64,000 nt of DNA from Dysidea avara. Its lineage: Eukaryota. Shown here one piece after another: positions 1-64,000 of the stretch. Where the stretch lies: the NCBI RefSeq assembly GCF_963678975.1, contig NC_089281.1:27857151-27921150 (forward strand). The letters run 5' to 3'. A program made the position numbers and the translations under genes. The first letter of the stretch is position 1, and every line of letters starts with the position of its first letter. Under the pieces are notes generated by a model. The model made no database searches. It was not told the DNA's origin and saw nothing but the letters and a program-made list of their open reading frames with translations.

Positions 1-206
1 GAAACTTACAGATAACTGTTATATTAGAGTTATTACTGGTGTGATTAGCAGGGATTTTTGTATATTAGGAATCAGCATATTGTCTGTAGCCACAGAGAAT
101 TCTAAAACTTTATTTCACCAACCAACCAAATTATACATGCAAGGGCAAATTAATAAACCACACAATACATTAACTGCCTCATACACAGTTTGATATCAGT
201 TCTCAC

Positions 207-264
207 CTTCTCATCTTCTTTGCTTTCTCCCACTACATATTTCTTGTCACTACGGCATCTTATC
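207..264 (-). CDS. Adaptor gene SH2 domain exon 3: (R)IRCRSDKKYVVGESKEDEK
   Basis: Acceptor acacag, donor gtgaga. Completes the split codon from the previous exon. Resembles SLP-76 SH2 NIQIRYQKESQVYLLG. The remaining C-terminal exon was not confidently located. Confidence 0.5.
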
Positions 265-3200
265 CTGTGTATATATACACCATAATGGTGAGCGTTAACT
301 GGAGTTACGCATGTACCTTAAATGACGAGTTTTTCCTGCATGCCAAATTGATAATGAATAAAATCCTAGTCTCTTCTCTTCAGCTTTTGAGGGGTCTCTT
401 ACTATGAAACAACCATCCTGATGAGAAATACATGTAAATGATTGGAAAAACGTACGCATGTGTGTGTGTGTGTGTGTGCATGCGCAGGTACGTGTCTGTC
501 TGCCCATATGCTTATTGCTTACAGTAGCTTCTTTATCAAGAGCTGCTTCTGTTGCTCTTCGATCAATTTCTCCACGATACCATGGAAACTGTTCCAATGG
601 GTTACTTGGTTTTGCCTGGGTCTGTGGTGGTGGTGCTGGCTGCTGTGAACAAAAAATAAAGCTAAAACTCAAATCCACAATTACTAACTAACACTTTTCT
701 CACCTTAGGTGCATTAAAGTTACTAAGTAGCTTATTACTATTAGGAGCATAAGTATTGCGTCTACCACCGGGACTATCCTATGATGTAATTAACAATTAT
801 ATAATGTATAATTGATAGTGTACTACAATACTCACCACTTTTGGTTCGGGTGCTGGCATTTTGGTTCCTTTTGATGGCCTAGGAGGGAGGTCTGGTTCTG
901 ACGGCTACAGCAACAAATAATTACTAGTATTTACCTCCTGAATTCTCAAATATATGACAATTCTAGTGATGCACAATACACTGTACCTGTATCTCAACAG
1001 TTGAGTGGTTGCGACAGTGTACATGTAATAGTTATACCATGGCCGTGAGGGATTTAGCTGATACATACACCCAAAGCAGGAGGGCTGCAGGCCCAAGGCT
1101 AAGGATGTATGTATCAACAAAATCTGACACAGTCATGTATAAATGATACACACACGCACGTACGCATGCACGCACGCACACACACACACACCTCAAATCA
1201 AAGGAAAGCCAGTGCATATATATATCACATATCGCACTGACTCAAAATGTTAACAAGATATACGCACTGCTACCAGTGCGTATATCTCGTTAACTTGAGA
1301 CATTGCACACCTAATAGGAATGCACACTATATCCAGAAATCATCAGATTTCTTTGATGTTATACTGTTATCCTCTTCACTTATATAGGGAATCAAGCAAG
1401 CTGTGATTGTGAGACTTAATTTTAATACATCAACAGTAGTTTGTTTTTTTTACTTTTTGTAAATGTAGCAATTAAAGTAGCATAATCTCTTAAAATTAAT
1501 AAAATCAAACTACTGTTTGATGTATTAAAATTGAATCCCACAATCACAGTTTCTTTGGAAAAATTCAATCCCACAATCACAGCTTACTTGGTTCCCTATA
1601 TAATAGAAGGGTATAGCAACTAAAGATTTTGCCAATTAGGTGAGTCTACATACTACATATTAGTTATTCCACGGGCACTCGTGCTTTGCCTGTATATACA
1701 CATTCGGGCCTGTGGCCCTCGTGCTTGTGCATACATATCAGGCAAAGCACTCATGCTCGTGGTATAACTATTACTTATAGAACTTTGTGTGGGCGAGATC
1801 AAAGGAAAAGGTGTACTTTAAATTTCATAAAGTACACTCTCAGCCGGCCAACAGTGCTTCATGACCACAAAGAGTGCTTTATTGAACGAATAAAGCACTC
1901 ATTGTGGGCAATAAAGCACAGTTGCCCACGTGCTTTAGTGTAGGTTAATAGCCTGTGGGGCTTGCACCAGTACGACTAATCACCCACGCCGGTAAAGGCT
2001 GATAGCCTCGCCGCGCTGAGTGATCAATCACCCCAGTCAATATGAGTTTTACCACTGGATTACTTTTATAGACATACCTAAATGCTTCGATGATGGGTGG
2101 GAGAAGGTAACGTTGCTGTTACGTTTGTTAGTGTAAATGGACAAGTCCTGGAGATAAAAAATTATTTCACTGTGACTCACAATAGAATCGATTGTGGGTT
2201 GCGAGCAAAACCTGCCAAAATACGCGATGAACGTCTACTATGCCAAACTATGGTGAAATATGTGTGAGTTACTTTGTTAAACTAGTTCGTGTACGTTCAG
2301 GCTGCTAATAGTTCGTGCAACGCGTGTTAATTACGAGTCCTAGTGTATGGTGAAGCTACACAACTAGAAAGTTCCATAAATCATTTAAAGCATAGCCTTG
2401 CTCGTGCTATATGAAAAATAAAGTACTCGGCATTTGGCATCGATGCTAATAAAGCACTCGGCTTCGCCTCGTACTTTATTAGCATCTCGGCCGCGCACCT
2501 CGTACTTTAATTTTCATATAGCACTCGCGGCTATGCTTTAACATATACATATCCCTCTAGGCACACTCACCTGATAGGTGAAAGAACTACAGAGCATTCA
2601 CCCAGTTCCTTTTATACATCAGTATCTAATGATCGATAGTGGTTTTAATTTAAACACAGGTTAAACAGGGTTAACTAATAGGTTGAGGTCTACACATTGT
2701 TGGAATACTCTGTCCCAAGGATATCTTAGCAGGGGCAACAATGCAATGTCAATTAAGCATACTGGTCTGTCAACAAAGAGACAGCTTGTCAACAAAAACA
2801 CATTCTAGTACACATTCCAAGGCTGGCCTATAAATATCACAGAGCAAAAACAGCCAGCACAGTCTTTGTGAGCTGAGCAGCAAGCTTGCAGCAGAATTTA
2901 CTTCTTTACTAACTTCTGAGTATAGTAAGTGTCAAACTAGATCGACCAAGTTTTACTTGCATCTGAGAATGGCCAGCGATGAATATACCTGGCCAGGAGT
3001 ACAGAGTGTAGAAAGGCTAATGTTAAGCATGGGCAGCCATGGACGGGTGGTCATGGCCAGTGTCCAGTGGTAGCAGGCAGACTGCTGTTATACAATCAGG
3101 TGTGACCATAGACGGGTGGTCTTCACAGTCGGTTGCCCGAACCAGGTCTTGTTATACACTTTGTGTAGTGCACAGCTAGCTGCCGGGTGGTACTTAAAAG

Positions 3201-6200
3201 TGTTGCTCTATTCAGGCTCTGCCACTGATTCACTAGAGTTACCACCGATAATTCTAGAGCTGTACTGATAATCGGATCAGCCACCGATATGGCATTTTTT
3301 GCCAATATCGGCATCGGTACAGAACAGTAGGCAGACCGATATCGATATTTATACAGCAATAGTTTGTACATAAACGGATTATACTATTGGTTTTCTATGT
3401 TATCCATGTGGCTGTTCAATGGCAGTGGCTTATTGCTCACTCTACAGCAAGCGCTACGCTACGAGAAGCCATACAAATATGCACAATTCTAGTGTTTGTT
3501 GCTGGAAAGCTTATCAGTCTTAAATGAAACGGTTATTATTATATAGTACCTTTGTAATATAAAAGAACAGTCACAGGATAACCAAGGAAACCTACTGTAC
3601 CAGCAAGCCAATAAAAAGCGGAGTAATGCAGAAATATCCGTTTATGGCTTCATGGGAGTATACATGAAATGTTTGTGGGTGCCTAATTATCTGGATTGCA
3701 CAATAGAAACCCACCACAGGCACAGAGTGAGCAATGAGTATGTCCACATGTTGTAGAAAGGTAAATGTACCATGAAACCACCTAACTTCAAAGGCAAATT
3801 CCAGGGTACATATCTTATAAACCCTGGCTGGCCATGGTACATTTAAGTTAAACCATGGCTGGGTATGGTACATTTAAATTAAACCATGGTTGGTCATGGT
3901 ACATTACATATACCATGGCCTTGATATCTGATGAGGTAACGTTGTTTGTTTTTATAAGAATCCTGGCAGTATTCGATTGTGGGAGTTTATTATTACTCAC
4001 GTGATGAAAACCATGAACCCGATTTTGCATTCTACAGCACTCATACGAAGGCGATTCAACACCCTTACCACCCTATAAGTTGACAAACGGAAGTTTAAGG
4101 TGAGAACTAGTGTCATGGTTAATTTACAATCGCGCGTCCGCGTGTTTGACTACATACCACGCCCACTTTTCGTATATCACGAGGTAACCACTCTACAGCA
4201 AAGTTTACCCTCTGGATGTTTAAAAAACGTTGTAAACAGTGGTTAAACGATGTAGCAACTTTGAAACACTTGTTAAATCGCAAAATTGAGTGTTTCCGTG
4301 ATATTCATGGGATTTGCCCGTTTATGTTAACAAACGTAACTGCAACGTTACTTGCTGCTGACCCACAATCAAATTTTACAAGACTCTCTATATAATAAAT
4401 CCAGCAGGTTGCCTCGTATTGGCTTGGGTGATTGGTCGCCCACCACAGTAGGCTATTAGCCTACATGGTACATATTAGTTGTATCACGTGCCCTCGGGTA
4501 CATGATACAACTATTACATGTACACATTTGCATAGATTATCTATGACTTTTGTTTGTATTAAATGCAAATATCGGATCGACAGTGGGCTGCAGCAAGGGG
4601 TATCAAAAAATGGGGGGAGCTGAACTTGACCATTTATGGCTGCTGTTTACCTTCCCAACTCCCTGCAACTCCTGTCATCAAGCAAACATATCAAGGAGTG
4701 GACCAAGGGTCAAAAGGAAAACGACCAACACTAATTAAGCTTTACACAAAGCACCACAAATATTGCGATTGTGGGATCCGGTAACATTTTGTACTAAAGT
4801 AAGCCTATTAACTTTGCTATTGGGACAGCAAGTTAATATATTAGTTAAGACTACAAGTTACTCGCCTATTTAAATCTAGTTGTCCTCTTTGTGTTGTTCT
4901 TGATCTGCTCAATGGCTGACACATGGTAGATAGAAACACACATCTATGCATTTCTCAAGCAATTATTTTAGTGATTATTCATCGCTTAGTAACTCTCTAC
5001 TAGTCGAAACTTAGCAACTATGCTGAGTCTAGCCTAACTTGTAACCCCAAACCCATAATTAAACGCTCCATGTCACTTAAATATAACAAGTCAAAGCATA
5101 TCATATCTTTAAACTGGTTGGGCATCAAAGCCATGAGCAAACCACATTCCCATGGCAATATGTGAGTTAAACCCCAAGCGGCGCCTTTGAACACCCACAC
5201 ATATATAGTAAATCCTGGTCACCAAAAATTCTCGACTTTATTAACATGTACAGTGACTTGTATTACTATAATAATTTGCATTGCATGGTTATTAAGAAGA
5301 GGGACCAAAATTATGGATTGTATTGGCTTCAATAATCAGGTGGTCTTATTAATGAGGTATGAAGTACACCTTAGCTATGTTTGGGACCTACTTGACATGG
5401 TCACTATAATGAGGTGGTCTTATTAATGAGGTCATGAAGTACACCTTAGCTATGTTTGGGACCTACTTGACATGGTCACTATAATCAGGTGGTCTTATTA
5501 ATGAGGTATGAAGTACTCCTTCCTCCCTCGAACAATTATTCAATGGAACTCCCTCCAAATTCCACCAATAAATTAATGTCTTTTGTGGTCAATATAATTA
5601 TTATCAAACGATGCTAGCTATGTTTGGGACCTACTTGACATGGTCACTATAATGAGGTGGTCTTATTAATGAGGTCATGAAGTACACCTTAGCTATGTTT
5701 GGGACCTACTTGACATGGTCACTATAATGAGGTGGTCTTATTAATGAGGTCATGAAGTACAGTTTAGCTATGTTTGGGACCTACTTGACATGGTCACTAT
5801 AATGAGGTGGTCTTATTAATGAGGTCATGAAGGACACCTTAGCTATGTTTGGGACCTACTTGACATGGTCACTATAATGAGGTGGTCTTATTAATGAGGT
5901 CATGAAGTACAGTTTAGCTATGTTTGGGACCTACTTGACATGGTCACTATAATGAGGTGGTCTTATTAATGAGGTCATGAAGGACACCTTAGCTATGTTT
6001 GGGACCTACTTAACATGGTCACTATAATGAGGTGGTCTTATTAATGAGGTTATGAAGTACACCTTAGCTATGTTTGGGACCTACTTGACATGGTCACTAT
6101 AATGAGGTGGTCTTATTAATGAGGTCATGAAGGACACCTTAGCTATGTTTGGGACCTACTTGACATGGTCACTATAATGAGGTGGTCTTATTAATAAGGT

Positions 6201-9200
6201 TATGAAGTACACCTTAGCTATGTTTGGGACCTACTTGACATGGTCACTATAATGAGGTGGTCTTATTAATGAGGTCATGAAGGACACCTTAGCTATGTTT
6301 GGGACCTACTTGACATGGTCACTATAATGAGGTGGTCTTATTAATGAGGTCATGAAGTACACCTTAGCTATGTTTGGGACCTACTTGACATGGTCACTAT
6401 AATGAGGTGGTCTTATTAATGAGGTCATGAAGTACACCTTAGCTATGTTTGGGACCTACTTAACATGGTCACTATAATGAGGTGATCTTATTAATGGGGA
6501 AACCGTTAAATGAGCCTTCAATGTATAAACTACATTTGCTTACACGTCGAATTTCTCGTGGTGGCAATGATGGAGAACCCTGATGGACTTGTGGGCTGGG
6601 TGCAGCAGGAAACTAGCGATGATGTGACACATGGCAAAGACAACGAAAGAAAAATTATCATACTTTGCCAGGTATTTGTGGAGGTGGATCATAATTCTCT
6701 TCACTAAAGTCCTGAAAGAAATAAAATGACAAAATATACACACACACATGCACACACCTCTTGGTCATTGTTATTATGCATCATGGGTGGCTCATATGTA
6801 TCTTCCTCTATCTGGAGACAGTGATATATAATAACTCACATGTACAACAGCCAACCAAAGCAACACAACCACAGCCCCACCCTTTAGCTCACCAATTGCT
6901 GATGAATATCAGGTGGATCATAATTATCCTCCTGTAGAGACAAGCACAACATTACCAGTTAAGTAATGTTGTCAGGAGCCCATATCCACCTCAGGACATG
7001 TACATATACACTTATAAACACTTATATGCAGGGTCTTCCTTACAGAGCAGCAGGGTGATAAAGCAAAACTTTACCAAGTCTAAAATGGTTGTTGGTTCTG
7101 CCATATGGCAGTCAGTTTAAAGAGGGTGGCCACTAAGTGAAGTTTCACTGTACTAATCAAATCATATACACGGTATATCTTGCGTATGCAAAATACATAA
7201 CACAACAGAGTTGTCACTTACATCAATCGGTACACTTGAAACTGGTGGAGGCATTGGAGGACGCTTGCCAATTGAGGGAGAAACAGCTGGCTGTTTGGCA
7301 CCAAATCGGGATGGCTTAGTGTTACGGTCGGGCAATCGAGGAGCAGAACTATCATCCATCCGTGGCGGTGGCAGCTCATGGCGGCTAGGCAAGGCAGGTG
7401 CATTGTTTACTTTAACTTGTGGCTTGGGACTATGCGGTAAAGTCTTTGCTTTGTAATCAACAGGTGGCTTGCTCAAAGCTGGGTTACCACCCTGCTTCCT
7501 ATCAAAACTACCACCCCACCTAGGTGACTTTGGTGGCTCTTCCTCAGTGCTACTAGCAGAAAACATTTTCATACGATCTTTAATACTCGTTCCACCAGTT
7601 TCTGGTTGATCTGATGCTTCCACAGGTGGCAGGGGTGGCGGCTTAAAACCTTTCTTGTCTATTTTCTGTTGCTTTTCCTCCTCTTTAGCTCTTAACTGGC
7701 GTAATTCAGGAGAGATATCTCCTTCGCCAGATTTAGATGTCTTGCGTTGCCTTGCCCTTTCATACCGGTCCCTCAAATGAGAAGGAATGTGGTCCAACTT
7801 TACTTCTTCTTCATAGTCTGCTGGCTGTTGTGTGCCTTTGACTGGAGCTAGGTTCCGCGGTGGAAGCTGCGGGCTTACATTGTCACTCTTTGTGAAGGCA
7901 GGCTTAACCGGTAGCTTGGGACTGGCAGGTCGCTTCACTGGTTGCTCAGGTACTGCAATAGTAGAAGGTGAATCAAACTTTTTGCCAAAGTTTCCAGAAA
8001 CAGTTTTGTTGTTTGATGAAGGAAGATTGGAGTTTATGTCATGTTTAGGAGCTGCTGTATTGTTTTCAAACATTTTTCGTTGTTCAAAAACCTTCGATGA
8101 TGGTTTGGTGGCAGAAATGTTTCTGCTTTGAGATGTGGGGAGAGCATGTGTATCAGTTTTGATAGGAGCCCTCATCATTGGAGCCTTGGATATAGGCTGC
8201 CGGAAAATAAACACCATTACACATATACAAGGGCAATTTAATTAACAAAAACACACCTAAACACACCACACTAAGCTACTACATGCACACAAACCACCAT
8301 GGTTAACATTCTTCATTTACCCAGAAAAAAGGTAGCCATAGTAAGTCTGGTAACCCTTACTTGTGCGGTTGTCGGCATTGTATCCTTCACTTCAGGAGGA
8401 GGTGGTTGATAAGCTGGAGCGTGCCCTTGAGCCTCTGTGAGATGAACATTAAAAACTATCATTTACAAAACTAATATTGAACAAGCAAGTAAACCAGCTA
8501 AGCCACTCAAGTTTGTATCATGAACCATGCAATTATGTGTTTTATGGTAATCGACTCACCTTCTGGCGGCACATCGTATATGTCATCCTTACAATAGACC
8601 ATGCAATTACAACAGTATGATAACAAATAATGAACTCACCTCTGTGAGTGTTATGGTGGGGGTAAAAGTGGACACATGGGCAATGATAGACATATAAAGG
8701 ATGTTGGGTTAGTAAGGGACACAATCTCTTACCGTTTCCGCCATAATCTTCTTCTTGGGGAGGATAAGAGTATTGAAATTCAGGGGGAACGTCATATACA
8801 TCTCCTTCATCATCATCATCGTATTCGTCCTAACAACAAGTGTGTTAATTGTAATATTAAACACACATACATATACACACACAGAGCAAAGCCTTCAGCT
8901 GCCGTGCTAGCACGGTCACGCCTACCCAGTGAACCAGCACTGGGGCACCTGTGTGCTACTCAGGTGCTAGGAGTCAGCGCAGGCAAATCCTCCTTGGGCA
9001 GGACTAGTAACCTGCAGGAGGCCCACAGGTGAAGGTGTGGCCCACCTGGACCTTCACCTGCCGTGTGAGACATGGACAGTTGATATTTGCTTTCCCAGTT
9101 AATACCAGGTATCCATTGATGTTACAGCTGGGTGGACTGCTTTCCCAGTTGACGCCAGGCAACCAGGTCCCCATTTAAACAGCTGGGTAGACTGGAACAA

Positions 9201-12200
9201 TGTGAGTACAGTTTCTTGCTCATGGAAACAACAACGCCAATTTGGCATAACTGAGCATCGGACCAGGAACCTTTTAATTACCAAGCTGATGCTAGCCACT
9301 TGGCTATGCTGCCTCACTCACACACACACACATGCACACACGTACAGCACACAAACACACACTAAATGCACTACACTACATACAAACACACACGCACTAC
9401 ACACACTGACACACACATGAACTACATACACACACACTGCACACACGTACTACACTATACACACACATACACTCACTAAATACTGCTGTTCTAATGCAGA
9501 CTGTTGTGGAGTATTATCATCCTAATACACACATATTACAACATCATTACACAACAAGACCATAAATTTTTTACCCTCAAACCAAATGCATGAAACTTGG
9601 CCTGTAGCATCCTAATAGTATCCTATGATAAAATATCACATAATCATCCCAGATCACAAGCACATAACACTCACATTTTTCTCATCATGCTGAGGTGGTG
9701 CACCTGTAACAAAGGAAACAATGAGGAGTTGTAAGAGTGAAGCACATCTCACATACCTCCTCCTGTGTCATCGTCAAATCCCTCCTGTTGGGGGAATGTA
9801 CATAATTTATTGTGTAGTGGGTGTGTTTGCGTGTGTGTGCCTTCCTCACATCATCATCGTCATAGTCAGTATCATCGAAAGAGTCATCATAGTACCCATC
9901 ACCATCTTCCTCTTGTCCTACATCATTATATCCTTATTCATAGGGACCAATAAAATATTTTAATTATATTAGAGATGTACCACACCACACCACACCACAT
10001 ACACATGCACACACAACACATTTGTGTGACATACACAAGTACACCTTTCTTGTACAAACCAGTAGATTACATACATACCCATGCTATAGTATGTACAAGT
10101 TGACAGCTAAAAATGAAAGTTTCTCAAGTGAATTAACATATCACCCAACCAGATGAATAGTGGTGACAGTAAACATGTCAACAACAGACACTTGTGGTTT
10201 GGCTCCATTACAAGTTCGGGAATAGGTTGTAATGGATCCTGTACTTTATGGCTTCCCCCCAGAGGAAATGTATGGTGAAAATTTGAATGGCCATAAATAT
10301 TATGTCATGCAGTTGAACAAAAAAATTTTGAAATATTTTTAGTGGGTCAAGCAGTGCTACTAATGAGCCAAATTTCAAGATTGTGCGTAATTCCATTAAT
10401 GAGTTTTTACATGTTTTTGAGGATCCAGCTCAACGCGTACATACTATACAGGTGTGCCCCATGAAGCAGAAACAATTGTTCATGAAATAGCTTTTTGTAA
10501 AGTGTAATTCCGTCAATGAGTTTTTAAAATGTTTTTGAGGATCCCATGCATGTGGACTTGCCCAGACTACTCACACGATTACTCACACGATTACTCACAT
10601 GATTACTCACACGATTACTCATAGTACCTTCATACCTCAGAAAGCTCCAAACTCAAGAAGCACCATCAAGGGAAGCAATTGAAGCCATTAACAGTAGACT
10701 CGAGCAATAGCCCGGGCTTCTATTTGAGACCAGGCGTTTATCTTCCAAAGATGCTGGAACCCCCCTGGATTATAATTGAGACAGGCGTTTAATTGAATGC
10801 GGCTTTTGTACAAAGAAATACGGTACGTACTCCAGTCTTGGTAAAGTAAGTCCTTGATAATTTTACTGGAACACTACTTTTTAGCATACATTAAAGTTTA
10901 TATTCTTCACAGTGGCCAAAAATCCATTGCCCCTTAAGTTATTAAAGTACAAGGAAAAATTAGATTAGGGATAAAAAAAAGTAGCAAACAAGGAAATAGC
11001 TAAAAAGTGGCGAAACAAGGAAACTTCAGTCTATAACAACCATGACTGAATTAGGGATTAAATGTGAACTAGTATATCTGCAGGTGTAGGCAACCTTCCT
11101 TGTTTCACTACTTTTTTCTTTGATCCCTAATCCAACTTAAATTCCTAATTTTTCCTTCTACTTGTTTCTTAACATAATTGACAAATGAACCATCACACAC
11201 CACAGTAAAAGAAAGAATGGCACCAGGAATGTCATAAAAGTAATTTTGCGTCAGAACATGCACCCCAATAATCAATTACATAATGGAAAGGGACAGTACA
11301 TCAAGTAATTATTTACTACATAATTCACCTAAAACACAGCAAAAGGCTCTGCCTGTATGGATGCTTCCCTAAGATACCTACACACATACAAAACACCAGC
11401 TGCCCTATAGTCAAGTACAAGACAAAGCAAAGCCATCGGTGATAAGTACTTTTGTCTTCTGTATAGACTACTCTACTACACACAACCTCTATAACTGGTC
11501 CTAACAGAGCACTACAAGAGAATTTTCAGTTTGACAGGATCGGTGCATAAATACTTCATTGATATATGTATACTGGTGATAATACAAAAACAACATTTTA
11601 CTTGTATAAAAGATATAAATAATAAATCAACACATACGTAGTCGATTGATCAATTACTTGTTCAAATACCAAAGACAGAAATACTGTCATGCACATCTGA
11701 CTTCGGTCACAATATTGTGTAAGCCACTGTATACAAAGCTGTACAAGTATCAAGAATTGCTGAAACAGCTTACAGATATAGAGAGAGCCACTACATATTC
11801 TTGTGTGCAATAATAGTACAAGCCCTTCTGTTACAAACATTTACTCAGCATAACCAATAGCACAGAAGAAGACTAGGAAAGGCAGCGGTGTACCATGCAA
11901 TACATTAGGTACTGCAGTGCTTGTGATATTGTTTTTAAAAGGGACACGCCTGACCTACCAAACCAATGGAATCTGGCCTACAACACGAGCAGGGATCTAA
12001 CCCCGGACATTAGCATTAACAGCTCATCGTGCAAATGTTGGAGTGATTAGGTTTTTGAATCTAAACAGCATTCTTGTGAGGTGTTCAACAAACATAACAT
12101 ATTTTGTGTGCAGATAATTTACATTGCTCCATCCCGTATGCATATGATACATCTTTCATTACACAAACATGCACCACTTGCTGTCAAATATGGCTGCTGC

Positions 12201-14110
12201 ACAGAAGTGAGAGGGAATGAATACCATAACACGGACACTTTGGGATCAACTAAAGTGCTCTGACTATCGAGATGTCTGGATTATCCAGGTAAGTTTATGT
12301 ATTAATTAATGGGCTACTTTGGAGCTTAACTGGCTCACTCACTTTTAGGAATTAATAAAAAGCTCCATTGTAAACATAAGAACTCACTGCTAGTTAAATA
12401 ACCAAATGCAGTGTGCATGTTTAAGTGTCAAATGGTTATCTACTATACTAAACAGCCTCAAAAGTCACAACTTTTGGGTTTGTGTTTAGGTTAGCTTCAA
12501 CAGAAATAGACATACTAATCAACATACAGCATTATGTTTGAATAACAGACTCAATCAGCACTTCAAGATCACCAATTCATCAATTTTAAGTATATATGTA
12601 TGAGACAAAAAAAATTCTTTCTCATACAAAATCAGCGTGCATTGGAAGAATATACTTCTAATTTGCTATACGCTTACAAATTTTTCATATCCATTATCAT
12701 GCATGCACAAGACACATGTATAAAGCCTACAATATTGAAATTTCCTACTTATTTCAAATTCCATGCACAACTGCATAATCACATACCATCCATATACTCG
12801 TCATTCGCTGTCGGTTTTGGTCGCTCTGGTAATGGTGGCGGCGGCGAAGTACTATCTTCATGTCTGCTACTACGATGTTTTCTCCTGGTCTCACTACAGA
12901 AACAGGAGGATATATTCACAAATCTTTACAATATATTTCACTCACTTGTGACTTGATCTTTGAGGAACTTTACCTAGTGCACTGCCAGGAAGTCTAGCAA
13001 TGGCTACCTTAAGACCACTACATTTCATAACAAACAAAAAAAATACAAAGAATAGCTAGTGAGTGTAGATGTCTTACTCTCTCTTGTTAGCATCAGACAA
13101 GCATGGATATGCCCGTAATTGAGATGCTGTCATGCTTAGCAACGTGTTGCCATCAACACGATTACTCCGAAAGTCTTGAGCACAGTCACCAAATCCAACC
13201 TGACACACATACAACACAAAATAACATCAACCATAAACAAATTAGAACTACATAAGTTATTGACAATGGAATTAGATGTATAGTACAACAGGTGTATTTA
13301 CTGGACTTACCACAAATACAATTTCCTTCTATTCAATTATACACATAAAACTCCCTTACACAATACTTGTAAAATGACAATAAATTTACTCCATAAAAAG
13401 AATTTGTCTACACTTCTGGTACTACTTAATACACTGTCAAAGAACCAACAGTTGATACAAGGGCTTCACGTGACAGAATTAAAATTATGATCAATTGCTA
13501 TTTTACGACATGATGCCTCCCAGCACACATTTAACAAGTACATCAATATTGTGAAACCTTTCATGACAAACTCTTAGAAATTAAGGCTAAGAAAAAGATT
13601 GGAGTCTCAACAGGTTCAGCTGAATTGGCTCCATACAATAATAACCTGCATGGAAGAACAGCATTTAGCTGAATGCAGGAAGTCTAAATAGACGATATGC
13701 ACACTTTATTACTCGAACGAAAAATGATCAATTAAGCGTAAACGGCGCAAAACTCAACGGTAACTTAAAAGCAGAAGTCCCATACAAAAGCATGGGAAGC
13801 AAATGCAGCTCGAGCAACAACTCACCACTCGAGCTAAGGGCAGGCCATCTTGCTTGCCATACACTTCTTTCTGTGCTGCGCCGTTTACACTTAATTGATC
13901 ATTTTTCGTTCGAGTAATAAAGTGTGCATATCATCTACTAAAAAGTACACCTCTAAAGGAGGAAATTAAGCCCCTTACATTTTGCAGAAAATTCTCAGTC
14001 CAGAAGTGTTATAGGAAAGGTTTCACTGCTTGTTTGCTTACCTCCTGGAGCCACAGTGCCACATCACGTGCTCCCCAACCCCTGATCTTCTGTTCTGGCT
14101 GATTGTTCAT
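207..14110 (-). CDS. Multi-exon gene for an SLP-76/BLNK-family-like adaptor (SAM, acidic YxxPP exons, proline-rich region, SH2). The 3' end is probably outside or at the very start of the window.
   Basis: Exons read directly with GT-AG boundaries and consistent phases (listed as separate features). N-terminal exon MNNQPEQKIRGWGARDVALWLQE followed by VGFGDCAQDFRSNRVDGNTLLSMTASQLRAYPCLSDANKR is SAM-like. Micro-exons carry DDIYDVPPE, GDVYDVPPEFQYSYPPQEEDYGG, EDNYDPPD, EEDTYEPP and EENYDPPP. The large exon has PPLPP and PRLPDRNTKPS (RxxK). SH2 exons are FPWYRGEIDRRATEAALDKEAT / DGCFIVRDPSKAEEKRLGFYSLSIWHAGKTRHL / RIRCRSDKKYVVGESKEDEK. Not all internal exons between ~8.2 and 12.9 kb were resolved. 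Confidence 0.6.
317..417 (-). CDS. Adaptor gene SH2 domain exon 2: DGCFIVRDPSKAEEKRLGFYSLSIWHAGKTRHL(R)
   Basis: Acceptor tttctcatcag, donor gtacat. 101 nt, ends in phase 2. Contains the FLVR-type phosphotyrosine-binding arginine (FIVRD) and the Y.LS motif. Confidence 0.7.
523..642 (-). CDS. Adaptor gene SH2 domain exon 1: QPAPPPQTQAKPSNPLEQFPWYRGEIDRRATEAALDKEAT
   Basis: Acceptor ttgttcacag, donor gtaagc. 120 nt. WYRGEIDRRATEAAL is the canonical SH2 start (W[YF]hG.I.R..AE.LL). Confidence 0.7.
1385..2545. repeat. Cluster of long palindromes/hairpins sharing the motif aataaagcactc / gagtgctttatt
   Basis: Inverted repeats at 1395-1555 (~45-bp arms), 1683-1760, 1885-1945 and 2395-2545 (~65-bp arms, gccttgctcgtgctatatgaaaa...ttttcatatagcactcgcggctatgc). 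Confidence 0.6.
3835..3935. repeat. ~35-bp tandem repeat x3 (aaccatggctgg.atggtacatttaa.tta)
   Basis: Direct repetition. ORF-track entries 3592..3873 and 3848..4030 are translations of this repeat. Confidence 0.7.
5335..6490. repeat. 75-bp minisatellite, ~15 tandem copies, with one interruption at ~5515-5625
   Basis: Unit gtggtcttattaatgaggtcatgaagtacaccttagctatgtttgggacctacttgacatggtcactataatgag is repeated with few substitutions. It lies in the large intron of the adaptor gene. Confidence 0.9.
6664..6711 (-). CDS. Adaptor gene micro-exon DFSEENYDPPPQIPGK
   Basis: Acceptor ctttcag, donor gtatga. 48 nt, phase 0. Splices in frame to the SH2 exon at 642. Confidence 0.55.
6758..6811 (-). CDS. 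Adaptor gene micro-exon IEEDTYEPPMMHNNNDQE
   Basis: Acceptor tctccag, donor gtgtgt. 54 nt, phase 0. YEPP motif as in SLP-76 tyrosine sites. Confidence 0.6.
6893..6931 (-). CDS. Adaptor gene micro-exon EDNYDPPDIHQQL
   Basis: Acceptor ctctacag, donor gtgagc. 39 nt, phase 0. Confidence 0.6.
7222..8196 (-). CDS. Adaptor gene large proline-rich exon (325 codons) with PPLPP and an R-x-x-K (PDRNTKP) motif
   Basis: Acceptor ttttccggcag at 8198-8197, donor gtaagt at 7221-7216. 975 nt, phase 0 in and out. Low-complexity P/S/K-rich sequence. The PRLPDRNTKPS segment resembles the SLP-76 Gads-binding RSTKP motif. Confidence 0.65.
8733..8829 (-). CDS. Adaptor gene acidic tyrosine-motif exon: DEYDDDDEGDVYDVPPEFQYSYPPQEEDYGGN
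   Basis: Acceptor ttgttgttag, donor gtaaga. YDVPP motif. A nearby 28-nt micro-exon 8587..8560 encodes DDIYDVPPE (acceptor ttgtaag, donor gtgagt). An acidic exon around 9950..9860 encodes QEEDGDGYYDDSFDDTDYDDDD (donor gtgagg). Phase linkage between these exons is not fully resolved. Confidence 0.5.
12946..13017 (-). CDS. Adaptor gene exon: (D)GLKVAIARLPGSALGKVPQRSSH-
   Basis: Acceptor aaatgtag, donor gtgagt. Phase-consistent with the preceding exon. Followed by an exon starting after ctgtttctgtag at ~12900 that encodes ...RRKHRSSRHEDSTSPPPPLPERPKPTANDEYMDG (donor gtatgt ~12774). Confidence 0.5.
13078..13199 (-). CDS. Adaptor gene exon: VGFGDCAQDFRSNRVDGNTLLSMTASQLRAYPCLSDANKR (SAM domain continuation)
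   Basis: Acceptor tgtgtgtcag, donor gtaaga. 122 nt, phase 0 in and phase 2 out. The next exon 13017..12946 (GLKVAIARLPGSALGKVPQRSSH, donor gtgagt) keeps frame. Confidence 0.55.
13672..13935. mobile_element. MITE-like element with ~60-bp terminal inverted repeats
   Basis: gtagatgatatgcacactttattactcgaacgaaaaatgatcaattaag... at the left end and its reverse complement at the right end. Located in an intron. Confidence 0.6.
14042..14110 (-). CDS. Exon 1 (start codon) of the adaptor gene: MNNQPEQKIRGWGARDVALWLQE, donor gtaagc
   Basis: ATG at 14110-14108 (minus). 23 codons, then GTAAGC. N-terminal half of a SAM domain (W..DV..WL pattern). Confidence 0.6.
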
Positions 14111-15092
14111 CTAAACATTAACAGCAAACAAAATTGGTGTGAACAATAATACTTTACGAGTACATCACACGATGCATTAAACCAGGTACAATTATGAACA
14201 AGAAAATTCCGTGAAAAATTTACTATTTTCCTTTGACAAAAGCATCTACTAAGCGGCCTTCTCACAAGTAGACAAAAGCTGCTAGGTTAATTCTATCTTA
14301 CTAGTATGGCAGCCTCTATTATATAACAAATAAGGCACAACAAAGCGAATCAACAAACCTTGTAAACGTCCCGAATATCTTGGCCTTTCGGATAATTAGA
14401 ACCAGAATATCGACTGGTTCGCTAAACTGTGGTATTGTGGTATTCGGTTTGTGTCGGATCACTTTCGATTGATAGATTGATTATGTATGGTAACTTAACA
14501 CAGAAATACCCTCTTATATATGGTGAAACGAGAACTGTAATGTGTGCAAACTAGTCGCATTTGTGTACTTCAATTTGTGACATCACTAACCATAGAGATG
14601 ACGTCAATTATCGCGGATTGCACATCCGTGGTCACCAATGTCTGTGGTGTCACGTGAAAATGAGCCAATGAGAACGAAATTTGAATGGAAGTCCTCACAT
14701 TTGATTGGCTATTTGGTCGAATCCAAAAAAAATTATGACCGGATGTGCAATCTGCCATAGAATGCTAGATTTGTCTGTAACTACACCCTCACGTGCATTA
14801 ATTTTATGTTGCACAACATTGTCATCAATGATAGTTTTCATTCATCTATTATTGATTGACATGGCAGAGGGAAAAAGATAGCTACTCAAGATTAGTCAGA
14901 CCGCTTTTTTTTCTTTTTGTGTGGGGGTGGAGTTAGTCTCGTACCTAGACAGTGTTTTTGTGGGGGCAGAGACACACAAAAAGAAAAATGTGGTCTGAGC
15001 ACAAGACTAACTCAAGATATCAATAGTCCATAAAGCATTAAATTATTTAAATCAGTGTAATGATTTGATCCAGGATGACAAATAGTCTGGTT

Positions 15093-15357
15093 CCGCCCAC
15101 CCCTTCACAAAAAGTAAGGATCTGGTAAAATACAAATACCAAATCATTTCAAAAGACAGCGTATGTTATGTAATGCTTGTTACGTCAGATGATTGCACTT
15201 CAATTCGAGCAAAAGCATTGTGTTGCCAAGGTGATTTCTCTGTGAATCTCATTGGCACGCATTAATTAGCTACCGCCAAATCTGGGCAGTAGAAATGATT
15301 TAGTATTTGTATTTCACCAGACCCTTACTTTTTGCGAAGGGGCAGGCGGCACCAGAC
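15093..15357. mobile_element. MITE-like element with ~55-bp terminal inverted repeats (tagtctggt.ccgcc...)
   Basis: The left end tagtctggttccgcccaccccttcacaaaaagtaaggatctggtaaaatacaaatac mirrors the right end gtatttgtatttcaccagacccttactttttgcgaaggggcaggcggcaccagactag. Additional short hairpin elements lie at 14609-14752 and 14885-15010. Confidence 0.6.
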
Positions 15358-16643
15358 TAGATGACAAAGTATACCATTCCTGCTTCCCATCTTATAAATG
15401 TATAACTATACCCCACTATATTTGCATGCGGCCAATCCATTATAAGATTAGCAGCTCAGTAGCTTTTTAAGCCCCACTATTAAGTTGGCAATAATCATAA
15501 TAAACTGTTTAAAGCATGGTCAAGCTTGTAACTTCATCTTTTAGGTGGCAGGAATAACACAGATGTCAATCCAAGTTCACATGTAAGTTGACACCCTTAT
15601 TAGATCAGAATCTATACAATATGCAAGAAAGACTTGAAAATGATGGAAGAATATAGAATAGTAGTGCTACAGATGTAGCTAAGTGGTGGACAGGAAATTG
15701 GAGTGGCCTAGCTATTATACTAGCCAAAATACTACAGCTGCCTTTTCTGCCATGCATGAGTGTTCCAGAGTGGATTGCCCCTTTTTTATGTTGTGGAACT
15801 AAACTTGTTTGTACCCTCTCCTTGCCAACTCCCAGATTGGACAACATCCCATATTAACTATTGAAAGCCATATAATTACTCAAGTTTGTGTGAACTCCAC
15901 CATGCAGCTATACCTTTTAGTTTGTAGCTGTCTCCTACATACAGTCACTTATATATAAAAATTATAGCTATACTACTCCAGCATGCATGGAGTGATAGGT
16001 TAGCTACCATGCATTTAGAGTTGTAGTGTTTCAATCTAATCAAAATACACACATACATATATAGGTAGTCATCTTCATGCTCAGAAAACTGGCTGCATCA
16101 TGCATGATGTCAGGTGCGGTACACTTAGACTATAACTATGTTGCTATCTTTCATGAGGAAGTGAATGGTAGTATCCACTCTACGATATCACTGCAACAAT
16201 CAGTGGTTACGTGACCAGACAAATATTCTCTTCATCTATACCTAACTGGGTAAGAGACTACAGTCAGTCATGAGTGAACCTGCATCTGACCTGTACCACC
16301 TACACATATGCCGTGCCGTATATTACTAGAGTGGGTGTTTGCTATAGCCAAGCCAAAATTGGAGTCAGACTTAGATAACTAAAATTTAATGTCATTGATA
16401 GTCTAGTGGTCTCGGCAGAATGGGTATGCTAAATGGGGTGCATGGTTTCTAATAGCTCTATCAACCCTGTATGCATAATTAATCTTATAAATATTGTCGG
16501 GGGACAAACTTAGCCAACAAAAATTTACAAGTCCTATATGATTCAGCATGACTGCTCTGTTAGAGTAGTTAATTCCCTCGGACATATTTAGGGGATTTAC
16601 CTCAGCATAGATATAATAAGTATATGACCTCGGGTGCCGGGGA

Positions 16644-18680
16644 ATGGCACTACGTGGGTATTTACTGACAACCGTTGTTACTGGATCATTGGCTGTGTTA
16701 GCCAGTTACTATTTTAATCGCACACCAGAAATACGACAAAATCGTTTCAACTCTGCTTTTGTACCAGCGCAAAGTCAGGCAAGATGGTACGTTGATGGAC
16801 AGGACTACATGTCAGCTGTGGCGGACGCCATTGAGGCAGCTTCAGATGAAATCTTTATCACAGACTGGCAGATGAACCCACACATATTTATGAAGAGACC
16901 AGATACAGGAGTTGATAGTTTGTATTGGCGTCTAGACAAGATGTTACTGAGGAAAGCCTCGAGGAAAGCTGATCAAGGCGGTGTTAAAATCTACATACTA
17001 TTGTATTGGGAGTCAAAGGTACTTGCTGGCATGGATCATGGAAGTGATTTTGTTCAAGTTGTTTTAAAGCATGATAACATCAGTGTGCTTGTCCATCCAG
17101 ATCTAAATACAGCAATCCATCATGGTTTTGAAGGTACTGGTTGGTGGAGTCATCACGAGAAGGTTGTTGTAGTTGATCGTAAAATTGCTTTCGTTGGTGG
17201 AATTGACCTTTGCTTTGGTCGTTGGGATACGCACAGTCATGAACTAGTCGATGATTATCCTGTCCATCCATGTGTTGCTGGAAACAACAATGATTGTGAT
17301 CGATCTGAAGGAAAGGATTTGAAATACTCTCGTTGGATAGGTAAAGACTATGGAAATACCTTTTATGGAGGAGTTAGGACTCAATTAGATCAGTCAATGG
17401 TTGATTATATAGACAGGAGTGAAATTCCTCGAATGCCATGGCATGATGTAGGGTGCTCATTTACTGGTCCACCGGTCCAAGATGTCAGTAAGCATTTTAT
17501 CCAGAGGTACAACAGTCACTCTGCACAGCCCTGGTGGAAGATTTGGGGTGATGAGCCGTTGTACCTTGAAGACAAGGAATATTCTGCAACTCCAGATTCC
17601 ATTGGTTATGACGTTCAGGTTCAAGTACTCCGATCAGTAGACCAGTGGTCAACTGAAGAAGACCACGAAGCTTCTATATACAATGCTTACCTTCATGTCA
17701 TTAATGAATCCAAGCATTTCATCTATATAGAAAATCAATTTTTTATTTCATCACAAAAAGGAGTTTTCTTAAAGGTTAAAAACCAGATATTGTCTGCTAT
17801 AGCTGATAGGATTATTCGTGCATACAAAGATGATGAAGATTTTCATGTTATAGTTGTCATGCCACTAAAACCTGAGTTTCCTGGGGAATGGGAGGCAGAA
17901 AGTGGAAAGGACTTGAGATCAGTTAGCTACTGGAATTATTTATCAATTTACAGTGGAGAAGATTCTCTATACAAGAGACTAGAAAATGGAAAGATTCCTC
18001 AAGACATCATACCTCAGTACTTCAATGTGTATGGACTACGTACCCATTGTACTCTCAATAATAATCTTGTGACAGAAATTATTTATGTTCACAGCAAGAT
18101 GATGGTTGTGGACGATAGGGTGGCTATAATTGGTTCAGCTAACATCAATGATCGTAGCATGCTAGGCTACAGGGATTCAGAAGTAGCAGTGATAATCGAA
18201 GATAGAGAGATGGTTGATGGCAAGATGAATGGCCAACACTTTGAAGTAGGGAAATTCTCCCATAGCCTGCGATGTCATCTAATGAGGGAACATCTTGGTT
18301 TAATGGATGATGAGGAATATGTAACTTCTGACATGAAAGTGGATGATCCTTTAGCTGCTACCAACTTTCTCTTGAAGGTAGCCCAAAGAAACAGTGCCAT
18401 TTATGACCGGGTGTTTGGAGGTAGGATCACTCCCAGTGATCATGTGTGGAATTTAGAAGATCTCACAGAACGATCTGCAATTCCTGGTCTTGTTAACATT
18501 GATTTAAATGAAGCTAAGAAAGAACTCGATAATGTTCAGGGCAGTATTGTCAGTTATCCAGTATTGTTCTTAAAAGACATACTCAAGCCATCCTATTTAG
18601 ATGTGTTAGGTGTGTATGTGGATACTCGTGGCCGTTCAAAAACACTGAATTTTGATGAGCCTGGGACTGTGTTTGTTTAG
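16644..18680 (+). CDS. Phospholipase D with PLD1/2-type catalytic core and two HKD motifs; 678 aa, intronless, N-terminal transmembrane helix, no PX/PH domains
   Basis: ATG at 16644, stop at 18678-18680. HKD1 is WSHHEKVVVVDRKIAFVGGIDLCFGRWDT. HKD2 is IYVHSKMMVVDDRVAIIGSANINDRSMLGYRDSEVAV. The segment FITDWQMNPHIFMKRP...RLDKMLLRKA matches the PLD1/2 core. N-terminal MALRGYLLTTVVTGSLAVLASYYF is hydrophobic. A TATA-like tataataagtatat lies ~30 bp upstream and aataaa ~150 bp downstream. Confidence 0.85.
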   Translation: MALRGYLLTTVVTGSLAVLASYYFNRTPEIRQNRFNSAFVPAQSQARWYVDGQDYMSAVADAIEAASDEIFITDWQMNPHIFMKRPDTGVDSLYWRLDKMLLRKASRKADQGGVKIYILLYWESKVLAGMDHGSDFVQVVLKHDNISVLVHPDLNTAIHHGFEGTGWWSHHEKVVVVDRKIAFVGGIDLCFGRWDTHSHELVDDYPVHPCVAGNNNDCDRSEGKDLKYSRWIGKDYGNTFYGGVRTQLDQSMVDYIDRSEIPRMPWHDVGCSFTGPPVQDVSKHFIQRYNSHSAQPWWKIWGDEPLYLEDKEYSATPDSIGYDVQVQVLRSVDQWSTEEDHEASIYNAYLHVINESKHFIYIENQFFISSQKGVFLKVKNQILSAIADRIIRAYKDDEDFHVIVVMPLKPEFPGEWEAESGKDLRSVSYWNYLSIYSGEDSLYKRLENGKIPQDIIPQYFNVYGLRTHCTLNNNLVTEIIYVHSKMMVVDDRVAIIGSANINDRSMLGYRDSEVAVIIEDREMVDGKMNGQHFEVGKFSHSLRCHLMREHLGLMDDEEYVTSDMKVDDPLAATNFLLKVAQRNSAIYDRVFGGRITPSDHVWNLEDLTERSAIPGLVNIDLNEAKKELDNVQGSIVSYPVLFLKDILKPSYLDVLGVYVDTRGRSKTLNFDEPGTVFV

Positions 18681-19112
18681 TAATGGCTGTAGCAAGTATG
18701 ATGCATTACAATTTATAATCTTGTGAATTTTATGAAGTCGTGTAGTTAAGTAGTTTTTTAGGCTTTTGGCATTTCTTTTTCTACCCCACCATCCTTGTAA
18801 TTTCTGCATGTGCATCCATATTGTGTATAAATAAACCTAAGGCAGCATGTGAGCAGTTGCAATGGTCACACTGCTAGTCATACATTTCAACAAATTTTAG
18901 TAATCAACTGTTCTATTAGAGTAGATGATATCACTTTTTTGTATATAGGCATTCTGATATCTTAAAGATTTTTAGAACAAAGCCACTTCTTTGGGTAAAA
19001 TTTTGGCTATAAGGCCTAATTACACACCGTATTAATTTCTCATCTAGCAATGCAAGCAGGTGGATGTTTAATATTATAGTTCACAAGTCATGATGCAACT
19101 TTTAGTCTGTTA

Positions 19113-19326
19113 CAGTGGAACCTCAGTAAACCGGAGTCTTGGTTAACCAAACTATGGAAATGACTGCTTTATTAGAGTAGTGACTATTCTATTAGGGTAA
19201 TTGATAATACTGAAATTTTTGAAAATGTCATTTTAGAGGTTATTTATACAGTTTCAGAGATATGGACTTTTCAGACTTATGGACTGCCCCTGGTCCCAAC
19301 AGGTTCGGATAACTGAGGTTCCACTG
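19113..19326. mobile_element. MITE family A (TIR cagtggaacctc...gaggttccactg), copy 1
   Basis: Terminal inverted repeats with the internal motif ctattagagtagtgactgctctattagggta. Copies 2 and 3 lie at 29119-29349 and 52783-53195. Confidence 0.65.
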
Positions 19327-19660
19327 TACTAAAAAAGTCGCTTGATAGCTGCATTCATCCATTAATGGTTCATTGATGCAGTAAGGAAAACAGCAAAGCA
19401 GGAAGATAAAAACTATGATTAATTTTACCTGGCCTAACAAGGGAGTGAGAATTCTTACTGCAACATAATTATTTTAATAGGTCCAGTATTTGTGACCAGT
19501 TCCAGCGTACATAATTAAAGGAAACATGATAACGCATAGTATGTTGTGATATATATATATATATCTGGCTTACATAAGATGATGTAGGAAATGATTAAGA
19601 GCATAATGTGATGATATAATACTATACAATTTCATACCAATACCAATACATACACAAACT

Positions 19661-20701
19661 TCAAGCGATCGCTATTGCCTTCTCTATCCATTGAGCACAC
19701 TCAGCAAATTTACTGCCAGAGACAGACCTCTCCTGGAAGAATTTCATCAGACTTTTGTATCTAGCCAGAAATTTGAACTGAATGGCAAATTGTAGTTTTC
19801 TGAGACACACAGGACACAGGAAGGAAAATGCCCGGTCACCCTCTTCAGCATTATTACTGCCGTTCATTAGACATGAGAAGTAGACACAATGCTGTAGTCC
19901 AAACATGTGTCCAATCTCATGAGTTAAAACTTTAATAGCTCTCCACTGTAATAACTGGTATTCGTCTGGTGTTAACTCATGTAAAGTGCTAACTTCAATA
20001 CTTTTAGCACCATTGAAGAAGTTTGGGTGATGTCTTGCAAAGCTGAACACTCCAATCCTATCCTGCAACATTGCCCTACCAAATACGAAGTTCCAACTTT
20101 CCTTTGGGTATAGATCAACCATCGTGACTCCCAAGACGCAGTAGGCATCTTCTGGAATCATGTTTTTCATAAAAGTAAATATCCCAGGAACGTGGAGTTG
20201 TGGACGTTTGACACCTTCACTGACTGTGTGGTTTCTAGTGCTACACTTCAACTTTGCCAAGGGGACTTCTGTCAGTAATTTGACATTCATGCTAGCAAAA
20301 AATAATTTTGTATAAACCTCCAAGTCACTGAGAAACGTCATTCCTGAACAGCCCCCGTCTTTTGGTTTAGCGGTAGCTGAATGGCTTCCTTGGCTTAAAA
20401 ACTCCCCCAGGGGAAGAATGTATATTGTGTTTCTTGTGCTAGTGACATCGTTCCTGCTCAGTTTTGTCTGCCATGTTAAGAACGGTTCCGGTGGAGTTGG
20501 GTGGTTTCTCAGCCAGTCGTCAGGACCTGGCTTACCAAGGTGAGGAAATAACACGTGTGTACCGTCAGTACACTTCTTCAAGTATTCGTTAAACCGCTTG
20601 AACTTCTTTTCTAGCGCGAAATCCAAGTGCAACGCGTCCGCTATCTCTCTCACATCTGGCGAGCCGGAGGCATCTGGTGTGATAAATTCCTTTGTGGCCA
20701 T
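19661..20701 (-). CDS. Archaemetzincin-like zinc metalloprotease (AMZ family), 346 aa, intronless
   Basis: ATG at 20701 (minus), stop at 19661. Zinc-binding HEIGHMFGLQHC followed by FSCLMNGSN and CPVCLRKLQ, the metzincin HExxHxxGxxH plus Cys-rich signature typical of archaemetzincins. Confidence 0.8.
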   Translation of the reverse strand: MATKEFITPDASGSPDVREIADALHLDFALEKKFKRFNEYLKKCTDGTHVLFPHLGKPGPDDWLRNHPTPPEPFLTWQTKLSRNDVTSTRNTIYILPLGEFLSQGSHSATAKPKDGGCSGMTFLSDLEVYTKLFFASMNVKLLTEVPLAKLKCSTRNHTVSEGVKRPQLHVPGIFTFMKNMIPEDAYCVLGVTMVDLYPKESWNFVFGRAMLQDRIGVFSFARHHPNFFNGAKSIEVSTLHELTPDEYQLLQWRAIKVLTHEIGHMFGLQHCVYFSCLMNGSNNAEEGDRAFSFLCPVCLRKLQFAIQFKFLARYKSLMKFFQERSVSGSKFAECAQWIEKAIAIA

Positions 20702-21159
20702 CTCGTGCGCGCCCTTATTTTCGAATTTGGCGGACGGCGCTGGTCTTACATGTCATCATGTCACATGATGGCATTACATAAAGGTGTTTTCCATCCACGA
20801 TGGTTTTTTCTTTACAACCTCATTGCATTCAAAAATATGCTGAGTGTCGGACCACACTTGACATTGGTTTTACTCATTGGTACAACTTAAACAAACAAAT
20901 AGTTTATCCATATAGCTATGTAAAAGGATTTTAGATACAGAGCTATTCAGCTAGTTTTATACGTTGTATACTGTGCATGGGCTGCAGAGTCTTACAGTGA
21001 GGTGTTGTAGTTAATGTTTGCATTTAATAAAGCTTCTGCAGGAATGGACAAGCTTTCAGCTGCAGTTACAAGTTTATTCTATACAGCTCAACCGAATCGT
21101 TTTGAGTCCTTTGCACTAGTTTATGACAGGCAAAATGGTATGTTGATGGGCAAGACTAC

Positions 21160-23052
21160 ATGTCAGCTGTAGCAGATGCTATTGAAGCAGCTTCAGATGA
21201 AATCTTCATCACAGACTGGCAGATGAACCCACACATATTTATGAAGAGAGAAGATATGGAAGTTGATAGATTGTACTGGCGCCTGGACAAGATGTTATTG
21301 AGGAAGGCTGATCAAGGTGTTAAGGTCTACATGTTGCTGTACTGGGAGTCAAAAGAGGTAGCTGGCATGGATCTCGGAAGTGATTTTGTACTGGCTACCT
21401 TGAAGCATAAAAACATTGAGATACATCGTCATCCAGACTTCACTTTACCTCATCGCTTGAGCCATCATGAGAAGGTTGTTGTAGTTGATTGCAGTATTGC
21501 CTTTGTTGCTGGAATTGACCTTTGTTTTGGTCGCTGGGATACACACAACCATGAACTGGTAGATAATTACCCTGCTCACCCCTGTTTTGAAAGAGAGAAT
21601 GAGTCAAAACTGTATAGCATAGTTAGTTTTTCCAAACGCCTGTGGGATTCAATGTGGCCTGACACAAGCGCCAGATACTCTCATTGGATAGGTAAAGACT
21701 ATGGTAACACCTTCCATAGTGGAGTTAGAACTCAGCTAGATCATCCAATGGAAGATTATATAGATAGAAATAATATTCCTCGAATGCCATGGCATGATGT
21801 AGGATGCTCGATAACTGGCTCACCAGTGCAAGATGTGAGTAAGCATTTCATCCAGAGGTACAGTATTCATCAGATTGACAAGCCCCTGCCAAATTTCGTT
21901 GGTGAAAGAAAATGGTCAAGTAGATTGTGGCATATGGTGAAAAATATCCGTCCTGTTGCCAGTCACTCTATTCCAGATCCAAGTAGTGGTAATGTCAGTA
22001 TTCAAATTCTTCAATCAGTAGATAGTTATTCAAATAATTCAGCAGACAAGAAGCGCAAGACTTCTGTACACAATGCTTACCTTAACCTGATCAAAAATTC
22101 CAAACATTTTGTATACATAGAAAATCAATTTTTTGTGTCTGGTCAAGATGGAATAGTGAAAAATAAGATTATGCCTGCTTTGGCAGATAGGATTATCCTT
22201 GCCCACGCAAATAAAGAAGACTTTCATGTTGTCATTGTCATACCTTTAAAGCCAGAATTTGCAGGAGAATGGGAGGCAGAAAGTGGGAGGGATTTAAGAA
22301 CTATAAGTTATTGGAACAATGCAACAATCAAGGAAGGGAAAAGCTCCTTGTACAGGAGGCTGGAAAAGGCTGGAATCTCTAAAAATGCAATACCTAAATA
22401 TTTCAAAGTGTATGGACTACGTACCCATGGCACTCTTAACAATAATCTGGTGACAGAAATTATTTATGTTCACACCAAAATGATGGTCATGGATGATCAG
22501 GTGGCTATAATTGGTTCAGCCAACATTAATGATCGTAGCATGCGTGGAAAGAGGGACTCAGAGGTAGCAGTGATGTTTGAAGATGCAGAGATGATTGACG
22601 GCAAGATGAATGGCCGACACTTTGAAGTAGGAAAATTTTCCCATAGCCTGCGATGTCATCTAATGAGGGAACATCTTGGTTTATTGGACAAAAAGAAATA
22701 TGAGGCTTCAGATATAAAAGTGGAAGATCCATTAGACACTACATTCCGTGATTTGATCTCTGTAGCAGCTGAGAATAATGGTGTCATTTATGAGACTGTA
22801 TTTGGTGGTAAAGTAACTCCTACCAATCACGTGTGGAATTTTAAAGATCTGAAAAACTATCAATCAAAGCATGGCCTTGCTAAATGTGACCCAGAAAGTG
22901 CTAAGAAAGAGTTGGATGCACTTCAAGGCAGCCTTGTCACTTATCCAGTACTGTTCTTAAAAGATGTCCTTGAGCCATCAGCCCTGGACAACTTAAGTGT
23001 TTATTCAGAGATTTTTTGCACTATATCACTTCATGATTTTTTTTGCTGTTAA
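21160..23052 (+). CDS. Phospholipase D paralog (two HKD motifs), 630-aa ORF from the first in-frame ATG; N-terminal TM region lost
   Basis: HKD1 is SHHEKVVVVDCSIAFVAGIDLCFGRWDT and HKD2 is YVHTKMMVMDDQVAIIGSANINDRSM. Nucleotide homology to PLD copy 1 continues upstream to a homologous ATG at ~21044, but with a ~44-bp deletion of the TM segment, a frameshift and an in-frame TGA at 21124. Either the real CDS starts at 21160 (soluble isoform) or an upstream exon splices into the ttatgacag acceptor at 21129. Confidence 0.7.
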   Translation: MSAVADAIEAASDEIFITDWQMNPHIFMKREDMEVDRLYWRLDKMLLRKADQGVKVYMLLYWESKEVAGMDLGSDFVLATLKHKNIEIHRHPDFTLPHRLSHHEKVVVVDCSIAFVAGIDLCFGRWDTHNHELVDNYPAHPCFERENESKLYSIVSFSKRLWDSMWPDTSARYSHWIGKDYGNTFHSGVRTQLDHPMEDYIDRNNIPRMPWHDVGCSITGSPVQDVSKHFIQRYSIHQIDKPLPNFVGERKWSSRLWHMVKNIRPVASHSIPDPSSGNVSIQILQSVDSYSNNSADKKRKTSVHNAYLNLIKNSKHFVYIENQFFVSGQDGIVKNKIMPALADRIILAHANKEDFHVVIVIPLKPEFAGEWEAESGRDLRTISYWNNATIKEGKSSLYRRLEKAGISKNAIPKYFKVYGLRTHGTLNNNLVTEIIYVHTKMMVMDDQVAIIGSANINDRSMRGKRDSEVAVMFEDAEMIDGKMNGRHFEVGKFSHSLRCHLMREHLGLLDKKKYEASDIKVEDPLDTTFRDLISVAAENNGVIYETVFGGKVTPTNHVWNFKDLKNYQSKHGLAKCDPESAKKELDALQGSLVTYPVLFLKDVLEPSALDNLSVYSEIFCTISLHDFFCC

Positions 23053-24346
23053 TCCTTGTGTGTGCACTTTGTGTGCACGGTAGTGTTGATTATACTTTGT
23101 ATAATATAACTCTTGATATAAGTGTTAGCTATTATATATTTGAACTTTGCAGTAGTGCAAAATTTTCATGCAATTGTCAAGTGTAAACAATTTAAGTAGT
23201 ATAGATTACAGGAGCCCATTGTGCCACAAGGCACAATTTGAAAAGAGCATTTATTAATAATGAATATAATAATAGTCCCTGCACACGTTTGCTGATTTCC
23301 AACTGTCGTCAGATTCCTCACAGGGATGGATGTGAGTTGCATTAATGCATTAGCAGCGTAATTTAACACCTAGGTTGTGGCTTTGTATCATCTATTAGTG
23401 CTCCTTCGTAGTGACTCAAAGATCTAGATGACACAATTATATTGTTTGAATGAATATAAAAATTATGTTTAAAATGTATGCCCCAAAGTAGCTAAGCTCC
23501 AGACAAAGTTACATAAATGACACTGGCTCTAACAGTAACCTTTCAATTATATAAATATAATACATGAAGTATATCATATATTATTTCCTTCTATATGAGA
23601 ATAGTGCAAGGTGGGAAAGGGTTGAATATAGATGTTGAGTGTAGAAACTCGAGGTCGCTCAGTAGCATATGCGATCCCTATGCATGCAAGTATTGTTTGC
23701 ACTCAGTGATGACGCACATCAACATTGGAGCATGCATGGAACTATATACTTGATACTTCCAAACATCTGGCTATTTCTATATAGTTATATTATCACTGTT
23801 AATACAAGTCAAAGGTGAAGCTGTTGACAAGATGTCAATGATTTTGATATTCTATGACATCATAGCTGACATCATGAAATTTAACTGACTACGTATATTA
23901 TACTGCTTGTCCTTCACACTTATTTCACACAAAGCGACTGGTATGTATTAGGCCTCATGCAACTTCTGTGCATTATTCCTCCATACCCCTTAACATTATC
24001 TGTTCAGTTTTACCCTTCGTAAACACACACTTTGGTGTACACTTAGTACACTATAGGGTATTGTTCTGGTGTTTAGGTCTGCATGGAGCAGAGGACTATA
24101 TAGTTTCAAATTGGCTATTGCCCAATATTTACTACTATAATGTATCATCTCAATGCACACATTTTCATCATTTCAATTGGGTTCCCTACTGTCATTCGAC
24201 AACTGCTTATATCAATTAACACTCCTCTCCAGACTGATAATTCAATAGAAATCTTAATGTATATCCTGCATCTATGCTTTTGAATTGCAAAAGTTAAGGT
24301 AAATTATAATAAATAAAAAGAAGAATGTCACAATGGGTTTAATATG

Positions 24347-24480
24347 CTTTACACTGTTAAAAATGAAGTGCTATGGTAGCACCTAGAGGTGCTATTTTTT
24401 GACTGAAGCAGTCAAAATTTAACACTTCTAGGTGCTACTATAGCATTTTAGGTGCTATCATAGCACTTCATTTTTAACAG
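24347..24480. mobile_element. Small MITE with ~35-bp TIR (cactgttaaaaatgaagtgctatggtagcacctag)
   Basis: Near-perfect inverted termini. Related fragments at 55910-55960 and 56090-56125. Confidence 0.6.
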
Positions 24481-25159
24481 TGTAGACAGAATGAACTTGT
24501 GGCATGGCTCCCAGTTTTAAGAAATTGTACAAGTCTTCGTGGGTGGACACTTTGGAGACAACATTAGATCCTATAGAATGGACAAGTGAGGTTTGAAGCT
24601 CAAAAAGATTACTATTAATTAAACAGTAAATTAGTGTCTACATATACTCCATCCATTATGCCGCAAATTTTAGTCTTTTTGCAGTTTTGTACATGCAGTA
24701 ATTAAAGGCGGTAATGGTCTTGAAATTTTTGTGTCATCTGCAAATAGCAATAATATGGAGGACAGGATGTGTATACTTATTTATGTGTTCAGATACTGCA
24801 TGAGATCATTTATGTAAACCAAAAACAACAGAAGGCCTAAAACTATCTTGTGGAAATCGTGATAGAACTGGTAGCTAGAGTATTTATTGTTGATCTTATA
24901 GTCACGACTTTATATAGCTTTATAGTGTAAGCAGTAATTCATTATGAATTTTATTGCAATTAAATGCCACACTGATTTGGAATGCCGCATGTATTACTTG
25001 TGATCTTAGCTGATGAAAAAGAAATTATTGAAATCTCTTTCTGACTTGAATAGTGCTTATTTTATTATTGTAACAAATCCCCCAACTTGAGCTACCAAAT
25101 TTTGTAACCCTTAATGGGTTTCAGTGGGCCCTCAACATACTAGCTAGAATTCTAGTTTG

Positions 25160-25860
25160 TTTTGTACTTGTATACATTTCATCTGTATAGAAATCAGCTT
25201 TTTATTAAGGTCTATAGAAGGTGTAAAATAAGATTATACCTGCCTTGGCTGATAGAATCATTCATCCATATAAGGGAAATTTTTCATATTGTAGTTGTTA
25301 TACCATTTAAAGCCTGCAGAATGGGAAGACAGTATGTGGAACAATTTCACAACTGATTAGTGGAGGAAGCAATTCCTTTACAGTAGATTAGCAAAATTAA
25401 TATGCCGAAGTTCCTAAAAATATTATACCTAGCCGTACATGCAGTCTATATACACATGACTGACACTCTTAATCAATTGGTAACAGAAATCACTTACGTA
25501 CATTCACAGAAAGATGATGGTTGTGGACAAATTGAGTTTAGCTATACTTGAATTACATCATGTATAGCATGCTAAGTTTCAGGGACTCAGAGATAGTAGT
25601 GACGTTTGAAGACACAGAGATGATTGATGGCAAGATGGATGGCCAACACTTCCAGGTATCTAATGAGAGAACATCTAAGTATAGCTATAGCTAATTTGCT
25701 GAGGAATTTCAAAAATGCTATCAGTCATGCAAAGTGTGAGCTTGCTATACGTGACCCAGACAAAGCTAAGAAAGAGTTGGAGTGCAGCCTTGTTAGTTAT
25801 CCAGCAATATGTTCTCAGGTTGAAAGATCGATGCTCTCCAGCCATCAGCAATAGACATTT
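25160..25860 (+). pseudogene. Decayed phospholipase D pseudogene (third PLD copy; C-terminal half, multiple frameshifts/stops)
   Basis: Recognisable remnants: KIRLYLPWLIESFIHIREIFHIVVVIPFK (~ KIMPALADRIILAHANKEDFHVVIVIPLK). nt 25470-25530 reads NQLVTEITYVHSQKDDGCGQ (~ [19 protein letters not shown]). 25600-25860 reads MIDGKMDGQHFQ...LMREHL...AKCELAIRDPDKAKKELECSLVSYPA (~ PLD2 MIDGKMNGRHFEV...AKCDPESAKKELDALQGSLVTYPV). Confidence 0.6.
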
Positions 25861-26690
25861 TTAGAATTTCTTTATAAATTTACATTAATTTATTTTACAT
25901 TGCAAATTTGGGCTGTATTTTGTTGACCATTACACCTACTGTACCACTTATGTATCTATAAACAACAATAAATGGCATCTTGAACAATCTGTACAGTGTT
26001 TGACTACTATAAATAGAGCAGTATGGCACTGGATATACTGCAGAGACCATCATGCAAATCTGAAGAGTGACCTGAAAAAAGGGACTTGTGTATGACAGTA
26101 CACAAGCATGTAGTTATACTGATAATATACACGTAGCTACGTACAACATACAGTGAGTATTCCCTTGTGTATAGAAGAAACTATTGGGGTACATCAATGG
26201 ATCAATAAATGTATTAAAGATTTGGTCTAGGCTATGATGATATAGGTATACTATGACCATAAGGGATTTCCTGATATGTATATAACCAAGCCCGAAGGCT
26301 GTAAACAAAGTGGTTAATGTTCTTTTCTTTAATTACCACTCAAGTTTTCAGGTTATGTAAGGTATAAGGTCCCTTATACATGAACTCAGGATTATAGCTA
26401 CCTGTCAGTTTGCTACTTATCAAACCACAAAATTTTGTGTCATGTTACAAAGAAGGTGGGTACTTACGTGAATGTTATGACAATGAGACATAAACCATAC
26501 AATAACAGAATGTGGTATAGAACTTCAAACCCTCAAGTCATGTGATGTTTTGTTATCATACACTTCTGTCATGATAAACCATTTTGGTAAGCATTATATC
26601 CATATTTGGTTCAAAATTGTACTAGTGAGATTACACATCGTTAGATTGTAACATGTCTTTGCCCTGCAAAATATTGTCAACTCTACAGCC

Positions 26691-27881
26691 ATGTTCAAAG
26701 AAGGTTTGCTTTTGCCATCTCTGGTTTTACTGGCTACCACTGTACCTAATATATAGACATGCAGGTAAGTGTATTTACATACACACAGTGACCTGTACTT
26801 TATAAGCTTTATACTACTCACTTTCTATACATATGTATAAGCATTATGAGTTTCTATTTATTCTTTTATTAATTAAGGCTTTGCTTTACAACACAGATGC
26901 TGGAGGTCTGTCGGTCCTATATACATTCCTTTATTTCCTTATATATATATATTGCATTTTATGTGCTCTTATTTAATCTTATATATAGCCTCTGGCTTAC
27001 TAGACAGACCACTGCATGTCTTTGTTATAACACCATGCAGGTAGCCTTTTGACAACTGTGCTGTTAATTTAATCAATTCCTCTTCTTTATACTTTTCCTA
27101 TTCACATGTATGTTTTACAGTGGCGCTTTATGCTTTCATCAAGTACATATTCATGATGTCTAGTTGTTTGAATGATGCAATGAAATGGCACCAACATGTC
27201 TAAGTGTGAGTGTGCATGCTTTGCTAAATGATATGTATAGGGAAAGCAAGTGGCCACACCTCTCAATAGTATATGGTAAATACAATAATAGCTTGTAGGG
27301 TTTTACCCAGTCCCAAGTCATCAGCTATGAGAATACAACCTTTGTGACAAACTTGCCAAACTTTATTTAGTATCACCAGCGTGCACAAAAGTATATGTAC
27401 TATATGTAATAATATTTGTACATGGTTATAATAGCTCAGCTTAGCATAAGTAAGCTACATATAGCGTACGTGTGAATGTGTGATATGAATGATTTTTCTT
27501 AATTTTCAGCCACTCAACTACCCTGATATTCCAGTGACATACAGGGTTATCATAAATGAAGCAGATCATCCTGATTGTCCTCTAGCAGGCAATACTTCCA
27601 GTCCAGGTGAAATAAATCTTGCAGTACCTCATGGAGTTACTGGTATTCAACTAATGGAAGCTGCAGTGGCTGTAGATAAGAAGTTTCATTTTACAGCATC
27701 CTTTGACTATGCAGAGTTTGGGTATCATATTGACTCAATCAATGGCATTCTGGAGGATGCAACCTGTTACTGGGGACTGTATTATCAATCTTACAATGCT
27801 ACCCCAGTTTACAGCAGTGTTACAATCAGTTCCTTTTATCCCAGCTTTAAGGCAATAGTCACTTGGATCTACGGAAAGTAG
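26691..27881 (+). CDS. TCbeta-like secreted protein gene 1 (possibly defective): exon 1 26691..26764, exon 2 27510..27881
   Basis: Exon 2 (acceptor aattttcag) encodes PLNYPDIPVTYRVIINEADHPDCPLAGNTSSPGEINLAVPHGVTGIQLMEAAVAVDKKFHFTASFDYAEFGYHIDSINGILEDATCYWGLYYQSYNATPVYSSVTISSFYPSFKAIVTWIYGK*. The candidate signal-peptide exon MFKEGLLLPSLVLLATTVP..(donor gtaagt) is 74 nt, so it is out of phase and carries an in-frame stop relative to its paralogs. Confidence 0.55.
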
Positions 27882-29118
27882 CTCTATGGCCTTACACCAC
27901 TTATGCATGTGTTAATGCAGCCCGATTGTATATACTTATGTTTCTGGTATAGTTAATTCATCCATGTGTCTTCTTAGCTGTGTCACTGTGTGCCCAGAAA
28001 TCACTAATGAGGACAGGATGCATGCTGCCATCTGCATGCCAGGGATCTTGAACTTACATACTATATACAATTTAAAACTCACTCATGTAAAGGAACAGCC
28101 CCCATGCACAAAAGACCATTTGCTAGTCATCTTAAAAACGCTATAAGCACCCAACACAATTCATTAGTATCTTTTAAATGATTCTGTTGAAGTATGCAAT
28201 GGGTGACTGACTGACTGACTGACTGTATAGAGAGTGCATAGCATGATGAGATGACTCAGTAAAGCTTCAATTGCTAGCTACAATTATTTCATTCTGCTGA
28301 TATGCATCAAGTACATATATATGCCACTAGATTTATTACCAACGTTTGTGACAGAAGTAGTAGTGACTATATAGATTGCTGCATTCCTGTAAAAATGTAT
28401 GTTGCACTACCATGCACTATACAAACCCAAGCAATTTAGTGATCTGTAGTTTATTGGTTGCATGGCTGATAAAGAGCATGAGACTTTATACATATACTGC
28501 TTAAGGTGAGCTCTAAGAATCACTCAAGAAAATACCTTCTAATCACCCAACCCGCCACATACATTGATTCATACAAGTATAGTTTCTTTCCCACTAATGT
28601 GCTTAAGCTCTGGAACAGTTTACCCCCAGACATTGTGCTTATAAGTATCCCGATTGTCCAAGTCAGCTCACCATGCAATTAAGTGTCCAAATTATGTAGC
28701 AAGTGTCCACATTATCATAATTAATTCTGCTGACCTTAGCATGCTACGGGTTACAGAACTCAGATAGCTGAAGACACATGCAGAGCAGATCATAATAGCA
28801 AGGTGAATAGCTGACACTTCCGAGTCCTCTGCAATGTCATCTAATGAATTAGACAACAAGGAATGAGAGGCTGGAAATTAGAATATGCTTAGATACAGTT
28901 TCTTGAAATGAGCACAAAGATAGCTATGAGTTGATCCATATTTAAGAGGATGTTTGTTGGTGAGACAACTCCTAAAACTAAGTTCATGTTTATATAAGCT
29001 TCAGCCGGCAGTGTTGTTGGTTATATAGCAGCAAAACTCTTAAATTTCCAATTAATATGTATCTATAATCTGATAGTTTTCATTTTTCCTTAGCAACACT
29101 GTTGCATGTTTCATAGTA

Positions 29119-29349
29119 CAGTGGAAAACCTCAGTTACCCGGACCTCAGTTATCCGGATTCTCAGTTAACCGAACTATGGAAATGACTGCTCTATTAGAG
29201 TAGTGACTGCTCTATTAGGGTAGTCTATACAAAAGCTATATGATATTTTTACCAATGTTGTTTATGGTTTAACGTTTCATAGATATGGACTTTTCAGACT
29301 TATGGACCATCCCTGGTCCCAAGGGGTTCGGATAACTGAGGTTCCACTT
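29119..29349. mobile_element. MITE family A, copy 2
   Basis: acagtggaaaacctcagttacccggacctcagttatccgg...ggataactgaggttccactt. Shares the ctctattagagtagtgactgctctattagggtag core with copy 1. Confidence 0.65.
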
Positions 29350-29989
29350 TATAAATTATGTGTACATGCATGATTTTTGATGAATTATCCCATTTTTATC
29401 CATTTTTTTACACTCTTCTTCATATCACATGGCTATCTTTTTTTACAATACCTGTACATGCAAGAAGTTGATGTTGAATGTAGAGGGAGTTCCAGATCCT
29501 ACAGGAGCATGTGCATAGTACACATTTTGGCAGAAGAGTATATACTGGGTCTGGGAGTTTACTAGGTCTGAGAGTTTATTTTTGATGTCACAGACATTTA
29601 CCTTCGGCTCCCAGTGGGATAGCACTTATATACATGTTAGAGTATTGCTATGTTGTAACATGTGCATTGAGCAGCTTTGTAGCTATACATATACATATAT
29701 TAGTTATGCATGCAAGAGTTAATCTTTACAAAAATGTCACAGTGTAATTTTACAAACAGTGGTCAACACCACAGAATTTTATAATAACAAAATGTGGTAT
29801 AGAACTTTGAACTCTTAAGTCATGTGATGTTTTGTTATCATTTACTTCCTGTCATTTGGTATGCATTTTGTCTTTATTTGGGATGATGGAATTTAAATTA
29901 TTATTACAGTGGGATTGTACGTCGTAAGGTTTATAACACATCTTGAATATACAATTGCAGTCAAATCTTATTATTCACAACAGCTGACC

Positions 29990-31010
29990 ATGGTAGTTTT
30001 GCTTTTGCCAATTCTGACTATCCTGGCTGCCACTATACCTTGTATAGATATGCAGGTAAGTGTAGTTGCAGTGATCTATGCTTGTGATGTGCAAATACCA
30101 AATTTTATACATTTATACCAGGCTTGCAGCACCCTATAGTTTGGCTGTTATATACATTTTTGAATTCAGTTATTGTATTTAGTGTGTAACTCTTTATACT
30201 TTTCTGGCAGTTTTATAAGCTTCTACATGATGGCTTTGTGTCAGCATATGTTTAATTTGTACACACAAATGGTAAAAGTTGTGTATATGATGCATCAACA
30301 CCTAGCAATAAGAAGCTGGCTTATAGGTTGATTATTGTATGTTACTGTTGAGCTGACATGCAAAGCTTCTCACTGTGTTCTCAGAAAACATGTTTATACA
30401 ATCTTTAACATTGCCGGAACCTGTTTCATGCTTATATTTCAGTAGATTTTTCTAACAACAAAGGAACATAATCCAAGAAAGTTTCAGACTTATAGCTGTA
30501 TGTCACAAATCAGAACTTATAGCATAAATTATATGCATTCTTTCACAAACATGTCCATAAACATGTCCATACTTCCAGTCACATTATGATGTACACCATA
30601 CATACAGGCTAATGTTGTGTACTTTTCTTAATTTTCAGACTCTCAACTACCCCAATATCCCAGTGACATACAGGGTGATTATAAATGAAACAGACCGTCC
30701 TGACTGTCCTCTGGCTGGTGATACTCCCAGTCCAGGTGAAATAAGTCTTGAAGTACCACAAGGAACTACTGGTATACAACTGATGGAAGCTGCTGTGGCA
30801 GTAGATAAAAATTTTCGTTTCACTGCATCTTTCAATAGTGCAGAATTCGGCTATTTTATTGAATCAATCAGTGGTGTTGTAGGGGATGCAACTTGTTACT
30901 GGACTTTATCTTACCAGCCTTACATGGCCTCCACAGTTGTAAGCAGTGTTGGAATCAGTTACTACTACCCCAGCTACAAGGCAATAGTCCAATGGGTGTA
31001 TGGAAAGTAG
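29990..31010 (+). CDS. TCbeta-like secreted protein gene 2: exon 1 29990..30055 (MVVLLLPILTILAATIPCIDMQ), exon 2 30639..31010
   Basis: Exon 1 is 66 nt, phase 0, donor gtaagt. Acceptor attttcag. Exon 2 encodes TLNYPNIPVTYRVIINETDRPDCPLAGDTPSPGEISLEVPQGTTGIQLMEAAVAVDKNFRFTASFNSAEFGYFIESISGVVGDATCYWTLSYQPYMASTVVSSVGISYYYPSYKAIVQWVYGK*. Confidence 0.8.
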
Positions 31011-33449
31011 TTCAATAACTTCATTAACACATTACACACGTGTACACTGTTACAGCTTAATTATTAGCATGTTTAAATCACAAGAGAGGATCTATATATG
31101 GTATATAACTGATGCATTAACTCTTACAAAAAATCGTCATCTAGCTGTACTATTGCATGTACTCTGCAAAAAAAATTAAGAACATGCGCAACATTCAGTC
31201 ATGTGAACACAGGATCCATATGTTACTGCATATAATTATATCTGCATAAGAACACAGAATGCAGTAAGCAACATGTGGTCAAGGGTACCATCTCCATTAG
31301 CTATATATTTGTTGTTGAGTTAGGTTCAAGCCAGCCTATGCTATTGAAATATGAAATTAGCTAATACTTACAATTTATATGATACAAGTTCTAGATGAGA
31401 ATGAGGTACTATACTATGATTTAATGCAAATTCATCCTACTTTACCTCATTATGTTGTTATTATTACACTTCAGAGCAATACTTCTCCTGTTCTGTCCCA
31501 ACTATATAGTGTACAATGCATGTACATTCCTTTTGTTGACTTTTCTATTTTATATAACCAAGTGTATGGCAGCTGTATAGAAGGGGATTGTTTTATTATG
31601 ATTGTTCTATTAGAGAGAATGCACATTATGCAATCAACAGCCTATTAATTTTTATCCCACTCATACATTTCCTTCTAAACTTAATGGTTGTGAAATAAGT
31701 ATGCGGGTACATGTTAATGTTTCCAAACATTTACTACGCTAACCTCTGTGATAAAAATTGAGCAACATATATAAGATGAGAAACTTGAAATTCTGAGTAC
31801 TTCTCTATAATATAAGGCAGGCCCAGAAAACTACAATTTAAGACTGACCATTTATTTGGCATCAATTTTGTCCTGCATACCAAAGAGCAAACAACACCAA
31901 AAATACTAAACTGTGTGTAGCAATGTACAAAAAGTCTTGTATTGGTAGGCGTTGGGTTGTATTATGGATGAATTGTGACCTGAATCTGTTGTCAGTGACT
32001 ATTACAACTGCATGCATTTTCCACAATAAAATAAAATAATTCTTTTACGTGCTTATGTGCAGTGTTACTCCACTGAATGTTGTGAACAATTTTGTTCTAG
32101 GACTAAAATGAAAGCTATAGACTACTAAAAGTTCAGGTAGTTAGTGATGTTTATTTCTGTAGTCAAACACACACACAGACTCAGATAACTATACTTACAT
32201 TATAAATGATAGGTACATACATTCCAAATAGCATTCATAATTTCATCACCATGAAAATACCCATGGAAGCATCGTGAAATGCGTAATATTTGTCCGCATG
32301 TGTTTATATGACCACTCAGATGCTTACACAAGAAGCTTGTATGGTTTCTGGTGTGTTGTGCATGGGTGACCACTAATTATATTATATTGATGGCCATGGG
32401 GGGTAATTTGTAGTCTCAAAGAATCCCATTGTATCGTACTTGTTCTGTAGACAATATTCTCATATATCTTGTAATTTCATTGATTCTCCATGTGATCATC
32501 ATCCTGTCTGCATGTGAGGGAAAACAGTATATTGTGTGTGACTCTGGATTGTATGGCTTGAATCACAAGACCTCTGAGCCTACCTTGTGATACACATATA
32601 TACCACAAGATATAAAAGAGCAACTCTGTTAAGATGTCTAGCTGGAAAACACATATACACTTAACATGTGCACTGAAACTTACTGAGTATTACCACATCA
32701 TGCAGTTTGTACATCCATATAAGCTTCAAAATGCAGTCATGCACCTCATATTACAGTGGAGCCTGTTAATCAGGACACTTGAAAATGTGGGCATGATAAT
32801 CTGGACACTTGGTACCAAGAGTTTATAATATACAATATTAGGAGAGAGTGTCAAACTGCCAATACAGCCTGTACAAACACACTGAGTAAAATTAGACTTT
32901 TGAAAGTTTTGATCCAATTGACTCATGTACTGGTGGAAGGCAAGTGTTGATATGTGTTGAGATGGTGAAACCTTTGTACAAACCAAGGTGTTGATATTCT
33001 ATCTTACTCAGTGTATTTGCTGGAATGTACTCCTGTTGGACACTCTCTCTTACTACTTTATATTATGAACTCTTGTTGGTACTAATGGTCTCAAAATATC
33101 CCTTAGCATGCATGTAAACTGATCTGGACACACCTTAATTATCACGACACCATTGGTCAGTCCCAAAATGCATATCCTTAATAAACAGTAATTTGTTCAA
33201 AAGCTGAACTTAATTAACAGGTTGTGTTGACAATTAGGCAGTTTCCCTTAGCTATATCATCTATGGCTGCTTCATATGTGCATGACATAATCATGTGATA
33301 TAATTATGGTCTTAATATAGCTCTATATAACCAGGTTTAGCTCATTTGATCGGTACTGCATGGCTGTGCAGCAAGGCCCCCAGTTGATTTGCTGCATCTA
33401 CCTGTAGTCCCATAGCTATACTGAGACCTCTCTAGAATTGACTATAATC

Positions 33450-34027
33450 ATGGCAAAACAATTGTTGATCCTGCTATTTCTGGTGATGATCATGACAATG
33501 AAAAGAACTAGTAGTATGGTAAGAATGCATAAGCCATAAATCTCTATACTAGGTATATAATGTAGTTAGTTCTCTTGGTTCTACTGTAGCAGTTCATTGT
33601 GACATGAATAATGATTTATTATCTTTAGGAGCTAAACTACCCTGATATCCCAGTCACGTACAAGGTGATTATCAATGAAAGAGACCGTGCCAACTGCCCT
33701 CTAGCAGGAAACACAACCAGTCCAGGAAAATTACGTTTAGTAATACCCCAAGGAACTAGTGGTATTGAGCTTATGGAGGCTGCTGTGGCTCAGAACAAGG
33801 ACTTTCGGTTTACTGTATCTTTCAACAATGCAGGACTGGGCTATTCGGTCCAGTCTATCAATGGTGTTACAAGAGATCTTGACAACTCCTGCTTCTGGAC
33901 ACTGTCTTTCAAGCCATACTTGGCTACCAAGCTGAAGAGCAGTCCAGTTGGAATCAGCAGCTACTATCCCAGCTTTAAAGCAGTAGTCCAGTGGGAGTAC
34001 CGCCGATTCCAACATGACGATAAATAA
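33450..34027 (+). CDS. TCbeta-like secreted protein gene 3: exon 1 33450..33518 (MAKQLLILLFLVMIMTMKRTSSM), exon 2 33629..34027
   Basis: Donor gtaaga, acceptor atctttag. Exon 2 encodes ELNYPDIPVTYKVIINERDRANCPLAGNTTSPGKLRLVIPQGTSGIELMEAAVAQNKDFRFTVSFNNAGLGYSVQSINGVTRDLDNSCFWTLSFKPYLATKLKSSPVGISSYYPSFKAVVQWEYRRFQHDDK*. Confidence 0.8.
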
Positions 34028-35160
34028 ACATAATTTTAAGGAGATGGAACTGTTATTTCACTGTGGTGTTATACAAAAAATTGTGTTGTTCTAATATAAA
34101 AGTGTATGAAGAATTTGACATTCTAATATTTAGCTATACACATACCACTAATATTGTCTCACTGTCACATGGTATAACAAGCTAAACTACTAACTTAGCC
34201 ACTATTGTCATTTCAGTGTAATTACACATGAACAGAACATGCAGAGTAACAAATTACTGATTGAGCATGCCACTACACTTTGGAATCATGTGCATATATA
34301 TAGCTAGCTTGCAGATAATAGATACAACAGATCTATAGAGCTGTCTTCCATTTTCTACTGCATGGTGAGTTTGTCCACTAACAGATTTGGAACTGCAGTG
34401 CATGGCTGAAAATTGTAAATGCCTATATATCAGAATCATACATTGGGTTGGTGGTCAGAAGGATTTTTGTGTGGGAATAATAAGATGAATGGCCGTAAGA
34501 GTGAAACATTACCAGCCACGCTATGAAAACTAAATTGCACATCCATGTAAGGGAGTTTTGGCCAATGAGTAAATAAAAAAGAGACAGAATGTGTGCCGCA
34601 AATTATAGCAGACTTCTGGTCACTATACAATGCAATTAAATTGTAAAAGTGCAATTGTATTCAATCCAAACACTACAACAATTGTCAGCTGTTTCAACTT
34701 ATTACATCATCAATATACTTTGATGTTGCATATATAGGCAGACAGAAGTCCCTCTTTTAAGTCATGTTCCAAATTATGTCCAATGGTCCACTTGGAGCAA
34801 ATACTATATGCACTGCTACCTGCTCCACTCCACACGTCACCCAATGTAATAGTATTGAAGTAGCAATAAATGATGCTATTCCCTCGAGATCCCAATATAT
34901 TATGATAATTGTGCGAGTTCTCGGTATACAAGCTCTGTGATGTATTCTTACTAGATATATATAATGTGTTGGTTTTTTGTTCATATTAAATGTTTATAGG
35001 TATCTGTGACATGTGTATATATACACTATACTAAATTTATTCCAGCAACCGTACAAATGCTGCAGTTATATATAGAGCTACATGTTTACAGAGTGACATA
35101 TTTGTAAAGTTCCCCATTCAGTCGCTATTTCTACTCAGTCTAGCTGGTTGGTGGTGAAAT

Positions 35161-35867
35161 ATGCAGCAAATATTAAATGTGGCCATTTTGATTCTGTTAA
35201 TGATATGTGAGAAAATTTATTGTCAGAACACAGTGAGTTATTGTTCAGTTGTAATCTACAACATACCATGCATGGCATATAGTTATTGTATGTATATAGG
35301 CATGTCACAGGAAGCTCAGAAAACTTCCTAAAAATACTTTGAGCTTTGTGATATTTCTTTTTTTTTGAAAATTATATTTGTGTTATGCCACATAAATATT
35401 CTGCTCTTTCCATGCTGCATGAAGTTCCAGTTTTGTACTATACACTAAATATATTTGGTAATTGTAATTTTATGCAGGCTCTCAACTACCCTGATATCCC
35501 AGTGACATACAGAGTTCTTTACAATGAAACAGATCGCACCAATTGTCCATTAATGGGAGACACTTCCAGTCCAGGGGAAGTACGCCTTGTGGTACCACAA
35601 GGGATTAATGGAATAAAATTAATGGAAGCTGCTGTGGCCAAGAGTACCAATTTTCGATTCACAGCTTCTTTCAGTCGGGCTGGTCTGGGATACCTCATCA
35701 CATCAATCAATGGTACAGCATCAGATGTTGCCAATTCTTGCTTCTGGATACCTTCCTTTAAGCCTTATCTGGCTAAAGAGCTTATCGTCAGTCCAGTTGG
35801 CATCAGCAGTTATTATCCAAGCTTTAATGCTGTACTGGAATGGGAGTATCGACAGTTTGATCACTAA
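35161..35867 (+). CDS. TCbeta-like secreted protein gene 4: exon 1 35161..35232 (MQQILNVAILILLMICEKIYCQNT), exon 2 35478..35867
   Basis: Donor gtgagt, acceptor tatgcag. Exon 2 encodes ALNYPDIPVTYRVLYNETDRTNCPLMGDTSSPGEVRLVVPQGINGIKLMEAAVAKSTNFRFTASFSRAGLGYLITSINGTASDVANSCFWIPSFKPYLAKELIVSPVGISSYYPSFNAVLEWEYRQFDH*. Confidence 0.8.
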
Positions 35868-36855
35868 CATGGACATAATTATTGTCAGTGGACTACTTTA
35901 TTGATATACTCTGCAGCATGCATGCAGTATAGTATTTATCATAATATGCATATGATTCTTGTACCTTCATTTCTCATGTATATATAGCCAAGCTTGCATA
36001 TTATATTGACTGTTGAATATAGGGGAGCTGGGATATGTTACATGCTTGTACGTTATTATGCACAGCAGCAGCATGCAGTCCATAGTTATATAGATGCTCA
36101 TGCTCCACACTGGATGGTATCTAGCTGTATGCAAACACTGTAAGTCCTATGGTCAGGCAGTTACATAGTTTAGATCAAATAGCTATATCCATACGGCTTC
36201 CTGGCCTAACTGTATCCATGAACAAAGCCTATACTTAGCCTATTAGCTACAATTATAGTTGAACTACTCAGTTGCCATAAAAATGTTGAATCTAATGGTG
36301 TATTATGATGTGCCGGCATAGTCTGCATACAGTACATATTGTTTGGCATTGGGCAATAGCTTCCACTGTAACTGCATAATGTAAACCACGTGATTATTTC
36401 TATAATGCAGCTGGGTGGAAGGGTATATAGCTACCATGGCTCCTACATGTGAATCAGAGACCCTGCTATATTTTTAGTAACCCCGCACTATACATACAGT
36501 ATAGCATCCAATTCATTAACTGTAATTTCAATCAAACATAAATTATAATGATCTCAGTCTTTTTTTCCTTGGTGCTGTCTTCCTAGTATGATGCCTATAC
36601 ATGGGAAAAGGAGGTATCACATAGCATGGCTGCATCTGACTACAGATTCTATCTCTGCATAAGCTACTCCAGCACATGCTACAGAAATTAAGTCTTGCCC
36701 TTTGGCCGGAAGCAAGTCTTCATATGCGATTTATACCGATGAAATAAATGATCACGTGATGCACTTGGTGCTACGGTATTATATAAGATTTACTTTTTAA
36801 GACCTCAGAGACTGTCAACTGAACTAGTCAATTTTAAGATCTTAGAAATCGAGAA

Positions 36856-37791
36856 ATGGAAAACCAAGTATTGATCTTCATAACAATCATGTTGTGCACC
36901 TTGGCATTCCAAGAAGCTAACTGCATGAGGAGGGGGAAGCAGGTACGTAGCTACGTAGCTAACTCTTCCGCTGTCACGGGAAAAATCGGTCCAGCCTTTG
37001 GATACCAAACTGGTCGGGCCGGACCATTCTCACCAGCTAGTTTTGGTTCAAAAGTTGAACGATTTATAGCTAGCTAACTAGTTCAACTCAGTTTTGAACC
37101 TGGTCGCTCCACAACTCAAGAGCGCCAGCTCCTTTTCAGTTGGCCCCTGAACTATAGTATGATGCAGTAGCTCAGTACAGTAAATTAACAATTGATTAAT
37201 CAGTGCATTGCTATTTGACTAGTGGGCCCGGGTAACTCATAATTGTAGGAGCTAAAGGGCATTCATTTGAGCGATTTTCAGGCTGATTAACTGCACTCAT
37301 ACATTTATTGTTATAGGCATTATAGCCAGCTAAAAATGAAGGAAGAAATTTTAAATCACAAAACAATTATTGTAACTATCTTTCCTTGCATGTAGGCTCT
37401 CAACTACCCTGATATCCCAGTGACATACAGGGTGATCATCAATGAAGTGGACCGTGCTGATTGTCCTTTAGCTGCTACTGCTACCAGTCCTGGTGAAGTA
37501 GAGCTTGTGGTGCCCCAAGGAACCAATGGTATTGAACTGATGGAGGCTGCTGTAGCTAAAAACAAAAATTTCAAGTTTACTGCGTCCTTCAATGATGCAG
37601 GATTGGGCTATTTCATTGAATCAATAAATGGGGTTGAGGGAGATGTTGAAAATTCTTGTTTCTGGACACTGTCTTTCCAGCCTTACCTTGCCACTCAGCT
37701 AGTCACCAGTCCAGTTGGAATCAGCAGCTACTACCCCAGCTTCAGAGCAGTAGTCCAGTGGGAGTACCGACGATTCCAACATGAAGATTAA
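36856..37791 (+). CDS. TCbeta-like secreted protein gene 5: exon 1 36856..36942 (MENQVLIFITIMLCTLAFQEANCMRRGKQ), exon 2 37396..37791
   Basis: Donor gtacgt, acceptor ttgcatgtag. Exon 2 encodes ALNYPDIPVTYRVIINEVDRADCPLAATATSPGEVELVVPQGTNGIELMEAAVAKNKNFKFTASFNDAGLGYFIESINGVEGDVENSCFWTLSFQPYLATQLVTSPVGISSYYPSFRAVVQWEYRRFQHED*. Confidence 0.8.
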
Positions 37792-40700
37792 GCAACATTA
37801 ACTTTGATCTATATAACTAGTCATGTTAATGGTGTTGTTGATATATATATATGTGTGTGTGTGTGTGTAGCTGCACGCTATAATTTTATAAATGTATAAA
37901 TGCATTACAGTCAACAATCAGTAATTGTCTACTACAAATTATGACAGTGTCCCAGTGCCATTGCCATTTTACTGTTCATAATGCAACGTTGCATGCATGT
38001 ACATTACTTAAAGATTATAAAACTCACTCCATTGAACTGCAGTGAACAAATCAAGACTCAGATTTCAATCTACCCTCCATGTATTTATACCACTGAAAAA
38101 GGAAACCCATGTAGCTATATATATATATATATATATATGAAAATGAACAAAGCCAATCAGTACTTTCTCAGTCGAGAGAGACTCCGGATCTTAAAGGGTA
38201 TGCATGGCTATAAAATGTCCTATTTGCAATATACAAAGATTGTTTAGACTTCAAATAAGATTCTCAATGCAAAGATTGCAGTGTTTTCTGAGGATGTCAC
38301 CTGCTCTCTAGTTAACTGATTGATGTGGGGTGATTTCCCATACTCAATTACACTAGTCACCTACAGAGTATCTTTTATAGTGCATGCACGGATGAGGTTT
38401 GTCATTAATATAAGTAATGCACCATGCAGCTATATCAGTTCAGTATGATGATTTCTAACATGTATAATCATAAAGTTAAGCAAGGCCACATGTATGTTTC
38501 TGGTCTGCACCACAAGTAGTGCACTGCAATAACAATAAAATTTAAAGAAGAGCTTCGGGGCCAATTTGGAAGTTGGCATAGGCATGAAAAGTTATAGGCA
38601 ATCATAGCAGTATATGTAGAAGTGTGCACTTTTCATATCTGTTACCAAAAACGTATCAGGCAGAGAACCAGAAACATTGATTTTTTGCAGCCTATATGGT
38701 TTAGGTGCACAGTATACACCATAATAGCCTGAGACACAACACTGTAGCTATGTTGTGCTATTAATTTTATGGTCAATAAAAATGTCGCATGGTCTAAAAC
38801 TCTAAATTGATAATGAACTTTGCTGCTGACATGCTACATGCATTGTTATCATTATAGGATAGTGTCTCATGTTGTATAGCTTTGTGACATGATATTGCAT
38901 CATAAGGGATGAGTCAACAATATTAACAGATAGATGATATAATTCTCTGTTGTCTTATGATTTCCTCAACTAGTGGGTCACAAAATTACTGCAATGACTT
39001 TTGTGGATGCTGTTTGATAAACATATATTATAATGATATCATACTGTTGACTGTGTTACAGTATATTATAGCCGGTCAAATGTATAATAAAACATTTAAC
39101 AGGTACATGACTATAAAATAATTATATCAGAGACTGTAATAATTTGTGTGTATCTCTACATGATGTAATTATTGCATCACGTTGGGAGTAGTCATTATAA
39201 AAATTTTAACCAGCTGGCTGCTGACCTTGCTGTACTCATTCACACTTTTATTTAATTTATTTATTAATACTTTACAGATCAACATACAAAATTAAACTAA
39301 AGAGCTTAAACGATTAAATTACAGACCTCAAGTTCTACCAGTGTCTTGCACTGGTAGCCATAATTAATTAATTACTTATAAATTTCAATTAGCTATATAT
39401 CTACAAATAATAATTATTACAAGGGTTAGCTATAGAGAGTACAAGTTAAAGAATAAAATAGTTTATATATAGGAGCTTGAATGTTTAAACATTTGGAGCA
39501 GGGGCAACAGAAGTAAAAAGTACATAGATTGTTACTGTCAAAATTGTTAACAAAATGATTCCAAAAATAATTCTTTGAGTTTGAATTTGATAGTTTGGAG
39601 GGTTTGGGATAAGTCAATTAATGGTAAGCTGTTCCACAATCTGGGTATACGGTAGAAGTAGGAATTCATATGACACTGTTTTTAGATGCTGTCATGTGCC
39701 TGAGTTTGTATCCTGCTGATCTTGTGGGTCCAGAGATAAATTCTACAAAGTTTAATATTTTGAACTTTTCAGATGGAAATTTACTGATTTTATAAAAAAA
39801 AACACATGATGTCAGCTAAATCGTATATATACATGAGTGGAAGTACTGGAAGAAGTTTCAGTTTCAAGAGCCTATTAGCTATATAGTCTGTAAATTAAGG
39901 CACACATGCACCATTATATACATAGTTTTACCATGAATGGCACAGGTAAATGGCCTGCGTGTGAGGAGAGCCTCCATGATACACAGTATTCAGCCACAAG
40001 AAGTTATTGGAATGCTTCATCAAACAAGCACCAATGATGCAATATGATATAGCTATACCCGTATGTGGCATATTGATATAAATAGCAACATAGTATCACA
40101 TATGCACATCTCAGATATACGTAAGAAGAAAAACTGTAACACTGAATGAGGTGGATGAATATTTATGTTATTTAATTTCTCACTAGCTTACACATGTACG
40201 TGAATGGTCGAAGTTCAAGCATGCTCACCAATTATTATTATTATCCACTGCATGTTAGAAATAGATATGTATCTTCTATATGGCCCAGGGGTGTATTTAG
40301 GGGGTTTTCCTGTGGTTCAGGAAACCCCTTCTGAAATTTTAGTAGGCTTGCAGCACTGAGTAACACCAGACTATATATCATAGTTTAGCAGCACAAACAC
40401 ACAGAACAAATGGGAACAGAGTAGGGCAGTGTGCATGGCTACAGTGTAATAGGAAACTTGCATTGATTCCTCAAAAATGGAATAACTGAATAAGGAAGAA
40501 CAAGGGTATGCTCGGGTATTTGTATAAAGATCTAATAGAGCAGTCAGATGCATGTATTCCAATAGAGCAGTCAAAACTACTCTAATAGAACGTTCGTAAC
40601 GGAACAAAAATGGTAATTGTATTACAAATGTAAAACTTAGCAATTAGCTATATATAACTTGAATGTTACATCTTGAATTTTTCATTTCAATTGATATGAC

Positions 40701-42094
40701 TATTGTCAAGCTGAAAATAGCCATAAAATCATAAATCTAGACAGTATAGCATTTTAGTGTACATGATCTGTCAGCAGCTCCATGCCCCCAGACCTTACTA
40801 CCAAACCTGGAGACCACCTTGGATACGTCCCTGTATATGCCATGGATCTTTACCAAGCAGAACAATTTAAGTGTTTAAAAACTTCTTGCAGAATTGTTAT
40901 TTGCCCTTAAAACCTTGTGTAACTTCTTTGCTAAATATTTAGCTAATGAGCATTGTGCACAATGTGTCCATGCTGGGATTTTAAGTATGCAGAGAAGATT
41001 CCAGATCTCCTTTCAGTGATACATGTATGTGTTGGAGGTCTTGAGCTTTTTCTGCATGGGTTTTAGTTTCAAGATTTGGGGACCTATAGTTTTGGCCTTC
41101 TCACGTCAAGTCCCCTATACTGGATTAGCACTTCATCATGAATCATGAATTATAAACAGATTATACTCATGTAGTGTAATACTATTATTTGTACAATATA
41201 GAACTGAAAGACTCAAACACCCAGCAATGTTATGACATGTTATGCTGCATGTGTTGTTGAGACACTTGTATAATGCAATACATGGGTGTGTGTGTTTTAC
41301 CAAAATATGCATCAATTAGAACAGTAACAGCATCAATATGAGGGACAAACCAATTCTCAATATTTGACTACATTGGAACAAATTATATAACACATAAAGT
41401 ATGATTATAGCTAATCAAATGTGATGTTGGAAAGCAAATCGATATAATAATGATATCAGTCATTATTGGTATCACGCAGAGATTTACAACTCCCCACAAT
41501 TCTGCCCCATGAGCATGTATTCTAAAACAACAACATCAGAAATCCAGTCCATAATGTATTAGAGCTTACGGGACATTCTTATGTACGTGTATAGGTAAAC
41601 TATATATATATAGAGGGACAGACTTCTATATGTCTGCATGGTTAAGTTCAAAACTTAACCCATGAATTGAATCTTTTACCTGTTGCAATTGAGACTTAGC
41701 TGTAGCCTAGCTTATACCCATGTGACATAATCATTACCCGAGATTCATTGGTACACTATTATTACTCCATGCAGTAAGATTATATCCTCATGCAAACTAT
41801 ATCAACTATAGTTACAATAAATCAATGGCTATATATAAATCAGCCATCCTAAATATGATTAAGCACAACTGTTTCTATTGAAAAGCTACAGCTGCATGCT
41901 TATACAAATGCTTATACAAATGCAATACTTATTCAAAGATAGATTTAAATTATTTATGCATTACAGTAGAGTACAAAATCCTTTTAGATCACCAGCCTAG
42001 CTAGCTTAGATGGGTGGTCTAGAAGGATTTTGTATTCCACTGTAATGCTTTTTACTGCATAAATTATGTGAAACTAAACCAGTTTGTGTGACAA

Positions 42095-42420
42095 GTGACA
42101 TTGTGCTGTAAAGCCTTAATAAATAAACTGATATCCATTTGGTTCCACATGGGGTACTTAGAGATAATAAGTCACTCTCTAGAGTTCCTATATGGATACA
42201 TATACATGAAATTGACAAGGAGAAAACATCCTGACCACCTGACAGACTCCGGCTGTAAGCGATCGAGCGTTAATCGGATGGCTGCAGGTTTGAGGCTGCC
42301 CAGGTCCAGTCATGGATTTTTCTCCTTTCTCCACCTTTTCAAATGCACTTTCTGTAACAACTTTACACAGGCTGTAGGATCGACCCTCAGCACTTGTGCT
42401 GTAAAGCCTTAATAAATAAA
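42095..42420. repeat. SINE-like ~300-bp interspersed repeat family B, copy 1
   Basis: Shares long blocks (gctgtaaagccttaataaataaact...cagactccggctgtaagcgatcgagcgttaatcggatggctgcaggtttgaggct...caggctgtaggatcgaccctcagcacttgtgctgtaaagcc) with copies at ~47525-47760, ~50820-51010, ~51040-51250 and ~51290-51545, in both orientations. Confidence 0.65.
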
Positions 42421-45115
42421 CTTAAAACATAAAAATCACAATTAAGCCGCAATGCAACGCAACAAGTGACATATTCACAATTAGTAACTAAGGTTTGTTG
42501 GTCTATATAGCCTGAGAATATAATTATTTTTTTTTAAATTGTGGTATATATAATTGTAGCCTGAGAATATAATTTAAAAAAATTAAATGAATTGACACTC
42601 ACTAATTAAAATTAGACTAGTACTTCTGTTGGTGTGCCTCCCAGGACAACCCTAATCAGTGAGATATGTATTGACTTACCCACGTCTCTTTGTGATGTGC
42701 ATGTGATTAGCATGTGACTATACCATAGTTACGATTTTATACACAAGTACAGAGTTATTACATGTTTATAATGAACACTTTGTAGTATCAATAGTTGACT
42801 TTTCTTTGTTGGAATATAATGTATGCTGTGGCTACATACATGTACATACAAGAGAGGATCCAACGTTTTGAAAGAGGCGGTAAACCAGGCTAGTTATGAG
42901 TTAGGGGTCTGGGTAACACATCTATAGCCCCCTAAAGCTTTAGGCATTTTATAAAATTAATTTTAGCACTGAAAGTTCTAGTAGTTTTGTGTACAAAATA
43001 CCGAATTGTAGAGATCAATGATATACAGTGGTAATTCCTATAAGTATAATTTATGATAATTCAGTAGCTATGGCAGCTAACTATCACAAATTATTACCTT
43101 TTGCAGTGATATGCCATGAACATACTTGTTTCCTTTTTGTATAGGATTTTGCATTGACTGCATCAACAGATTGCGATCATCTCAGACTCAGCGTATTTTT
43201 ACTATTACGTATTTTTACAAACTGCTCAAGGACATTGGTATATCTGTCAAACCAAAGCAATGAGAACAAATTCAATCTCAGCAGGCTAGACTTTCAAAAT
43301 TTTTCTGTGGGAGGCATGAATGCTTCATGCACATGCTGAGTTTGAGTGCACACCGTAGCTACTATAGTTGTATCAAGCATATGTATTGCTTCCTATACCA
43401 TCATGTGACTTTTCAGGAAGCTGCAGGCCAGCTTCTCATATCTATAAATCTATAAGCACTGTCAGTTTACTAAATTAATCTTTTTTAGAGAGTAGTAGCT
43501 TACCCTTTTATACTTGAAAAGAGAATTTTGAATGTGTTACAATGTAATACATTCAAAAATGTGTTACTTTCAATAACACCTGGCCATATTTCTTTGAAAT
43601 GCATCAAGCGATTAGCCAATAGAATTAGTATTACACTTGTTCGTCAAGGTCCCTTAATTGACAAAAATCTGTAATAACTTGATTAGCTATGTCTGATTCG
43701 ACTAGTGTCAGTTGCATAGTGATAGATGCCTCATAACAGCAACAATTTGGTTGTTTAGCAATGGTTGCTGGGTAACTGTTGTTAAGGTAACATGACTTTA
43801 GATGGTGTGATTAGTCTTTTGCTGGTGCTTAGTAACAGTTGCTATAGTTGCCAGATTAATTTGTATAGGATGACTAGTTGTGGCATTCCCTTAATAATTC
43901 TCAGTTTGTAAACAGGGTTATGCTTTACCTCACACTGAGTGCCCAGCTATAGGGGCATTCATAGTGGGTGCTAAAAATGTGGCAACTGGTTGATACAACT
44001 ATTGTGTCTATTAGAGTATTTCAATGTTTAGCAGTTTACTCTTTGATCCCCTCCTGTTGATTCCTAGAAGAGATTAGCTCTCTTCTTCTCATTGTTTCCA
44101 TGTTTTCATTGCCCATGTGTGCTGTAGATGCAACTTCACCTGTACTGTAGCTTCTACTAGCTATAGCACAAATATAAAATTTGTATCGGAATATCACAGC
44201 CAACCATCCTACTACATATTATACAAATACTATAGAGTGGTTAAACAACAAATTTTGAAAAAATAGTATAATTTTACAAGAATCGTTCATTTAGATAAGC
44301 CCTGTGTGATGTAAACTAAATGATTTGAGATACAGACCATATATGGTGCCACATCAAAATTATTACTAAGGTGTGTTTAAGACTTATAGCTATTTCCATA
44401 GGTAGCTATATTCCCTATAGGTAGCTATATTCCCTATAGGTAGCTATAGGGAATATATAGAGTCTATGTATAAAGCCAAACACATGGACTTTGAAATCGT
44501 CTGTGGCCGCTTGTGCAGATTTATTTTGCAACCATTGTATTAGACTGTTTTCAATATTTCAGAGACCCAGTTGAACACAAGTAATATGTTTCACCTCTAT
44601 GGCTTTGCACAGTATGGCTCCTTGTGTTTCTTAAGATAATGACCTGGTGAACTAGCTGGATGGACATCTTCTGGGTCTGATTGTAATAAAATGCAAAGTT
44701 ATAGCTTTCATACACTATTGAGCATTTCCCATATGTTTTTATACTTGTCAGGATTTATGTGCATGAATAGTGGCATCTTATAATATGAAATGGTATGGAA
44801 TGAGTAAAGTTTTACTAGTTTGGTAGTGTTTTTATTGCAAGAGAAGCATGTTGGCATGCTCTCACAGGAAATAAAACTTCTGAAGTTGAATATGAGAGTG
44901 ATTTAAGCAGTTTATCAAATACCATTATATTATTATTATTGAATTAGGGTGACTGTTCTATTAGGGTATCTCAATCATGCTTGACCAATTTCTGGAAACC
45001 CCAGAACCCCCTTTGAGGTGTCCCTGTAAATGTGTTATTTAACAAGATAATATAGTCACTATATATGTAAATATAGTCACTATATATGCAGTTTGTCATA
45101 AACGTTTGCTTGTGT

Positions 45116-45502
45116 TCACTCAAGTTGTCGGTATTCCCACTGGACAACAGATTTATAACTGGGGTAGTAGCTGCTGATTCCAACTGGACTGCTGATGAGT
45201 TCCGTGGCAAGGTATGGCTGAAAAGACAGTGTCCAGTAACAAGAATTTTCAGCATCTCCTGGAACACCATTTATTGACTCAATGAAGTATCCTAGTCCTG
45301 CATCATTGAAGGAAACAGTAAACTTGTAGTTGCTACAACTGGCCACAGCAGCCTCCATTAGTTGAATACCATTGATCCCTTGAGGTACTACCAGATGGAC
45401 TTCCCCTGGGCTGGTAGCATTCTCTGCTAGAGGGCAATCAGGACGATCCACTTCATTTATGATAACCCTGTATGTCACTGGTATATTGGGGTAGTTTAGA
45501 GG
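45116..45502 (-). CDS. TCbeta-like secreted protein gene 6, exon 2 (domain exon); proximal exon 1 not found
   Basis: Acceptor ttttctag on the minus strand, exon starts at 45502. Encodes PLNYPNIPVTYRVIINEVDRPDCPLAENATSPGEVHLVVPQGINGIQLMEAAVASCSNYKFTVSFNDAGLGYFIESINGVPGDAENSCYWTLSFQPYLATELISSPVGISSYYPSYKSVVQWEYRQLE*. The C-terminus is shortened by an indel relative to gene 7. Confidence 0.7.
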   Translation of the reverse strand, partial: PLNYPNIPVTYRVIINEVDRPDCPLAENATSPGEVHLVVPQGINGIQLMEAAVASCSNYKFTVSFNDAGLGYFIESINGVPGDAENSCYWTLSFQPYLATELISSPVGISSYYPSYKSVVQWEYRQLE

Positions 45503-46496
45503 CTAGAAAAATGGATACATATGCATCCATACACAACACACAGAGACTAACTACAGGAGTATAAGTATATACACTATAATGTGTGGGACCGACCTGAGCA
45601 ATAAATCATATACAGTTGTGTATGTGTTGTGCACAAATGTCATACACTAAGAGATTCAAGGGCATGCCTTCAAAAGAAATATATGGCATCTCACATTGAG
45701 TACTTTTTTCAGTGTGTTACAATTAATTCCACTGAGAGAGAGTGTGTGTGTGTTATGTGTGTGTGTGCGTGCGTGTGTGTGTGTGTGATTGAGCTTGCAT
45801 GTGTATGGATACAAAATTAAAACATTTAGCTAGCTATATTATGTCTCTTAGCATGATAGCTTTAAAGACAAGTTATTACAAAATGTAATCAATAACTACC
45901 TTGTATCAGTGCAAAAGTAGCATTGTCAAAATAACTTTAATTTGAAGATCAAATCTTCTTGTTGTGATTGCCTCTGCATGTTTACAAGGATAGGTATCAA
46001 AACACTCTGTGAGTAAGATACTGATACGAACTATGAATGGACTTTAGAAGTGCTATGAGTTATAATTAGTCTTGGTGTTAGGTGTGTAACTGAGAGGCTC
46101 AAACACCCAAGACAAAAACCACTGGATAAAATCAATGTGCATGGAGAGTGGGTATAGTACCAGTAACTATATGTACTCCTAGGTGGTAAAAGAAGGGGCA
46201 GAGAACAGTGGGGGGTAAGTCATGTGAGGTGACTGTAAATTTAAAAATCAACAACTGTACCACAATAGTGTGCAAGTTAACTGGGGTGTCTGGGGGCATG
46301 CTTCCACAGGAAAATTTTGAAATTTGAATACTTTGAGATTGAATCTGAGAGCATTTTCAGTGGTACATGTGTACTTGAATAGGATATTAAGATCAAAATG
46401 GATATTAAGCCGGCACTGGTTTTCAAGCAAGGAACAGATATTTGATTGGCTTTACTCATTTTGACATTAGGAATTCCTCCTATACATTTGTAGGAT

Positions 46497-46612
46497 TATT
46501 GACAGTGCTTCTAGGATTAGGAACAGCGCCCCTAGGATTAGGAACAGCACCCCTAGGATTAGGAACAGCGCCTCTATATAGGATTAGGAACTAGTATTAG
46601 GAACAGTACTCC
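46497..46612. repeat. 21-bp tandem repeat (aggattaggaacagcgcccct) x ~5
   Basis: Direct tandem repetition with minor variants. A second 21-bp triplet repeat (ccctataggtagctatattcc) lies at 44400-44465. Confidence 0.8.
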
Positions 46613-47938
46613 TAGGTTTAGTGTTAGGGTTGGATTCAGCCTTGGTTTGTTCTTCACTTTTGTTACTAATATATAGAGGTTTCTTCATTTTCACATTTAA
46701 AATCTGAGGTAGAAACTAAGGGAGATGGGTAGTTGGAAGCACCGTGGTACAGTGGTCACGACAATGGAGTGAGATGTGTCTTGGGTTTGAATCCTCAATT
46801 CACCACAGATCTTTTTCTGTTCAGTACCCTTTCAGTGACATGTTTTTCTAAGTTTTTTCAATTAACATTCTTTCTGCTGGCTTTATATCCTCTACCTATT
46901 AAGATACTGTACAATTAGCATTTCAGATAGACTCTCATGCTCTTGATTATGTATATTATGTGTTAATGGAGACAGATTGAAGTAACTGCATAACAGAACC
47001 AACCTATAGTGATTCCACTGAATGCTCTATTAGAGTAGTTAAATGACTGCTCTATTAGAGTATCTAAATCTCTTGCACTCCCAGCACTGATTCATGCAAT
47101 ATTCCATTCTTGGATAACACTTCAAGCCACTGCAAATAAATTCTCTGTTTCCCATCCTGGACTCAGGTAAATTTGCATGTGGGCGGGCAGTCCATTTCCA
47201 TTATAAGATTGGCAGCATTTCAAGCCATTATTTGCCAGGCACAGCCATAAAATGCTGTGCATATAACAGTATGCTTAAGCTTGTACCTTCCTTTTAAGTT
47301 GCAAAAAATAACACTAACATGAATTTGTGCCACCTTGATAGCACTGCTGACATGTGAGCTGACATTGTTACAAGATGGCCTGTACAGAATGCAAGAATAA
47401 CTGGAAAACACGGAATAATGGAATATTTAGAGCTGACAGTAACCAGATGCGGGCGGTGGACAGGAAACTTTGGAGTGGCCTTAGCACAAATCCTAGTAAA
47501 TCATAGCTAAGTTTTTTATTTTTATTAATGCTTTACAGCACAAGTGCTGAAGGTCTGTAGGACACCTGGTCCTACAGCCTGCTCAAAGACTTTAGCTGTG
47601 TTTGAAAAGTTGAAGAAAGGAGAAAAAATCCATGACTGGACCTAGGTAGCCTCGAACCTGCAGCCATCCGATTTACGCTCGAACACTTACAGGAGTCTAC
47701 CAGGTGGTCAGGATGTTTTCTCCTTGTTATTTTCATGTAACTATATCCATAGGAATTCTAGAGAGTAAGTTAATTGGCTAATGACTAAAAATAGGTACAA
47801 TAGTTGCTTTACTTTAGCAACTGGTCATCGAGGGGGTACTTCCCCACCACTCTTCAAAATCATGAAAATGGAAGGGCATTTGCCCCCCTCCCCCCCCCCC
47901 CGGGTCAAAAGTGAACAAAAATAGAGATTATCACTCAC

Positions 47939-48001
47939 CACATCCATGCAGTTGATTTCTTGGTGCACTACCAATATTATCAGTATTTGCAATAGAAACA
48001 T
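47939..48001 (-). CDS. Orphan signal-peptide exon of the TCbeta-like family (MFLLQILIILVVHQEINCMDV, donor gtgagt); candidate distal exon 1 of gene 6
   Basis: 63 nt, phase 0. Nearly identical in structure to gene 7 exon 1 (MIQQIFLLIILIAYKETNCIDV, donor gtaagt), including the flanking gataatc. It would imply a ~2.4-kb intron to 45502. Confidence 0.45.
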
Positions 48002-48081
48002 CTTTAATTTGTGCCTTTCACGTCAGCTACATAACCGAGCATAACCATGGTAACAAAACAAAAAAATCTACACTGGCCGCG

Positions 48082-48543
48082 CCTAGTCTCGCGTAGCCAG
48101 ACCCTATTTCTCCGCACGGCGCTTATCGATTGGAAATTATAAGCGCCTGCTCCGAAACGCGCCTGCCGTAGAGCACGAGCCAGAACATAGATTTATTGGC
48201 TCAGCGTAGCTACTCAGCAGAACAGGCTGCAGAACGGAACATACGGATTCCAGGGACGGGTTCACTACTAGCTCTGAGTACCGTATTAAAAGGCAAGAAA
48301 ATTTCGTGGTATTAAATTTTCGTGGTACTGATTAAATTTTCGTGGATTGCCAAAAATCAGTAATTTTTTGTGGAACTAATTATCTACGCAACAGTGGAAA
48401 TTTTGAAAACTGACATTGGTCACAACTCTACTTGCAGTTCACCTCTAGTCTCGCGTGGCCAGACCGCTTTTTCTCAGCACGGCGCTTATCGATTAAAATT
48501 ATAAGCGCCTGCTCGAAAAAGCGGTCTGGTCACGCGAGACTAG
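48082..48543. mobile_element. MITE family C (TIR cctagtctcgcgtggccagaccgc), containing a perfect ~100-bp palindrome at 48442-48543 and three aaattttcgtgg direct repeats
   Basis: tagtctcgcgtagccagaccc at the left. At the right, tagtctcgcgtggccagaccgctttttctcagcacggcgcttatcgattaaaattataagcgcctgctcgaaaaagcggtctggtcacgcgagacta. Related termini at 58335-58365 and 61264/61698. Confidence 0.65.
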
Positions 48544-51500
48544 TTCACCTCTTCAGTTAGCTCTCAAAGACCACCTCATTAGCTATAGTTCCAAAGCATG
48601 ACATAGTATACGTTATGTGGGTCATCTTGATTGAGACGATTATTTCTTGTGTACCATGATGACACCCCAATTAACTGTGAGAATTTGCACTGCGTACACT
48701 GTATGGGAGCCTTTTGGGGCCAAAATCTGAATGAAGTAGCAAGGTTAGCTATACCTAGCTACCATGATATGGTCTCACATATCCACTTATCATTGCATGG
48801 GTAAAAGAATGTGACTTGATGTCTACGGTGTAGACATCAGTCATTGCAAGTCACATTCTTTTACCCATGCAATGATAAGTGACTACGTAGTACAGCTAAT
48901 CCACCACAGACTCTTTTCCCCTGACAAGAAAGCCATGCCTATGCTGGTACGGCATTATGTAGAACCTCAGTCCCAAAATGCTGTTATAATAGCCATAATT
49001 TATCCATGATCTTGTATATTGATCATAGGCTGCTCCAGGATTTTCGGTTTCTGATCAAGAACACAGGTGAAGACCAAAAAAAAAGGTAAGTGCCTGCTGA
49101 CAATAACTGCCCTCCACTAACTATGTATTGATACCACCAAGAGTTCATAATATAAAGTAGTAAGATATTGTATACTATAAACACTTGATATCACTGATAA
49201 AGCACATAAAAGTCCCTACATAGCTTGCTACACTGCTACTCTAAATACTGTGACTGCTTTATTAGGGTGATTGACTGCTCTATTACCATCTCGATCTGAA
49301 CGTGACTGGTTTCCGGAAACCTCAGAAACCCCCCTGGAGTCATCCCTGATTGATAGCTACCACAGGCTCTTTTTATTGGTGCTTCTGGGCTGCTATAAAA
49401 ACTTATTTTGAGGTCGTGAATTATTGATATTTTTGAATGAGATCATTAAGCATAACCTGGACCTATATATAGTTGACATGTCCCAACTATAATGGGATTA
49501 TCTTATTCTAGTGGAGGTAGTTTCTTATAGAGGTGCATATAAAGAGGTATACTCATTAATATACAGACTATTACAAATCATAAAGTTTTGACCAATTACA
49601 TCAGTGCAGTCTTTTTAGTTTTCATTTTTTGATTTCAGTTTTCTTCAGTTTCAATTTCCACTGTTTCTGATGTCGGAAGGTCACTTTACTCTGAATTTGT
49701 GTTCAAGTTTATATTAATGGACCTGAATCAGCATTGAAAGTGCACAAGATCGAGATATTCTAATGGAGTCGCGGACCTATATACCTACTGGCTGGCCATG
49801 GGTATATAGTCCCATGTGGAATTACCCTAGCTATGGCCAGTCATCATTTCCAGCTATATAGTTCATGCAGTAGTGGGAAGTAAGGTAATGCCCTGCAGCA
49901 TATCATGGAAGGACTTGTGATTTGTTGAAGATGATTAGTTATTAATATAATATACACATACATGTACATAGTCACTATACAGCTAGCTATACAAGCCTCC
50001 CTCAGATACTGCAAGGAATTAAGACATCATTTTCCTTCACTATATATAGTGTGACTATGAATGACTGGCTGCCCCAAACACATAGAATAGGTATTGCATC
50101 CACAACTGTACAAATGTTAGCATGACAGCAACATCTTGACAAGCTCTATTTAAAATTGACGTTTCTATATAGTTATAAAACGAGAAATTAGCCAACCACC
50201 ATTTTAGTGATTTCATAGCTGGTATCTTTTGTTTAACTTGCTTCTTTGTCAATTTGATTTGACTCTGGATTTATATCCCATGTGACCTGCAAGAAGCCTG
50301 CCACATTAAGTTATACTAATACAGAAAAAATATCTTTACTAGGTGGTGACTTGATGACAGCTTGCAGACTATAGGAGTCACACAGCCTCTGATGATTTCC
50401 TCTGCCATGACCAATAAACAACATGCATGACTTCTTGGGATTATATTAATTTATGTAGCTATAACTACTTAGCTATTGCTTTGTGTCAATTATATATTAT
50501 AGTTGTGTAGCCATTTGCTGGCGAGAGGTCGATGTTTTGAGTACAGGTTGAATGCAGAGAAGATCTCAGACCCCGGCTGTTGTGGCTCCTCTGGCTCATG
50601 CCTAGACTGCATGTTGCTGGGGATCAAGTCACCACTGGGTCTGGGATTTTTTTTCTGCATACTTCATGTTTCAGTTACATGTTTCTGACTCCCTGTATTC
50701 ACAGGCTTTAAGCCTTCTCACAGGTCCCTAGTGGGATAGCATTCACAGAATAGTTATTTAGCTACCTATAGCTATATGTGTGTATGTAGCTTAGGGAAGC
50801 ACCCAAGCTTGTACATTTATTTATTAACATTTAAGGCTTTACAGCACAAGTGCTGAAGGTCTGTATGTCACCTGATCCTACAGCCTGTTTATAAAGTTGT
50901 TATATAAGTTTGTTTGAAAGATGCAAAAAGGAGAAAAAATCAATGACTGGACCTGAACCTGCAGCCATCCGATTAACGCTCAAACGCTTACAGGAGTCTG
51001 CCAGGATACTTTCTCCTTATCAATTTCATGCATATGAATTCTAGAGAGTGACTTGTTATCTCAAAGTATTCGATGTGGAACCAAATGGACAAGCATTAAC
51101 TGGATGGCTGCAGGTTGAGGCTTCCCAGGTCCAGTCATTGATTTTTCTCTTCTCTGTACTTTTTCAAACACAACAACTTAAACAGGCTGTAGGACCAGGT
51201 GTCCTACACACCTTCAGCATGTGCACTTATTCTTTAAAGTCTTAATAAATAAACTAATGCCATTTGGTTCCACATTTATGGGATACTTTGAGATAATAAG
51301 TCACTCTCTATAGAGTTCCTATGGTTGATAAGGGGAAAACATCCTGGCTGACTGGCAGTTTCCTGTAAGCATTTGAACGTTAATCAGATAGCTGCAGGTT
51401 TGAGGCTACATGCCCAGGTGTTCAGTAATGGATTTTTTTCTCCCAGCTTTCTGCACCTTTTCAAACATATTTTATAACAACTTTAAACAGGCTGTAGGAC

Positions 51501-52782
51501 CAAGTGTCCTACAGACCTTTAGCACTTGTACTATAAAGCCTTAATACACACAGGCAAACCCTTTTGGGAAACCATGTCTCATGTTTTTGGACAAACTAGA
51601 TAATAAAGTAAATATCAAAGAGGAACAGCCTTTCTCTGTTGAACTTTCTCTGCATTTGGAGCAGGACAAATCCAGATTTTTGGTACTAAGGGAGGGTCAA
51701 ATTTGAGCATGCATGCCTGGCTTTTAAAGTTGCTATCTTAAACTGAGCTGCCTGCTATGCATGATATGCTGTATATATATATAAGGTGAATCTATAATAC
51801 AGCAGCAATAGTATAAACATTAGACACGCAAGAGTATGAAGGTGTGACTGACTCACTACGTCAAAAGACAATTAAAATATGAACAAAAGTTATTTAATTA
51901 AAGTCTGATGATTTACATTTACCAGTCTATAGTTACGGTGCATGGCACTTGAGGTTATAGACTATCATGCATGATATACTCTGCAGTGATATGATTGGTT
52001 TGATAACAATGACAATATATGCACAATAATGTGATGACTATAGGTTATGTGGTTACTGATGGCTACAGCTTTTGGTGTATTTTATTGTGTATGCCATATA
52101 CGTGCCTGTTCAGATAGGATTAATTAGGCCTCAGGGTAAGAAAACAAAATACCTTAGCTAAGCACATATTATCATGTCTTAGCTATTAGACTCTCTAAGC
52201 AGTACCATGCATGTAAATAATTTTTCAATAGATATTTTTTTAGTTAGTTCTCTTTGTGCTTAATCCTGTAGCTGATTAGTAAGCCTCACCTTCAGGTACC
52301 ATCACTGATGACCAGTGAGTACATAGTTACACTTTCAAGCTACTGAATTTTGGTTTTGAGTTCCATGTCTGGCTGGGCTTTTCATGTCTATAACAATAAC
52401 TTCCCTACATTTGTAATACCACTATTAATGTTTTTATTTTTACACAAACACAAAAACACCTGCTTTCAAACAGTGGCTATAATATAATTATGTGAGGGGG
52501 CATAGGAAAAAGGACCTAGCTATAACAGTTAGACACGGAATTTGAGTTATGCTAATCAAAGAATTCCACAACTCACCATCTGTTCATGCATATTTCGAAT
52601 TTCAAGTTAATAGTCTCAATACTCATTAAATTTTGTTTCATGTTATTACTCTGAAACTTCACTCAGCATGCAAAGGTTATATGCAAGTGTAATTTCCTAA
52701 TTTACTATACTTACCTACAAATAAACGGAAATTTACTGACTTTTACTGAAAAGTAAAAAAAACAAACAAAAAAACCTGTATA

Positions 52783-53195
52783 CAGTGGAACCTCCCTTAT
52801 CCGGACCTCTATTATCCGGGCACCTCCATTGTGTGGACAGCCCAAATTGGTCATGTGGCTAACCATAATGAAGTTTGGTTTAGATGAAAGGACAAGGAGG
52901 GAGCCTAAAGGTTGCAGTTTACCTGTTTGGTGGCTTGTTTATTCTACTAGCAATAACTACCACTTGGTTGCTAGGTGATAATACATTTTTACAGCCAAGG
53001 GGAGTGACCATGAATGCTCTGTAGTGACTTCCCCTCTGCCCATAAACTACATAGCACTAACTGATAGCAATAGCAACATTACTTGTATTAAGATAGTCAC
53101 TTTTAGCATAATAGCATATTATTCTTAGTTACGGACATTTCTGAGATACGGACAGTAGTATGTACCAGACCGCCCGGATAAGAGAGGTTCCACTG
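52783..53195. mobile_element. MITE family A, copy 3 (longer, ~410 bp)
   Basis: cagtggaacctcccttatccggacctctattatccggg at the left and cccggataagagaggttccactg at the right. Confidence 0.6.
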
Positions 53196-53530
53196 TAGGT
53201 CCCTTTTCCTATGCCCCATCACAAATATGAACGAAGATCAATGAAACAAGTTTCTATAAAACTCACTCTGTAGATGTACTTAACAGATATAACTCTACAT
53301 TATAATGGCAGCTTGTTATGTTTCAGGGTAAGGTTGCTGAACAATACACTTTATTCCATATGTATTTAAGTAGCTGGCTATTGGAATTGTATTTCCTGAG
53401 CATTAAAACACGCATCTGAAACTACTTGCTTTGCGTGCCAGGTGGCTATAGCTATAGTGTACAGTATTGTATTTGTCACAAATTGTGTGCCACACTGAAT
53501 TACAGATGTCACAGTGTATATATTCTACTT

Positions 53531-54080
53531 TCACTCTTTGTCGTCATCATGTCGGAATCGTCGGTATTCCCACTGGACCACAGATTTATAACTGGGGTAG
53601 TAGCTGCTGATTCCGACTGGACTGGTGATGAGTTCTGTGGCAAGGTATGGCTGAAAAGACAGAGTCCAGTAACAAGAATTTTCAACATCTCCTGGAACAC
53701 CATTTATTGACTCAACGAAGTACCCTAGTCCTGCATCATTGAAGGAAACAGTAAACTTGTAGTTGCTACAACTGGCCACAGCAGCCTCCATTATTTGAAT
53801 ACCATTGATCCCTTGAGGTACTACCAGATGGACTTCCCCTGGGCTGGTAGCATTCTCTGCTAGAGGGCAATCAGGACGATCCACTTCATTTATGATAACC
53901 CTGTATGTCACTGGTATATTGGGGTAGTTGAGTGGCTATAAGATAAATTGAGCAGTTATCTATACATGACTAAACTATGATGATAGTTCAACAAATAAAA
54001 AGATTATCACTTACCACATCAATGCAGTTGGTTTCTTTATATGCTATTAATATTATCAAAAGAAATATCTGCTGTATCAT
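53531..54080 (-). CDS. TCbeta-like secreted protein gene 7: exon 1 54080..54015 (MIQQIFLLIILIAYKETNCIDV), 79-nt intron, exon 2 53935..53531
   Basis: Donor gtaagt, acceptor ttatcttatag. Exon 2 encodes PLNYPNIPVTYRVIINEVDRPDCPLAENATSPGEVHLVVPQGINGIQIMEAAVASCSNYKFTVSFNDAGLGYFVESINGVPGDVENSCYWTLSFQPYLATELITSPVGISSYYPSYKSVVQWEYRRFRHDDDKE*. About 96% identical to gene 6 exon 2. Confidence 0.8.
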
Positions 54081-54524
54081 GGTTTCCTCAGTCCAAAACT
54101 ACCTGATATAGACCTGTAATATGGCTGATCATGTACGTGGATACTTCACTCTTGCAAATTCACACAAGCTTAATCAGTAGTCAGTAGTCCTGCATGAACC
54201 ATAGATTTGTGCAGTTTTAATAGAATTCATCACATTGTTTTGCACTCTGTGACAGATGTTATACATTCTTTAGTAATAGATATGTTTCTACAGACTCTGT
54301 TAATCTTATTCAAATGCTTTTGTACTTTATAACTATATTCATGTGTTTTGTGTACTTCCCTCCTTTTTTTCCTAAAATAGTATGTTTTGTACTCTTTGTT
54401 CTGTACCTGTACATGTGCTGTACACATGTGGTTTTATATATGCATATGTATAAATAGTACTTGTCCAGCTGCTGCCTGAAAGTCATTATTAAGTTACAAG
54501 ATAAGGAAACATGATGCCTTTTAC

Positions 54525-54858
54525 ACCCTTTTCATATGGCCACCCAAAAGCGGGTTCAACCTGCATGGGTTGAATCATAGATAGTATACCACAGTGATGG
54601 AATAACCCACCAGTTTCTGTTCACAAGCAATCATCACATGATGGTATTCATTGAGTGATAATTGTCTTCTATGAATTTTATGTATTCATTAAAAACCACA
54701 ACTCGCTTTTGAAGCCATAAATTGAGTTCACCCGAGTTCAACCCTACTGCTTTGTAGGGTTGAACTCGGTTATGACTTCAAGGTTCAACCCGGGATCATA
54801 TGAATGCGTTAACCCGGATTGAATGTGGGTTCAACCAAGTGACCATATGAAAGGGGTA
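54525..54858. mobile_element. MITE-like element (TIR ccttttcatatggcca / tgaccatatgaaagggg) with internal ggttcaacc hairpins
   Basis: Inverted termini. Internal palindrome gagttcaaccctactgctttgtagggttgaactcgg. Confidence 0.5.
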
Positions 54859-57701
54859 TATAAAGGATAATAGATCAAGGAAAAGAATATACCACAATAT
54901 AATTACCATGCATGCATGCATACCAAAATGGAGTTCTATACAGCTGTACATTCTATAGTAGCTGACATGACATTCACCAGACATCCAGGCTGCTCAATAA
55001 GCAGGATTAGAGGAATCATCCTTACATGTAACTCTATAGCTATATGTAGCTATATATCAAGGGCATATTTAGGGGTGTGCATGGGATACTGAAGCACCTC
55101 CGTCCAAAATTTTACTATGCGCTAACTAGAGAGTTAATGGAAGCTACAGTACAGATGTAATTGCATCTTAAGCAAACATGCATGGGCGATGAAAAGATGG
55201 AAAGAGCAAGAAGGGAAGAGCTATATCTCTCCTAGGGTAAAAATTGAATTTTAGAGGTAAATCCACTAATTGAAATACTCTAGTAGAACAGTCAACAGTA
55301 CTTTAATAGAATGTTCATCATTAAAACTCTCATGAACATAAGGAAAAAAGACCAGTGTGTATATATGTGAAACCTGTCCTGTTTACTGCTAATCCTGCCA
55401 TACCAATTGTTTAAAAGGCAAAATTTTATACCTTGTACCAAGAATCACATGACATCATTTTGCTATTCTAAGAAAAACTTCTTTTAGTTAAATATATAGA
55501 TAGTAGGTAGTTTCAGATGTATAGCTACAAACTTGGGTTGAAATACTTCAGTTTTTAAACATCGTGAAATTTAAGCATCTATATAAGTTAAGGGAGCTAG
55601 CTACAGTGTCTGGGGGCTGCACCCTTATTTGATCAAGCTCCACATTTTCTTGACTTTAGAACAAACAAATTGTGACTACTGTATATATCCCTATAAGTTG
55701 CATACTGCTGGTCGTGGTTTCATCTTTTAGTGTTATTTAGGGCTAACAGAATTAAACATCTTATAGCTTCTGGAGCTTGTACTGCTAGACCCCTAACTTT
55801 GAACTCAAACCATACTGCATGCAGCATTTATATGACATGACATGCAGCCAGCACTATACCACTGCCAGCTAGAAAAATAACGTTGATTTCACTTCAATAA
55901 ATCTCATCAGTGTATACACTGTTAAAACTTGGTAGCACCTAAAAGTGCCACAGTATAGCAATTATGATTATGAGAGCAAAATGCCATATATAGGAGCAAA
56001 CTATACAGGGAATTTCCCAAGGGGGGTGCTATAGGCTAGGAGTACGATAATGGACAGTAAGAAAAGTGGCAACTGGTTAATACAACTATAGTAGCGCCTA
56101 ACTGAAGTGCTATGTAGCACTCAGAGATCATAGCTGTAATACTTCATTATACGCATGCAGCTTCATCATCATCATCATCACTATACATTTTGTGGTAATC
56201 ACAAGGACTTTAGTATTGTATACTGAGACTAGAGATGTATACTTATACACTTTAACAATTGCACATGTGGTCTCAGTAAGCAGTATCATGATAGTTCAAC
56301 TTACACCTGAGCCAAAGGAATTGTGCTATTGTAATATGTGAACAATTTTCCTTTGATTCCTTGTTTGCTCAGTGACTGATGATAAAAAGATTATTAATTT
56401 TGGTGTACATCTTTCGGCTTTGACCCTGAAATTTTACTGAACTGCATCATGGCATGCAATCCTCTTATATACATGCACCGAAATGCATGTAAGATGGGTC
56501 TCTGAAAACAGTCACAACTCACAAATTGCTTGATAATTCGGTATATAAAATTGTGGAACATTATTCTTCTTGATCTACAACTTTGCGAATGTAAGGCTGT
56601 GGCCTATGCACTCTGGTTTTGTCACCAATGATTTATGCATACCGCTGCTCATGCATACCTTTAAGATCTTGTCCCATCCTCTATACTAATTGTATAATAG
56701 TAAATTTAGTAGTTTGTTTGGCTGATGGCACTGACAGACTAGCAATAAACATATAATGCACATATAAGTATGAATCATTTCCTGATTACATGTGTGCTTC
56801 AGTCAATCTAAGACACATCAAGTACAAAGTACTGACTCCACAAACCCTGTCAGTTGGGCCAAAATTTGTTGCACCTGTTATCGAGTTGTCTAGTGCTATG
56901 AGGAAGTTTGGTGAACCATCTCACAAATACCACATTACCAACACATCACCTCATCATAATAGAAACTAAGAGTGTCAAACGGTGTATTAGCCCATGATTA
57001 ATGATTGCATAAAGTATCACGGATATTTCAGTAATTCGGCAATCGACTTGGCCTGCTCTAACAGTTTGGAACCTAATTAGCTAGCTAATTATATGATGTG
57101 TATATGTTTTTATTTTATTCAGTACTTTTTTTTTCAATGGAAAATATATATTTCAGTAATTGTTCATTTACGTGAAATGGTAATTTGAAATGCGTACGTG
57201 GCAACGCCGGGTCTTTGTACGCCAGTTTTCCATGTTATTCAACCAACTATTCAACAGTTATTGTACAAGGAAAGTGTAGTAAGGACCCAAGATAACCCCA
57301 GCTTGCTAAAATGATTGCACAAACGATCTGCTTGGCAGTGCCAGAACTTTAACATTAGCTAATCCCCTTTAATGCTATCATGTTTTTGCTTGATTTAGTG
57401 GCTGAATTGGGCTAAATACAGCAACTCTTAATGGTACTATAAACGAACAGTTACTGAAATATCCGTGTTACTTTATGCAATCATTAATCCCGGGGTAATA
57501 CACCCGTTTGATACTCTTGGCTACTATTATATACTCTTGCCAGTACTGATGGGTTTCAGAACTCCCCCACTGTACAGGCCCGAGCTAATAGCCTTTAGAG
57601 GGACCTTGGTGGCAAGAATTCAATTCCTGTGTACCCATATGAGTAAAACAAAAAATTCAACTGTTTAAATGGATTCACCTGACAATTATAAAGTACAAAT
57701 T

Positions 57702-57851
57702 CTACAGTAACACTTTATTGTTCCTCAGCAGGAATACTCCTTTAGTGAGGATGATGTTTCCATATGGTGCCCCTTCTCCAGTGGCCACTACTGCAAATAC
57801 TTTCTTAGCCACTTCATAAAATTCAAACCTCTCGATCATGTTAACTTTGAT
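57702..57851 (-). CDS. Terminal coding exon of an unidentified gene: [49 protein letters not shown]
   Basis: Acceptor ccttgcag, stop TAG at 57704-57702. Phase 0. Spliced in frame to the upstream exon 58707..58606. Confidence 0.5.
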
Positions 57852-58605
57852 CTGCAAGGACAGTAATAATGTGTACCAGCTGATTTCCCTTTTCCCAATA
57901 AGGAAAGTCACTCAATGAGTAATGTCACCCAGTGAGGAGGGACCATGAAATATTCTGATACCGTAAGGTAAGAAATTTTCATGGGATACAAGATTTCATG
58001 GATGTCTTATTCGCGAAATCTAAATACAGCCCATGTACAAGTTAGCCTCACATAGACTTTTTTCTTGTGTGCCGGGGTGGGGAAGAAATTGCCTGGTACA
58101 CTTCCGATAGAATTTCTGTGTAGCATTCCACCAGCTCTACAGTGGGTGCTGATTGGTGAAGCCATTCTCTTCTTACACTTCAGGCGCTGTGACAATTATC
58201 CTGCAAAGTATGTTTCTCAGTCTCAGTAGTAATGACTTCGCCAATCAGCACTCACCATAGAGCTGGTGGAACACTACACAGAAATTCTATGGGAAGTGTA
58301 CCAGATCACTTTTTTCCCCACCAACACACAAAGAAAAAAAAAGTCGGTCTGGTCTACGTGAGACTAGGTACAAGTTGTATGGAGATTGATGTTTCAACCA
58401 TATAAAAAATTGTTCCACGAAAATTACCACATTTTGGCAACCCACAAAAATTTCTTGCCCGACAGTAGGCACACAAGACTTAGAAGCCACCATCAATTGT
58501 TGTGGATGAAAATAATAATAATAATAAATGAAGCTCCTTGTTATCCAAACACGAAGGAATAATTTTTATTGCCAACAGTGCTCAAGGTGTTATCCCCTCA
58601 ATTAC

Positions 58606-58707
58606 CTCCTTTCCTTCAGCAGCATTCATCAACTTCTTATATTCATCCCATACTGGTGTCTTCAACTCTCTAGCCTTGTCATTAGGTACCAGATCCATCA
58701 GTGCTGC
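58606..58707 (-). CDS. Internal coding exon of the same unidentified gene: AALMDLVPNDKARELKTPVWDEYKKLMNAAEGKE
   Basis: Acceptor acag at 58711-58708, donor gtaatt. 102 nt, phase 0. A large inverted repeat (58093-58160 / 58240-58307) sits in the intervening intron. Confidence 0.5.
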
Positions 58708-59280
58708 CTGTAGTGTTGTATGAATCATTTGTAAAGTGACTGTCACTGTGGAGATACTTATAACTACTGTATCTGTTTGTAAAACCTGTGTAACAAAGAC
58801 ACCTTCAGACCAGCCTGATTTTCTTATGTACTTATTGACTATATACTATTGTATAGGCAGAAATTTTTGAGGGGTGACATTTTCACAAAAAACGTGAAGC
58901 AACTCTGCATTTTTTTCTTCACAGAATTCTACAAACAATCAAAGGTGATACACCACTTGTGAAATTTGTAAAAATTTCATCCCTCAAAAATTTCCACCTA
59001 GCTATATGATAGTAAACTGGGACTTTCACCAAGAATGTAGGTAGGTTATGTCTTGAATCTCCACATGAACATAACATGTTCCATTGCTCAGAGATAAACA
59101 TTTGCAAATGTATAAATTTGTAATTACACTCATCATACAGCTAGTGTTAGAGATTACTAGCTAGTGTTAGAGATTACTAGTTTACACTTACTGGAGCAGG
59201 CACATACGTATCCAGTGGGAGGAGTTTCAAAATGGCACCTAGTAGTGCTGGTATACCATGACCTGTCAAACAAAACTAAT

Positions 59281-59466
59281 TGCTATGTATGTATGTATGT
59301 ATGTATGTATGTATGTATGTATGTATGTATGTATGTATGTATGTATGTATGTATGTATGTATGTATGTATGTATGTATGTATGTATGTATGTATGTATGT
59401 ATGTATGTATGTATGTATGTATGTATGTATGTATGTATCATGTATGTATGTATGTATGTATGTATG

Positions 59467-59498
<32 letters not shown>

Positions 59499-59620
59499 TG
59501 TATGTATGTATGTATGTATGTATGTATGTATGTATGTATGTATGTATGTATGTATGTATGTATGTATGTATGTATGTATGTATGTATGTATGTATGTATG
59601 TATGTATGTATGTATGTATG

Positions 59621-59650
<30 letters not shown>
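59281..59650. repeat. (TGTA)n / (ATGT)n tetranucleotide microsatellite, ~90 units with three small interruptions
   Basis: Direct reading. All ORF-track entries 59164..59691 (both strands, MYVCMYVC... / HTYIHTYI...) are translation artefacts of this repeat. Confidence 0.95.
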
Positions 59651-59652
<2 letters not shown>

Positions 59653-59879
59653 AGACTTGATCTGATAATGAATCGTGTGACCATGTATTGAAACAGTAAA
59701 CTAATTTAATACAGAGTTACCTTTTGTGTGCTATAAATTGTACAATTGTGGAAAAATATAATTATTCAGTTGGTCAGAGTAAAGAGTTTTCTAAAGTGCT
59801 TAGCTTCTCACTAACAACTCTACATTACACATACTAAGTATTTTTGTACAAACACACTCTTTTGATTCATAGGGAGCTC

Positions 59880-60340
59880 AACAAATAGCTGATGACTACA
59901 ACGCAAATAAAGAAGACTTTCATGTTGCCATTGTTATACCTTTAAAGTTGTAGGAGAATGGAAGGCAGAAAGTGGGAGGGATATAAGAATCAAGGAAAAA
60001 CTTCTTGTACAGGAGCCGGGTTGGAGAAAGCTGGAATCCCTACAAATGCAATAACAAAGTATTTCAAATTGTATGGACTACGTACCCATGGCACCCTTAA
60101 TAATAACCTGGTGACAGAAATTATTTATGTTCACAGCAAAATGGTGGTAGTGGATGATTGTATGCATGGGTAGCCATATATTGGTCTGTCATCTAATGAG
60201 GTTTTTTGGTTTATTGGACAAATAAAAGGCTTCAGATATAAAGGTGGAAGATCTGTTAGACACTATACATTCCATGATTTGATCTCTGTAGCAACTGACA
60301 ATAACGGCATCATTTATGACACTGTATTGGTTGTAAAGTA
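59880..60340 (+). pseudogene. Decayed phospholipase D pseudogene fragment (fourth PLD copy; HKD2 region)
   Basis: Reads [25 protein letters not shown]...[50 protein letters not shown]. Then RCHLM..FGLLDK..ASDIKVEDLLDTIHSMI*SL*QLTITASFMTLYWL with frameshifts and deletions relative to PLD2 22200-22820. Confidence 0.6.
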
Positions 60341-60596
60341 ACTCCTACCATGCAGTCATATGTGAAATTTTTAAGCTAGTGGAAGCTATATAGTACATGT
60401 GCAATTACATCTTAAGCACAATAGACTATATGGGTGATGTAAAAATGGAAAGAGCAAAATAGGAAGACTGAGCTAAGCTCAACAAGAAGGAGTAATAGTT
60501 ATATTTCAGGGTAAAACCACTGCTATAAAATTGAAATACTCTAATAGAATAGTCAACTATACTCTAATAAACACTGTGTAAACGCCTTTCGTTTTT

Positions 60597-60815
60597 TTTT
60601 TTTAATGGGTGTGGCCACTTACCGCATAGCCTAAATATTTCGAGGTTGAGCAATGTTGCTAAAAATAAAATTTTCGCGGATTTGCAAACACTCTCAAATG
60701 TATTAGACTCTAGATATTTCAAGGCTAAAATTTTCGCTGATAAGCCCCGAAACCGCGAAAATTTTCCCCCTCGAAATATTTAGCCTATACGGTATTGCCG
60801 CCACACCCATTAGTT
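60597..60815. mobile_element. MITE with ~45-bp TIR (aatgggtgtggccacttaccgcatagcctaaatatttcgagg)
   Basis: The left terminus at 60597-60640 mirrors the right terminus at 60771-60815. Internal aaaattttcgc motifs. Ends ~50 bp upstream of the ATG at 60864. Confidence 0.6.
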
Positions 60816-60863
60816 TGTCGCCGGAAAAGGGCAGCCCTGGGGAAAGGTAGCAACAACGGAAAA

Positions 60864-61242
60864 ATGGCTGACAACCCATATTTTGCTGCATTTGAAAAGT
60901 ACTATGAACAATTGGAAAAGGCCCTGCCGATGGACTCGATGTATCCTACCTTATTAAGTAAAGGTTTACTACGTGATCCAGGGCTTGCCGAGAATGTAGA
61001 GAAGGCGACAACTGACATTGCTAAAGCGCGGGTGTTTTTGGGATCGATGAGACCCGGGCTACAAATCGGTGGAACGGAAACATTCGAACTTTTTCTGGAT
61101 GCAATGACTGAATATGAGATGAAAACTAATAAAGAAGAAATAACGATTCTTTTGAGCAGAATAAGGCAACACTTACCATCACCCAACTCGCCCTCGCCCC
61201 CAAGTAAACAAGTGGAACAAACAGGACCCACTCCAGGACCAG
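60864..61242 (+). CDS. Candidate first coding exon of a gene with a tentative death-fold (CARD/DED-like) all-helical N-terminal domain: MADNPYFAAFEKYYEQLEKALPMDSMYPTLLSKGLLRDPGLAENVEKATTDIAKARVFLGSMRPGLQIGGTETFELFLDAMTEYEMKTNKEEITILLSRIRQHLPSPNSPSPPSKQVEQTGPTPGP
   Basis: The ORF-track start at 60795 is inside the upstream MITE; the first ATG is at 60864. A possible donor gtatag lies at 61243. The apparent ORF continuation 61264-61349 is the terminus of an inserted MITE. The ~90-aa helical segment has a hydrophobic periodicity compatible with a six-helix death-fold, but the assignment is weak. Confidence 0.35.
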
Positions 61243-61263
61243 GTATAGCTATATGGTGTAGCT

Positions 61264-61698
61264 TAGTCTCACGTGGCCAGACCGCTTTTTTCCGTGTATT
61301 GGGTGGGGAAAAAGGGTCTGGTGCAACTCCAATAGCTGTTTACTTCTGAGCCATCCCCAGACTCTGGGGATGCTAATTGAATAACATTGGCCACAAAGTA
61401 GGTGCCATGACATCAGTAAAACAATGATATTCGTACACTCCTGCTCCAGTTGTGAGTCTTGTTACACGATGAGGATGAACTTTCAAGATGCTATAAAAGA
61501 GACATTGGAGCAAATTAAGATTCGTTTAAAGAATAAACAGATCAAAACCATCTCGAGTTACTTACTGACGTCATTGGCGCCTCCTTTGCGGCTAATGTTA
61601 TTCAATTGCCATCCCCATAGTCTCGGGACAGCTCAGAAGTAAACAGCTATTGGAGTTGCACCATGCACAGAAAAAAGCGGTCTGGCCACATGAGACTA
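61264..61698. mobile_element. MITE family C copy (TIR tagtctcacgtggccagaccgcttttttc)
   Basis: The left end tagtctcacgtggccagaccgcttttttccgtg mirrors the right end cacagaaaaaagcggtctggccacatgagacta. Inserted immediately after the candidate exon. ORF-track entry 61424..61642 lies inside it. Confidence 0.65.
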
Positions 61699-61744
61699 GG
61701 TGTAGCTATGTAATGATTATATGGTATGGGCATGAGTGATTTGT

Positions 61745-62640
61745 ACAAGCTGGTAGTGATGCACCGATACCGATACTAGTATCGGTATCGGCGGCCCTAT
61801 TTTGGCAGTATCGGACTTGTATCGGTAAAGCTATAAATTGCCAATACCAGCCGATACTTTAGATGACATCATTTAATTACTTATCAAGATGGCAGCGTAC
61901 ATAGCGCATTGAACAGAGTTGAGCAAAAGCTGATATAAGCCATGAATTCCTTAAAAGAAGCCAGCTGGTAGCATTATTAGTACAGTGGAAACTGAAGTAA
62001 GCCACGAAATAAGATTCATTGAAGCCATAAACTATTATGCACTTGTCAATTTCATGCCCCACCCCCCACCCCCGGGCGTCCCCACACCCCAAGTGGGGAT
62101 TTGACATTACTTCTTGTCCCCACCCCTGGGGCAATTGACAGTTCTCAAATTCACTGACCGATTTTCGGTAGTTGCATTTCTAAACAATTAAATCGTACTC
62201 ACTATAATTTTACTAGCTACAGGTGTATACCAGGTTAATTAATAGTCGCATGCATGAAATATGAGTTTATCCTTGAGGTGTTGTCAAATCCCCTACTAGG
62301 GGGTGGGGACATAGTGGGGATTTGACAGCCGATTTTGCCCCAGTAGTGGGGAATTTGACACCACGATTTGTCAAATCCCCTGTATTCCCCCACCACCCCA
62401 GGGGTGGGGCATAAAATTGACAAGTGCATTATATTATCTTCGCTTGATAGCCACAAAACCAGCAAACTGCAGTTGATGGGATTAGCAAATGAGTTTAGTA
62501 AGCTAAATCACTAGCTGTTTCTTGTGAGAAATGCCTGTGGGACAAAGTATCGGTATCGGCCATTTCTGGCCTCAAATGTATCGGTATCGGATCGGTAGTG
62601 AAAAAGTGGTATCGGTGCATCACTACAAGCTGGGGTTAAC
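61745..62640. mobile_element. ~900-bp TIR element (caagctggtagtgatgcaccgataccgata...) with a nested inverted repeat (ataatgcacttgtcaatttcatgcccc / ggggcataaaattgacaagtgcattat) and G/C-rich cccc-acccc internal repeats
   Basis: Termini at 61749-61800 and 62575-62640 are reverse complements. Nested IR at 62033-62062 / 62401-62432. No intact transposase ORF; probably a non-autonomous DNA transposon. Confidence 0.55.
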
Positions 62641-62851
62641 AAATGCATGTCGGGATTTATTGTCTCAGTCTTGCAACATTGCATGGAGAGCAAATTGTGT
62701 AGAGCATCTTGCATGTTAGCTAACTACAAATGTGCATGCATACTGTATAGTAAAGATTGGCAAAAATCCACTATTGCAAAATTGACGAAAAAAACTTTGG
62801 TGAATGGGGCTTCACGTGAAATATTTTAGTTACCACGTACTGTACCACTCG

Positions 62852-63042
62852 AATGCAACATCGCTACACACGAGTGCAAGTGATTAAACAACTTGCCAAT
62901 TAAGGGGAGTGGCAGCCATTTCGATCACAAGTCTTTATTCCTCGCATTGAGGGATGACGACACACGATGGAAACAGCTGCCACACCCCATTAATTAGCAA
63001 GTCTTTTAATTACTTGCATGTAGCAACGTTGCATTCGAGTGG
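62852..63042. mobile_element. MITE (~190 bp) with TIR ccactcgaatgcaacatcgctac
   Basis: The left end ccactcgaatgcaacatcgctacacacgagtgcaagtgattaaa mirrors the right end ttaattacttgcatgtagcaacgttgcattcgagtgg. Confidence 0.6.
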
Positions 63043-64000
63043 TAGCTATCATACAAGTGTAAGCATCATTTGCTGGTTCTTATGAATGTTTGGATTTCTG
63101 TGAACTCTTAAATACCCACGATACCTGTCACGATACTTTGATACCCATCCTTTCAACATTGTTAATCTGCTCATGTGATTGCTAAAAATAATTGGCGGAT
63201 AAAACTTTGACGATTGTAGCGCTATTCGCCAAATTTGTCAAAGTTTTTTTTAGTTCACTGTTATGGTAGTTGTTTATTTATACTGCTCCTAATGTGACGT
63301 TCTTTGGCCAAGTCATATTATGCTTTAGACAAAAGTTTTGAATTGCTTCTGTGTTGCAGAAAGAAAGTAAAACCATTAGGACTGTGAGACTTAACTGTAA
63401 TTGCTTAAATATTACATGCATATCTGGCTACATTCTGAGCATGCACATTTAATTTTTCAAGATGGCAACGGAACATTTCTTGTGCCCATTCGAATAAATG
63501 AAATATTCATACCAATCGAGCAAATCAATAACCCATTTGGGGTATAAGAACTATAGTTTTCTTATAAAGGAACTCATACATATTGAAATTTCTGTTGTCG
63601 GTCTGTCTCCTATGGTAGAAGAACAACTATAATCTGAAGACATCTTTATCTTAACCATTTGTCTGAGTTATACTATTCCTGCAGCCAGGAAGGTATAAAA
63701 TTGCTATTCAAAAACTTGTACAAGATTTTCAATCAATGGCTATCATACAGTACCATAGTACTGTATAGTAGGGACCACAAAGGAGTAGACGTGGCCCACG
63801 AAATAATATCACCCAAAAAGCAGCCCAATTTTCCCTGATGACGATGAGGCAGTATTGGTTAGGTAAAAGTAAGCCCAAACAAGCTTTCAGATCGACCCGA
63901 AATGCTTTCAACAAGTTGCTACGGAATTTTAAAAATTATTTATTTAACGGAATTTTCTAGTGACTGACTGAGTAACTGACTGACTGACTGATGCCTTCAG

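Follow-up and report, generated by a model that had tools for sequence, protein, structure and literature searches.

A predicted phosphotyrosine scaffold of the demosponge Dysidea avara in the family of the immune adaptors SLP-76 and BLNK

Known adaptors and the sponge gene model

The split of the vertebrate adaptors into SLP-76 (LCP2), BLNK and CLNK is later than the sponge lineage, and mammalian BLNK is not known to have a SAM domain. The Gads motif of SLP-76 reads PSIDRSTKP, with a proline at R-4; the substrate domain of p130Cas has YDVP as its commonest motif, and the Crk N-SH3 consensus reads PxLPxK. The layout of amphioxus Slp76 is known from a cloned cDNA, the DYEPPP Itk-binding site is conserved in this protein, and even amphioxus yielded no LAT-like molecule (PMC5431462). 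Vav has been reported as originating in choanozoans (PMC6562523).

The stretch of D. avara DNA analysed here (the window, 64 kb) contains on its minus strand, at 14110-207, the gene represented in RefSeq by XP_065921049.1/XP_065921045.1. Its 22 exons in the window translate exactly to aa 1-798 of the 831 residues of XP_065921049.1. The predicted protein of 831 or 832 residues has 23 coding exons, of which 22 lie in the window; the terminal exon, about 511 nt past window position 1, was located in a second assembly (L004, 18686-18787; 99.56% identical).

The exons quoted in a first-pass annotation of this DNA were borne out, and the list grew. Both exons assigned to the SAM domain (at 14110 and 13199) belong to it, but a third, 13017-12946, had been missed and is also required. 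The three exons assigned to the SH2 domain are likewise real, but a fourth is needed beyond the window, and position 207 is therefore the end of an exon and not of the gene. All the listed acidic exons are real, but five small ones at 9917-9477 (GYYDDSFDDTDYDDDD, ...QQYL) had been overlooked, as had the exons at 8434-8361, 6612-6544, 904-836 and 778-704. The proline-rich exon has the announced 325 codons (8196-7222, 975 nt, phase 0-0). The micro-exons had been described as uniformly phase 0, which holds for those of 39, 54 and 48 nt (0-0) but not for the 97-nt exon (0->1) or the DIYDVPPE exon (1-1).

Exon 1, 14042..14110, minus: ATG, MNNQPEQKIRGWGARDVALWLQE, SAM start, phase 0->0, GT donor; aa 1-23 of XP_065921049.1
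Exon 2, 13078..13199, minus: SAM core VGFGDCAQDFRSNRVDGNTLLSMTASQLRAYPCLSDANKR, 122 nt, phase 0->2; Pfam SAM_1 spans aa 11-53
Exon 3, 12946..13017, minus: DGLKVAIARLPGSALGKVPQRSSH, 72 nt; with it SAM helix 5 (aa 60-72) is complete
Exon 4, 12787..12893, minus: 107 nt, basic stretch, PPPPLPERP (first PxLPxR motif), DEYMD
Exon 5, 9850..9917, minus: QEEDGDGYYDDSFDDTDYDDDD, 68 nt, three tyrosines in acidic context
Exon 6, 9757..9784, minus: EGFDDDTGGG, 28 nt
Exon 7, 9675..9703, minus: APPQHDEKN, 29 nt
Exon 8, 9575..9622, minus: DTIRMLQAKFHAFGLR, 48 nt, phase 0-0
Exon 9, 9477..9521, minus: DDNTPQQSALEQQYL, 45 nt, phase 0-0
Exon 10, 8733..8829, minus: DEYDDDDEGDVYDVPPEFQYSYPPQEEDYGGN, 97 nt, phase 0->1, five tyrosines
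Exon 11, 8560..8589, minus: (E)DDIYDVPPE; RefSeq version 30 nt, phase 1-1
Exon 12, 8361..8434, minus: AQGHAPAYQPPPPEVKDTMPTTAQ, 74 nt, phase 1->0, conserved in the homologous sponge locus L001
Exon 13, 7222..8196, minus: 975 nt, 325 codons, phase 0-0; PQLPPR, KPPPLPP, PALPSR, PRLPDRNTKPS
Exon 14, 6893..6931, minus: EDNYDPPDIHQQL, 39 nt, phase 0-0, conserved in L001
Exon 15, 6758..6811, minus: IEEDTYEPPMMHNNNDQE, 54 nt, phase 0-0, conserved in L001
Exon 16, 6664..6711, minus: DFSEENYDPPPQIPGK, 48 nt, phase 0-0, conserved in L001
Exon 17, 6544..6612, minus: FPAAPSPQVHQGSPSLPPREIRR, 69 nt, phase 0-0, PSLPPR motif
Exon 18, 836..904, minus: PSEPDLPPRPSKGTKMPAPEPKV, 69 nt, PDLPPR motif
Exon 19, 704..778, minus: DSPGGRRNTYAPNSNKLLSNFNAPK, 75 nt
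Exon 20, 523..642, minus: first SH2 exon, (Q)PAPPPQTQAKPSNPLEQFPWYRGEIDRRATEAALDKEAT
Exon 21, 317..417, minus: second SH2 exon, DGCFIVRDPSKAEEKRLGFYSLSIWHAGKTRHL(R), 101 nt, with the FIVR arginine; Pfam SH2
Exon 22, 207..264, minus: third SH2 exon, (R)IRCRSDKKYVVGESKEDEK, 58 nt
Terminal exon, outside the window: PFDSVADLIKHHKKTPLLLKSGGSTPLTCIPRS*, L004 18686-18787

The motifs quoted earlier were all recovered in minus-strand frames, where they had been placed: DVYDVPPEFQYSYPP (8802-8758), DIYDVPPE (8584-8561), EDNYDPPD (6931-6908), EEDTYEPP (6808-6785), EENYDPPP (6702-6679), PPLPP (7638-7624) and PRLPDRNTKPS (7341-7309), together with the SH2 strings WYRGEIDRRATEAAL (582-538), DGCFIVRD (417-394), FYSLSI (363-346) and KKYVVGE (245-225). 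The residues of HLRIR are also present, but they are not contiguous and straddle a splice junction (HLR/IRCR). Exon 9 carries a D182G difference in the second assembly, and the 5.6-kb intron before exon 18 contains a 75-nt minisatellite.

In the RefSeq computed model, the SAM, acidic tyrosine, proline-rich and SH2 exons are joined in frame into one annotated protein, encoded by one predicted transcript with the module order SAM, tyrosine motifs, proline-rich region and SH2; their assignment to one gene agrees with the earlier proposal. These exons might instead stem from two or more genes fused by the annotation pipeline. Introns of 2.9 kb and 5.6 kb separate the exon blocks, the junction 8732-8590 is a non-canonical GT..TA intron, newer RefSeq models of Strongylocentrotus purpuratus have separate SAM-only and SH2-only products, and the annotation of a second D. 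avara locus covers the N-terminal part only. Against such a fusion, the other 20 junctions are GT-AG and a single, stop-free reading frame runs across the 22 exons. Furthermore, exons 12 to 22 keep their order in locus L001, within 6 kb, and full-length proteins of many phyla show this same layout, the cloned amphioxus cDNA (PMC5431462) among them. We regard a fusion artefact as very improbable. The 30-nt RefSeq version of exon 11 needs the TA acceptor, and a canonical AG would yield a 28-nt exon starting at 8587. The exon 20 acceptor lies at 639 (isoform X2) or 642 (isoform X1), a NAGNAG pair. Alternative use of the tyrosine micro-exons is annotated in relatives; no such annotation was found in D. 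avara.

Terminal domains and family relationships

A Pfam scan of the full protein detected only SH2, SAM_1 and SAM_2, and both domains proposed in the first-pass annotation scored above their cut-offs. SAM_1 reached 35.1 bits on the hand-assembled exons and 30.1 on the full protein (cut-off 23). An AlphaFold2 model of aa 1-90 (mean pLDDT 79; 85-91 over aa 11-70) contains the five SAM helices and a short N-terminal helix, with a pLDDT of about 85-87 for the helix at 60-72. Over 65 residues the model fits solved SAM domains at 1.0-1.4 A, and Foldseek returned a probability of 1.00 to SAM domains, LCP2 (2eap) among them. The N-terminus is hence predicted to be a complete five-helix SAM domain. 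This domain does not appear specifically SLP-76-like, because the SAM domain of SARM1 scores equal to or above that of LCP2 with both the single sequence and the profile.

The SH2 domain scored 43.5 bits on the hand-assembled exons and 47.3 on the full protein (cut-off 21), where it covers the whole profile (positions 1-77 of 77) and occupies aa 726-810 of the 831 residues. It retains the FIVR arginine and a family-typical tail (PFDSVADLIKHH..PLLL..GGST.LT). In searches against the PDB with the sponge SH2 alone, BLNK (46.7 bits) was followed by Syk (43.7), Nck1 (43.4) and the PLC-gamma-1 N-SH2 (38.6), so that on its own this domain favours BLNK only narrowly. The family SH2 profile matched BLNK (2eo6) in the PDB at 109.6 bits, with the next best single domain at about 51, a margin of about 58 bits.

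An exhaustive HMMER search of 1.84 billion representatives returned 438 matches. Most of the best full-length matches checked combine an N-terminal SAM with a C-terminal SH2 domain, and the best full-length relatives (ten looked up) share an arrangement with SAM first, a proline-rich region next and SH2 at the C-terminus. These include B-cell linker protein-like proteins of Argopecten (scallop), Strongylocentrotus (sea urchin) and Pocillopora (coral), lymphocyte cytosolic protein 2 (LCP2) of the spider Parasteatoda, and Slp76 of the amphioxus Branchiostoma belcheri (AQZ26729.1); the remainder are misnamed or unnamed ('extensin-like', 'uncharacterized', 'hypothetical'). Among invertebrate relatives, most automated names are 'B-cell linker protein-like', and two other sponges, Sycon ciliatum (XP_065184742.1, 349 aa) and Oopsacas minuta (KAI6650454.1, 283 aa), already have an annotated BLNK-like protein. 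The sponge SH2 is 38% identical to that of amphioxus Slp76 (E 3e-21), with which the SAM domain also aligns (E 2e-08), and 36% identical to that of a vertebrate SLP-76-type protein (E 4e-17), with a common tail SVAD.I.H..TPLLL.

In a neighbour-joining tree of SH2 domains, built without support values, D. avara groups with Sycon, Oopsacas and cnidarian sequences, and the sponge branch falls inside a clade with vertebrate SLP-76- and BLNK-type domains. PLC-gamma-like tandem SH2 domains lie outside this clade; one protein labelled as outgroup beforehand (P0022) landed inside it.

A SAM and SH2 adaptor could also have been built independently in sponges by domain shuffling, acquiring an SLP-76-like layout without a common ancestral gene. 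The generic SAM domain, for which SARM1 scores as well as LCP2, the narrow preference of the lone SH2 for BLNK and a central region unalignable to other phyla are in line with such an origin. Yet both end domains, in the same order, retrieve the same proteins in cnidarians, echinoderms, molluscs, arthropods, amphioxus and vertebrates, and sponge and coral have a post-SH2 tail in common (LKSGGSTPLTCIPRS and LRSGGSTSLTAACPVK). With the family profile choosing BLNK by about 58 bits and the tree grouping three sponge sequences inside the family clade, we regard independent assembly as improbable.

RefSeq names XP_065921049.1 "serine/arginine repetitive matrix protein 1-like", and this name is misleading. 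An SRRM1-like splicing co-factor, as the source's own name implies, would fit the long low-complexity region rich in Pro, Ser, Arg and Lys, but the Pfam scan of the full protein gave SH2 and SAM only, the PWI domain is absent, and no named relative that was looked up bears the SRRM1 name, most being of BLNK, LCP2 or Slp76 type. Names of this type usually derive from compositional similarity of proline-rich proteins, and the starfish orthologue is called 'extensin-like' (PMC11593052). We assign this reading a negligible probability. Membership of the SRRM1 family, defined by an N-terminal PWI domain and an RS-repeat region, is contradicted by the Pfam domain content.

Overall, the domains, the full-length relatives and the family SH2 profile uphold the SLP-76/BLNK-family reading of the first-pass annotation, and sequence comparison supports a predicted phosphotyrosine scaffold in the family of the vertebrate immune adaptors SLP-76 and BLNK. 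We consider it highly probable that the gene is the sponge equivalent of the gene ancestral to the vertebrate SLP-76 (LCP2)/BLNK/CLNK adaptors, acting as a cytoplasmic scaffold. The sponge lineage predates the split among these three, and the gene is therefore not an orthologue of SLP-76 alone. Being already in RefSeq, although under a misleading name, it is thus an ordinary, if evolutionarily early, member of a known family.

Docking motifs and putative partners

The pattern [DE].Y[DE][VP]P had five matches in the six-frame translation of the whole window, all on the minus strand between 6.7 and 8.8 kb, whereas shuffled sequence averaged 0.07 matches and never gave more than 1. Of the 23 tyrosines in the protein, about 15 lie outside the SAM and SH2 domains in acidic surroundings; two motifs read D[VI]YDVPPE. 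Relatives from other phyla have similar acidic tyrosine motifs, as does a vertebrate SLP-76-type sequence (DYESP, DYEPP). At the DNA level the four micro-exons at 6931-6544 are 86% identical to L001, free of indels and with AG/GT preserved; the intervening introns are 54% identical and contain many indels.

Six PxLPxR class-II SH3-ligand motifs lie in the 975-nt exon and its flanking exons (mean 0.03 and maximum 2 in 5000 shuffles), and the long, disordered proline-rich region also holds three [RK]xxPxxP motifs. The 325-residue exon has 78% amino-acid identity with its L001 homologue, and the HMMER search detected no similarity to it outside close sponge relatives. PRLPDRNTKPS, singled out earlier as an RxxK site, is one of the six PxLPxR motifs. 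Its DRxTKP core resembles DRSTKP of SLP-76, with the same spacing, and is conserved in L001, but it lacks the P at R-4 of the Gads/Grb2 C-SH3 motif P-x-x-x-R-x-x-K-P. By chance, [DN]RxxKP appeared in 3.4% of the shuffled sequences, and other invertebrate relatives have PPxRPxKP or no Gads-type motif. A Gads-type reading of this site is, on sequence grounds, not established.

By analogy with SLP-76 and BLNK, a receptor would activate a Src/Syk-type tyrosine kinase, which would phosphorylate the acidic tyrosines; these could then dock SH2 proteins of the Vav, Nck/Crk, Tec-family kinase and PLC-gamma types. The PxLPxR motifs might constitutively hold SH3 adaptors of the Grb2/Gads/Crk type, the SH2 domain could bind a further phosphoprotein, and the SAM domain may promote self-association. 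Together, the modules would nucleate a signalling complex with putative sponge partners and a putative receptor.

The same gene might alternatively operate through Crk/Nck-type docking (pYDVP, pYDPP; PxLPx[RK]) instead of a Gads RxxK site combined with Itk/Vav sites, as a Cas-type substrate scaffold rather than a LAT/Gads-coupled SLP-76. The two D[VI]YDVPPE motifs and six PxLPxR copies, which recall the p130Cas YDVP and Crk N-SH3 PxLPxK consensus, point this way, as does the placement of PRLPDRNTKPS in the PxLPxR series without the SLP-76 R-4 proline. The failure to find a LAT-like molecule even in amphioxus is a further argument, but YEPP and YDPPP resemble the DYEPPP Itk-binding site of amphioxus Slp76 (PMC5431462). 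The DR.TKP spacing is identical to the SLP-76 core and conserved in L001, and the protein lacks an SH3 or Cas C-terminal domain. We consider this docking mode possible, if somewhat doubtful; it is not exclusive of Gads/Itk-type partners.

Comparison with known adaptors

The p130Cas/BCAR1 substrate domain, like the sponge protein, has YDVP-type repeats in a disordered region, a functional analogy only: its N-terminal SH3 and Cas C-terminal domains are missing from the sponge protein, which has SAM and SH2 domains instead. The Pfam scan of the full protein found no SH3 or Cas-family domain. Cas-family membership was accordingly rejected, with no flanking SH3 or Cas/FAT-like domain and only the YDVP motifs alike.

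SLP-76 (LCP2), including amphioxus bbSlp76, has in common with the sponge protein the SAM domain, acidic [DE]Y[DE]xP tyrosines, a central proline-rich region and the SH2 domain, which is 36-38% identical and followed in both by the tail SVAD.I.H..PLLL; TYEPP and NYDPPP stand in the sponge for DYEPPP. The SLP-76-like order noted in the first-pass annotation holds for SAM, proline-rich region and SH2, but part of the sponge tyrosine motifs follow the proline-rich exon, unlike in SLP-76. The sponge protein is also longer (831 aa), with many more acidic tyrosines and six PxLPxR motifs, agrees with the SLP-76 Gads motif only in the DRxTKP core, and in the Pfam scan lacks the WW domain of amphioxus Slp76.

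BLNK (SLP-65) provides, in 2eo6, the best single-domain PDB match for both the sponge SH2 and the family profile. BLNK, too, combines a proline-rich region with multiple YxxP docking tyrosines. A BLNK-type vertebrate sequence (P0041) has a SAM domain, as the sponge protein does, but the B-cell context of BLNK is absent in a sponge. The Sycon and Oopsacas BLNK-like models are far shorter than the D. avara protein and have neither its 325-residue proline-rich exon nor its run of PxLPxR motifs. The Sycon protein nevertheless has the SAM, acidic region and SH2 seen in D. avara, that of Oopsacas has EDYDTPD, DSYDLPD and DTYDVPD motifs and an SH2, and the two are the nearest neighbours of D. avara in the SH2 tree.

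Exon structure of the minus-strand gene and its surroundings

The window is composed of eukaryotic DNA with a G+C content of about 38%, short introns and CA microsatellites. The first-pass annotation had proposed on the minus strand a SLP-76/BLNK-family-like adaptor combining a SAM domain, tyrosine micro-exons, a proline-rich exon and an SH2 domain, and the concatenation of its exons matched a Dysidea avara (demosponge) protein with 96% identity (RefSeq XP_065921049.1, 831 aa, isoform X2; isoform X1 is XP_065921045.1, 832 aa). RefSeq names both isoforms "serine/arginine repetitive matrix protein 1-like", with precomputed SAM and SH2 Pfam domains on both. The gene is already annotated, but under a misleading name.

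Features of the gene (coordinates, strand, description)
14110-207, minus: 22 coding exons obtained by mapping the RefSeq protein back onto the window
13017-12946, minus: third exon of the SAM domain
8829-8733, minus: exon 10
8589-8560, minus: exon 11 as annotated in RefSeq
8196-7222, minus: proline-rich exon

The 22 concatenated exons translate without mismatch into residues 1-798. The final 33 residues (PFDSVADLIKHHKKTPLLLKSGGSTPLTCIPRS, followed by a stop codon) are encoded by a terminal exon lying ~511 nt past window position 1, which was located in a second, independent D. avara assembly (L004; 99.56% identity to the window across 14.3 kb). A lone A/G difference between both assemblies, at window position 9521 in exon 9, changes Asp182 to Gly; the remaining exons are identical.

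Direct joining of the exons originally proposed breaks the reading frame at 12787/8829 and 8733/8587. These breaks were resolved by mapping the RefSeq protein, which brought to light eight further exons. The initial set was incomplete, having overlooked five small exons at 9917-9477, among them GYYDDSFDDTDYDDDD, as well as those at 8434-8361, 6612-6544, 904-836 and 778-704. The SAM domain is present as described, but it also needs its third exon, since the last helix (aa 60-72) of its AlphaFold2 model straddles the exon 2/3 junction. The proline-rich exon was confirmed to span 325 codons (975 nt exactly, phase 0-0), and all the motifs quoted were found at their positions in minus-strand reading frames except HLRIR, which is not contiguous in frame and arises by splicing of HLR to IRCR.

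A homologous locus from a JGI metagenome (L001), belonging to a related sponge or constituting a paralogue, retains four micro-exons (6931-6544 in the window) with 86% DNA identity, zero indels and intact AG/GT sites; the introns between them present 54% identity and many indels. In L001 the exon-18 sequence (PSEPQLPPRPSKGTKMPAPEPKL) appears twice (5083-5157 and 6406-6459), as a local duplication or an assembly artefact. D. avara has a further locus, a paralogue or truncated duplicate, on a different chromosome-scale contig; its 173-aa product (XP_065893772.1, P0007) shows 83% identity to aa 1-123 (SAM plus basic/PPLP exon). L001 may correspond to this P0007 locus or to another species.

The intron after exon 17 measures 5.6 kb in the window versus about 0.35 kb in L001. 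It contains a 75-nt minisatellite at 5615-6496 (11.8 copies, 96% match), with 2.6 more copies at 5332-5521. A 45-nt block in this long intron (5252-5208) is 82% conserved in L001 (4930-4973); its reading as an unannotated micro-exon was rejected because of stops in its frames and the absence of splice sites, and it could represent a regulatory element or chance similarity. A (CA)n microsatellite (440-520) lies in the intron separating SH2 exons one and two, and the homologous L001 intron has one as well (about 6700-6850). The rest of the window contains the following features.

Other features of the window (coordinates, strand, description)
16644-18680 and 21160-23052, plus: long uninterrupted, mutually similar phospholipase D ORFs (PLDc/PLDc_2), 678 and 630 aa
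19661-20701, minus: M54 archaemetzincin-type metallopeptidase ORF, 346 aa (HEIGHMFGLQHC), between the two phospholipase D ORFs
27489-53911, both strands: at least seven mutually related ORFs, about 120-160 aa
59164-59691, both strands: long tetranucleotide-type microsatellite with (CMYV)n / (HTYI)n ORFs, not genes
60795-61349, plus: 184-aa ORF (MADNPYFAAFEKYYEQLEKALPMDSMYPTLLSKGLL…)

The ORFs at 27489-53911, which share the pattern …TYRVIINE.DR.DCPLAG…GYFIESINGV…CYWTLS…, are a tandem gene or domain array; one of them presents a weak, sub-threshold match to DUF4430 (20.2 bits, cut-off 23.8). The 184-aa ORF returned no Pfam match, and possibly represents one exon of a different gene.

Domain content and interaction motifs

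Pfam searches recovered both of the proposed domains over their cut-offs (23 and 21 bits, respectively), with SAM_1 scoring 35.1 bits in the assembled exons and 30.1 in the full protein, and SH2 scoring 43.5 and 47.3 bits and matching the whole profile (aa 726-810). The scan of the full protein detected no PWI domain and nothing besides SAM and SH2, indicating that the RefSeq name mirrors compositional bias alone, the middle region being rich in proline, serine and arginine. An SRRM1-like identity is contradicted by the domain content.

In the AlphaFold2 model, residues 1-90 form a SAM domain of five helices, with an additional short helix at the N-terminus (pLDDT 85-91 at aa 11-70), and the model can be superposed on solved SAM structures at 1.0-1.4 A. 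This domain does not discriminate among families, SARM1 equalling LCP2 in score by single sequence, profile and fold. The SH2 domain retains the FIVR arginine. Searched alone against the PDB, it placed BLNK narrowly first (46.7 bits), followed by Syk (43.7), Nck1 (43.4) and the best PLC-gamma-1 domain (38.6). A family profile built from 18 SH2 domains, the sponge one among them, matched BLNK (2eo6) with 109.6 bits, the next best single domain scoring about 51. In a simple neighbour-joining tree, computed without support values, the D. avara SH2 groups with those of Sycon and Oopsacas, adjoining the cnidarian ones, within a clade that holds the vertebrate SLP-76- and BLNK-type SH2 domains. The PLC-gamma-like tandem SH2 domains fell outside this family clade in the same tree, and both SH2 domains of P0022, a protein labelled as outgroup, fell within it.

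The protein contains 23 tyrosines, about 15 of which lie in an acidic context outside both domains (e.g. DEYMD, GYYDD, TDYDDDD, DVYDVPPE, DDIYDVPPE, EDNYDPPD, EDTYEPP and EENYDPPP). The pattern [DE].Y[DE][VP]P yields five matches when the whole 64 kb is translated in six frames, every one inside the gene, and a mean of 0.07 in shuffled sequence; these motifs are not due to chance. The proline-rich part presents six copies of P-x-L-P-x-R (PPLPER, PQLPPR, PALPSR, PRLPDR, PSLPPR and PDLPPR), the class-II SH3 ligand consensus, for which 5000 shuffles averaged 0.03 copies and never exceeded 2.

The RxxK site PRLPDRNTKPS, initially read as a Gads-SH3 ligand, belongs to this series of six. In favour of a Gads-type reading, its core (DRxTKP) agrees with DRSTKP in SLP-76 and with VDRTKKP in a vertebrate SLP-76-type match, and the site is conserved in L001. 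Against that reading, the site has no proline at R-4, [DN]RxxKP appears in 3.4% of shuffles, and further invertebrate relatives present PPxRPxKP or nothing similar; it is therefore a candidate Gads-type ligand at most. The prediction that the proline motifs bind SH3 domains in general is well supported, and YDVP and PxLPxR would be as compatible with adaptors of the Crk or Nck type as with Grb2/Gads.

Micro-exon phases and alternative splicing

The tyrosine micro-exons had been described as phase 0, which holds for the exons of 39, 54, 48, 69, 69, 75, 48 and 45 nt (phase 0-0) and not for the others. Three consecutive phase 0-0 exons (39, 54 and 48 nt) carry one [DE]xY[DE]PP motif each. Exon 10 (97 nt) runs from phase 0 to 1, and exon 11, encoding DDIYDVPPE, is a 30-nt, phase 1-1 exon in RefSeq. 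This requires a GT..TA intron at 8732-8590, the sole non-canonical junction among 21. Use of the canonical AG instead makes exon 11 begin at 8587 and span 28 nt, as first proposed, with phase 0 to 1; exons 10 and 11 would then share the same phases and be usable only one at a time. In that case the pair might be mutually exclusive, each exon supplying a D[VI]YDVPPE motif. Intron 8590-8732 and exon 11 read the same in the second assembly. To detect RNA spliced at the exon 10 junction, metagenome contigs were searched with a 20-mer impossible in genomic DNA, and the two matches returned were both unrelated and due to chance; homologues of exons 10 and 11, sought in L001 to compare the acceptor, were absent from that contig.

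The sole isoform variation annotated in D. avara is a tandem NAGNAG acceptor (cagcag, 642/639) that includes or omits Gln707 (X1 versus X2). RefSeq isoforms of relatives vary by short segments bearing acidic tyrosine motifs, as observed in the scallop Argopecten (ESDQEDYDQFEVGDEE), the sea urchin S. purpuratus (VGVEEETYEVFH and DESAQHIEEEY) and the starfish Acanthaster (EGDFDETYEVPTEQKISSYGD). These differences make it plausible for the family that micro-exon splicing tunes the number of docking sites, as had been suggested, and this would be a putative feature of the D. avara gene. That the family has, from sponges onward, placed single phosphotyrosine motifs on short, frame-neutral exons so that splicing determines how many docking sites there are and of which kind is a speculative and rather unlikely extension.

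Relatives across animals and comparison with known adaptors

An exhaustive search with HMMER, covering 1.84 billion representatives, returned 438 matches. Most of the best full-length matches checked present an N-terminal SAM domain, a proline-rich middle and an SH2 domain at the extreme C-terminus, in agreement with the SLP-76-like order noted in the first-pass annotation. The ten best full-length matches that could be looked up include proteins named B-cell linker protein-like (scallop Argopecten, sea urchin Strongylocentrotus, coral Pocillopora), lymphocyte cytosolic protein 2 (spider Parasteatoda) and "extensin-like" (starfish Acanthaster), together with the cloned Slp76 of Branchiostoma belcheri. 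Two other sponge classes contributed fragments or short models named BLNK-like (Oopsacas minuta KAI6650454.1, Sycon ciliatum XP_065184742.1). Word-indexed searches with the SH2 domain alone or an SH2 alignment returned only fragments without names.

The family is already known in invertebrates: cloning and study of the amphioxus member have been published (PMC5431462), and RT-PCR has verified a BLNK-like transcript in starfish (PMC11593052). No publication dealing with either SLP-76 or BLNK in a sponge or cnidarian was retrieved by full-text literature searches. The amphioxus study stated that the SAM domain in slp76 had "not emerged until bbslp76" (PMC5431462), a statement contradicted by the sponge, coral and echinoderm proteins that carry both SAM and SH2. 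These proteins would trace the SAM - proline-rich - SH2 layout to the base of animals.

The analysis demonstrates the modular anatomy of the sponge protein, and the established steps of SLP-76/BLNK signalling (summarised in PMC5431462) provide an analogy for its operation. The acidic tyrosines would be phosphorylated by Src/Syk-type tyrosine kinases and recruit SH2 proteins, the proline motifs would hold SH3 adaptors, and the C-terminal SH2 domain would bind another phosphoprotein, with the SAM domain possibly supporting clustering. An origin as far back as choanozoans has been reported for Vav (PMC6562523).

These results place in a sponge, with every module in vertebrate SLP-76 order, a scaffold familiar chiefly from lymphocyte signalling in vertebrates, and correct a misleading RefSeq name, the gain being limited because automated annotation already names the orthologues of two other sponges BLNK-like. 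They also provide a simple system in which to ask about the role of a Syk-type or ITAM-type pathway in a lymphocyte-free animal. The SH2 domain of amphioxus Slp76 is 38% identical to that of the sponge (E 3e-21), and their SAM domains align as well. The vertebrate SLP-76-type SH2 is 36% identical to the sponge domain, both sharing the tail SVAD.I.H..TPLLL..G, and the C-terminal end of the coral homologue (LRSGGSTSLTAACPVK) can be compared with that of the sponge protein (LKSGGSTPLTCIPRS).

Follow-up and report, generated by a model that had tools for sequence, protein, structure and literature searches.

Phospholipases D (PLDs) of the PLD1/2 type are textbook signal-regulated lipid enzymes, the activity of which is thought to need targeting by the PX and PH domains together with PI(4,5)P2 bound at a polybasic motif. 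PLD3 and PLD4 are luminal glycoproteins, and PLD6/MitoPLD (Zucchini) is a small, dimerizing protein with a single HKD, related to the bacterial Nuc, in which an N-terminal anchor holds the enzyme on the cytosolic face of the mitochondrial outer membrane. The function of the polybasic motif has been described for both PLD2 and Spo14 (PMC2173982), with the PI(4,5)P2-binding and activation motif of PLD2 comprising residues 554-575, which have a net charge of +6 and include R554, R558, and R563 (PMC2173982, Sciorra et al. 2002). Two further types are found in oomycetes (Phytophthora): the PXTM-PLD, of 1807 aa, keeps the PX domain and the PIP2 motif along with a core of canonical type that includes IYIENQFF and IGSANIN-like motifs, and the TM-PLD has a multipass membrane domain of the DUF803 type, an HKD2 degenerated to HKN, and neither IYIENQFF nor IGSANIN, its authors having found no homology outside Phytophthora (PMC3056787).

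The locus described here comes from the demosponge Dysidea avara (GCF_963678975.1 NC_089281.1:27857151-27921150), and the whole stretch analysed, one strand of 64,000 nt, is referred to as the window. It holds a member of a conserved family under purifying selection, in which the whole PLD1/2 catalytic core has been kept and all three phosphoinositide-reading elements have been dropped, with a hydrophobic anchor segment instead. The gene, termed PLD-A, and its elements are as follows:

16610..16625, plus strand: TATA-like element (GATATAATAAGTATAT), a putative promoter read off the sequence, 19-34 nt 5' of the PLD-A ATG
16644..18680, plus strand: PLD-A, an uninterrupted single-exon CDS from ATG to TAG, 678 aa
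16647..16718, plus strand: predicted hydrophobic helix, residues 2-25 (ALRGYLLTTVVTGSLAVLASYYFN), a candidate signal-anchor (AF2 helix, pLDDT about 72-86)
17154..17177, plus strand: HKD1, H171-x-K173-xxxx-D178 (HHEKVVVVD; Pfam PLDc), invariant in 57/57 aligned family members
17469..17579, plus strand: equivalent of the PLD2(554-575) polybasic PI(4,5)P2 motif, degenerate and Trp-rich (PVQDVSKHFIQRYNSHSAQPWWKIWGDEP)
18090..18113, plus strand: HKD2, H483-x-K485-xxxx-D490 (VHSKMMVVDD), followed by IGSANINDRS
18830..18835, plus strand: AATAAA, the sole canonical polyadenylation hexamer within 720 nt past the PLD-A stop

PLD-A is a real, selectively maintained gene of D. avara, and the original prediction, made from the DNA alone, was right to read it as one uninterrupted 678-aa frame. 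The CDS is an exact match to RefSeq XP_065921050.1 ("phospholipase D2-like", Dysidea avara), so the NCBI eukaryotic pipeline likewise models it without CDS introns, and none interrupts 16644-18680. Compared with the copy on a sister contig (L001), the gene has a dN/dS of 0.127. No genomic poly-A tract was found after the AATAAA. The canonical relatives always bear N-terminal modules, and for this reason only it was considered whether the annotation is an artefact, with the ATG at 16644 being internal to a true gene that has upstream PX and PH exons; no support for this was found. Against it stand an in-frame stop (TAA at 16617, inside the TATA-like element and 9 codons 5' of the ATG), the position of the TATA-like element itself at -19 to -34, the absence of PX/PH-like coding sequence throughout the 64 kb, the identical 678 aa modelled by RefSeq, and the dozens of homologs that share both the start point and the hydrophobic leader, so that this explanation is already effectively refuted.

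The catalytic portion of the protein is of the PLD1/2 type. Pfam detects two PLDc domains (E 1.6e-18) and PLDc_2, with PX and PH absent, and the motifs on which the original prediction was based are all present in the translation (EIFITDW, RLDKMLLRKA..GVKIYILLY, HHEKVVVVD, YVHSKMMVVDD, and GSANINDRSM). PLD-A falls in the HKD superfamily by its pair of HxK(x)4D motifs on a single chain, and the presence of both FIYIENQFF and IGSANINDRS is what marks a PLD1/2/Spo14-type core. Among the 57 aligned family members, H483, D490, G497, S498, N500, N502, D503, R504, and S505 are invariant, and K485 of HKD2 is kept in at least 90%; judged by its sequence, PLD-A should be a catalytically competent HKD phospholipase D. 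In a phmmer search of the PDB sequences, residues 29-649 match the catalytic domains of human PLD1 (E 5e-130) and PLD2 (2e-122), plant PLD-alpha reaches an E of 3e-26 only, and no PLD3/4 chain was found at E 1e-3 or better. The AF2 model (pLDDT 84.6, pTM 0.87) gives Foldseek TM scores of 0.90-0.93 with human PLD1/2, at an rmsd of 2.3-3.4 Å and 38-39% identity, as compared with about 0.5 for bacterial, plant, and Streptomyces PLDs and 0.59 for PLD3. The sequence and structure searches agree on PLD1/2, rather than PLD3/4 or bacterial enzymes, as the closest group, and by sequence and predicted fold the core is a homologue of the PLD1/2/Spo14 catalytic domain.

PLD-A belongs to a family of short PLDs, nearly all of them 615-740 aa long, that falls into about 125 clusters when grouped at 90% identity; it joins this family by clade membership, by the (R/N)RF.SFAP start motif within the ~45 N-terminal residues, and by its intronless CDS. 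In a neighbour-joining tree of 588 columns, the deep nodes of which are weak (42-59%), the family is monophyletic with 100% bootstrap and stands separate from the canonical metazoan PX-PH clade (74% support). About five clusters at 50% identity score 721-520 bits, after which come canonical proteins of 900-1900 aa with 462 bits or less. The named members are from demosponges and octocorals only, most of the family sequences carry no taxon name, and a homolog search from the deep branch P0131 yielded no further named taxa. The gene span equals the CDS length for the members in Xenia, Amphimedon, GCA_012263305, and GCA_949826985, whereas the canonical PX-PH PLD gene of the sponge Oscarella extends over 5512 bp in at least 14 exon blocks. 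The short-family genes often lie in tandem arrays, e.g. in Xenia, and the family is an old paralog group, intronless in every gene checked, which evolves by tandem duplication and decay. Its monophyly, the ~125 short clusters, and the mostly hydrophobic N-termini support one of the two explanations offered in the original prediction, that of a distinct minimal membrane-anchored PLD class. The literature searched yielded no account of a short sponge/cnidarian PLD1/2-like family, which is no proof of its absence elsewhere; the family is uncharacterised and known so far from sponges and soft corals only.

The same duplication and decay can be seen within the window, which contains further loci downstream of PLD-A:

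19661..20701, minus strand: archaemetzincin-2-like gene (Peptidase_M54), a single 346-aa ORF identical to XP_065882687.1, between the two PLD genes
21044..23052, plus strand: PLD-B, a paralog sharing 60% identity with PLD-A
25175..25809, plus strand: decayed PLD remnant, matched by tblastn to PLD-A residues ~358-641 in three frames, with stops
59900..60371, plus strand: second decayed PLD remnant, matched by tblastn to PLD-B residues ~349-561 with 74-88% identity in pieces

PLD-B and both remnants had escaped the first reading of the sequence. The main ORF of PLD-B (21160..23052, 630 aa) is identical to XP_065882686.1, and its first ~39 codons (from the ATG at 21044) have been put out of frame by the loss of 7 bp between 21126 and 21127, as an alignment with the L001 allele, intact at 667 aa, shows; its dN/dS is 0.445. 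In the second remnant HKD2 is intact, and the sequence beyond it contains a deletion, frameshifts, and stops. With two copies that keep a long ORF and two remnants, the window shows local duplication and decay. The possibility that the ~60-kb PLD match forms, together with a weak match to the PX region at 53 kb, a canonical intron-containing gene was rejected, as the segment is 74-88% identical to PLD-A/B versus 51-68% to canonical PLDs, and it was also ruled out by the stops and frameshifts. The archaemetzincin-2-like gene is noted as genomic context of PLD-A and PLD-B only; the PLD-M54-PLD gene order recurs in L001, and the single intronless ORF of this adjoining gene runs counter to the earlier statement that every neighbouring gene of another family has introns.

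The lack of PX and PH, as originally claimed, applies to the protein (Pfam) and to the surrounding DNA alike: neither tblastn, with the N-termini of 14 canonical PLDs, nor a profile HMM run on six-frame pieces found significant PX/PH-like coding sequence anywhere in the window, the best matches of the PX-PH queries (E 0.014 at 53130-53249 and a profile E of 1.9) being treated as noise. The PLD1-type loop insertion, also noted as missing in the original prediction, is absent from PLD-A, and in the AF2 model only 41 residues precede the first β-strand of the core. The canonical relatives all score for PX and carry PX with or without PH, that of the sponge Oscarella included. In the polybasic region PLD-A has Q279, K283, and R288, then NSHSAQPWWKIWGDEP. 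Over this region the net charge amounts to +0.2 for the short family, as against +4.6 for the canonical PLDs of metazoans and +5.9 for the PLDs of fungi, and within the short family a WW.W insert often takes the place of the motif. Judged by these alignments, the polybasic motif through which PI(4,5)P2 activates PLD1/2 is gone from the short family, and PLD-A is probably PIP2-independent. Some dependence on acidic lipids may nevertheless survive, because the basic residues K283, R288, and K307 are kept in this region.

The N-terminal transmembrane helix proposed originally stands as a predicted helix (AF2, residues 2-25, 24 residues), with a stretch of 21 uncharged residues, but not as a clear membrane span: its Kyte-Doolittle score over 19 residues (KD19) of 1.45 is marginal, lies below the classical cut-off of 1.6 for this window length, and about equals that of a buried β-strand at residue 174, which makes the insertion of PLD-A itself uncertain. 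Orthologs with 78-96% identity to PLD-A exceed the cut-off. Among 121 relatives, 65 have a hydrophobic N-terminus of transmembrane length (KD19 of at least 1.6) and 37 a short hydrophilic one, and the latter must therefore be cytosolic; it has to be noted that many of these N-termini come from prokaryote-style ORF calls, the start codons of which may be wrong. Most short-family members bear an N-terminal hydrophobic segment, and the anchor is not universal. In these segments the uncharged core is 22 aa long at the median, which exceeds the usual h-region of a signal peptide. The flanks have mean net charges of +1.59 on the C-terminal and +0.33 on the N-terminal side, the former being higher in 27 members and the latter in 12, which is a modest bias and comes partly from the conserved R-x-R-F motif of the catalytic domain. 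No conserved N-glycosylation sequon was found (at most 16/57 at any position; 2.3 per protein), and conserved Cys residues are few.

The model which we hold, with moderate confidence, to be correct is that PLD-A is a functional member of an old, intronless paralog family of the non-PX-PH kind, permanently tethered, PIP2-independent, and subject to birth-and-death evolution. Canonical PLD1/2 enzymes are recruited and switched on via PX, PH, and the internal polybasic PI(4,5)P2 motif; in PLD-A, a single N-terminal hydrophobic helix with a ~15-residue linker would instead keep the catalytic domain permanently at the membrane, and the neutral, often Trp-rich loop replacing the polybasic motif could act like a wedge at the membrane interface. 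Working in cis and without PI(4,5)P2, PLD-A would use a glycerophospholipid such as phosphatidylcholine as substrate, either hydrolysing it to phosphatidic acid or transphosphatidylating it. The likeliest topology would have the N-terminus out and the catalytic domain in the cytosol, as with the microsomal P450 anchor. What we infer for PLD-A is its insertion into a membrane, with the topology, the organelle, the substrate, and the independence from PIP2.

Other placements of the catalytic domain have to be weighed against this model. It is unlikely that the N-terminal segment is a cleavable signal peptide or a type II signal-anchor, by which the domain would reach the secretory/endolysosomal lumen or the exterior, in a placement analogous to that of PLD3/4 or of the secreted oomycete sPLD-likes. 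Such a segment would account for the basic n-region of PLD-A (R4), its moderately hydrophobic, T/S/G-rich stretch with an h-region of ~15 residues, a possible cleavage site (V-L-A, cut before S), and the N-R-T sequon at residues 25-27, and also for the signal-peptide-like opening of the Amphimedon member (MKFIIISILLLLSSVPYPQA), the strongly basic N-flank (+3) of the Xenia member P0075, and the loss of the PIP2 motif, which is expected outside the cytosol; oomycetes, moreover, are known for extracellular PLD activity (PMC3056787). The family as a whole argues otherwise, since it has neither conserved sequons nor more than a few conserved Cys, the N25 sequon being missing even in 78%-identical orthologs, since the median uncharged core exceeds the signal-peptide range, since the N-flank has a net charge of zero or below in 27/46 members with the C-flank more positive overall, and since a signal or anchor is wholly absent in 37/121. 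Counting further against a luminal domain, all PLD1/2-type cores characterised so far act, to our knowledge, on cytosolic leaflets. That PLD-A is instead a soluble cytosolic enzyme, a bare catalytic core with a nonspanning helix that binds membranes only peripherally, appears quite improbable. The subthreshold KD19 of PLD-A, no higher than that of an internal β-strand, the third of the family lacking a hydrophobic N-terminus, and the paralog PLD-B, in which only a degenerate remnant of the segment is kept (KD 0.28, intact allele P0122), are what would be expected of such an enzyme, but the 21 uncharged residues of PLD-A are predicted to be helical, its 78-96%-identical orthologs pass the transmembrane threshold, and the hydrophobic feature comes back in most of the subclades even though sequence conservation is low. 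This recurrence, together with the close orthologs that pass the cut-off, argues for selection on hydrophobicity.

With respect to the origin of the gene, the second explanation offered in the original prediction, retroposition, is not supported as a recent event at this locus: the intronless state is common to the family, no poly-A remnant was found 3' of PLD-A, where the A-density equals the window background, and the sole flanking repeat, a 22-bp direct repeat considered as a target-site duplication, is a dispersed motif that occurs six times across the window, in tandem pairs at 29.2 and 47.0 kb among other places. It is rather doubtful that PLD-A is a retrogene of any age, i.e., a 5'-truncated processed copy of a canonical PX-PH PLD mRNA with a new start and leader, arisen recently or at the origin of the family. 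The contrast between the intronless gene and the at least 14 exon blocks of the canonical sponge PLD speaks for such a copy, as does a protein that starts exactly at the catalytic domain (conserved RF.SFAP), as if from a 5'-truncated cDNA. A recent date is opposed, beyond the missing poly-A and the dispersed repeat, by an identity of only about 44-48% to any canonical PLD protein over matched stretches, by intronless orthologs and paralogs in other demosponges and octocorals, and by the position of the family outside the canonical metazoan clade and not nested within it. Retroposition may have taken place long ago, when the family arose; such an event would fit the contrast with Oscarella and is compatible with the tethered-family model. 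Horizontal acquisition from a protist or microbe, or passage between demosponges and octocorals, which are rich in holobionts, is very unlikely. It would fit the restriction of the named members to these two groups despite heavily annotated hexacoral, hydrozoan, and bilaterian proteomes, the intronless state of all members checked, and the weak grouping (59%) of the family with a clade containing an amoebozoan. This node is not reliable, however, the protist "sister" proteins differ in architecture (PH; kinase+SH2; RasGEF+cNMP+GRAM) and have no anchor, the genes lie on Mb-scale host scaffolds in tandem arrays, the apparent patchiness rests on the named sequences, a minority of the family, and a search of 1.84 billion representatives gave canonical PLDs of eukaryotes, and nothing prokaryotic, as its best matches from outside the family. 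A bacterial or symbiont origin in particular was rejected, as this exhaustive search of representatives placed no prokaryotic protein anywhere close to the family and Pseudomonas PldA is far more distant.

A more far-reaching reading, put forward tentatively, is that of a lineage-restricted, rapidly duplicating demosponge/octocoral family free of phosphoinositide control and constitutively inserted into the membrane, with the Trp-rich loop as an interfacial element and with either a role at the holobiont interface or an ancient transfer in its past. Its variants would comprise a P450-like anchor on the cytosolic face or, more radically, an enzyme facing the lumen or exterior, and the birth-and-death evolution and patchy range would reflect a host-microbe/phagosomal role or an ancient transfer between lineages. 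Should this hold, no PLD1/2-type enzyme before it would have been shown to be an integral membrane protein that is independent of PIP2. If the family is active, its members would be naturally "minimal" PLD1/2 cores, of use in engineering and in structure-function studies; they would allow a direct test of whether the fold itself calls for activation by PIP2, and they would mark how lipid signalling diversified in early-branching animals. The RefSeq label "phospholipase D2-like" is misleading in that it masks a different architecture, a separate paralog group, tandem arrays, and pseudogenes.

Among the known systems, PLD3/PLD4/PLD5 (type II, 5'-3' exonucleases) share with PLD-A the layout of a short N-terminus, one membrane segment, and a two-HKD domain, but they are luminal glycoproteins in the case of PLD3/4, whereas the sponge family has no conserved sequons, and mouse PLD3 gives a Foldseek E of 4.7e-14, a TM score of 0.59, and 12% identity as compared with 8.5e-64, 0.91, and 39% for PLD2. 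With Foldseek scores so far below those of PLD1/2, a place for PLD-A in the PLD3/4 (poxvirus K4-like) subfamily was rejected. PLD6/MitoPLD resembles the sponge protein in having an N-terminal anchor on an HKD enzyme, and membership of this type was likewise rejected, as PLD-A has 678 aa and two HKDs of the PLD1/2 type. The oomycete TM-PLD and PXTM-PLD are similar in combining transmembrane segments with an HKD region and in being intronless (PMC3056787), but the sponge protein differs in having one N-terminal helix, both HKDs intact, no PX, and no PIP2 motif; compared by published description, it is not of the TM-PLD kind, given its intact HKD2, its IYIENQFF and IGSANIN, and its single helix. 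With PLD1/PLD2/Spo14, the PLD-A core is homologous from end to end, including all conserved regions, both HKDs, IYIENQFF, and IGSANINDRS, and its model matches the PLD1/2 crystal structures 6OHM, 6OHR, and 6U8Z with TM 0.90-0.93, so that the same chemistry is presumed, in which a covalent phosphatidyl-histidine gives phosphatidic acid or transphosphatidylation products. The sponge gene differs from these by its intronless CDS, its separate clade, its N-terminal hydrophobic helix, and a protein ending in ...NFDEPGTVFV instead of ...PLEVWT. PLD1/2-type enzymes of amoebozoans and other protists likewise have the core joined to N-terminal modules other than PX/PH, though these are soluble signalling modules (PH alone; kinase+SH2; RasGEF+cNMP-binding+GRAM) and not membrane anchors, and they fall in separate clades; since such alternative modules occur, the PLD1/2 core evidently tolerates the exchange of its targeting domain.

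The open reading frame of PLD-A, the phospholipase D (PLD) gene under study, runs without interruption from ATG to TAG at 16644..18680 (+) and encodes 678 aa, with an in-frame TAA nine codons 5' of the ATG. In DNA of ~40% GC, the length of this frame together with the E-values of its product lies far beyond chance. The protein is a 100% match to RefSeq XP_065921050.1, "phospholipase D2-like [Dysidea avara]", so the existing annotation already contains the gene, with an identical CDS free of introns, and since both of its neighbours likewise match Dysidea avara RefSeq proteins exactly, the window is Dysidea avara chromosomal DNA. The feature is real and its structural description in the original prediction is largely right, with all of the motifs quoted there being present in the translation. 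The elements around the gene are the following.

16610-16625, upstream of PLD-A: TATA-like element GATATAATAAGTATAT, read in the sequence
19661..20701 (-): archaemetzincin-2-like (Peptidase_M54) gene, a single 346-aa ORF between PLD-A and PLD-B, identical to the RefSeq protein
21160..23052 (+), gene 21044-23052: PLD-B, the paralog of PLD-A, 630 aa, identical to XP_065882686.1
~25175-25809 (+): PLD remnant 1, decayed, with frameshifts and stops
~59900-60371 (+): PLD remnant 2, 74-88% identity to PLD-B in pieces, second HKD catalytic motif (HKD2) intact

The predicted lack of PX and PH domains was borne out both on the protein, where Pfam recognizes two PLDc active-site motifs and PLDc_2 and neither PX nor PH, and across the window. 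N-terminal PX-PH regions taken from 14 canonical metazoan PLDs (i.e., of the PX-PH-type PLD1/PLD2/Spo14 kind), compared by tblastn with the whole window and as a profile with its six-frame ORF pieces, gave no significant PX/PH coding sequence (best tblastn E 0.014, far downstream; best profile E 1.9), with the catalytic-domain control matching strongly. This null result, the stop codon 5' of the ATG, the RefSeq model, and the large number of homologs with the same starting point together show that PLD-A begins ~40 residues before its catalytic core.

That this core is of the PLD1/2 type, as had been proposed, follows from the PDB sequence search, in which human PLD1 is the top match (E 5e-130, residues 29-649) ahead of PLD2 (2e-122), with Pseudomonas PldA (1e-50) and plant PLD-alpha (3e-26) far lower, and from superposition of a confident AlphaFold model (mean pLDDT 84.6, pTM 0.87), built from a 57-sequence family alignment, onto the catalytic-domain crystal structures of human PLD2 and PLD1 (target-normalised TM 0.90-0.93, rmsd 2.3-3.4 Å, identity 38-39%). 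A PLD3/4-like or bacterial class is excluded by TM scores of 0.59 with PLD3 and ~0.5 with bacterial, plant, and Streptomyces PLDs. The catalytic residues H171, K173, D178, H483, and D490 and those of the GSANINDRS motif are invariant among 57 aligned members of the short family, the PLD1/2-core proteins without PX and PH to which PLD-A belongs.

A large protein search with PLD-A returned 4599 relatives, the best 120 of which are nearly all 615-740 aa long with PLDc domains only; the named short-family members come from the demosponges Dysidea and Amphimedon and the octocorals Xenia and Paramuricea, and a second search seeded with a deep family branch added no named taxa, its ~125 clusters being essentially those already recovered. 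When 1.84 billion representatives were searched exhaustively, the family collapsed into about five 50%-identity clusters at 721-520 bits, below which came a score gap and then proteins of 900-1900 aa at ≤462 bits, those sampled being canonical animal PX(-PH) PLDs, among them that of the sponge Oscarella, and Spo14-type fungal PLDs. In a tree built by neighbour-joining only (588 trimmed columns, 100 bootstraps), the short family is a clade with 100% bootstrap and lies outside the canonical metazoan clade (74%), joining a protist group that includes an amoebozoan at a weak, unreliable node of 59%. Proteins of that group carry PH alone, kinase+SH2, or RasGEF+cNMP+GRAM as N-terminal modules, and none has a hydrophobic leader. 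Its members P0198 and P0275 (homologous proteins of a Luapelamoeba-related clade), in which PLD1/2-type cores are fused to protein kinase+SH2 or RasGEF+cNMP-binding+GRAM, represent unusual PLD architectures in amoebozoan-type sequences. No published description of the sponge/octocoral family was found in the literature searched, and it is known solely through automated "PLD1/2-like" annotation; it is an uncharacterised, intronless, anchor-bearing branch of PLD1/2-type enzymes without the PIP2 motif in demosponges and octocorals.

The fully supported clade upholds the suggestion of a distinct minimal membrane-anchored class, with the qualification that the anchor itself varies: the hydrophobic segment reaches the classical Kyte-Doolittle threshold of 1.6 in 65 of 121 members, 37 have a short hydrophilic N-terminus, e.g. 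MATKGSTAKHRF, and the remainder are intermediate. In PLD-A, the AlphaFold model places a helix at residues 2-25 and, after it, a linker of ~15 residues, in line with the transmembrane helix originally predicted, but the segment, a Thr/Ser/Gly-rich row of 21 uncharged residues, scores only 1.45 in its best 19-residue stretch, slightly below that threshold. The occurrence of a hydrophobic N-terminal segment of poorly conserved sequence in most subclades argues for selection on hydrophobicity. For the 46 members whose N-flank is short, the median length of the uncharged core is 22 residues; 27 of them have an N-flank net charge of ≤0, and the mean charge of the C-flank (+1.59) exceeds that of the N-flank (+0.33), the C-flank being the more positive of the two in 27 members and the N-flank in 12. 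This charge bias, which is modest, together with the absence of N-glycosylation sequons conserved across the family, the few conserved cysteines, and the existence of anchor-less members, which are necessarily cytosolic, would favour an N-out, C-cytosolic signal-anchor, although the N-termini of PLD-A and the Amphimedon protein can alternatively be read, from their sequences, as signal peptides. The subfamily without a hydrophobic leader (homologous proteins P0034, P0037, P0040, P0043-P0057, P0048, and P0082) starts with MATKGSTAKHRF, and two clusters begin with MGASGST..., a match to the N-myristoylation consensus MGxxxS/T; provided that this start is real, a lipid anchor would substitute for the helix.

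The intronless state, which the original prediction had tentatively ascribed to retroposition, is an old property of the short family, because gene span equals CDS in four other genomes, i.e. those of Xenia (1986 = 661x3+3, within a three-gene tandem array), Amphimedon (2127 = 708x3+3), GCA_012263305 (2208), and GCA_949826985 (2016), whereas the canonical Oscarella PX-PH gene spreads 951 aa over 5512 bp in at least 14 exon blocks. The remaining members are mostly single-ORF calls on metagenome-type contigs, many with uncertain start codons. Recent retroposition finds no support at the locus itself: no poly-A tract follows the single AATAAA of PLD-A (18830), A-density downstream equals the window background, and the sole direct repeat flanking the gene (22 bp, at 16548 and 19160) was rejected as a retroposition mark, being a dispersed motif with six copies in the window. 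An ancient retroposition that founded the family is possible. The repeat, ATGACTGCTYTRTTAGAGTAGT, is a dispersed short repeat found at 16548, 19160, 29183, 29203, 47018, and 47043, all (+), i.e. in six copies where none is expected by chance, including two tandem pairs and one copy 96 nt 5' of the PLD-A ATG. In Amphimedon, the family gene (contig L004, 10001-12127, +) lies within the span of another annotated gene on the opposite strand (6786-14522, -), nested in an intron.

The further claim that all neighbouring genes have introns fails for the nearest of them, the single-ORF archaemetzincin-2-like gene. PLD-A, this gene, and PLD-B stand side by side as three intronless genes, the other genes of the genome having introns; multi-exon genes are present elsewhere in the window, e.g. 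one on the minus strand that has a proline-rich exon and whose SH2 domain is split. PLD-B lies 2.5 kb downstream of PLD-A, to which it is 60% identical. Its ORF starts at the equivalent of PLD-A residue 56 and the RefSeq start is an internal Met; the true 5' end is the ATG at 21044, and the first ~39 codons have been thrown out of frame by the loss of 7 bp (CCAATGT, between 21126 and 21127), as seen against the intact 667-aa copy carried by the related contig L001 (ena:ERZ25068803:ctg11850l), where the PLD-M54-PLD order is kept. The two remnants, with their frameshifts, deletions, and stops, are nearer to PLD-A/B than to canonical PLDs. The dN/dS of PLD-A (0.127) indicates strong constraint, that of PLD-B (0.445) suggests that constraint has relaxed, and the value between the two is 0.235. 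Judged from these sequences, the window holds a family that duplicates and decays locally, with PLD-A as its well-kept copy. It has to be noted that L001, a same-sample ENA contig, differs from the window by a dS of 0.127 in PLD-A, with intergenic DNA that hardly aligns, a divergence larger than one would expect between simple haplotypes; the contig might stem from a very divergent haplotype, from a segmental duplicate, or from another Dysidea lineage within the sample.

The window holds these further features.

27489-27878, 30561-31007, 33629-34024, 35352-35864, 37396-37788 (+): five copies of a ~130-aa ORF unit
45119-45502, 53534-53935 (-): two copies of the same unit
298-687, 7162-8217 (-): multi-exon gene with a proline-rich exon and a partial SH2 piece
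~59160-59690: long microsatellite of ATGT/ACAT-type unit, directly upstream of PLD remnant 2
60744-61346 (+): 184-aa ORF (MADNPYFAAFEKYYEQLEKALP...), just downstream of PLD remnant 2

The seven ~130-aa units share the consensus LNYPDIPVTYRVIINE.DR.DCPLA...GYFIESINGV...C.WTLSF...VVQWEYR, are weakly similar to DUF4430 (E 2e-4, slightly below the gathering score), and form an array, tandem or inverted, of small genes or exons with a transcobalamin-like domain. The minus-strand gene, whose 351-aa proline-rich exon has no Pfam match and is followed ~6.5 kb downstream by the SH2 piece (profile positions 19-54 of 77), looks like a putative adaptor-type protein. The microsatellite reads as CMYV or HTYI repeats in overlapping spurious ORFs on both strands, and the 184-aa ORF has no Pfam match.

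PLD2 and Spo14 have a polybasic, aromatic motif (554-575 of PLD2, net +6, with R554, R558, and R563 important) that serves PI(4,5)P2 activation and general anchoring to acidic membranes, selective targeting being due to the PH domain (PMC2173982). The aligned region has a net charge of +0.2 in the short family, compared with +4.6 in canonical metazoan and +5.9 in fungal PLDs, with loss of the first Arg and of the K-x-x-K-x-K run, and a WW.(K).W insert is present in many members (SAQPWWKIWGDEP in PLD-A). With PX, PH, and this motif absent, the short family is without all three phosphoinositide-reading elements of PLD1/2. PLD-A combines a PLD1/2-type active site that is intact and under purifying selection with the loss of PX, PH, and polybasic elements and with a predicted hydrophobic N-terminal helix near the core. 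We propose that this helix may tether the enzyme permanently to a membrane, that the Trp-rich loop could assist docking of the active-site face on the bilayer, and that PLD-A would convert bulk glycerophospholipid to phosphatidic acid without PI(4,5)P2. In such a PI(4,5)P2-independent, permanently tethered enzyme, recruitment and activation would give way, as means of control, to gene expression, copy number, and localisation, and the birth-and-death dynamics hint, speculatively, at an environment-facing role.

Among known systems, the PX-PH PLD subfamily has a catalytic core like that of PLD-A, which however is missing its three defining features (PX, PH, and the polybasic motif). PLD3/4/5 and PLD6 share the layout of an N-terminal anchor and HKD domain but belong to other catalytic subfamilies, PLD6 having one HKD motif in contrast to the two of PLD-A. 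The oomycete "TM-PLD", whose DUF803 domain is multi-pass, whose HKD2 is degenerate, and which has neither IYIENQFF nor IGSANIN (PMC3056787), has the name alone in common with PLD-A.

Follow-up and report, generated by a model that had tools for sequence, protein, structure and literature searches.

What a cluster of small genes in the sponge Dysidea avara encodes, and what its products might bind, is the question raised by the locus described here. The genes lie in a 64,000-nucleotide stretch of DNA (GCF_963678975.1 NC_089281.1:27857151-27921150, hereafter the window), and they are annotated only as 'uncharacterized protein'. We read them as a tandem array of seven genes, six of them apparently intact, for secreted β-domain proteins which most likely capture corrinoids, and put the probability of this reading at roughly 0.55. 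Animals are unable to synthesise B12. Sponge-holobiont studies have repeatedly proposed that symbionts supply it (PMC4412061, PMC11525543), and no description of a host-side B12 binder in sponges was found in the searchable literature.

A tandem array of two-exon genes

Exactly seven paralogous β-domain exons lie between 27.5 and 53.9 kb of the window, in an array that spans a 27-kb stretch (Table 1). Five are on the plus strand and two on the minus strand, at the places where an earlier sequence-only reading of this DNA had put them, and tblastn of the window returned exactly the same seven copies with E values of 1e-46 to 1e-88, the remainder being noise. In each exon 2 an AG acceptor sits immediately 5' of the (A/T/P/E)LNYP codons. 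Upstream of each is an ATG-initiated hydrophobic exon 1 of 21-29 codons with a phase 0 GT donor, gene 1 excepted, and the limits of the range, 26691 and 54080, are the ATG of gene 1 and the ATG of gene 7. The donors had been described as always gtaagt or gtgagt, which is true of the remaining genes but not of gene 3 (gtaaga) or gene 5 (gtacgt).

Table 1. Exons of the seven β-domain genes, in window coordinates
Feature	Position	Strand	Remarks
Gene 1 exon 1	26691..26764	+	signal-peptide exon, disrupted; TAG in frame, 74 nt to gtaagt donor
Gene 1 exon 2	27510..27881	+	β-domain PLNYPDIPV...WIYGK*, short C-terminus subclass
Gene 2 exon 1	29990..30055	+	MVVLLLPILTILAATIPCIDMQ, donor GTAAGT
Gene 2 exon 2	30639..31010	+	β-domain
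Gene 3 exon 1	33450..33518	+	MAKQLLILLFLVMIMTMKRTSSM, donor GTAAGA
Gene 3 exon 2	33629..34027	+	β-domain
Gene 4 exon 1	35161..35232	+	MQQILNVAILILLMICEKIYCQNT, donor GTGAGT
Gene 4 exon 2	35478..35867	+	β-domain
Gene 5 exon 1	36856..36942	+	MENQVLIFITIMLCTLAFQEANCMRRGKQ, donor GTACGT
Gene 5 exon 2	37396..37791	+	β-domain; sequence used for structure model
Gene 6 exon 2	45116..45502	-	β-domain; 96.9% nt identity with gene 7 exon 2
Gene 6 exon 1	47939..48001	-	MFLLQILIILVVHQEINCMDV, donor GTGAGT, then 2436-nt intron
Gene 7 exon 2	53531..53935	-	β-domain
Gene 7 exon 1	54015..54080	-	MIQQIFLLIILIAYKETNCIDV, donor GTAAGT, then 79-nt intron

Two of the spliced models are identical at every residue to deposited D. 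avara proteins: gene 3 to the NCBI protein P0004 (155 aa) and gene 5 to the RefSeq protein XP_065919558.1 (160 aa). The RefSeq models of both genes end at the exon-2 stop, which shows that no larger gene includes exon 2. The first exon of gene 6 is homologous to that of gene 7, and the homology runs about 25 nt into the intron. The 2.4-kb intron of gene 6 carries an interspersed repeat (47521-47772), which ARAGORN ruled out as a tRNA. Only genes 3, 6 and 7 have a poly(A) signal (AATAAA or ATTAAA) no more than 600 nt from the stop, which is uninformative. No B12-related gene was found nearby within the window.

The array consists of six apparently intact copies and one that is damaged. When exon 1 of gene 1 is aligned with that of gene 2, a 2-bp insertion creates an in-frame TAG at 26754-26756, ahead of the conserved gtaagt donor at 26765, and the resulting exon of 74 nt is not phase 0; in the same alignment the position of the gene 2 ATG reads AAG in gene 1. 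Gene 1 is probably disabled, and the single architecture that had been proposed for all seven loci holds for genes 2-7 only.

The seven domains share 56-95% amino acid identity in pairwise comparisons, a narrower range than the ~45% to ~96% given by the sequence-only reading. For all 21 pairs dN/dS is 0.07-0.30, with exon 2 of gene 1 at 0.22-0.30 against the other copies. The array copies are paralogous and under purifying selection.

Predicted secreted products

The predicted precursors are 145-160 aa long and comprise a signal peptide and one domain, which would give a secreted product of ~15 kDa. Judged by eye, the exon 1 peptides have a hydrophobic core of 9-15 residues and a small or polar c-region. 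The domains carry N-x-S/T sequons, and the two Cys picked out earlier as conserved are invariant throughout the wider family and probably form one disulfide. In another assembly (L006) the relatives have the identical two-exon design, with a textbook A-x-A site between MKLTLVLFFLALFTFQEAIA and QL. The signal-peptide-like exon 1, the N-glycosylation sequons and the invariant Cys pair suggest that the proteins are secreted, as a secretory signal followed by a lone transcobalamin (TC) β/DUF4430 domain with no α-domain.

Homology to DUF4430 and the transcobalamin β-domain

The Pfam family PF14478 (DUF4430, called 'transcobalamin-like C-terminal domain' in InterPro) has a gathering threshold of 23.8 bits. 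Every copy in the window falls under it: gene 5 scores 22.6 bits, gene 6 22.5 and gene 7 20.2, and genes 1-4 have no DUF4430 match at E<10. Across the family, 22 of the 31 members match DUF4430 at E<0.1 (best 1.9e-4) and no other Pfam family matches many, so the expectation that DUF4430 would be the sole Pfam match was borne out at the level of the family and not by the window copies at the cut-off. Farther relatives, reached via the sponge profile, clear the threshold with 25-219 bits. A pAdhesive_6 match seen in gene 2 alone was dismissed, its 15.6 bits falling short of the cut-off of 27. The Pfam search gave no match to PF01122 (Cobalamin_bind) among the family members, which lack the N-terminal α6/α6-barrel α-domain and linker that mark TC, intrinsic factor (IF) and haptocorrin of the PF01122 type.

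Profiles were needed because a single-sequence phmmer search of the PDB with gene 7 gave noise only (a phycoerythrin linker at E 0.79). A sponge-only profile matches residues 314-369 of the IF β-domain at E 0.026, and a broader family profile gives E=3.5e-6 over IF residues 305-390 and E 0.044 for haptocorrin. Searched exhaustively, the sponge-only profile brought up proteins that score strongly against Pfam DUF4430, together with a placozoan protein that matches in its β-domain and has Cobalamin_bind (89.7 bits) as its N-terminal region. With hhalign the sponge family aligns to residues 369-479 of a Trichoplax 'Gastric intrinsic factor' at 96.1% (E 3e-9); the N-C-P motif and the two Cys line up in this alignment. 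The corresponding values are 98.1% for the Pfam-positive protein P0240 and 95.7% for a Mya arenaria protein. Profile-level homology to bona fide DUF4430 members is significant, and the D. avara domain is a homologue of the β-domain at the C-terminus of TC, IF and haptocorrin.

Fold and putative ligand pocket

The gene 5 domain was modelled with AlphaFold2 (pLDDT 85.5, pTM 0.80). The ten best Foldseek matches of this model are all IF, TC or haptocorrin, and with 5no0, the isolated TC β-domain, as the reference for normalisation the TM score is 0.85. The predicted fold is of the TC-β type, a β-hairpin, a helix and further β-hairpins in a ubiquitin-like arrangement. The structural likeness proposed from the sequence appears in the model as well, and with the homology and the gene models it supports the central proposal of the sequence-only reading, namely free-standing, probably secreted proteins made of a TC-type β-domain only; neither of the conditions that reading had set for its refutation arose.

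Conservation within the sponge family is highest in a block that coincides with β3'-β7', the ligand-anchoring strands of TC, through which its β-domain makes the initial contact with cobalamin (PMC11107200). The isolated human TC β-domain binds both cobalamin and cobinamide (PMC5599065). Individual positions of the putative pocket are less constant. The position of Tyr362 of haptocorrin and TC is F in four paralogues, S in gene 3, L in gene 4 and H in gene 1, and the position of haptocorrin Trp359 is Leu or Phe.

Bacterial relatives and their operon

The closest bacterial relatives, stand-alone DUF4430 proteins of the P0240 and P0152 operon, are 41% identical over the core (hhalign 98%). This conserved operon also encodes a larger protein that combines DUF4430 with a SQHop_cyclase_C-like α/α-barrel region, and a DUF6580 protein, and it is divergent from a gene for an RTPR-like AdoCbl-dependent reductase. 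In the bacterial loci no cobalamin riboswitch attains the gathering threshold of Rfam; only a sensitive local scan found a partial AdoCbl riboswitch core, 30 nt upstream of the operon, with a score of 33.9 bits where 50 is required, and we treat this match as supportive only. These proteins differ from the sponge family in being prokaryotic, with a lipoprotein-type signal and without the Cys pair, and from the sponge genes in sitting in an operon with the α/α-barrel-like partner and the DUF6580 protein. BtuH of Bacteroides, considered as a DUF4430 protein that binds B12, was dropped, since according to PMC8941943 it binds B12 through a domain which 'has no known structural homologs'.

Proposed function and alternatives

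In the mechanism we propose, the proteins would capture, outside the cell, cobalamin or related corrinoids that filtered or symbiotic microbes release. The ligand would be held by its nucleotide side on the β3'-β7' face, in the way that TC uses its β-domain in the first step of binding, and the holo-protein would then be internalised through a receptor. Corrinoid binding and uptake by the D. avara proteins are suggested by analogy with these carriers.

The same fold could instead serve another ligand, such as a metal, a component of microbial surfaces, or some other metabolite or tetrapyrrole made by microbes, in a secreted recognition or immune factor. Rapid tandem duplication, together with a paralogue pair that adjoins a NACHT gene in another assembly, is what recognition families typically show; the residues at the putative nucleotide-pocket positions differ among the paralogues, and all window copies are under the Pfam threshold. 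The only solved bacterial stand-alone DUF4430 structure, 3u7z from Ruminococcus gnavus, entered the PDB as a 'putative metal binding protein'. As a separate point against corrinoids, β-grasp-like folds are common to many proteins that do not bind them, at much lower Z. We nevertheless consider a different ligand unlikely: the members with a known ligand all bind corrinoids (TC, IF and haptocorrin, and zebrafish Tcnba and Tcnbb in the accounts given by PMC9730659 and PMC10778862), the conserved block is the one that anchors the ligand in TC (PMC11107200), and the closest bacterial relatives sit in a B12-flavoured operon. Less likely again is that corrinoids are bound in order to be withheld from, or rationed among, B12-auxotrophic microbes of the mesohyl, as 'nutritional immunity' by a haptocorrin-like scavenger. 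Haptocorrin is described as a scavenger of broad specificity (PMC4350170), auxotrophy for B12 and its exchange shape the symbiont communities of sponges (PMC11525543), and a multi-copy, diversifying array fits; sequence alone does not separate this role from a nutritional one.

A split carrier, in which a separate α-domain protein closes over the β-domain-cobalamin complex as a two-piece transcobalamin, seems the most doubtful of these alternatives. It has precedents in the α- and β-domains of human TC, which assemble only with cobalamin when expressed apart (PMC5599065), and in the bacterial operon that pairs stand-alone DUF4430 with the α/α-barrel protein. The window holds no α-domain-like ORF, zebrafish β-only proteins are reported, in the account of PMC10778862, to be high-affinity binders alone, and no sponge Cobalamin_bind protein was recovered in a search limited by its word index.

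The paralogues differ at the Tyr362 position and, if the proteins do bind corrinoids, would therefore discriminate between cobamide types from different microbes. It is a speculative and rather improbable extension that sponges, and perhaps other filter-feeders, use an expanded repertoire of β-only binders to sort cobamides, for example cobalamin from pseudocobalamin. If true, the host would harvest usable B12 and control its B12-auxotrophic symbionts, and so structure the sponge holobiont. The gene products are easily expressed candidates (~130 aa, probably with one disulfide) for corrinoid capture in an early-branching animal.

Relatives elsewhere and evolutionary origin

The family had been called lineage-specific, which overstates the case, since relatives occur in other assemblies, molluscs and bacteria. 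Local duplication is common among them and not universal: within ±10 kb, two of three loci (L001 and L002) hold one copy, and the third (L003) holds two that are 2.3 kb apart.

The Trichoplax sp. H2 'Gastric intrinsic factor' (P0281, 479 aa) resembles the sponge family in its N-C-P and C-(Y/F)-W cysteines and retains the α-domain that the sponge proteins lack. Because its β-domain aligns with theirs (hhalign 96%) and shares the cysteines, the comparison points to descent of the sponge proteins from the β-domain of an early-metazoan carrier. Since the Cys pair is common to this full-length placozoan carrier, there is also a hint that the sponge proteins arose early in metazoans, independently of the fish Tcnb genes. 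A search for full-length transcobalamin in D. avara or any other sponge with the placozoan query returned placozoan proteins only, by a word-index search too insensitive for an absence call. The sponge family and its placozoan homologue bear on the order of carrier evolution, that is, on whether the α+β carrier came first and later lost its α-domain or the stand-alone β-domain is ancestral.

Comparison with known carriers

The β-domains of TC, IF and haptocorrin (5no0, 2bb6, 2pmv, 3kq4, 4kki, 4kkj) have several motifs in common with the sponge family: F(R/K)F(T), the G at the hairpin tip, I-N-G, (Y/F)W and G-(I/V)-S/A-x-Y-x-P. The sponge proteins differ in having no α-domain or linker, at a sequence identity of 18-22%. 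Relative to haptocorrin they have Leu or Phe in place of Trp359, and in place of Tyr362 a residue that varies and is mostly Phe. Neither IF nor haptocorrin has their Cys pair where the sequences align.

Carriers reduced to the β-domain are already known in fish. Short DUF4430-only 'Tcn-like' sequences were noted earlier in teleosts (PMC4350170), and high-affinity binding of cobalamin by the α-less zebrafish proteins Tcnba and Tcnbb was reported by Benoit et al. 2018 (J Biol Chem), as related in PMC9730659 and PMC10778862 and cited also in PMC11107200. Like the predicted sponge proteins, Tcnba and Tcnbb are secreted, with a DUF4430/TC-β-type domain as their sole domain and no α-domain. Compared by description, the sponge family differs from them in coming from a non-bilaterian (a demosponge), in its seven-copy tandem array, in its extra N-terminal segment xLNYP(D/N)IPV, and in its long β1'-β2' loop with the invariant Cys pair. 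It is also too divergent for the Pfam threshold, and its cobalamin binding is a prediction. The D. avara set is a divergent, putative example of the kind of α-less β-domain carrier known from fish.

Gene structure and evolution of the array

An ORF listing and a motif scan of the window from the demosponge Dysidea avara found seven paralogous domain-coding exons, five on the plus strand and two on the minus strand. A tblastn search of the 64 kb with two domain exons as queries recovered exactly these seven copies (E 1e-46 to 1e-88) and otherwise noise, which confirms the seven-locus array proposed in the sequence-only reading. Every domain exon has a polypyrimidine-AG acceptor immediately 5' of it and, gene 1 excepted, an upstream exon of 21-29 codons with an ATG start, a hydrophobic core of 9-15 residues and a phase-0 GT donor. 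Introns are 79-745 nt long, apart from that of gene 6 (2436 nt). Spliced from its two exons, gene 3 gives a product identical to P0004, listed at NCBI as "uncharacterized protein [Dysidea avara]", and gene 5 gives one identical to XP_065919558.1. Some details of the sequence-only reading had to be corrected: the donors, described as always gtaagt or gtgagt, are gtaaga in gene 3 and gtacgt in gene 5, and pairwise amino-acid identity among the seven exon-2 products is 56-95%, with the lowest pair at 56% and not near 45%.

Nor do all seven share an intact architecture. Aligned with gene 2, exon 1 of gene 1 has AAG in place of the ATG, and an insertion of 2 bp introduces an in-frame TAG (26754-26756) ahead of the conserved gtaagt donor. 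Across all 21 exon-2 pairs dN/dS is 0.07-0.30 (Nei-Gojobori), and therefore all seven copies evolved under purifying selection; the pairs with gene 1 are the highest, at 0.22-0.30. Judged by these ratios, the inactivation of gene 1 would be recent, if it happened at all.

DNA similarity between the paralogues is restricted to exons. Exon 2 of genes 6 and 7 (45127-45508 vs 53560-53941) is 96.9% identical, with a dS of 0.11, and exon 1 is visibly more diverged. Their introns (2436 nt vs 79 nt) are unrelated apart from about 25 nt beside the donor, and the similarity ends sharply about four codons ahead of the gene 6 stop. This pattern suggests exon-2 gene conversion or insertion-driven intron turnover, and seems to fit a conversion tract limited to the exon better than a recent duplication of the whole gene.

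Domain identity and predicted structure

Genes 5, 6 and 7 score 22.6, 22.5 and 20.2 bits against Pfam DUF4430 (PF14478), slightly under its cut-off of 23.8 bits, and genes 1-4 have no Pfam match. DUF4430 or the transcobalamin C-terminal model had been expected to give the sole matches; DUF4430 is the only recurring family, matched at E<0.1 by 22 of 31 family members, though the copies in the window stay below the cut-off.

Profiles reach further. The close-family profile (A1), searched against PDB sequences, has the intrinsic factor (IF) β-domain as its best match (E 0.026); with more distant relatives added (A2), it matches IF residues 305-390, a nearly complete β-domain, at E=3.5e-6 and haptocorrin at E 0.044. 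A sponge-only profile, run exhaustively with HMMER over 1.84 billion representatives, gave 209 matches at E≤1e-3. These take in strong DUF4430 proteins (up to 219 bits in Pfam), including Mya arenaria "transcobalamin-like C-terminal domain-containing" proteins, and also P0174, a protein that carries a bona fide Pfam Cobalamin_bind α-domain in its N-terminal part (89.7 bits) and that is placozoan, since it is 73% identical to the Trichoplax sp. H2 "Gastric intrinsic factor". In hhalign the sponge family aligns with residues 369-479 of the Trichoplax protein (96.1% probability, E 3e-9), where both conserved sponge cysteines align, N-C-P motif included. Just four columns of the wide alignment are invariant (C23, F61, G71 and W90) and C88 is kept in at least 90% of sequences; this conservation supports the putative C23/C88 disulfide.

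AlphaFold2 on A1, with gene 5 exon 2 as the modelled sequence, gave pLDDT 85.5, pTM 0.80 and the element order β-β-α-β-β-β-β. The structural comparison that had been proposed with the transcobalamin (TC) β-domain came out as anticipated: IF, TC and haptocorrin make up all ten of the best Foldseek matches in the PDB (E 5e-6 to 3e-4), with 3u7z, a bacterial DUF4430 structure, after them, and TM is 0.85 when the isolated human TC β-domain (5no0) is used for normalisation. The structure table gives 14.1 for both haptocorrin and IF, 13.5 for both 5no0 and bovine TC, 11.3 for 3u7z and 7.3 for the next fold, generic β-grasp proteins. The array proteins belong to the DUF4430 superfamily by profile and fold, not by the Pfam single-sequence threshold, and fall outside the two-domain PF01122 carrier family because they have no α-domain. 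Profile matches, fold comparison and two-exon gene models together support the reading of these proteins as stand-alone, putatively secreted TC-β/DUF4430 domains.

Relatives and genomic context

Identity is 58-93% for close relatives and 25-40% for a wider set. Most of these sequences come from other samples, in Mb-scale ENA assemblies where only exon 2 is visible because genes were called prokaryote-style; relatives with a named organism are molluscs. Thus the family is not restricted to this lineage, contrary to the "lineage-specific" of the sequence-only reading. The two-exon design recurs at L006, in a different ENA assembly (exon 1 MKLTLVLFFLALFTFQEAIAQL, a gtaagt donor, an intron of about 150 nt, then FRYPNIPVFYRV...), and a comparable candidate is present at L002, which is more distant. 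L003 carries two paralogues, 2.3 kb from each other and adjoining a NACHT gene. The lone L006 β-domain gene is about 6 kb from four caspase-domain (Peptidase_C14) ORFs (38-4167, minus strand), a cluster with no counterpart in the D. avara window.

Tandem two-domain relatives exist, such as P0193 and P0034. Among proteins P0193, P0032, P0034 and P0040 from other assemblies, some have two tandem β-domains with a Pro/Thr-rich linker, and some have a hydrophobic C-terminal tail, possibly a membrane or GPI anchor. Repeated signal-peptide-like segments make P0030 (836 aa, from the gastropod Batillaria attramentaria) look like several adjacent genes merged by annotation.

The window holds no B12-related gene. 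Intronless ORFs of several hundred codons, such as the PLD pair and Peptidase_M54, are unusual for this intron-containing genome. The SH2-matching fragment and the proline-/serine-rich ORF probably belong, as exons, to signalling or adaptor genes without relation to the array. Apart from short ORFs and an interspersed repeat, nothing was found at 38-45 kb or at 48-53.5 kb. ARAGORN does not call the repeat as a tRNA; one copy lies within the gene 6 intron, and two inverted copies form a near-palindrome (50816-51253 / 51253-50816). The microsatellite produces spurious ORFs of 120-175 aa.

Features of the D. avara window and of bacterial locus L007
Feature	Location	Strand	Description
ORF fragment	295-678	-	weak SH2-domain match
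Proline-/serine-rich ORF	7162-8217	-	351 aa, no Pfam match
PLD-motif ORF 1	16644-18680	+	678 aa, intronless, phospholipase-D active-site motifs (PLDc/PLDc_2)
Archaemetzincin-like ORF (Peptidase_M54)	19661-20701	-	346 aa, intronless, between the two PLD ORFs
PLD-motif ORF 2	21160-23052	+	630 aa, intronless, clear paralogue of ORF 1
Interspersed repeat	42106-42416, 47521-47772, 50816-51546		~250-300 bp, 74-80% identity between copies
Long tetranucleotide microsatellite	59164-59691		(CMYV)n / (HTYI)n in all frames
ORF MADNPYFAAFEKYYEQLEKALP...	60795-61349	+	184 aa, no Pfam match
Sub-threshold AdoCbl riboswitch core	L007 7900-7970	+ (coding strand)	30 nt upstream of DUF4430 start; identical in L008, another such locus
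Bacterial operon	L007 8001-10983		stand-alone DUF4430, then DUF4430 + squalene-cyclase-like (648 aa), then DUF6580

A bacterial operon with a stand-alone DUF4430 protein

The best-scoring Pfam-positive relative is P0240, a bacterial protein of 150 aa with a lipoprotein-type N-terminus (hhalign 98.1%, E 8e-14, 41% identity across 82 columns), whose operon is the same in three independent samples. Its 648-aa protein combines DUF4430 with a faint SQHop_cyclase_C or squalene-cyclase-like region, of the same α/α-barrel fold class as the TC α-domain. A reductase gene, from which the operon is transcribed divergently, has adenosylcobalamin-dependent ribonucleoside-triphosphate reductase as its best NCBIfam model, at 280 bits against an equivalog cut-off of 340. 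Rfam at gathering thresholds gave no riboswitch at the bacterial loci; scanned sensitively, the 460-nt leader yielded part of an AdoCbl riboswitch core (model positions 28-95, with the B12-box region among them) at 33.9 bits and E 1.5e-4, under the cut-off of 50 bits. This context is suggestive of a role for stand-alone DUF4430 proteins in B12 acquisition, and the operon looks like a so far uncharacterised module for B12 uptake, akin to a "split transcobalamin".

Ligand binding and comparison with known carriers

In TC the β-domain makes the first ligand contact via β3'-β7' and the β7'-β8' loop, and the α-domain closes second and does the selecting (PMC11107200). The isolated human TC β-domain held cobalamin and cobinamide so tightly that removal took extensive washing (PMC5599065). 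The most conserved block of the sponge family, F(R/K)FTASF..AGLGYFI.SING....NSCFWTLSF.PY....SPVGISSYYP, spans the parts of the fold by which TC anchors its ligand. The haptocorrin specificity triad, Arg357/Trp359/Tyr362 (PMC4350170), maps in the HMMER alignment to sponge A-x-L-G-Y-F. The Trp359 equivalent is Leu (Phe in genes 1 and 2), and at the Tyr362 equivalent genes 2, 5, 6 and 7 have Phe, gene 3 has Ser, gene 4 Leu and gene 1 His. These residues appear compatible with a corrinoid pocket, and their variation hints that the paralogues may differ in specificity. Homology, the pattern of conservation and the bacterial context lead us to favor corrinoid binding as the likeliest function, at slightly better than even odds (about 0.55).

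Zebrafish Tcnba and Tcnbb, which lack the α-domain, are described in PMC10778862 and PMC9730659 (citing Benoit et al. 2018) as having a cobalamin affinity near that of Tcn2. This fish Tcnb class of α-less carriers is the best functional analogue of the sponge array proteins, so the array is a divergent addition, in an early-branching animal, to an already known class of α-less β-domain proteins.
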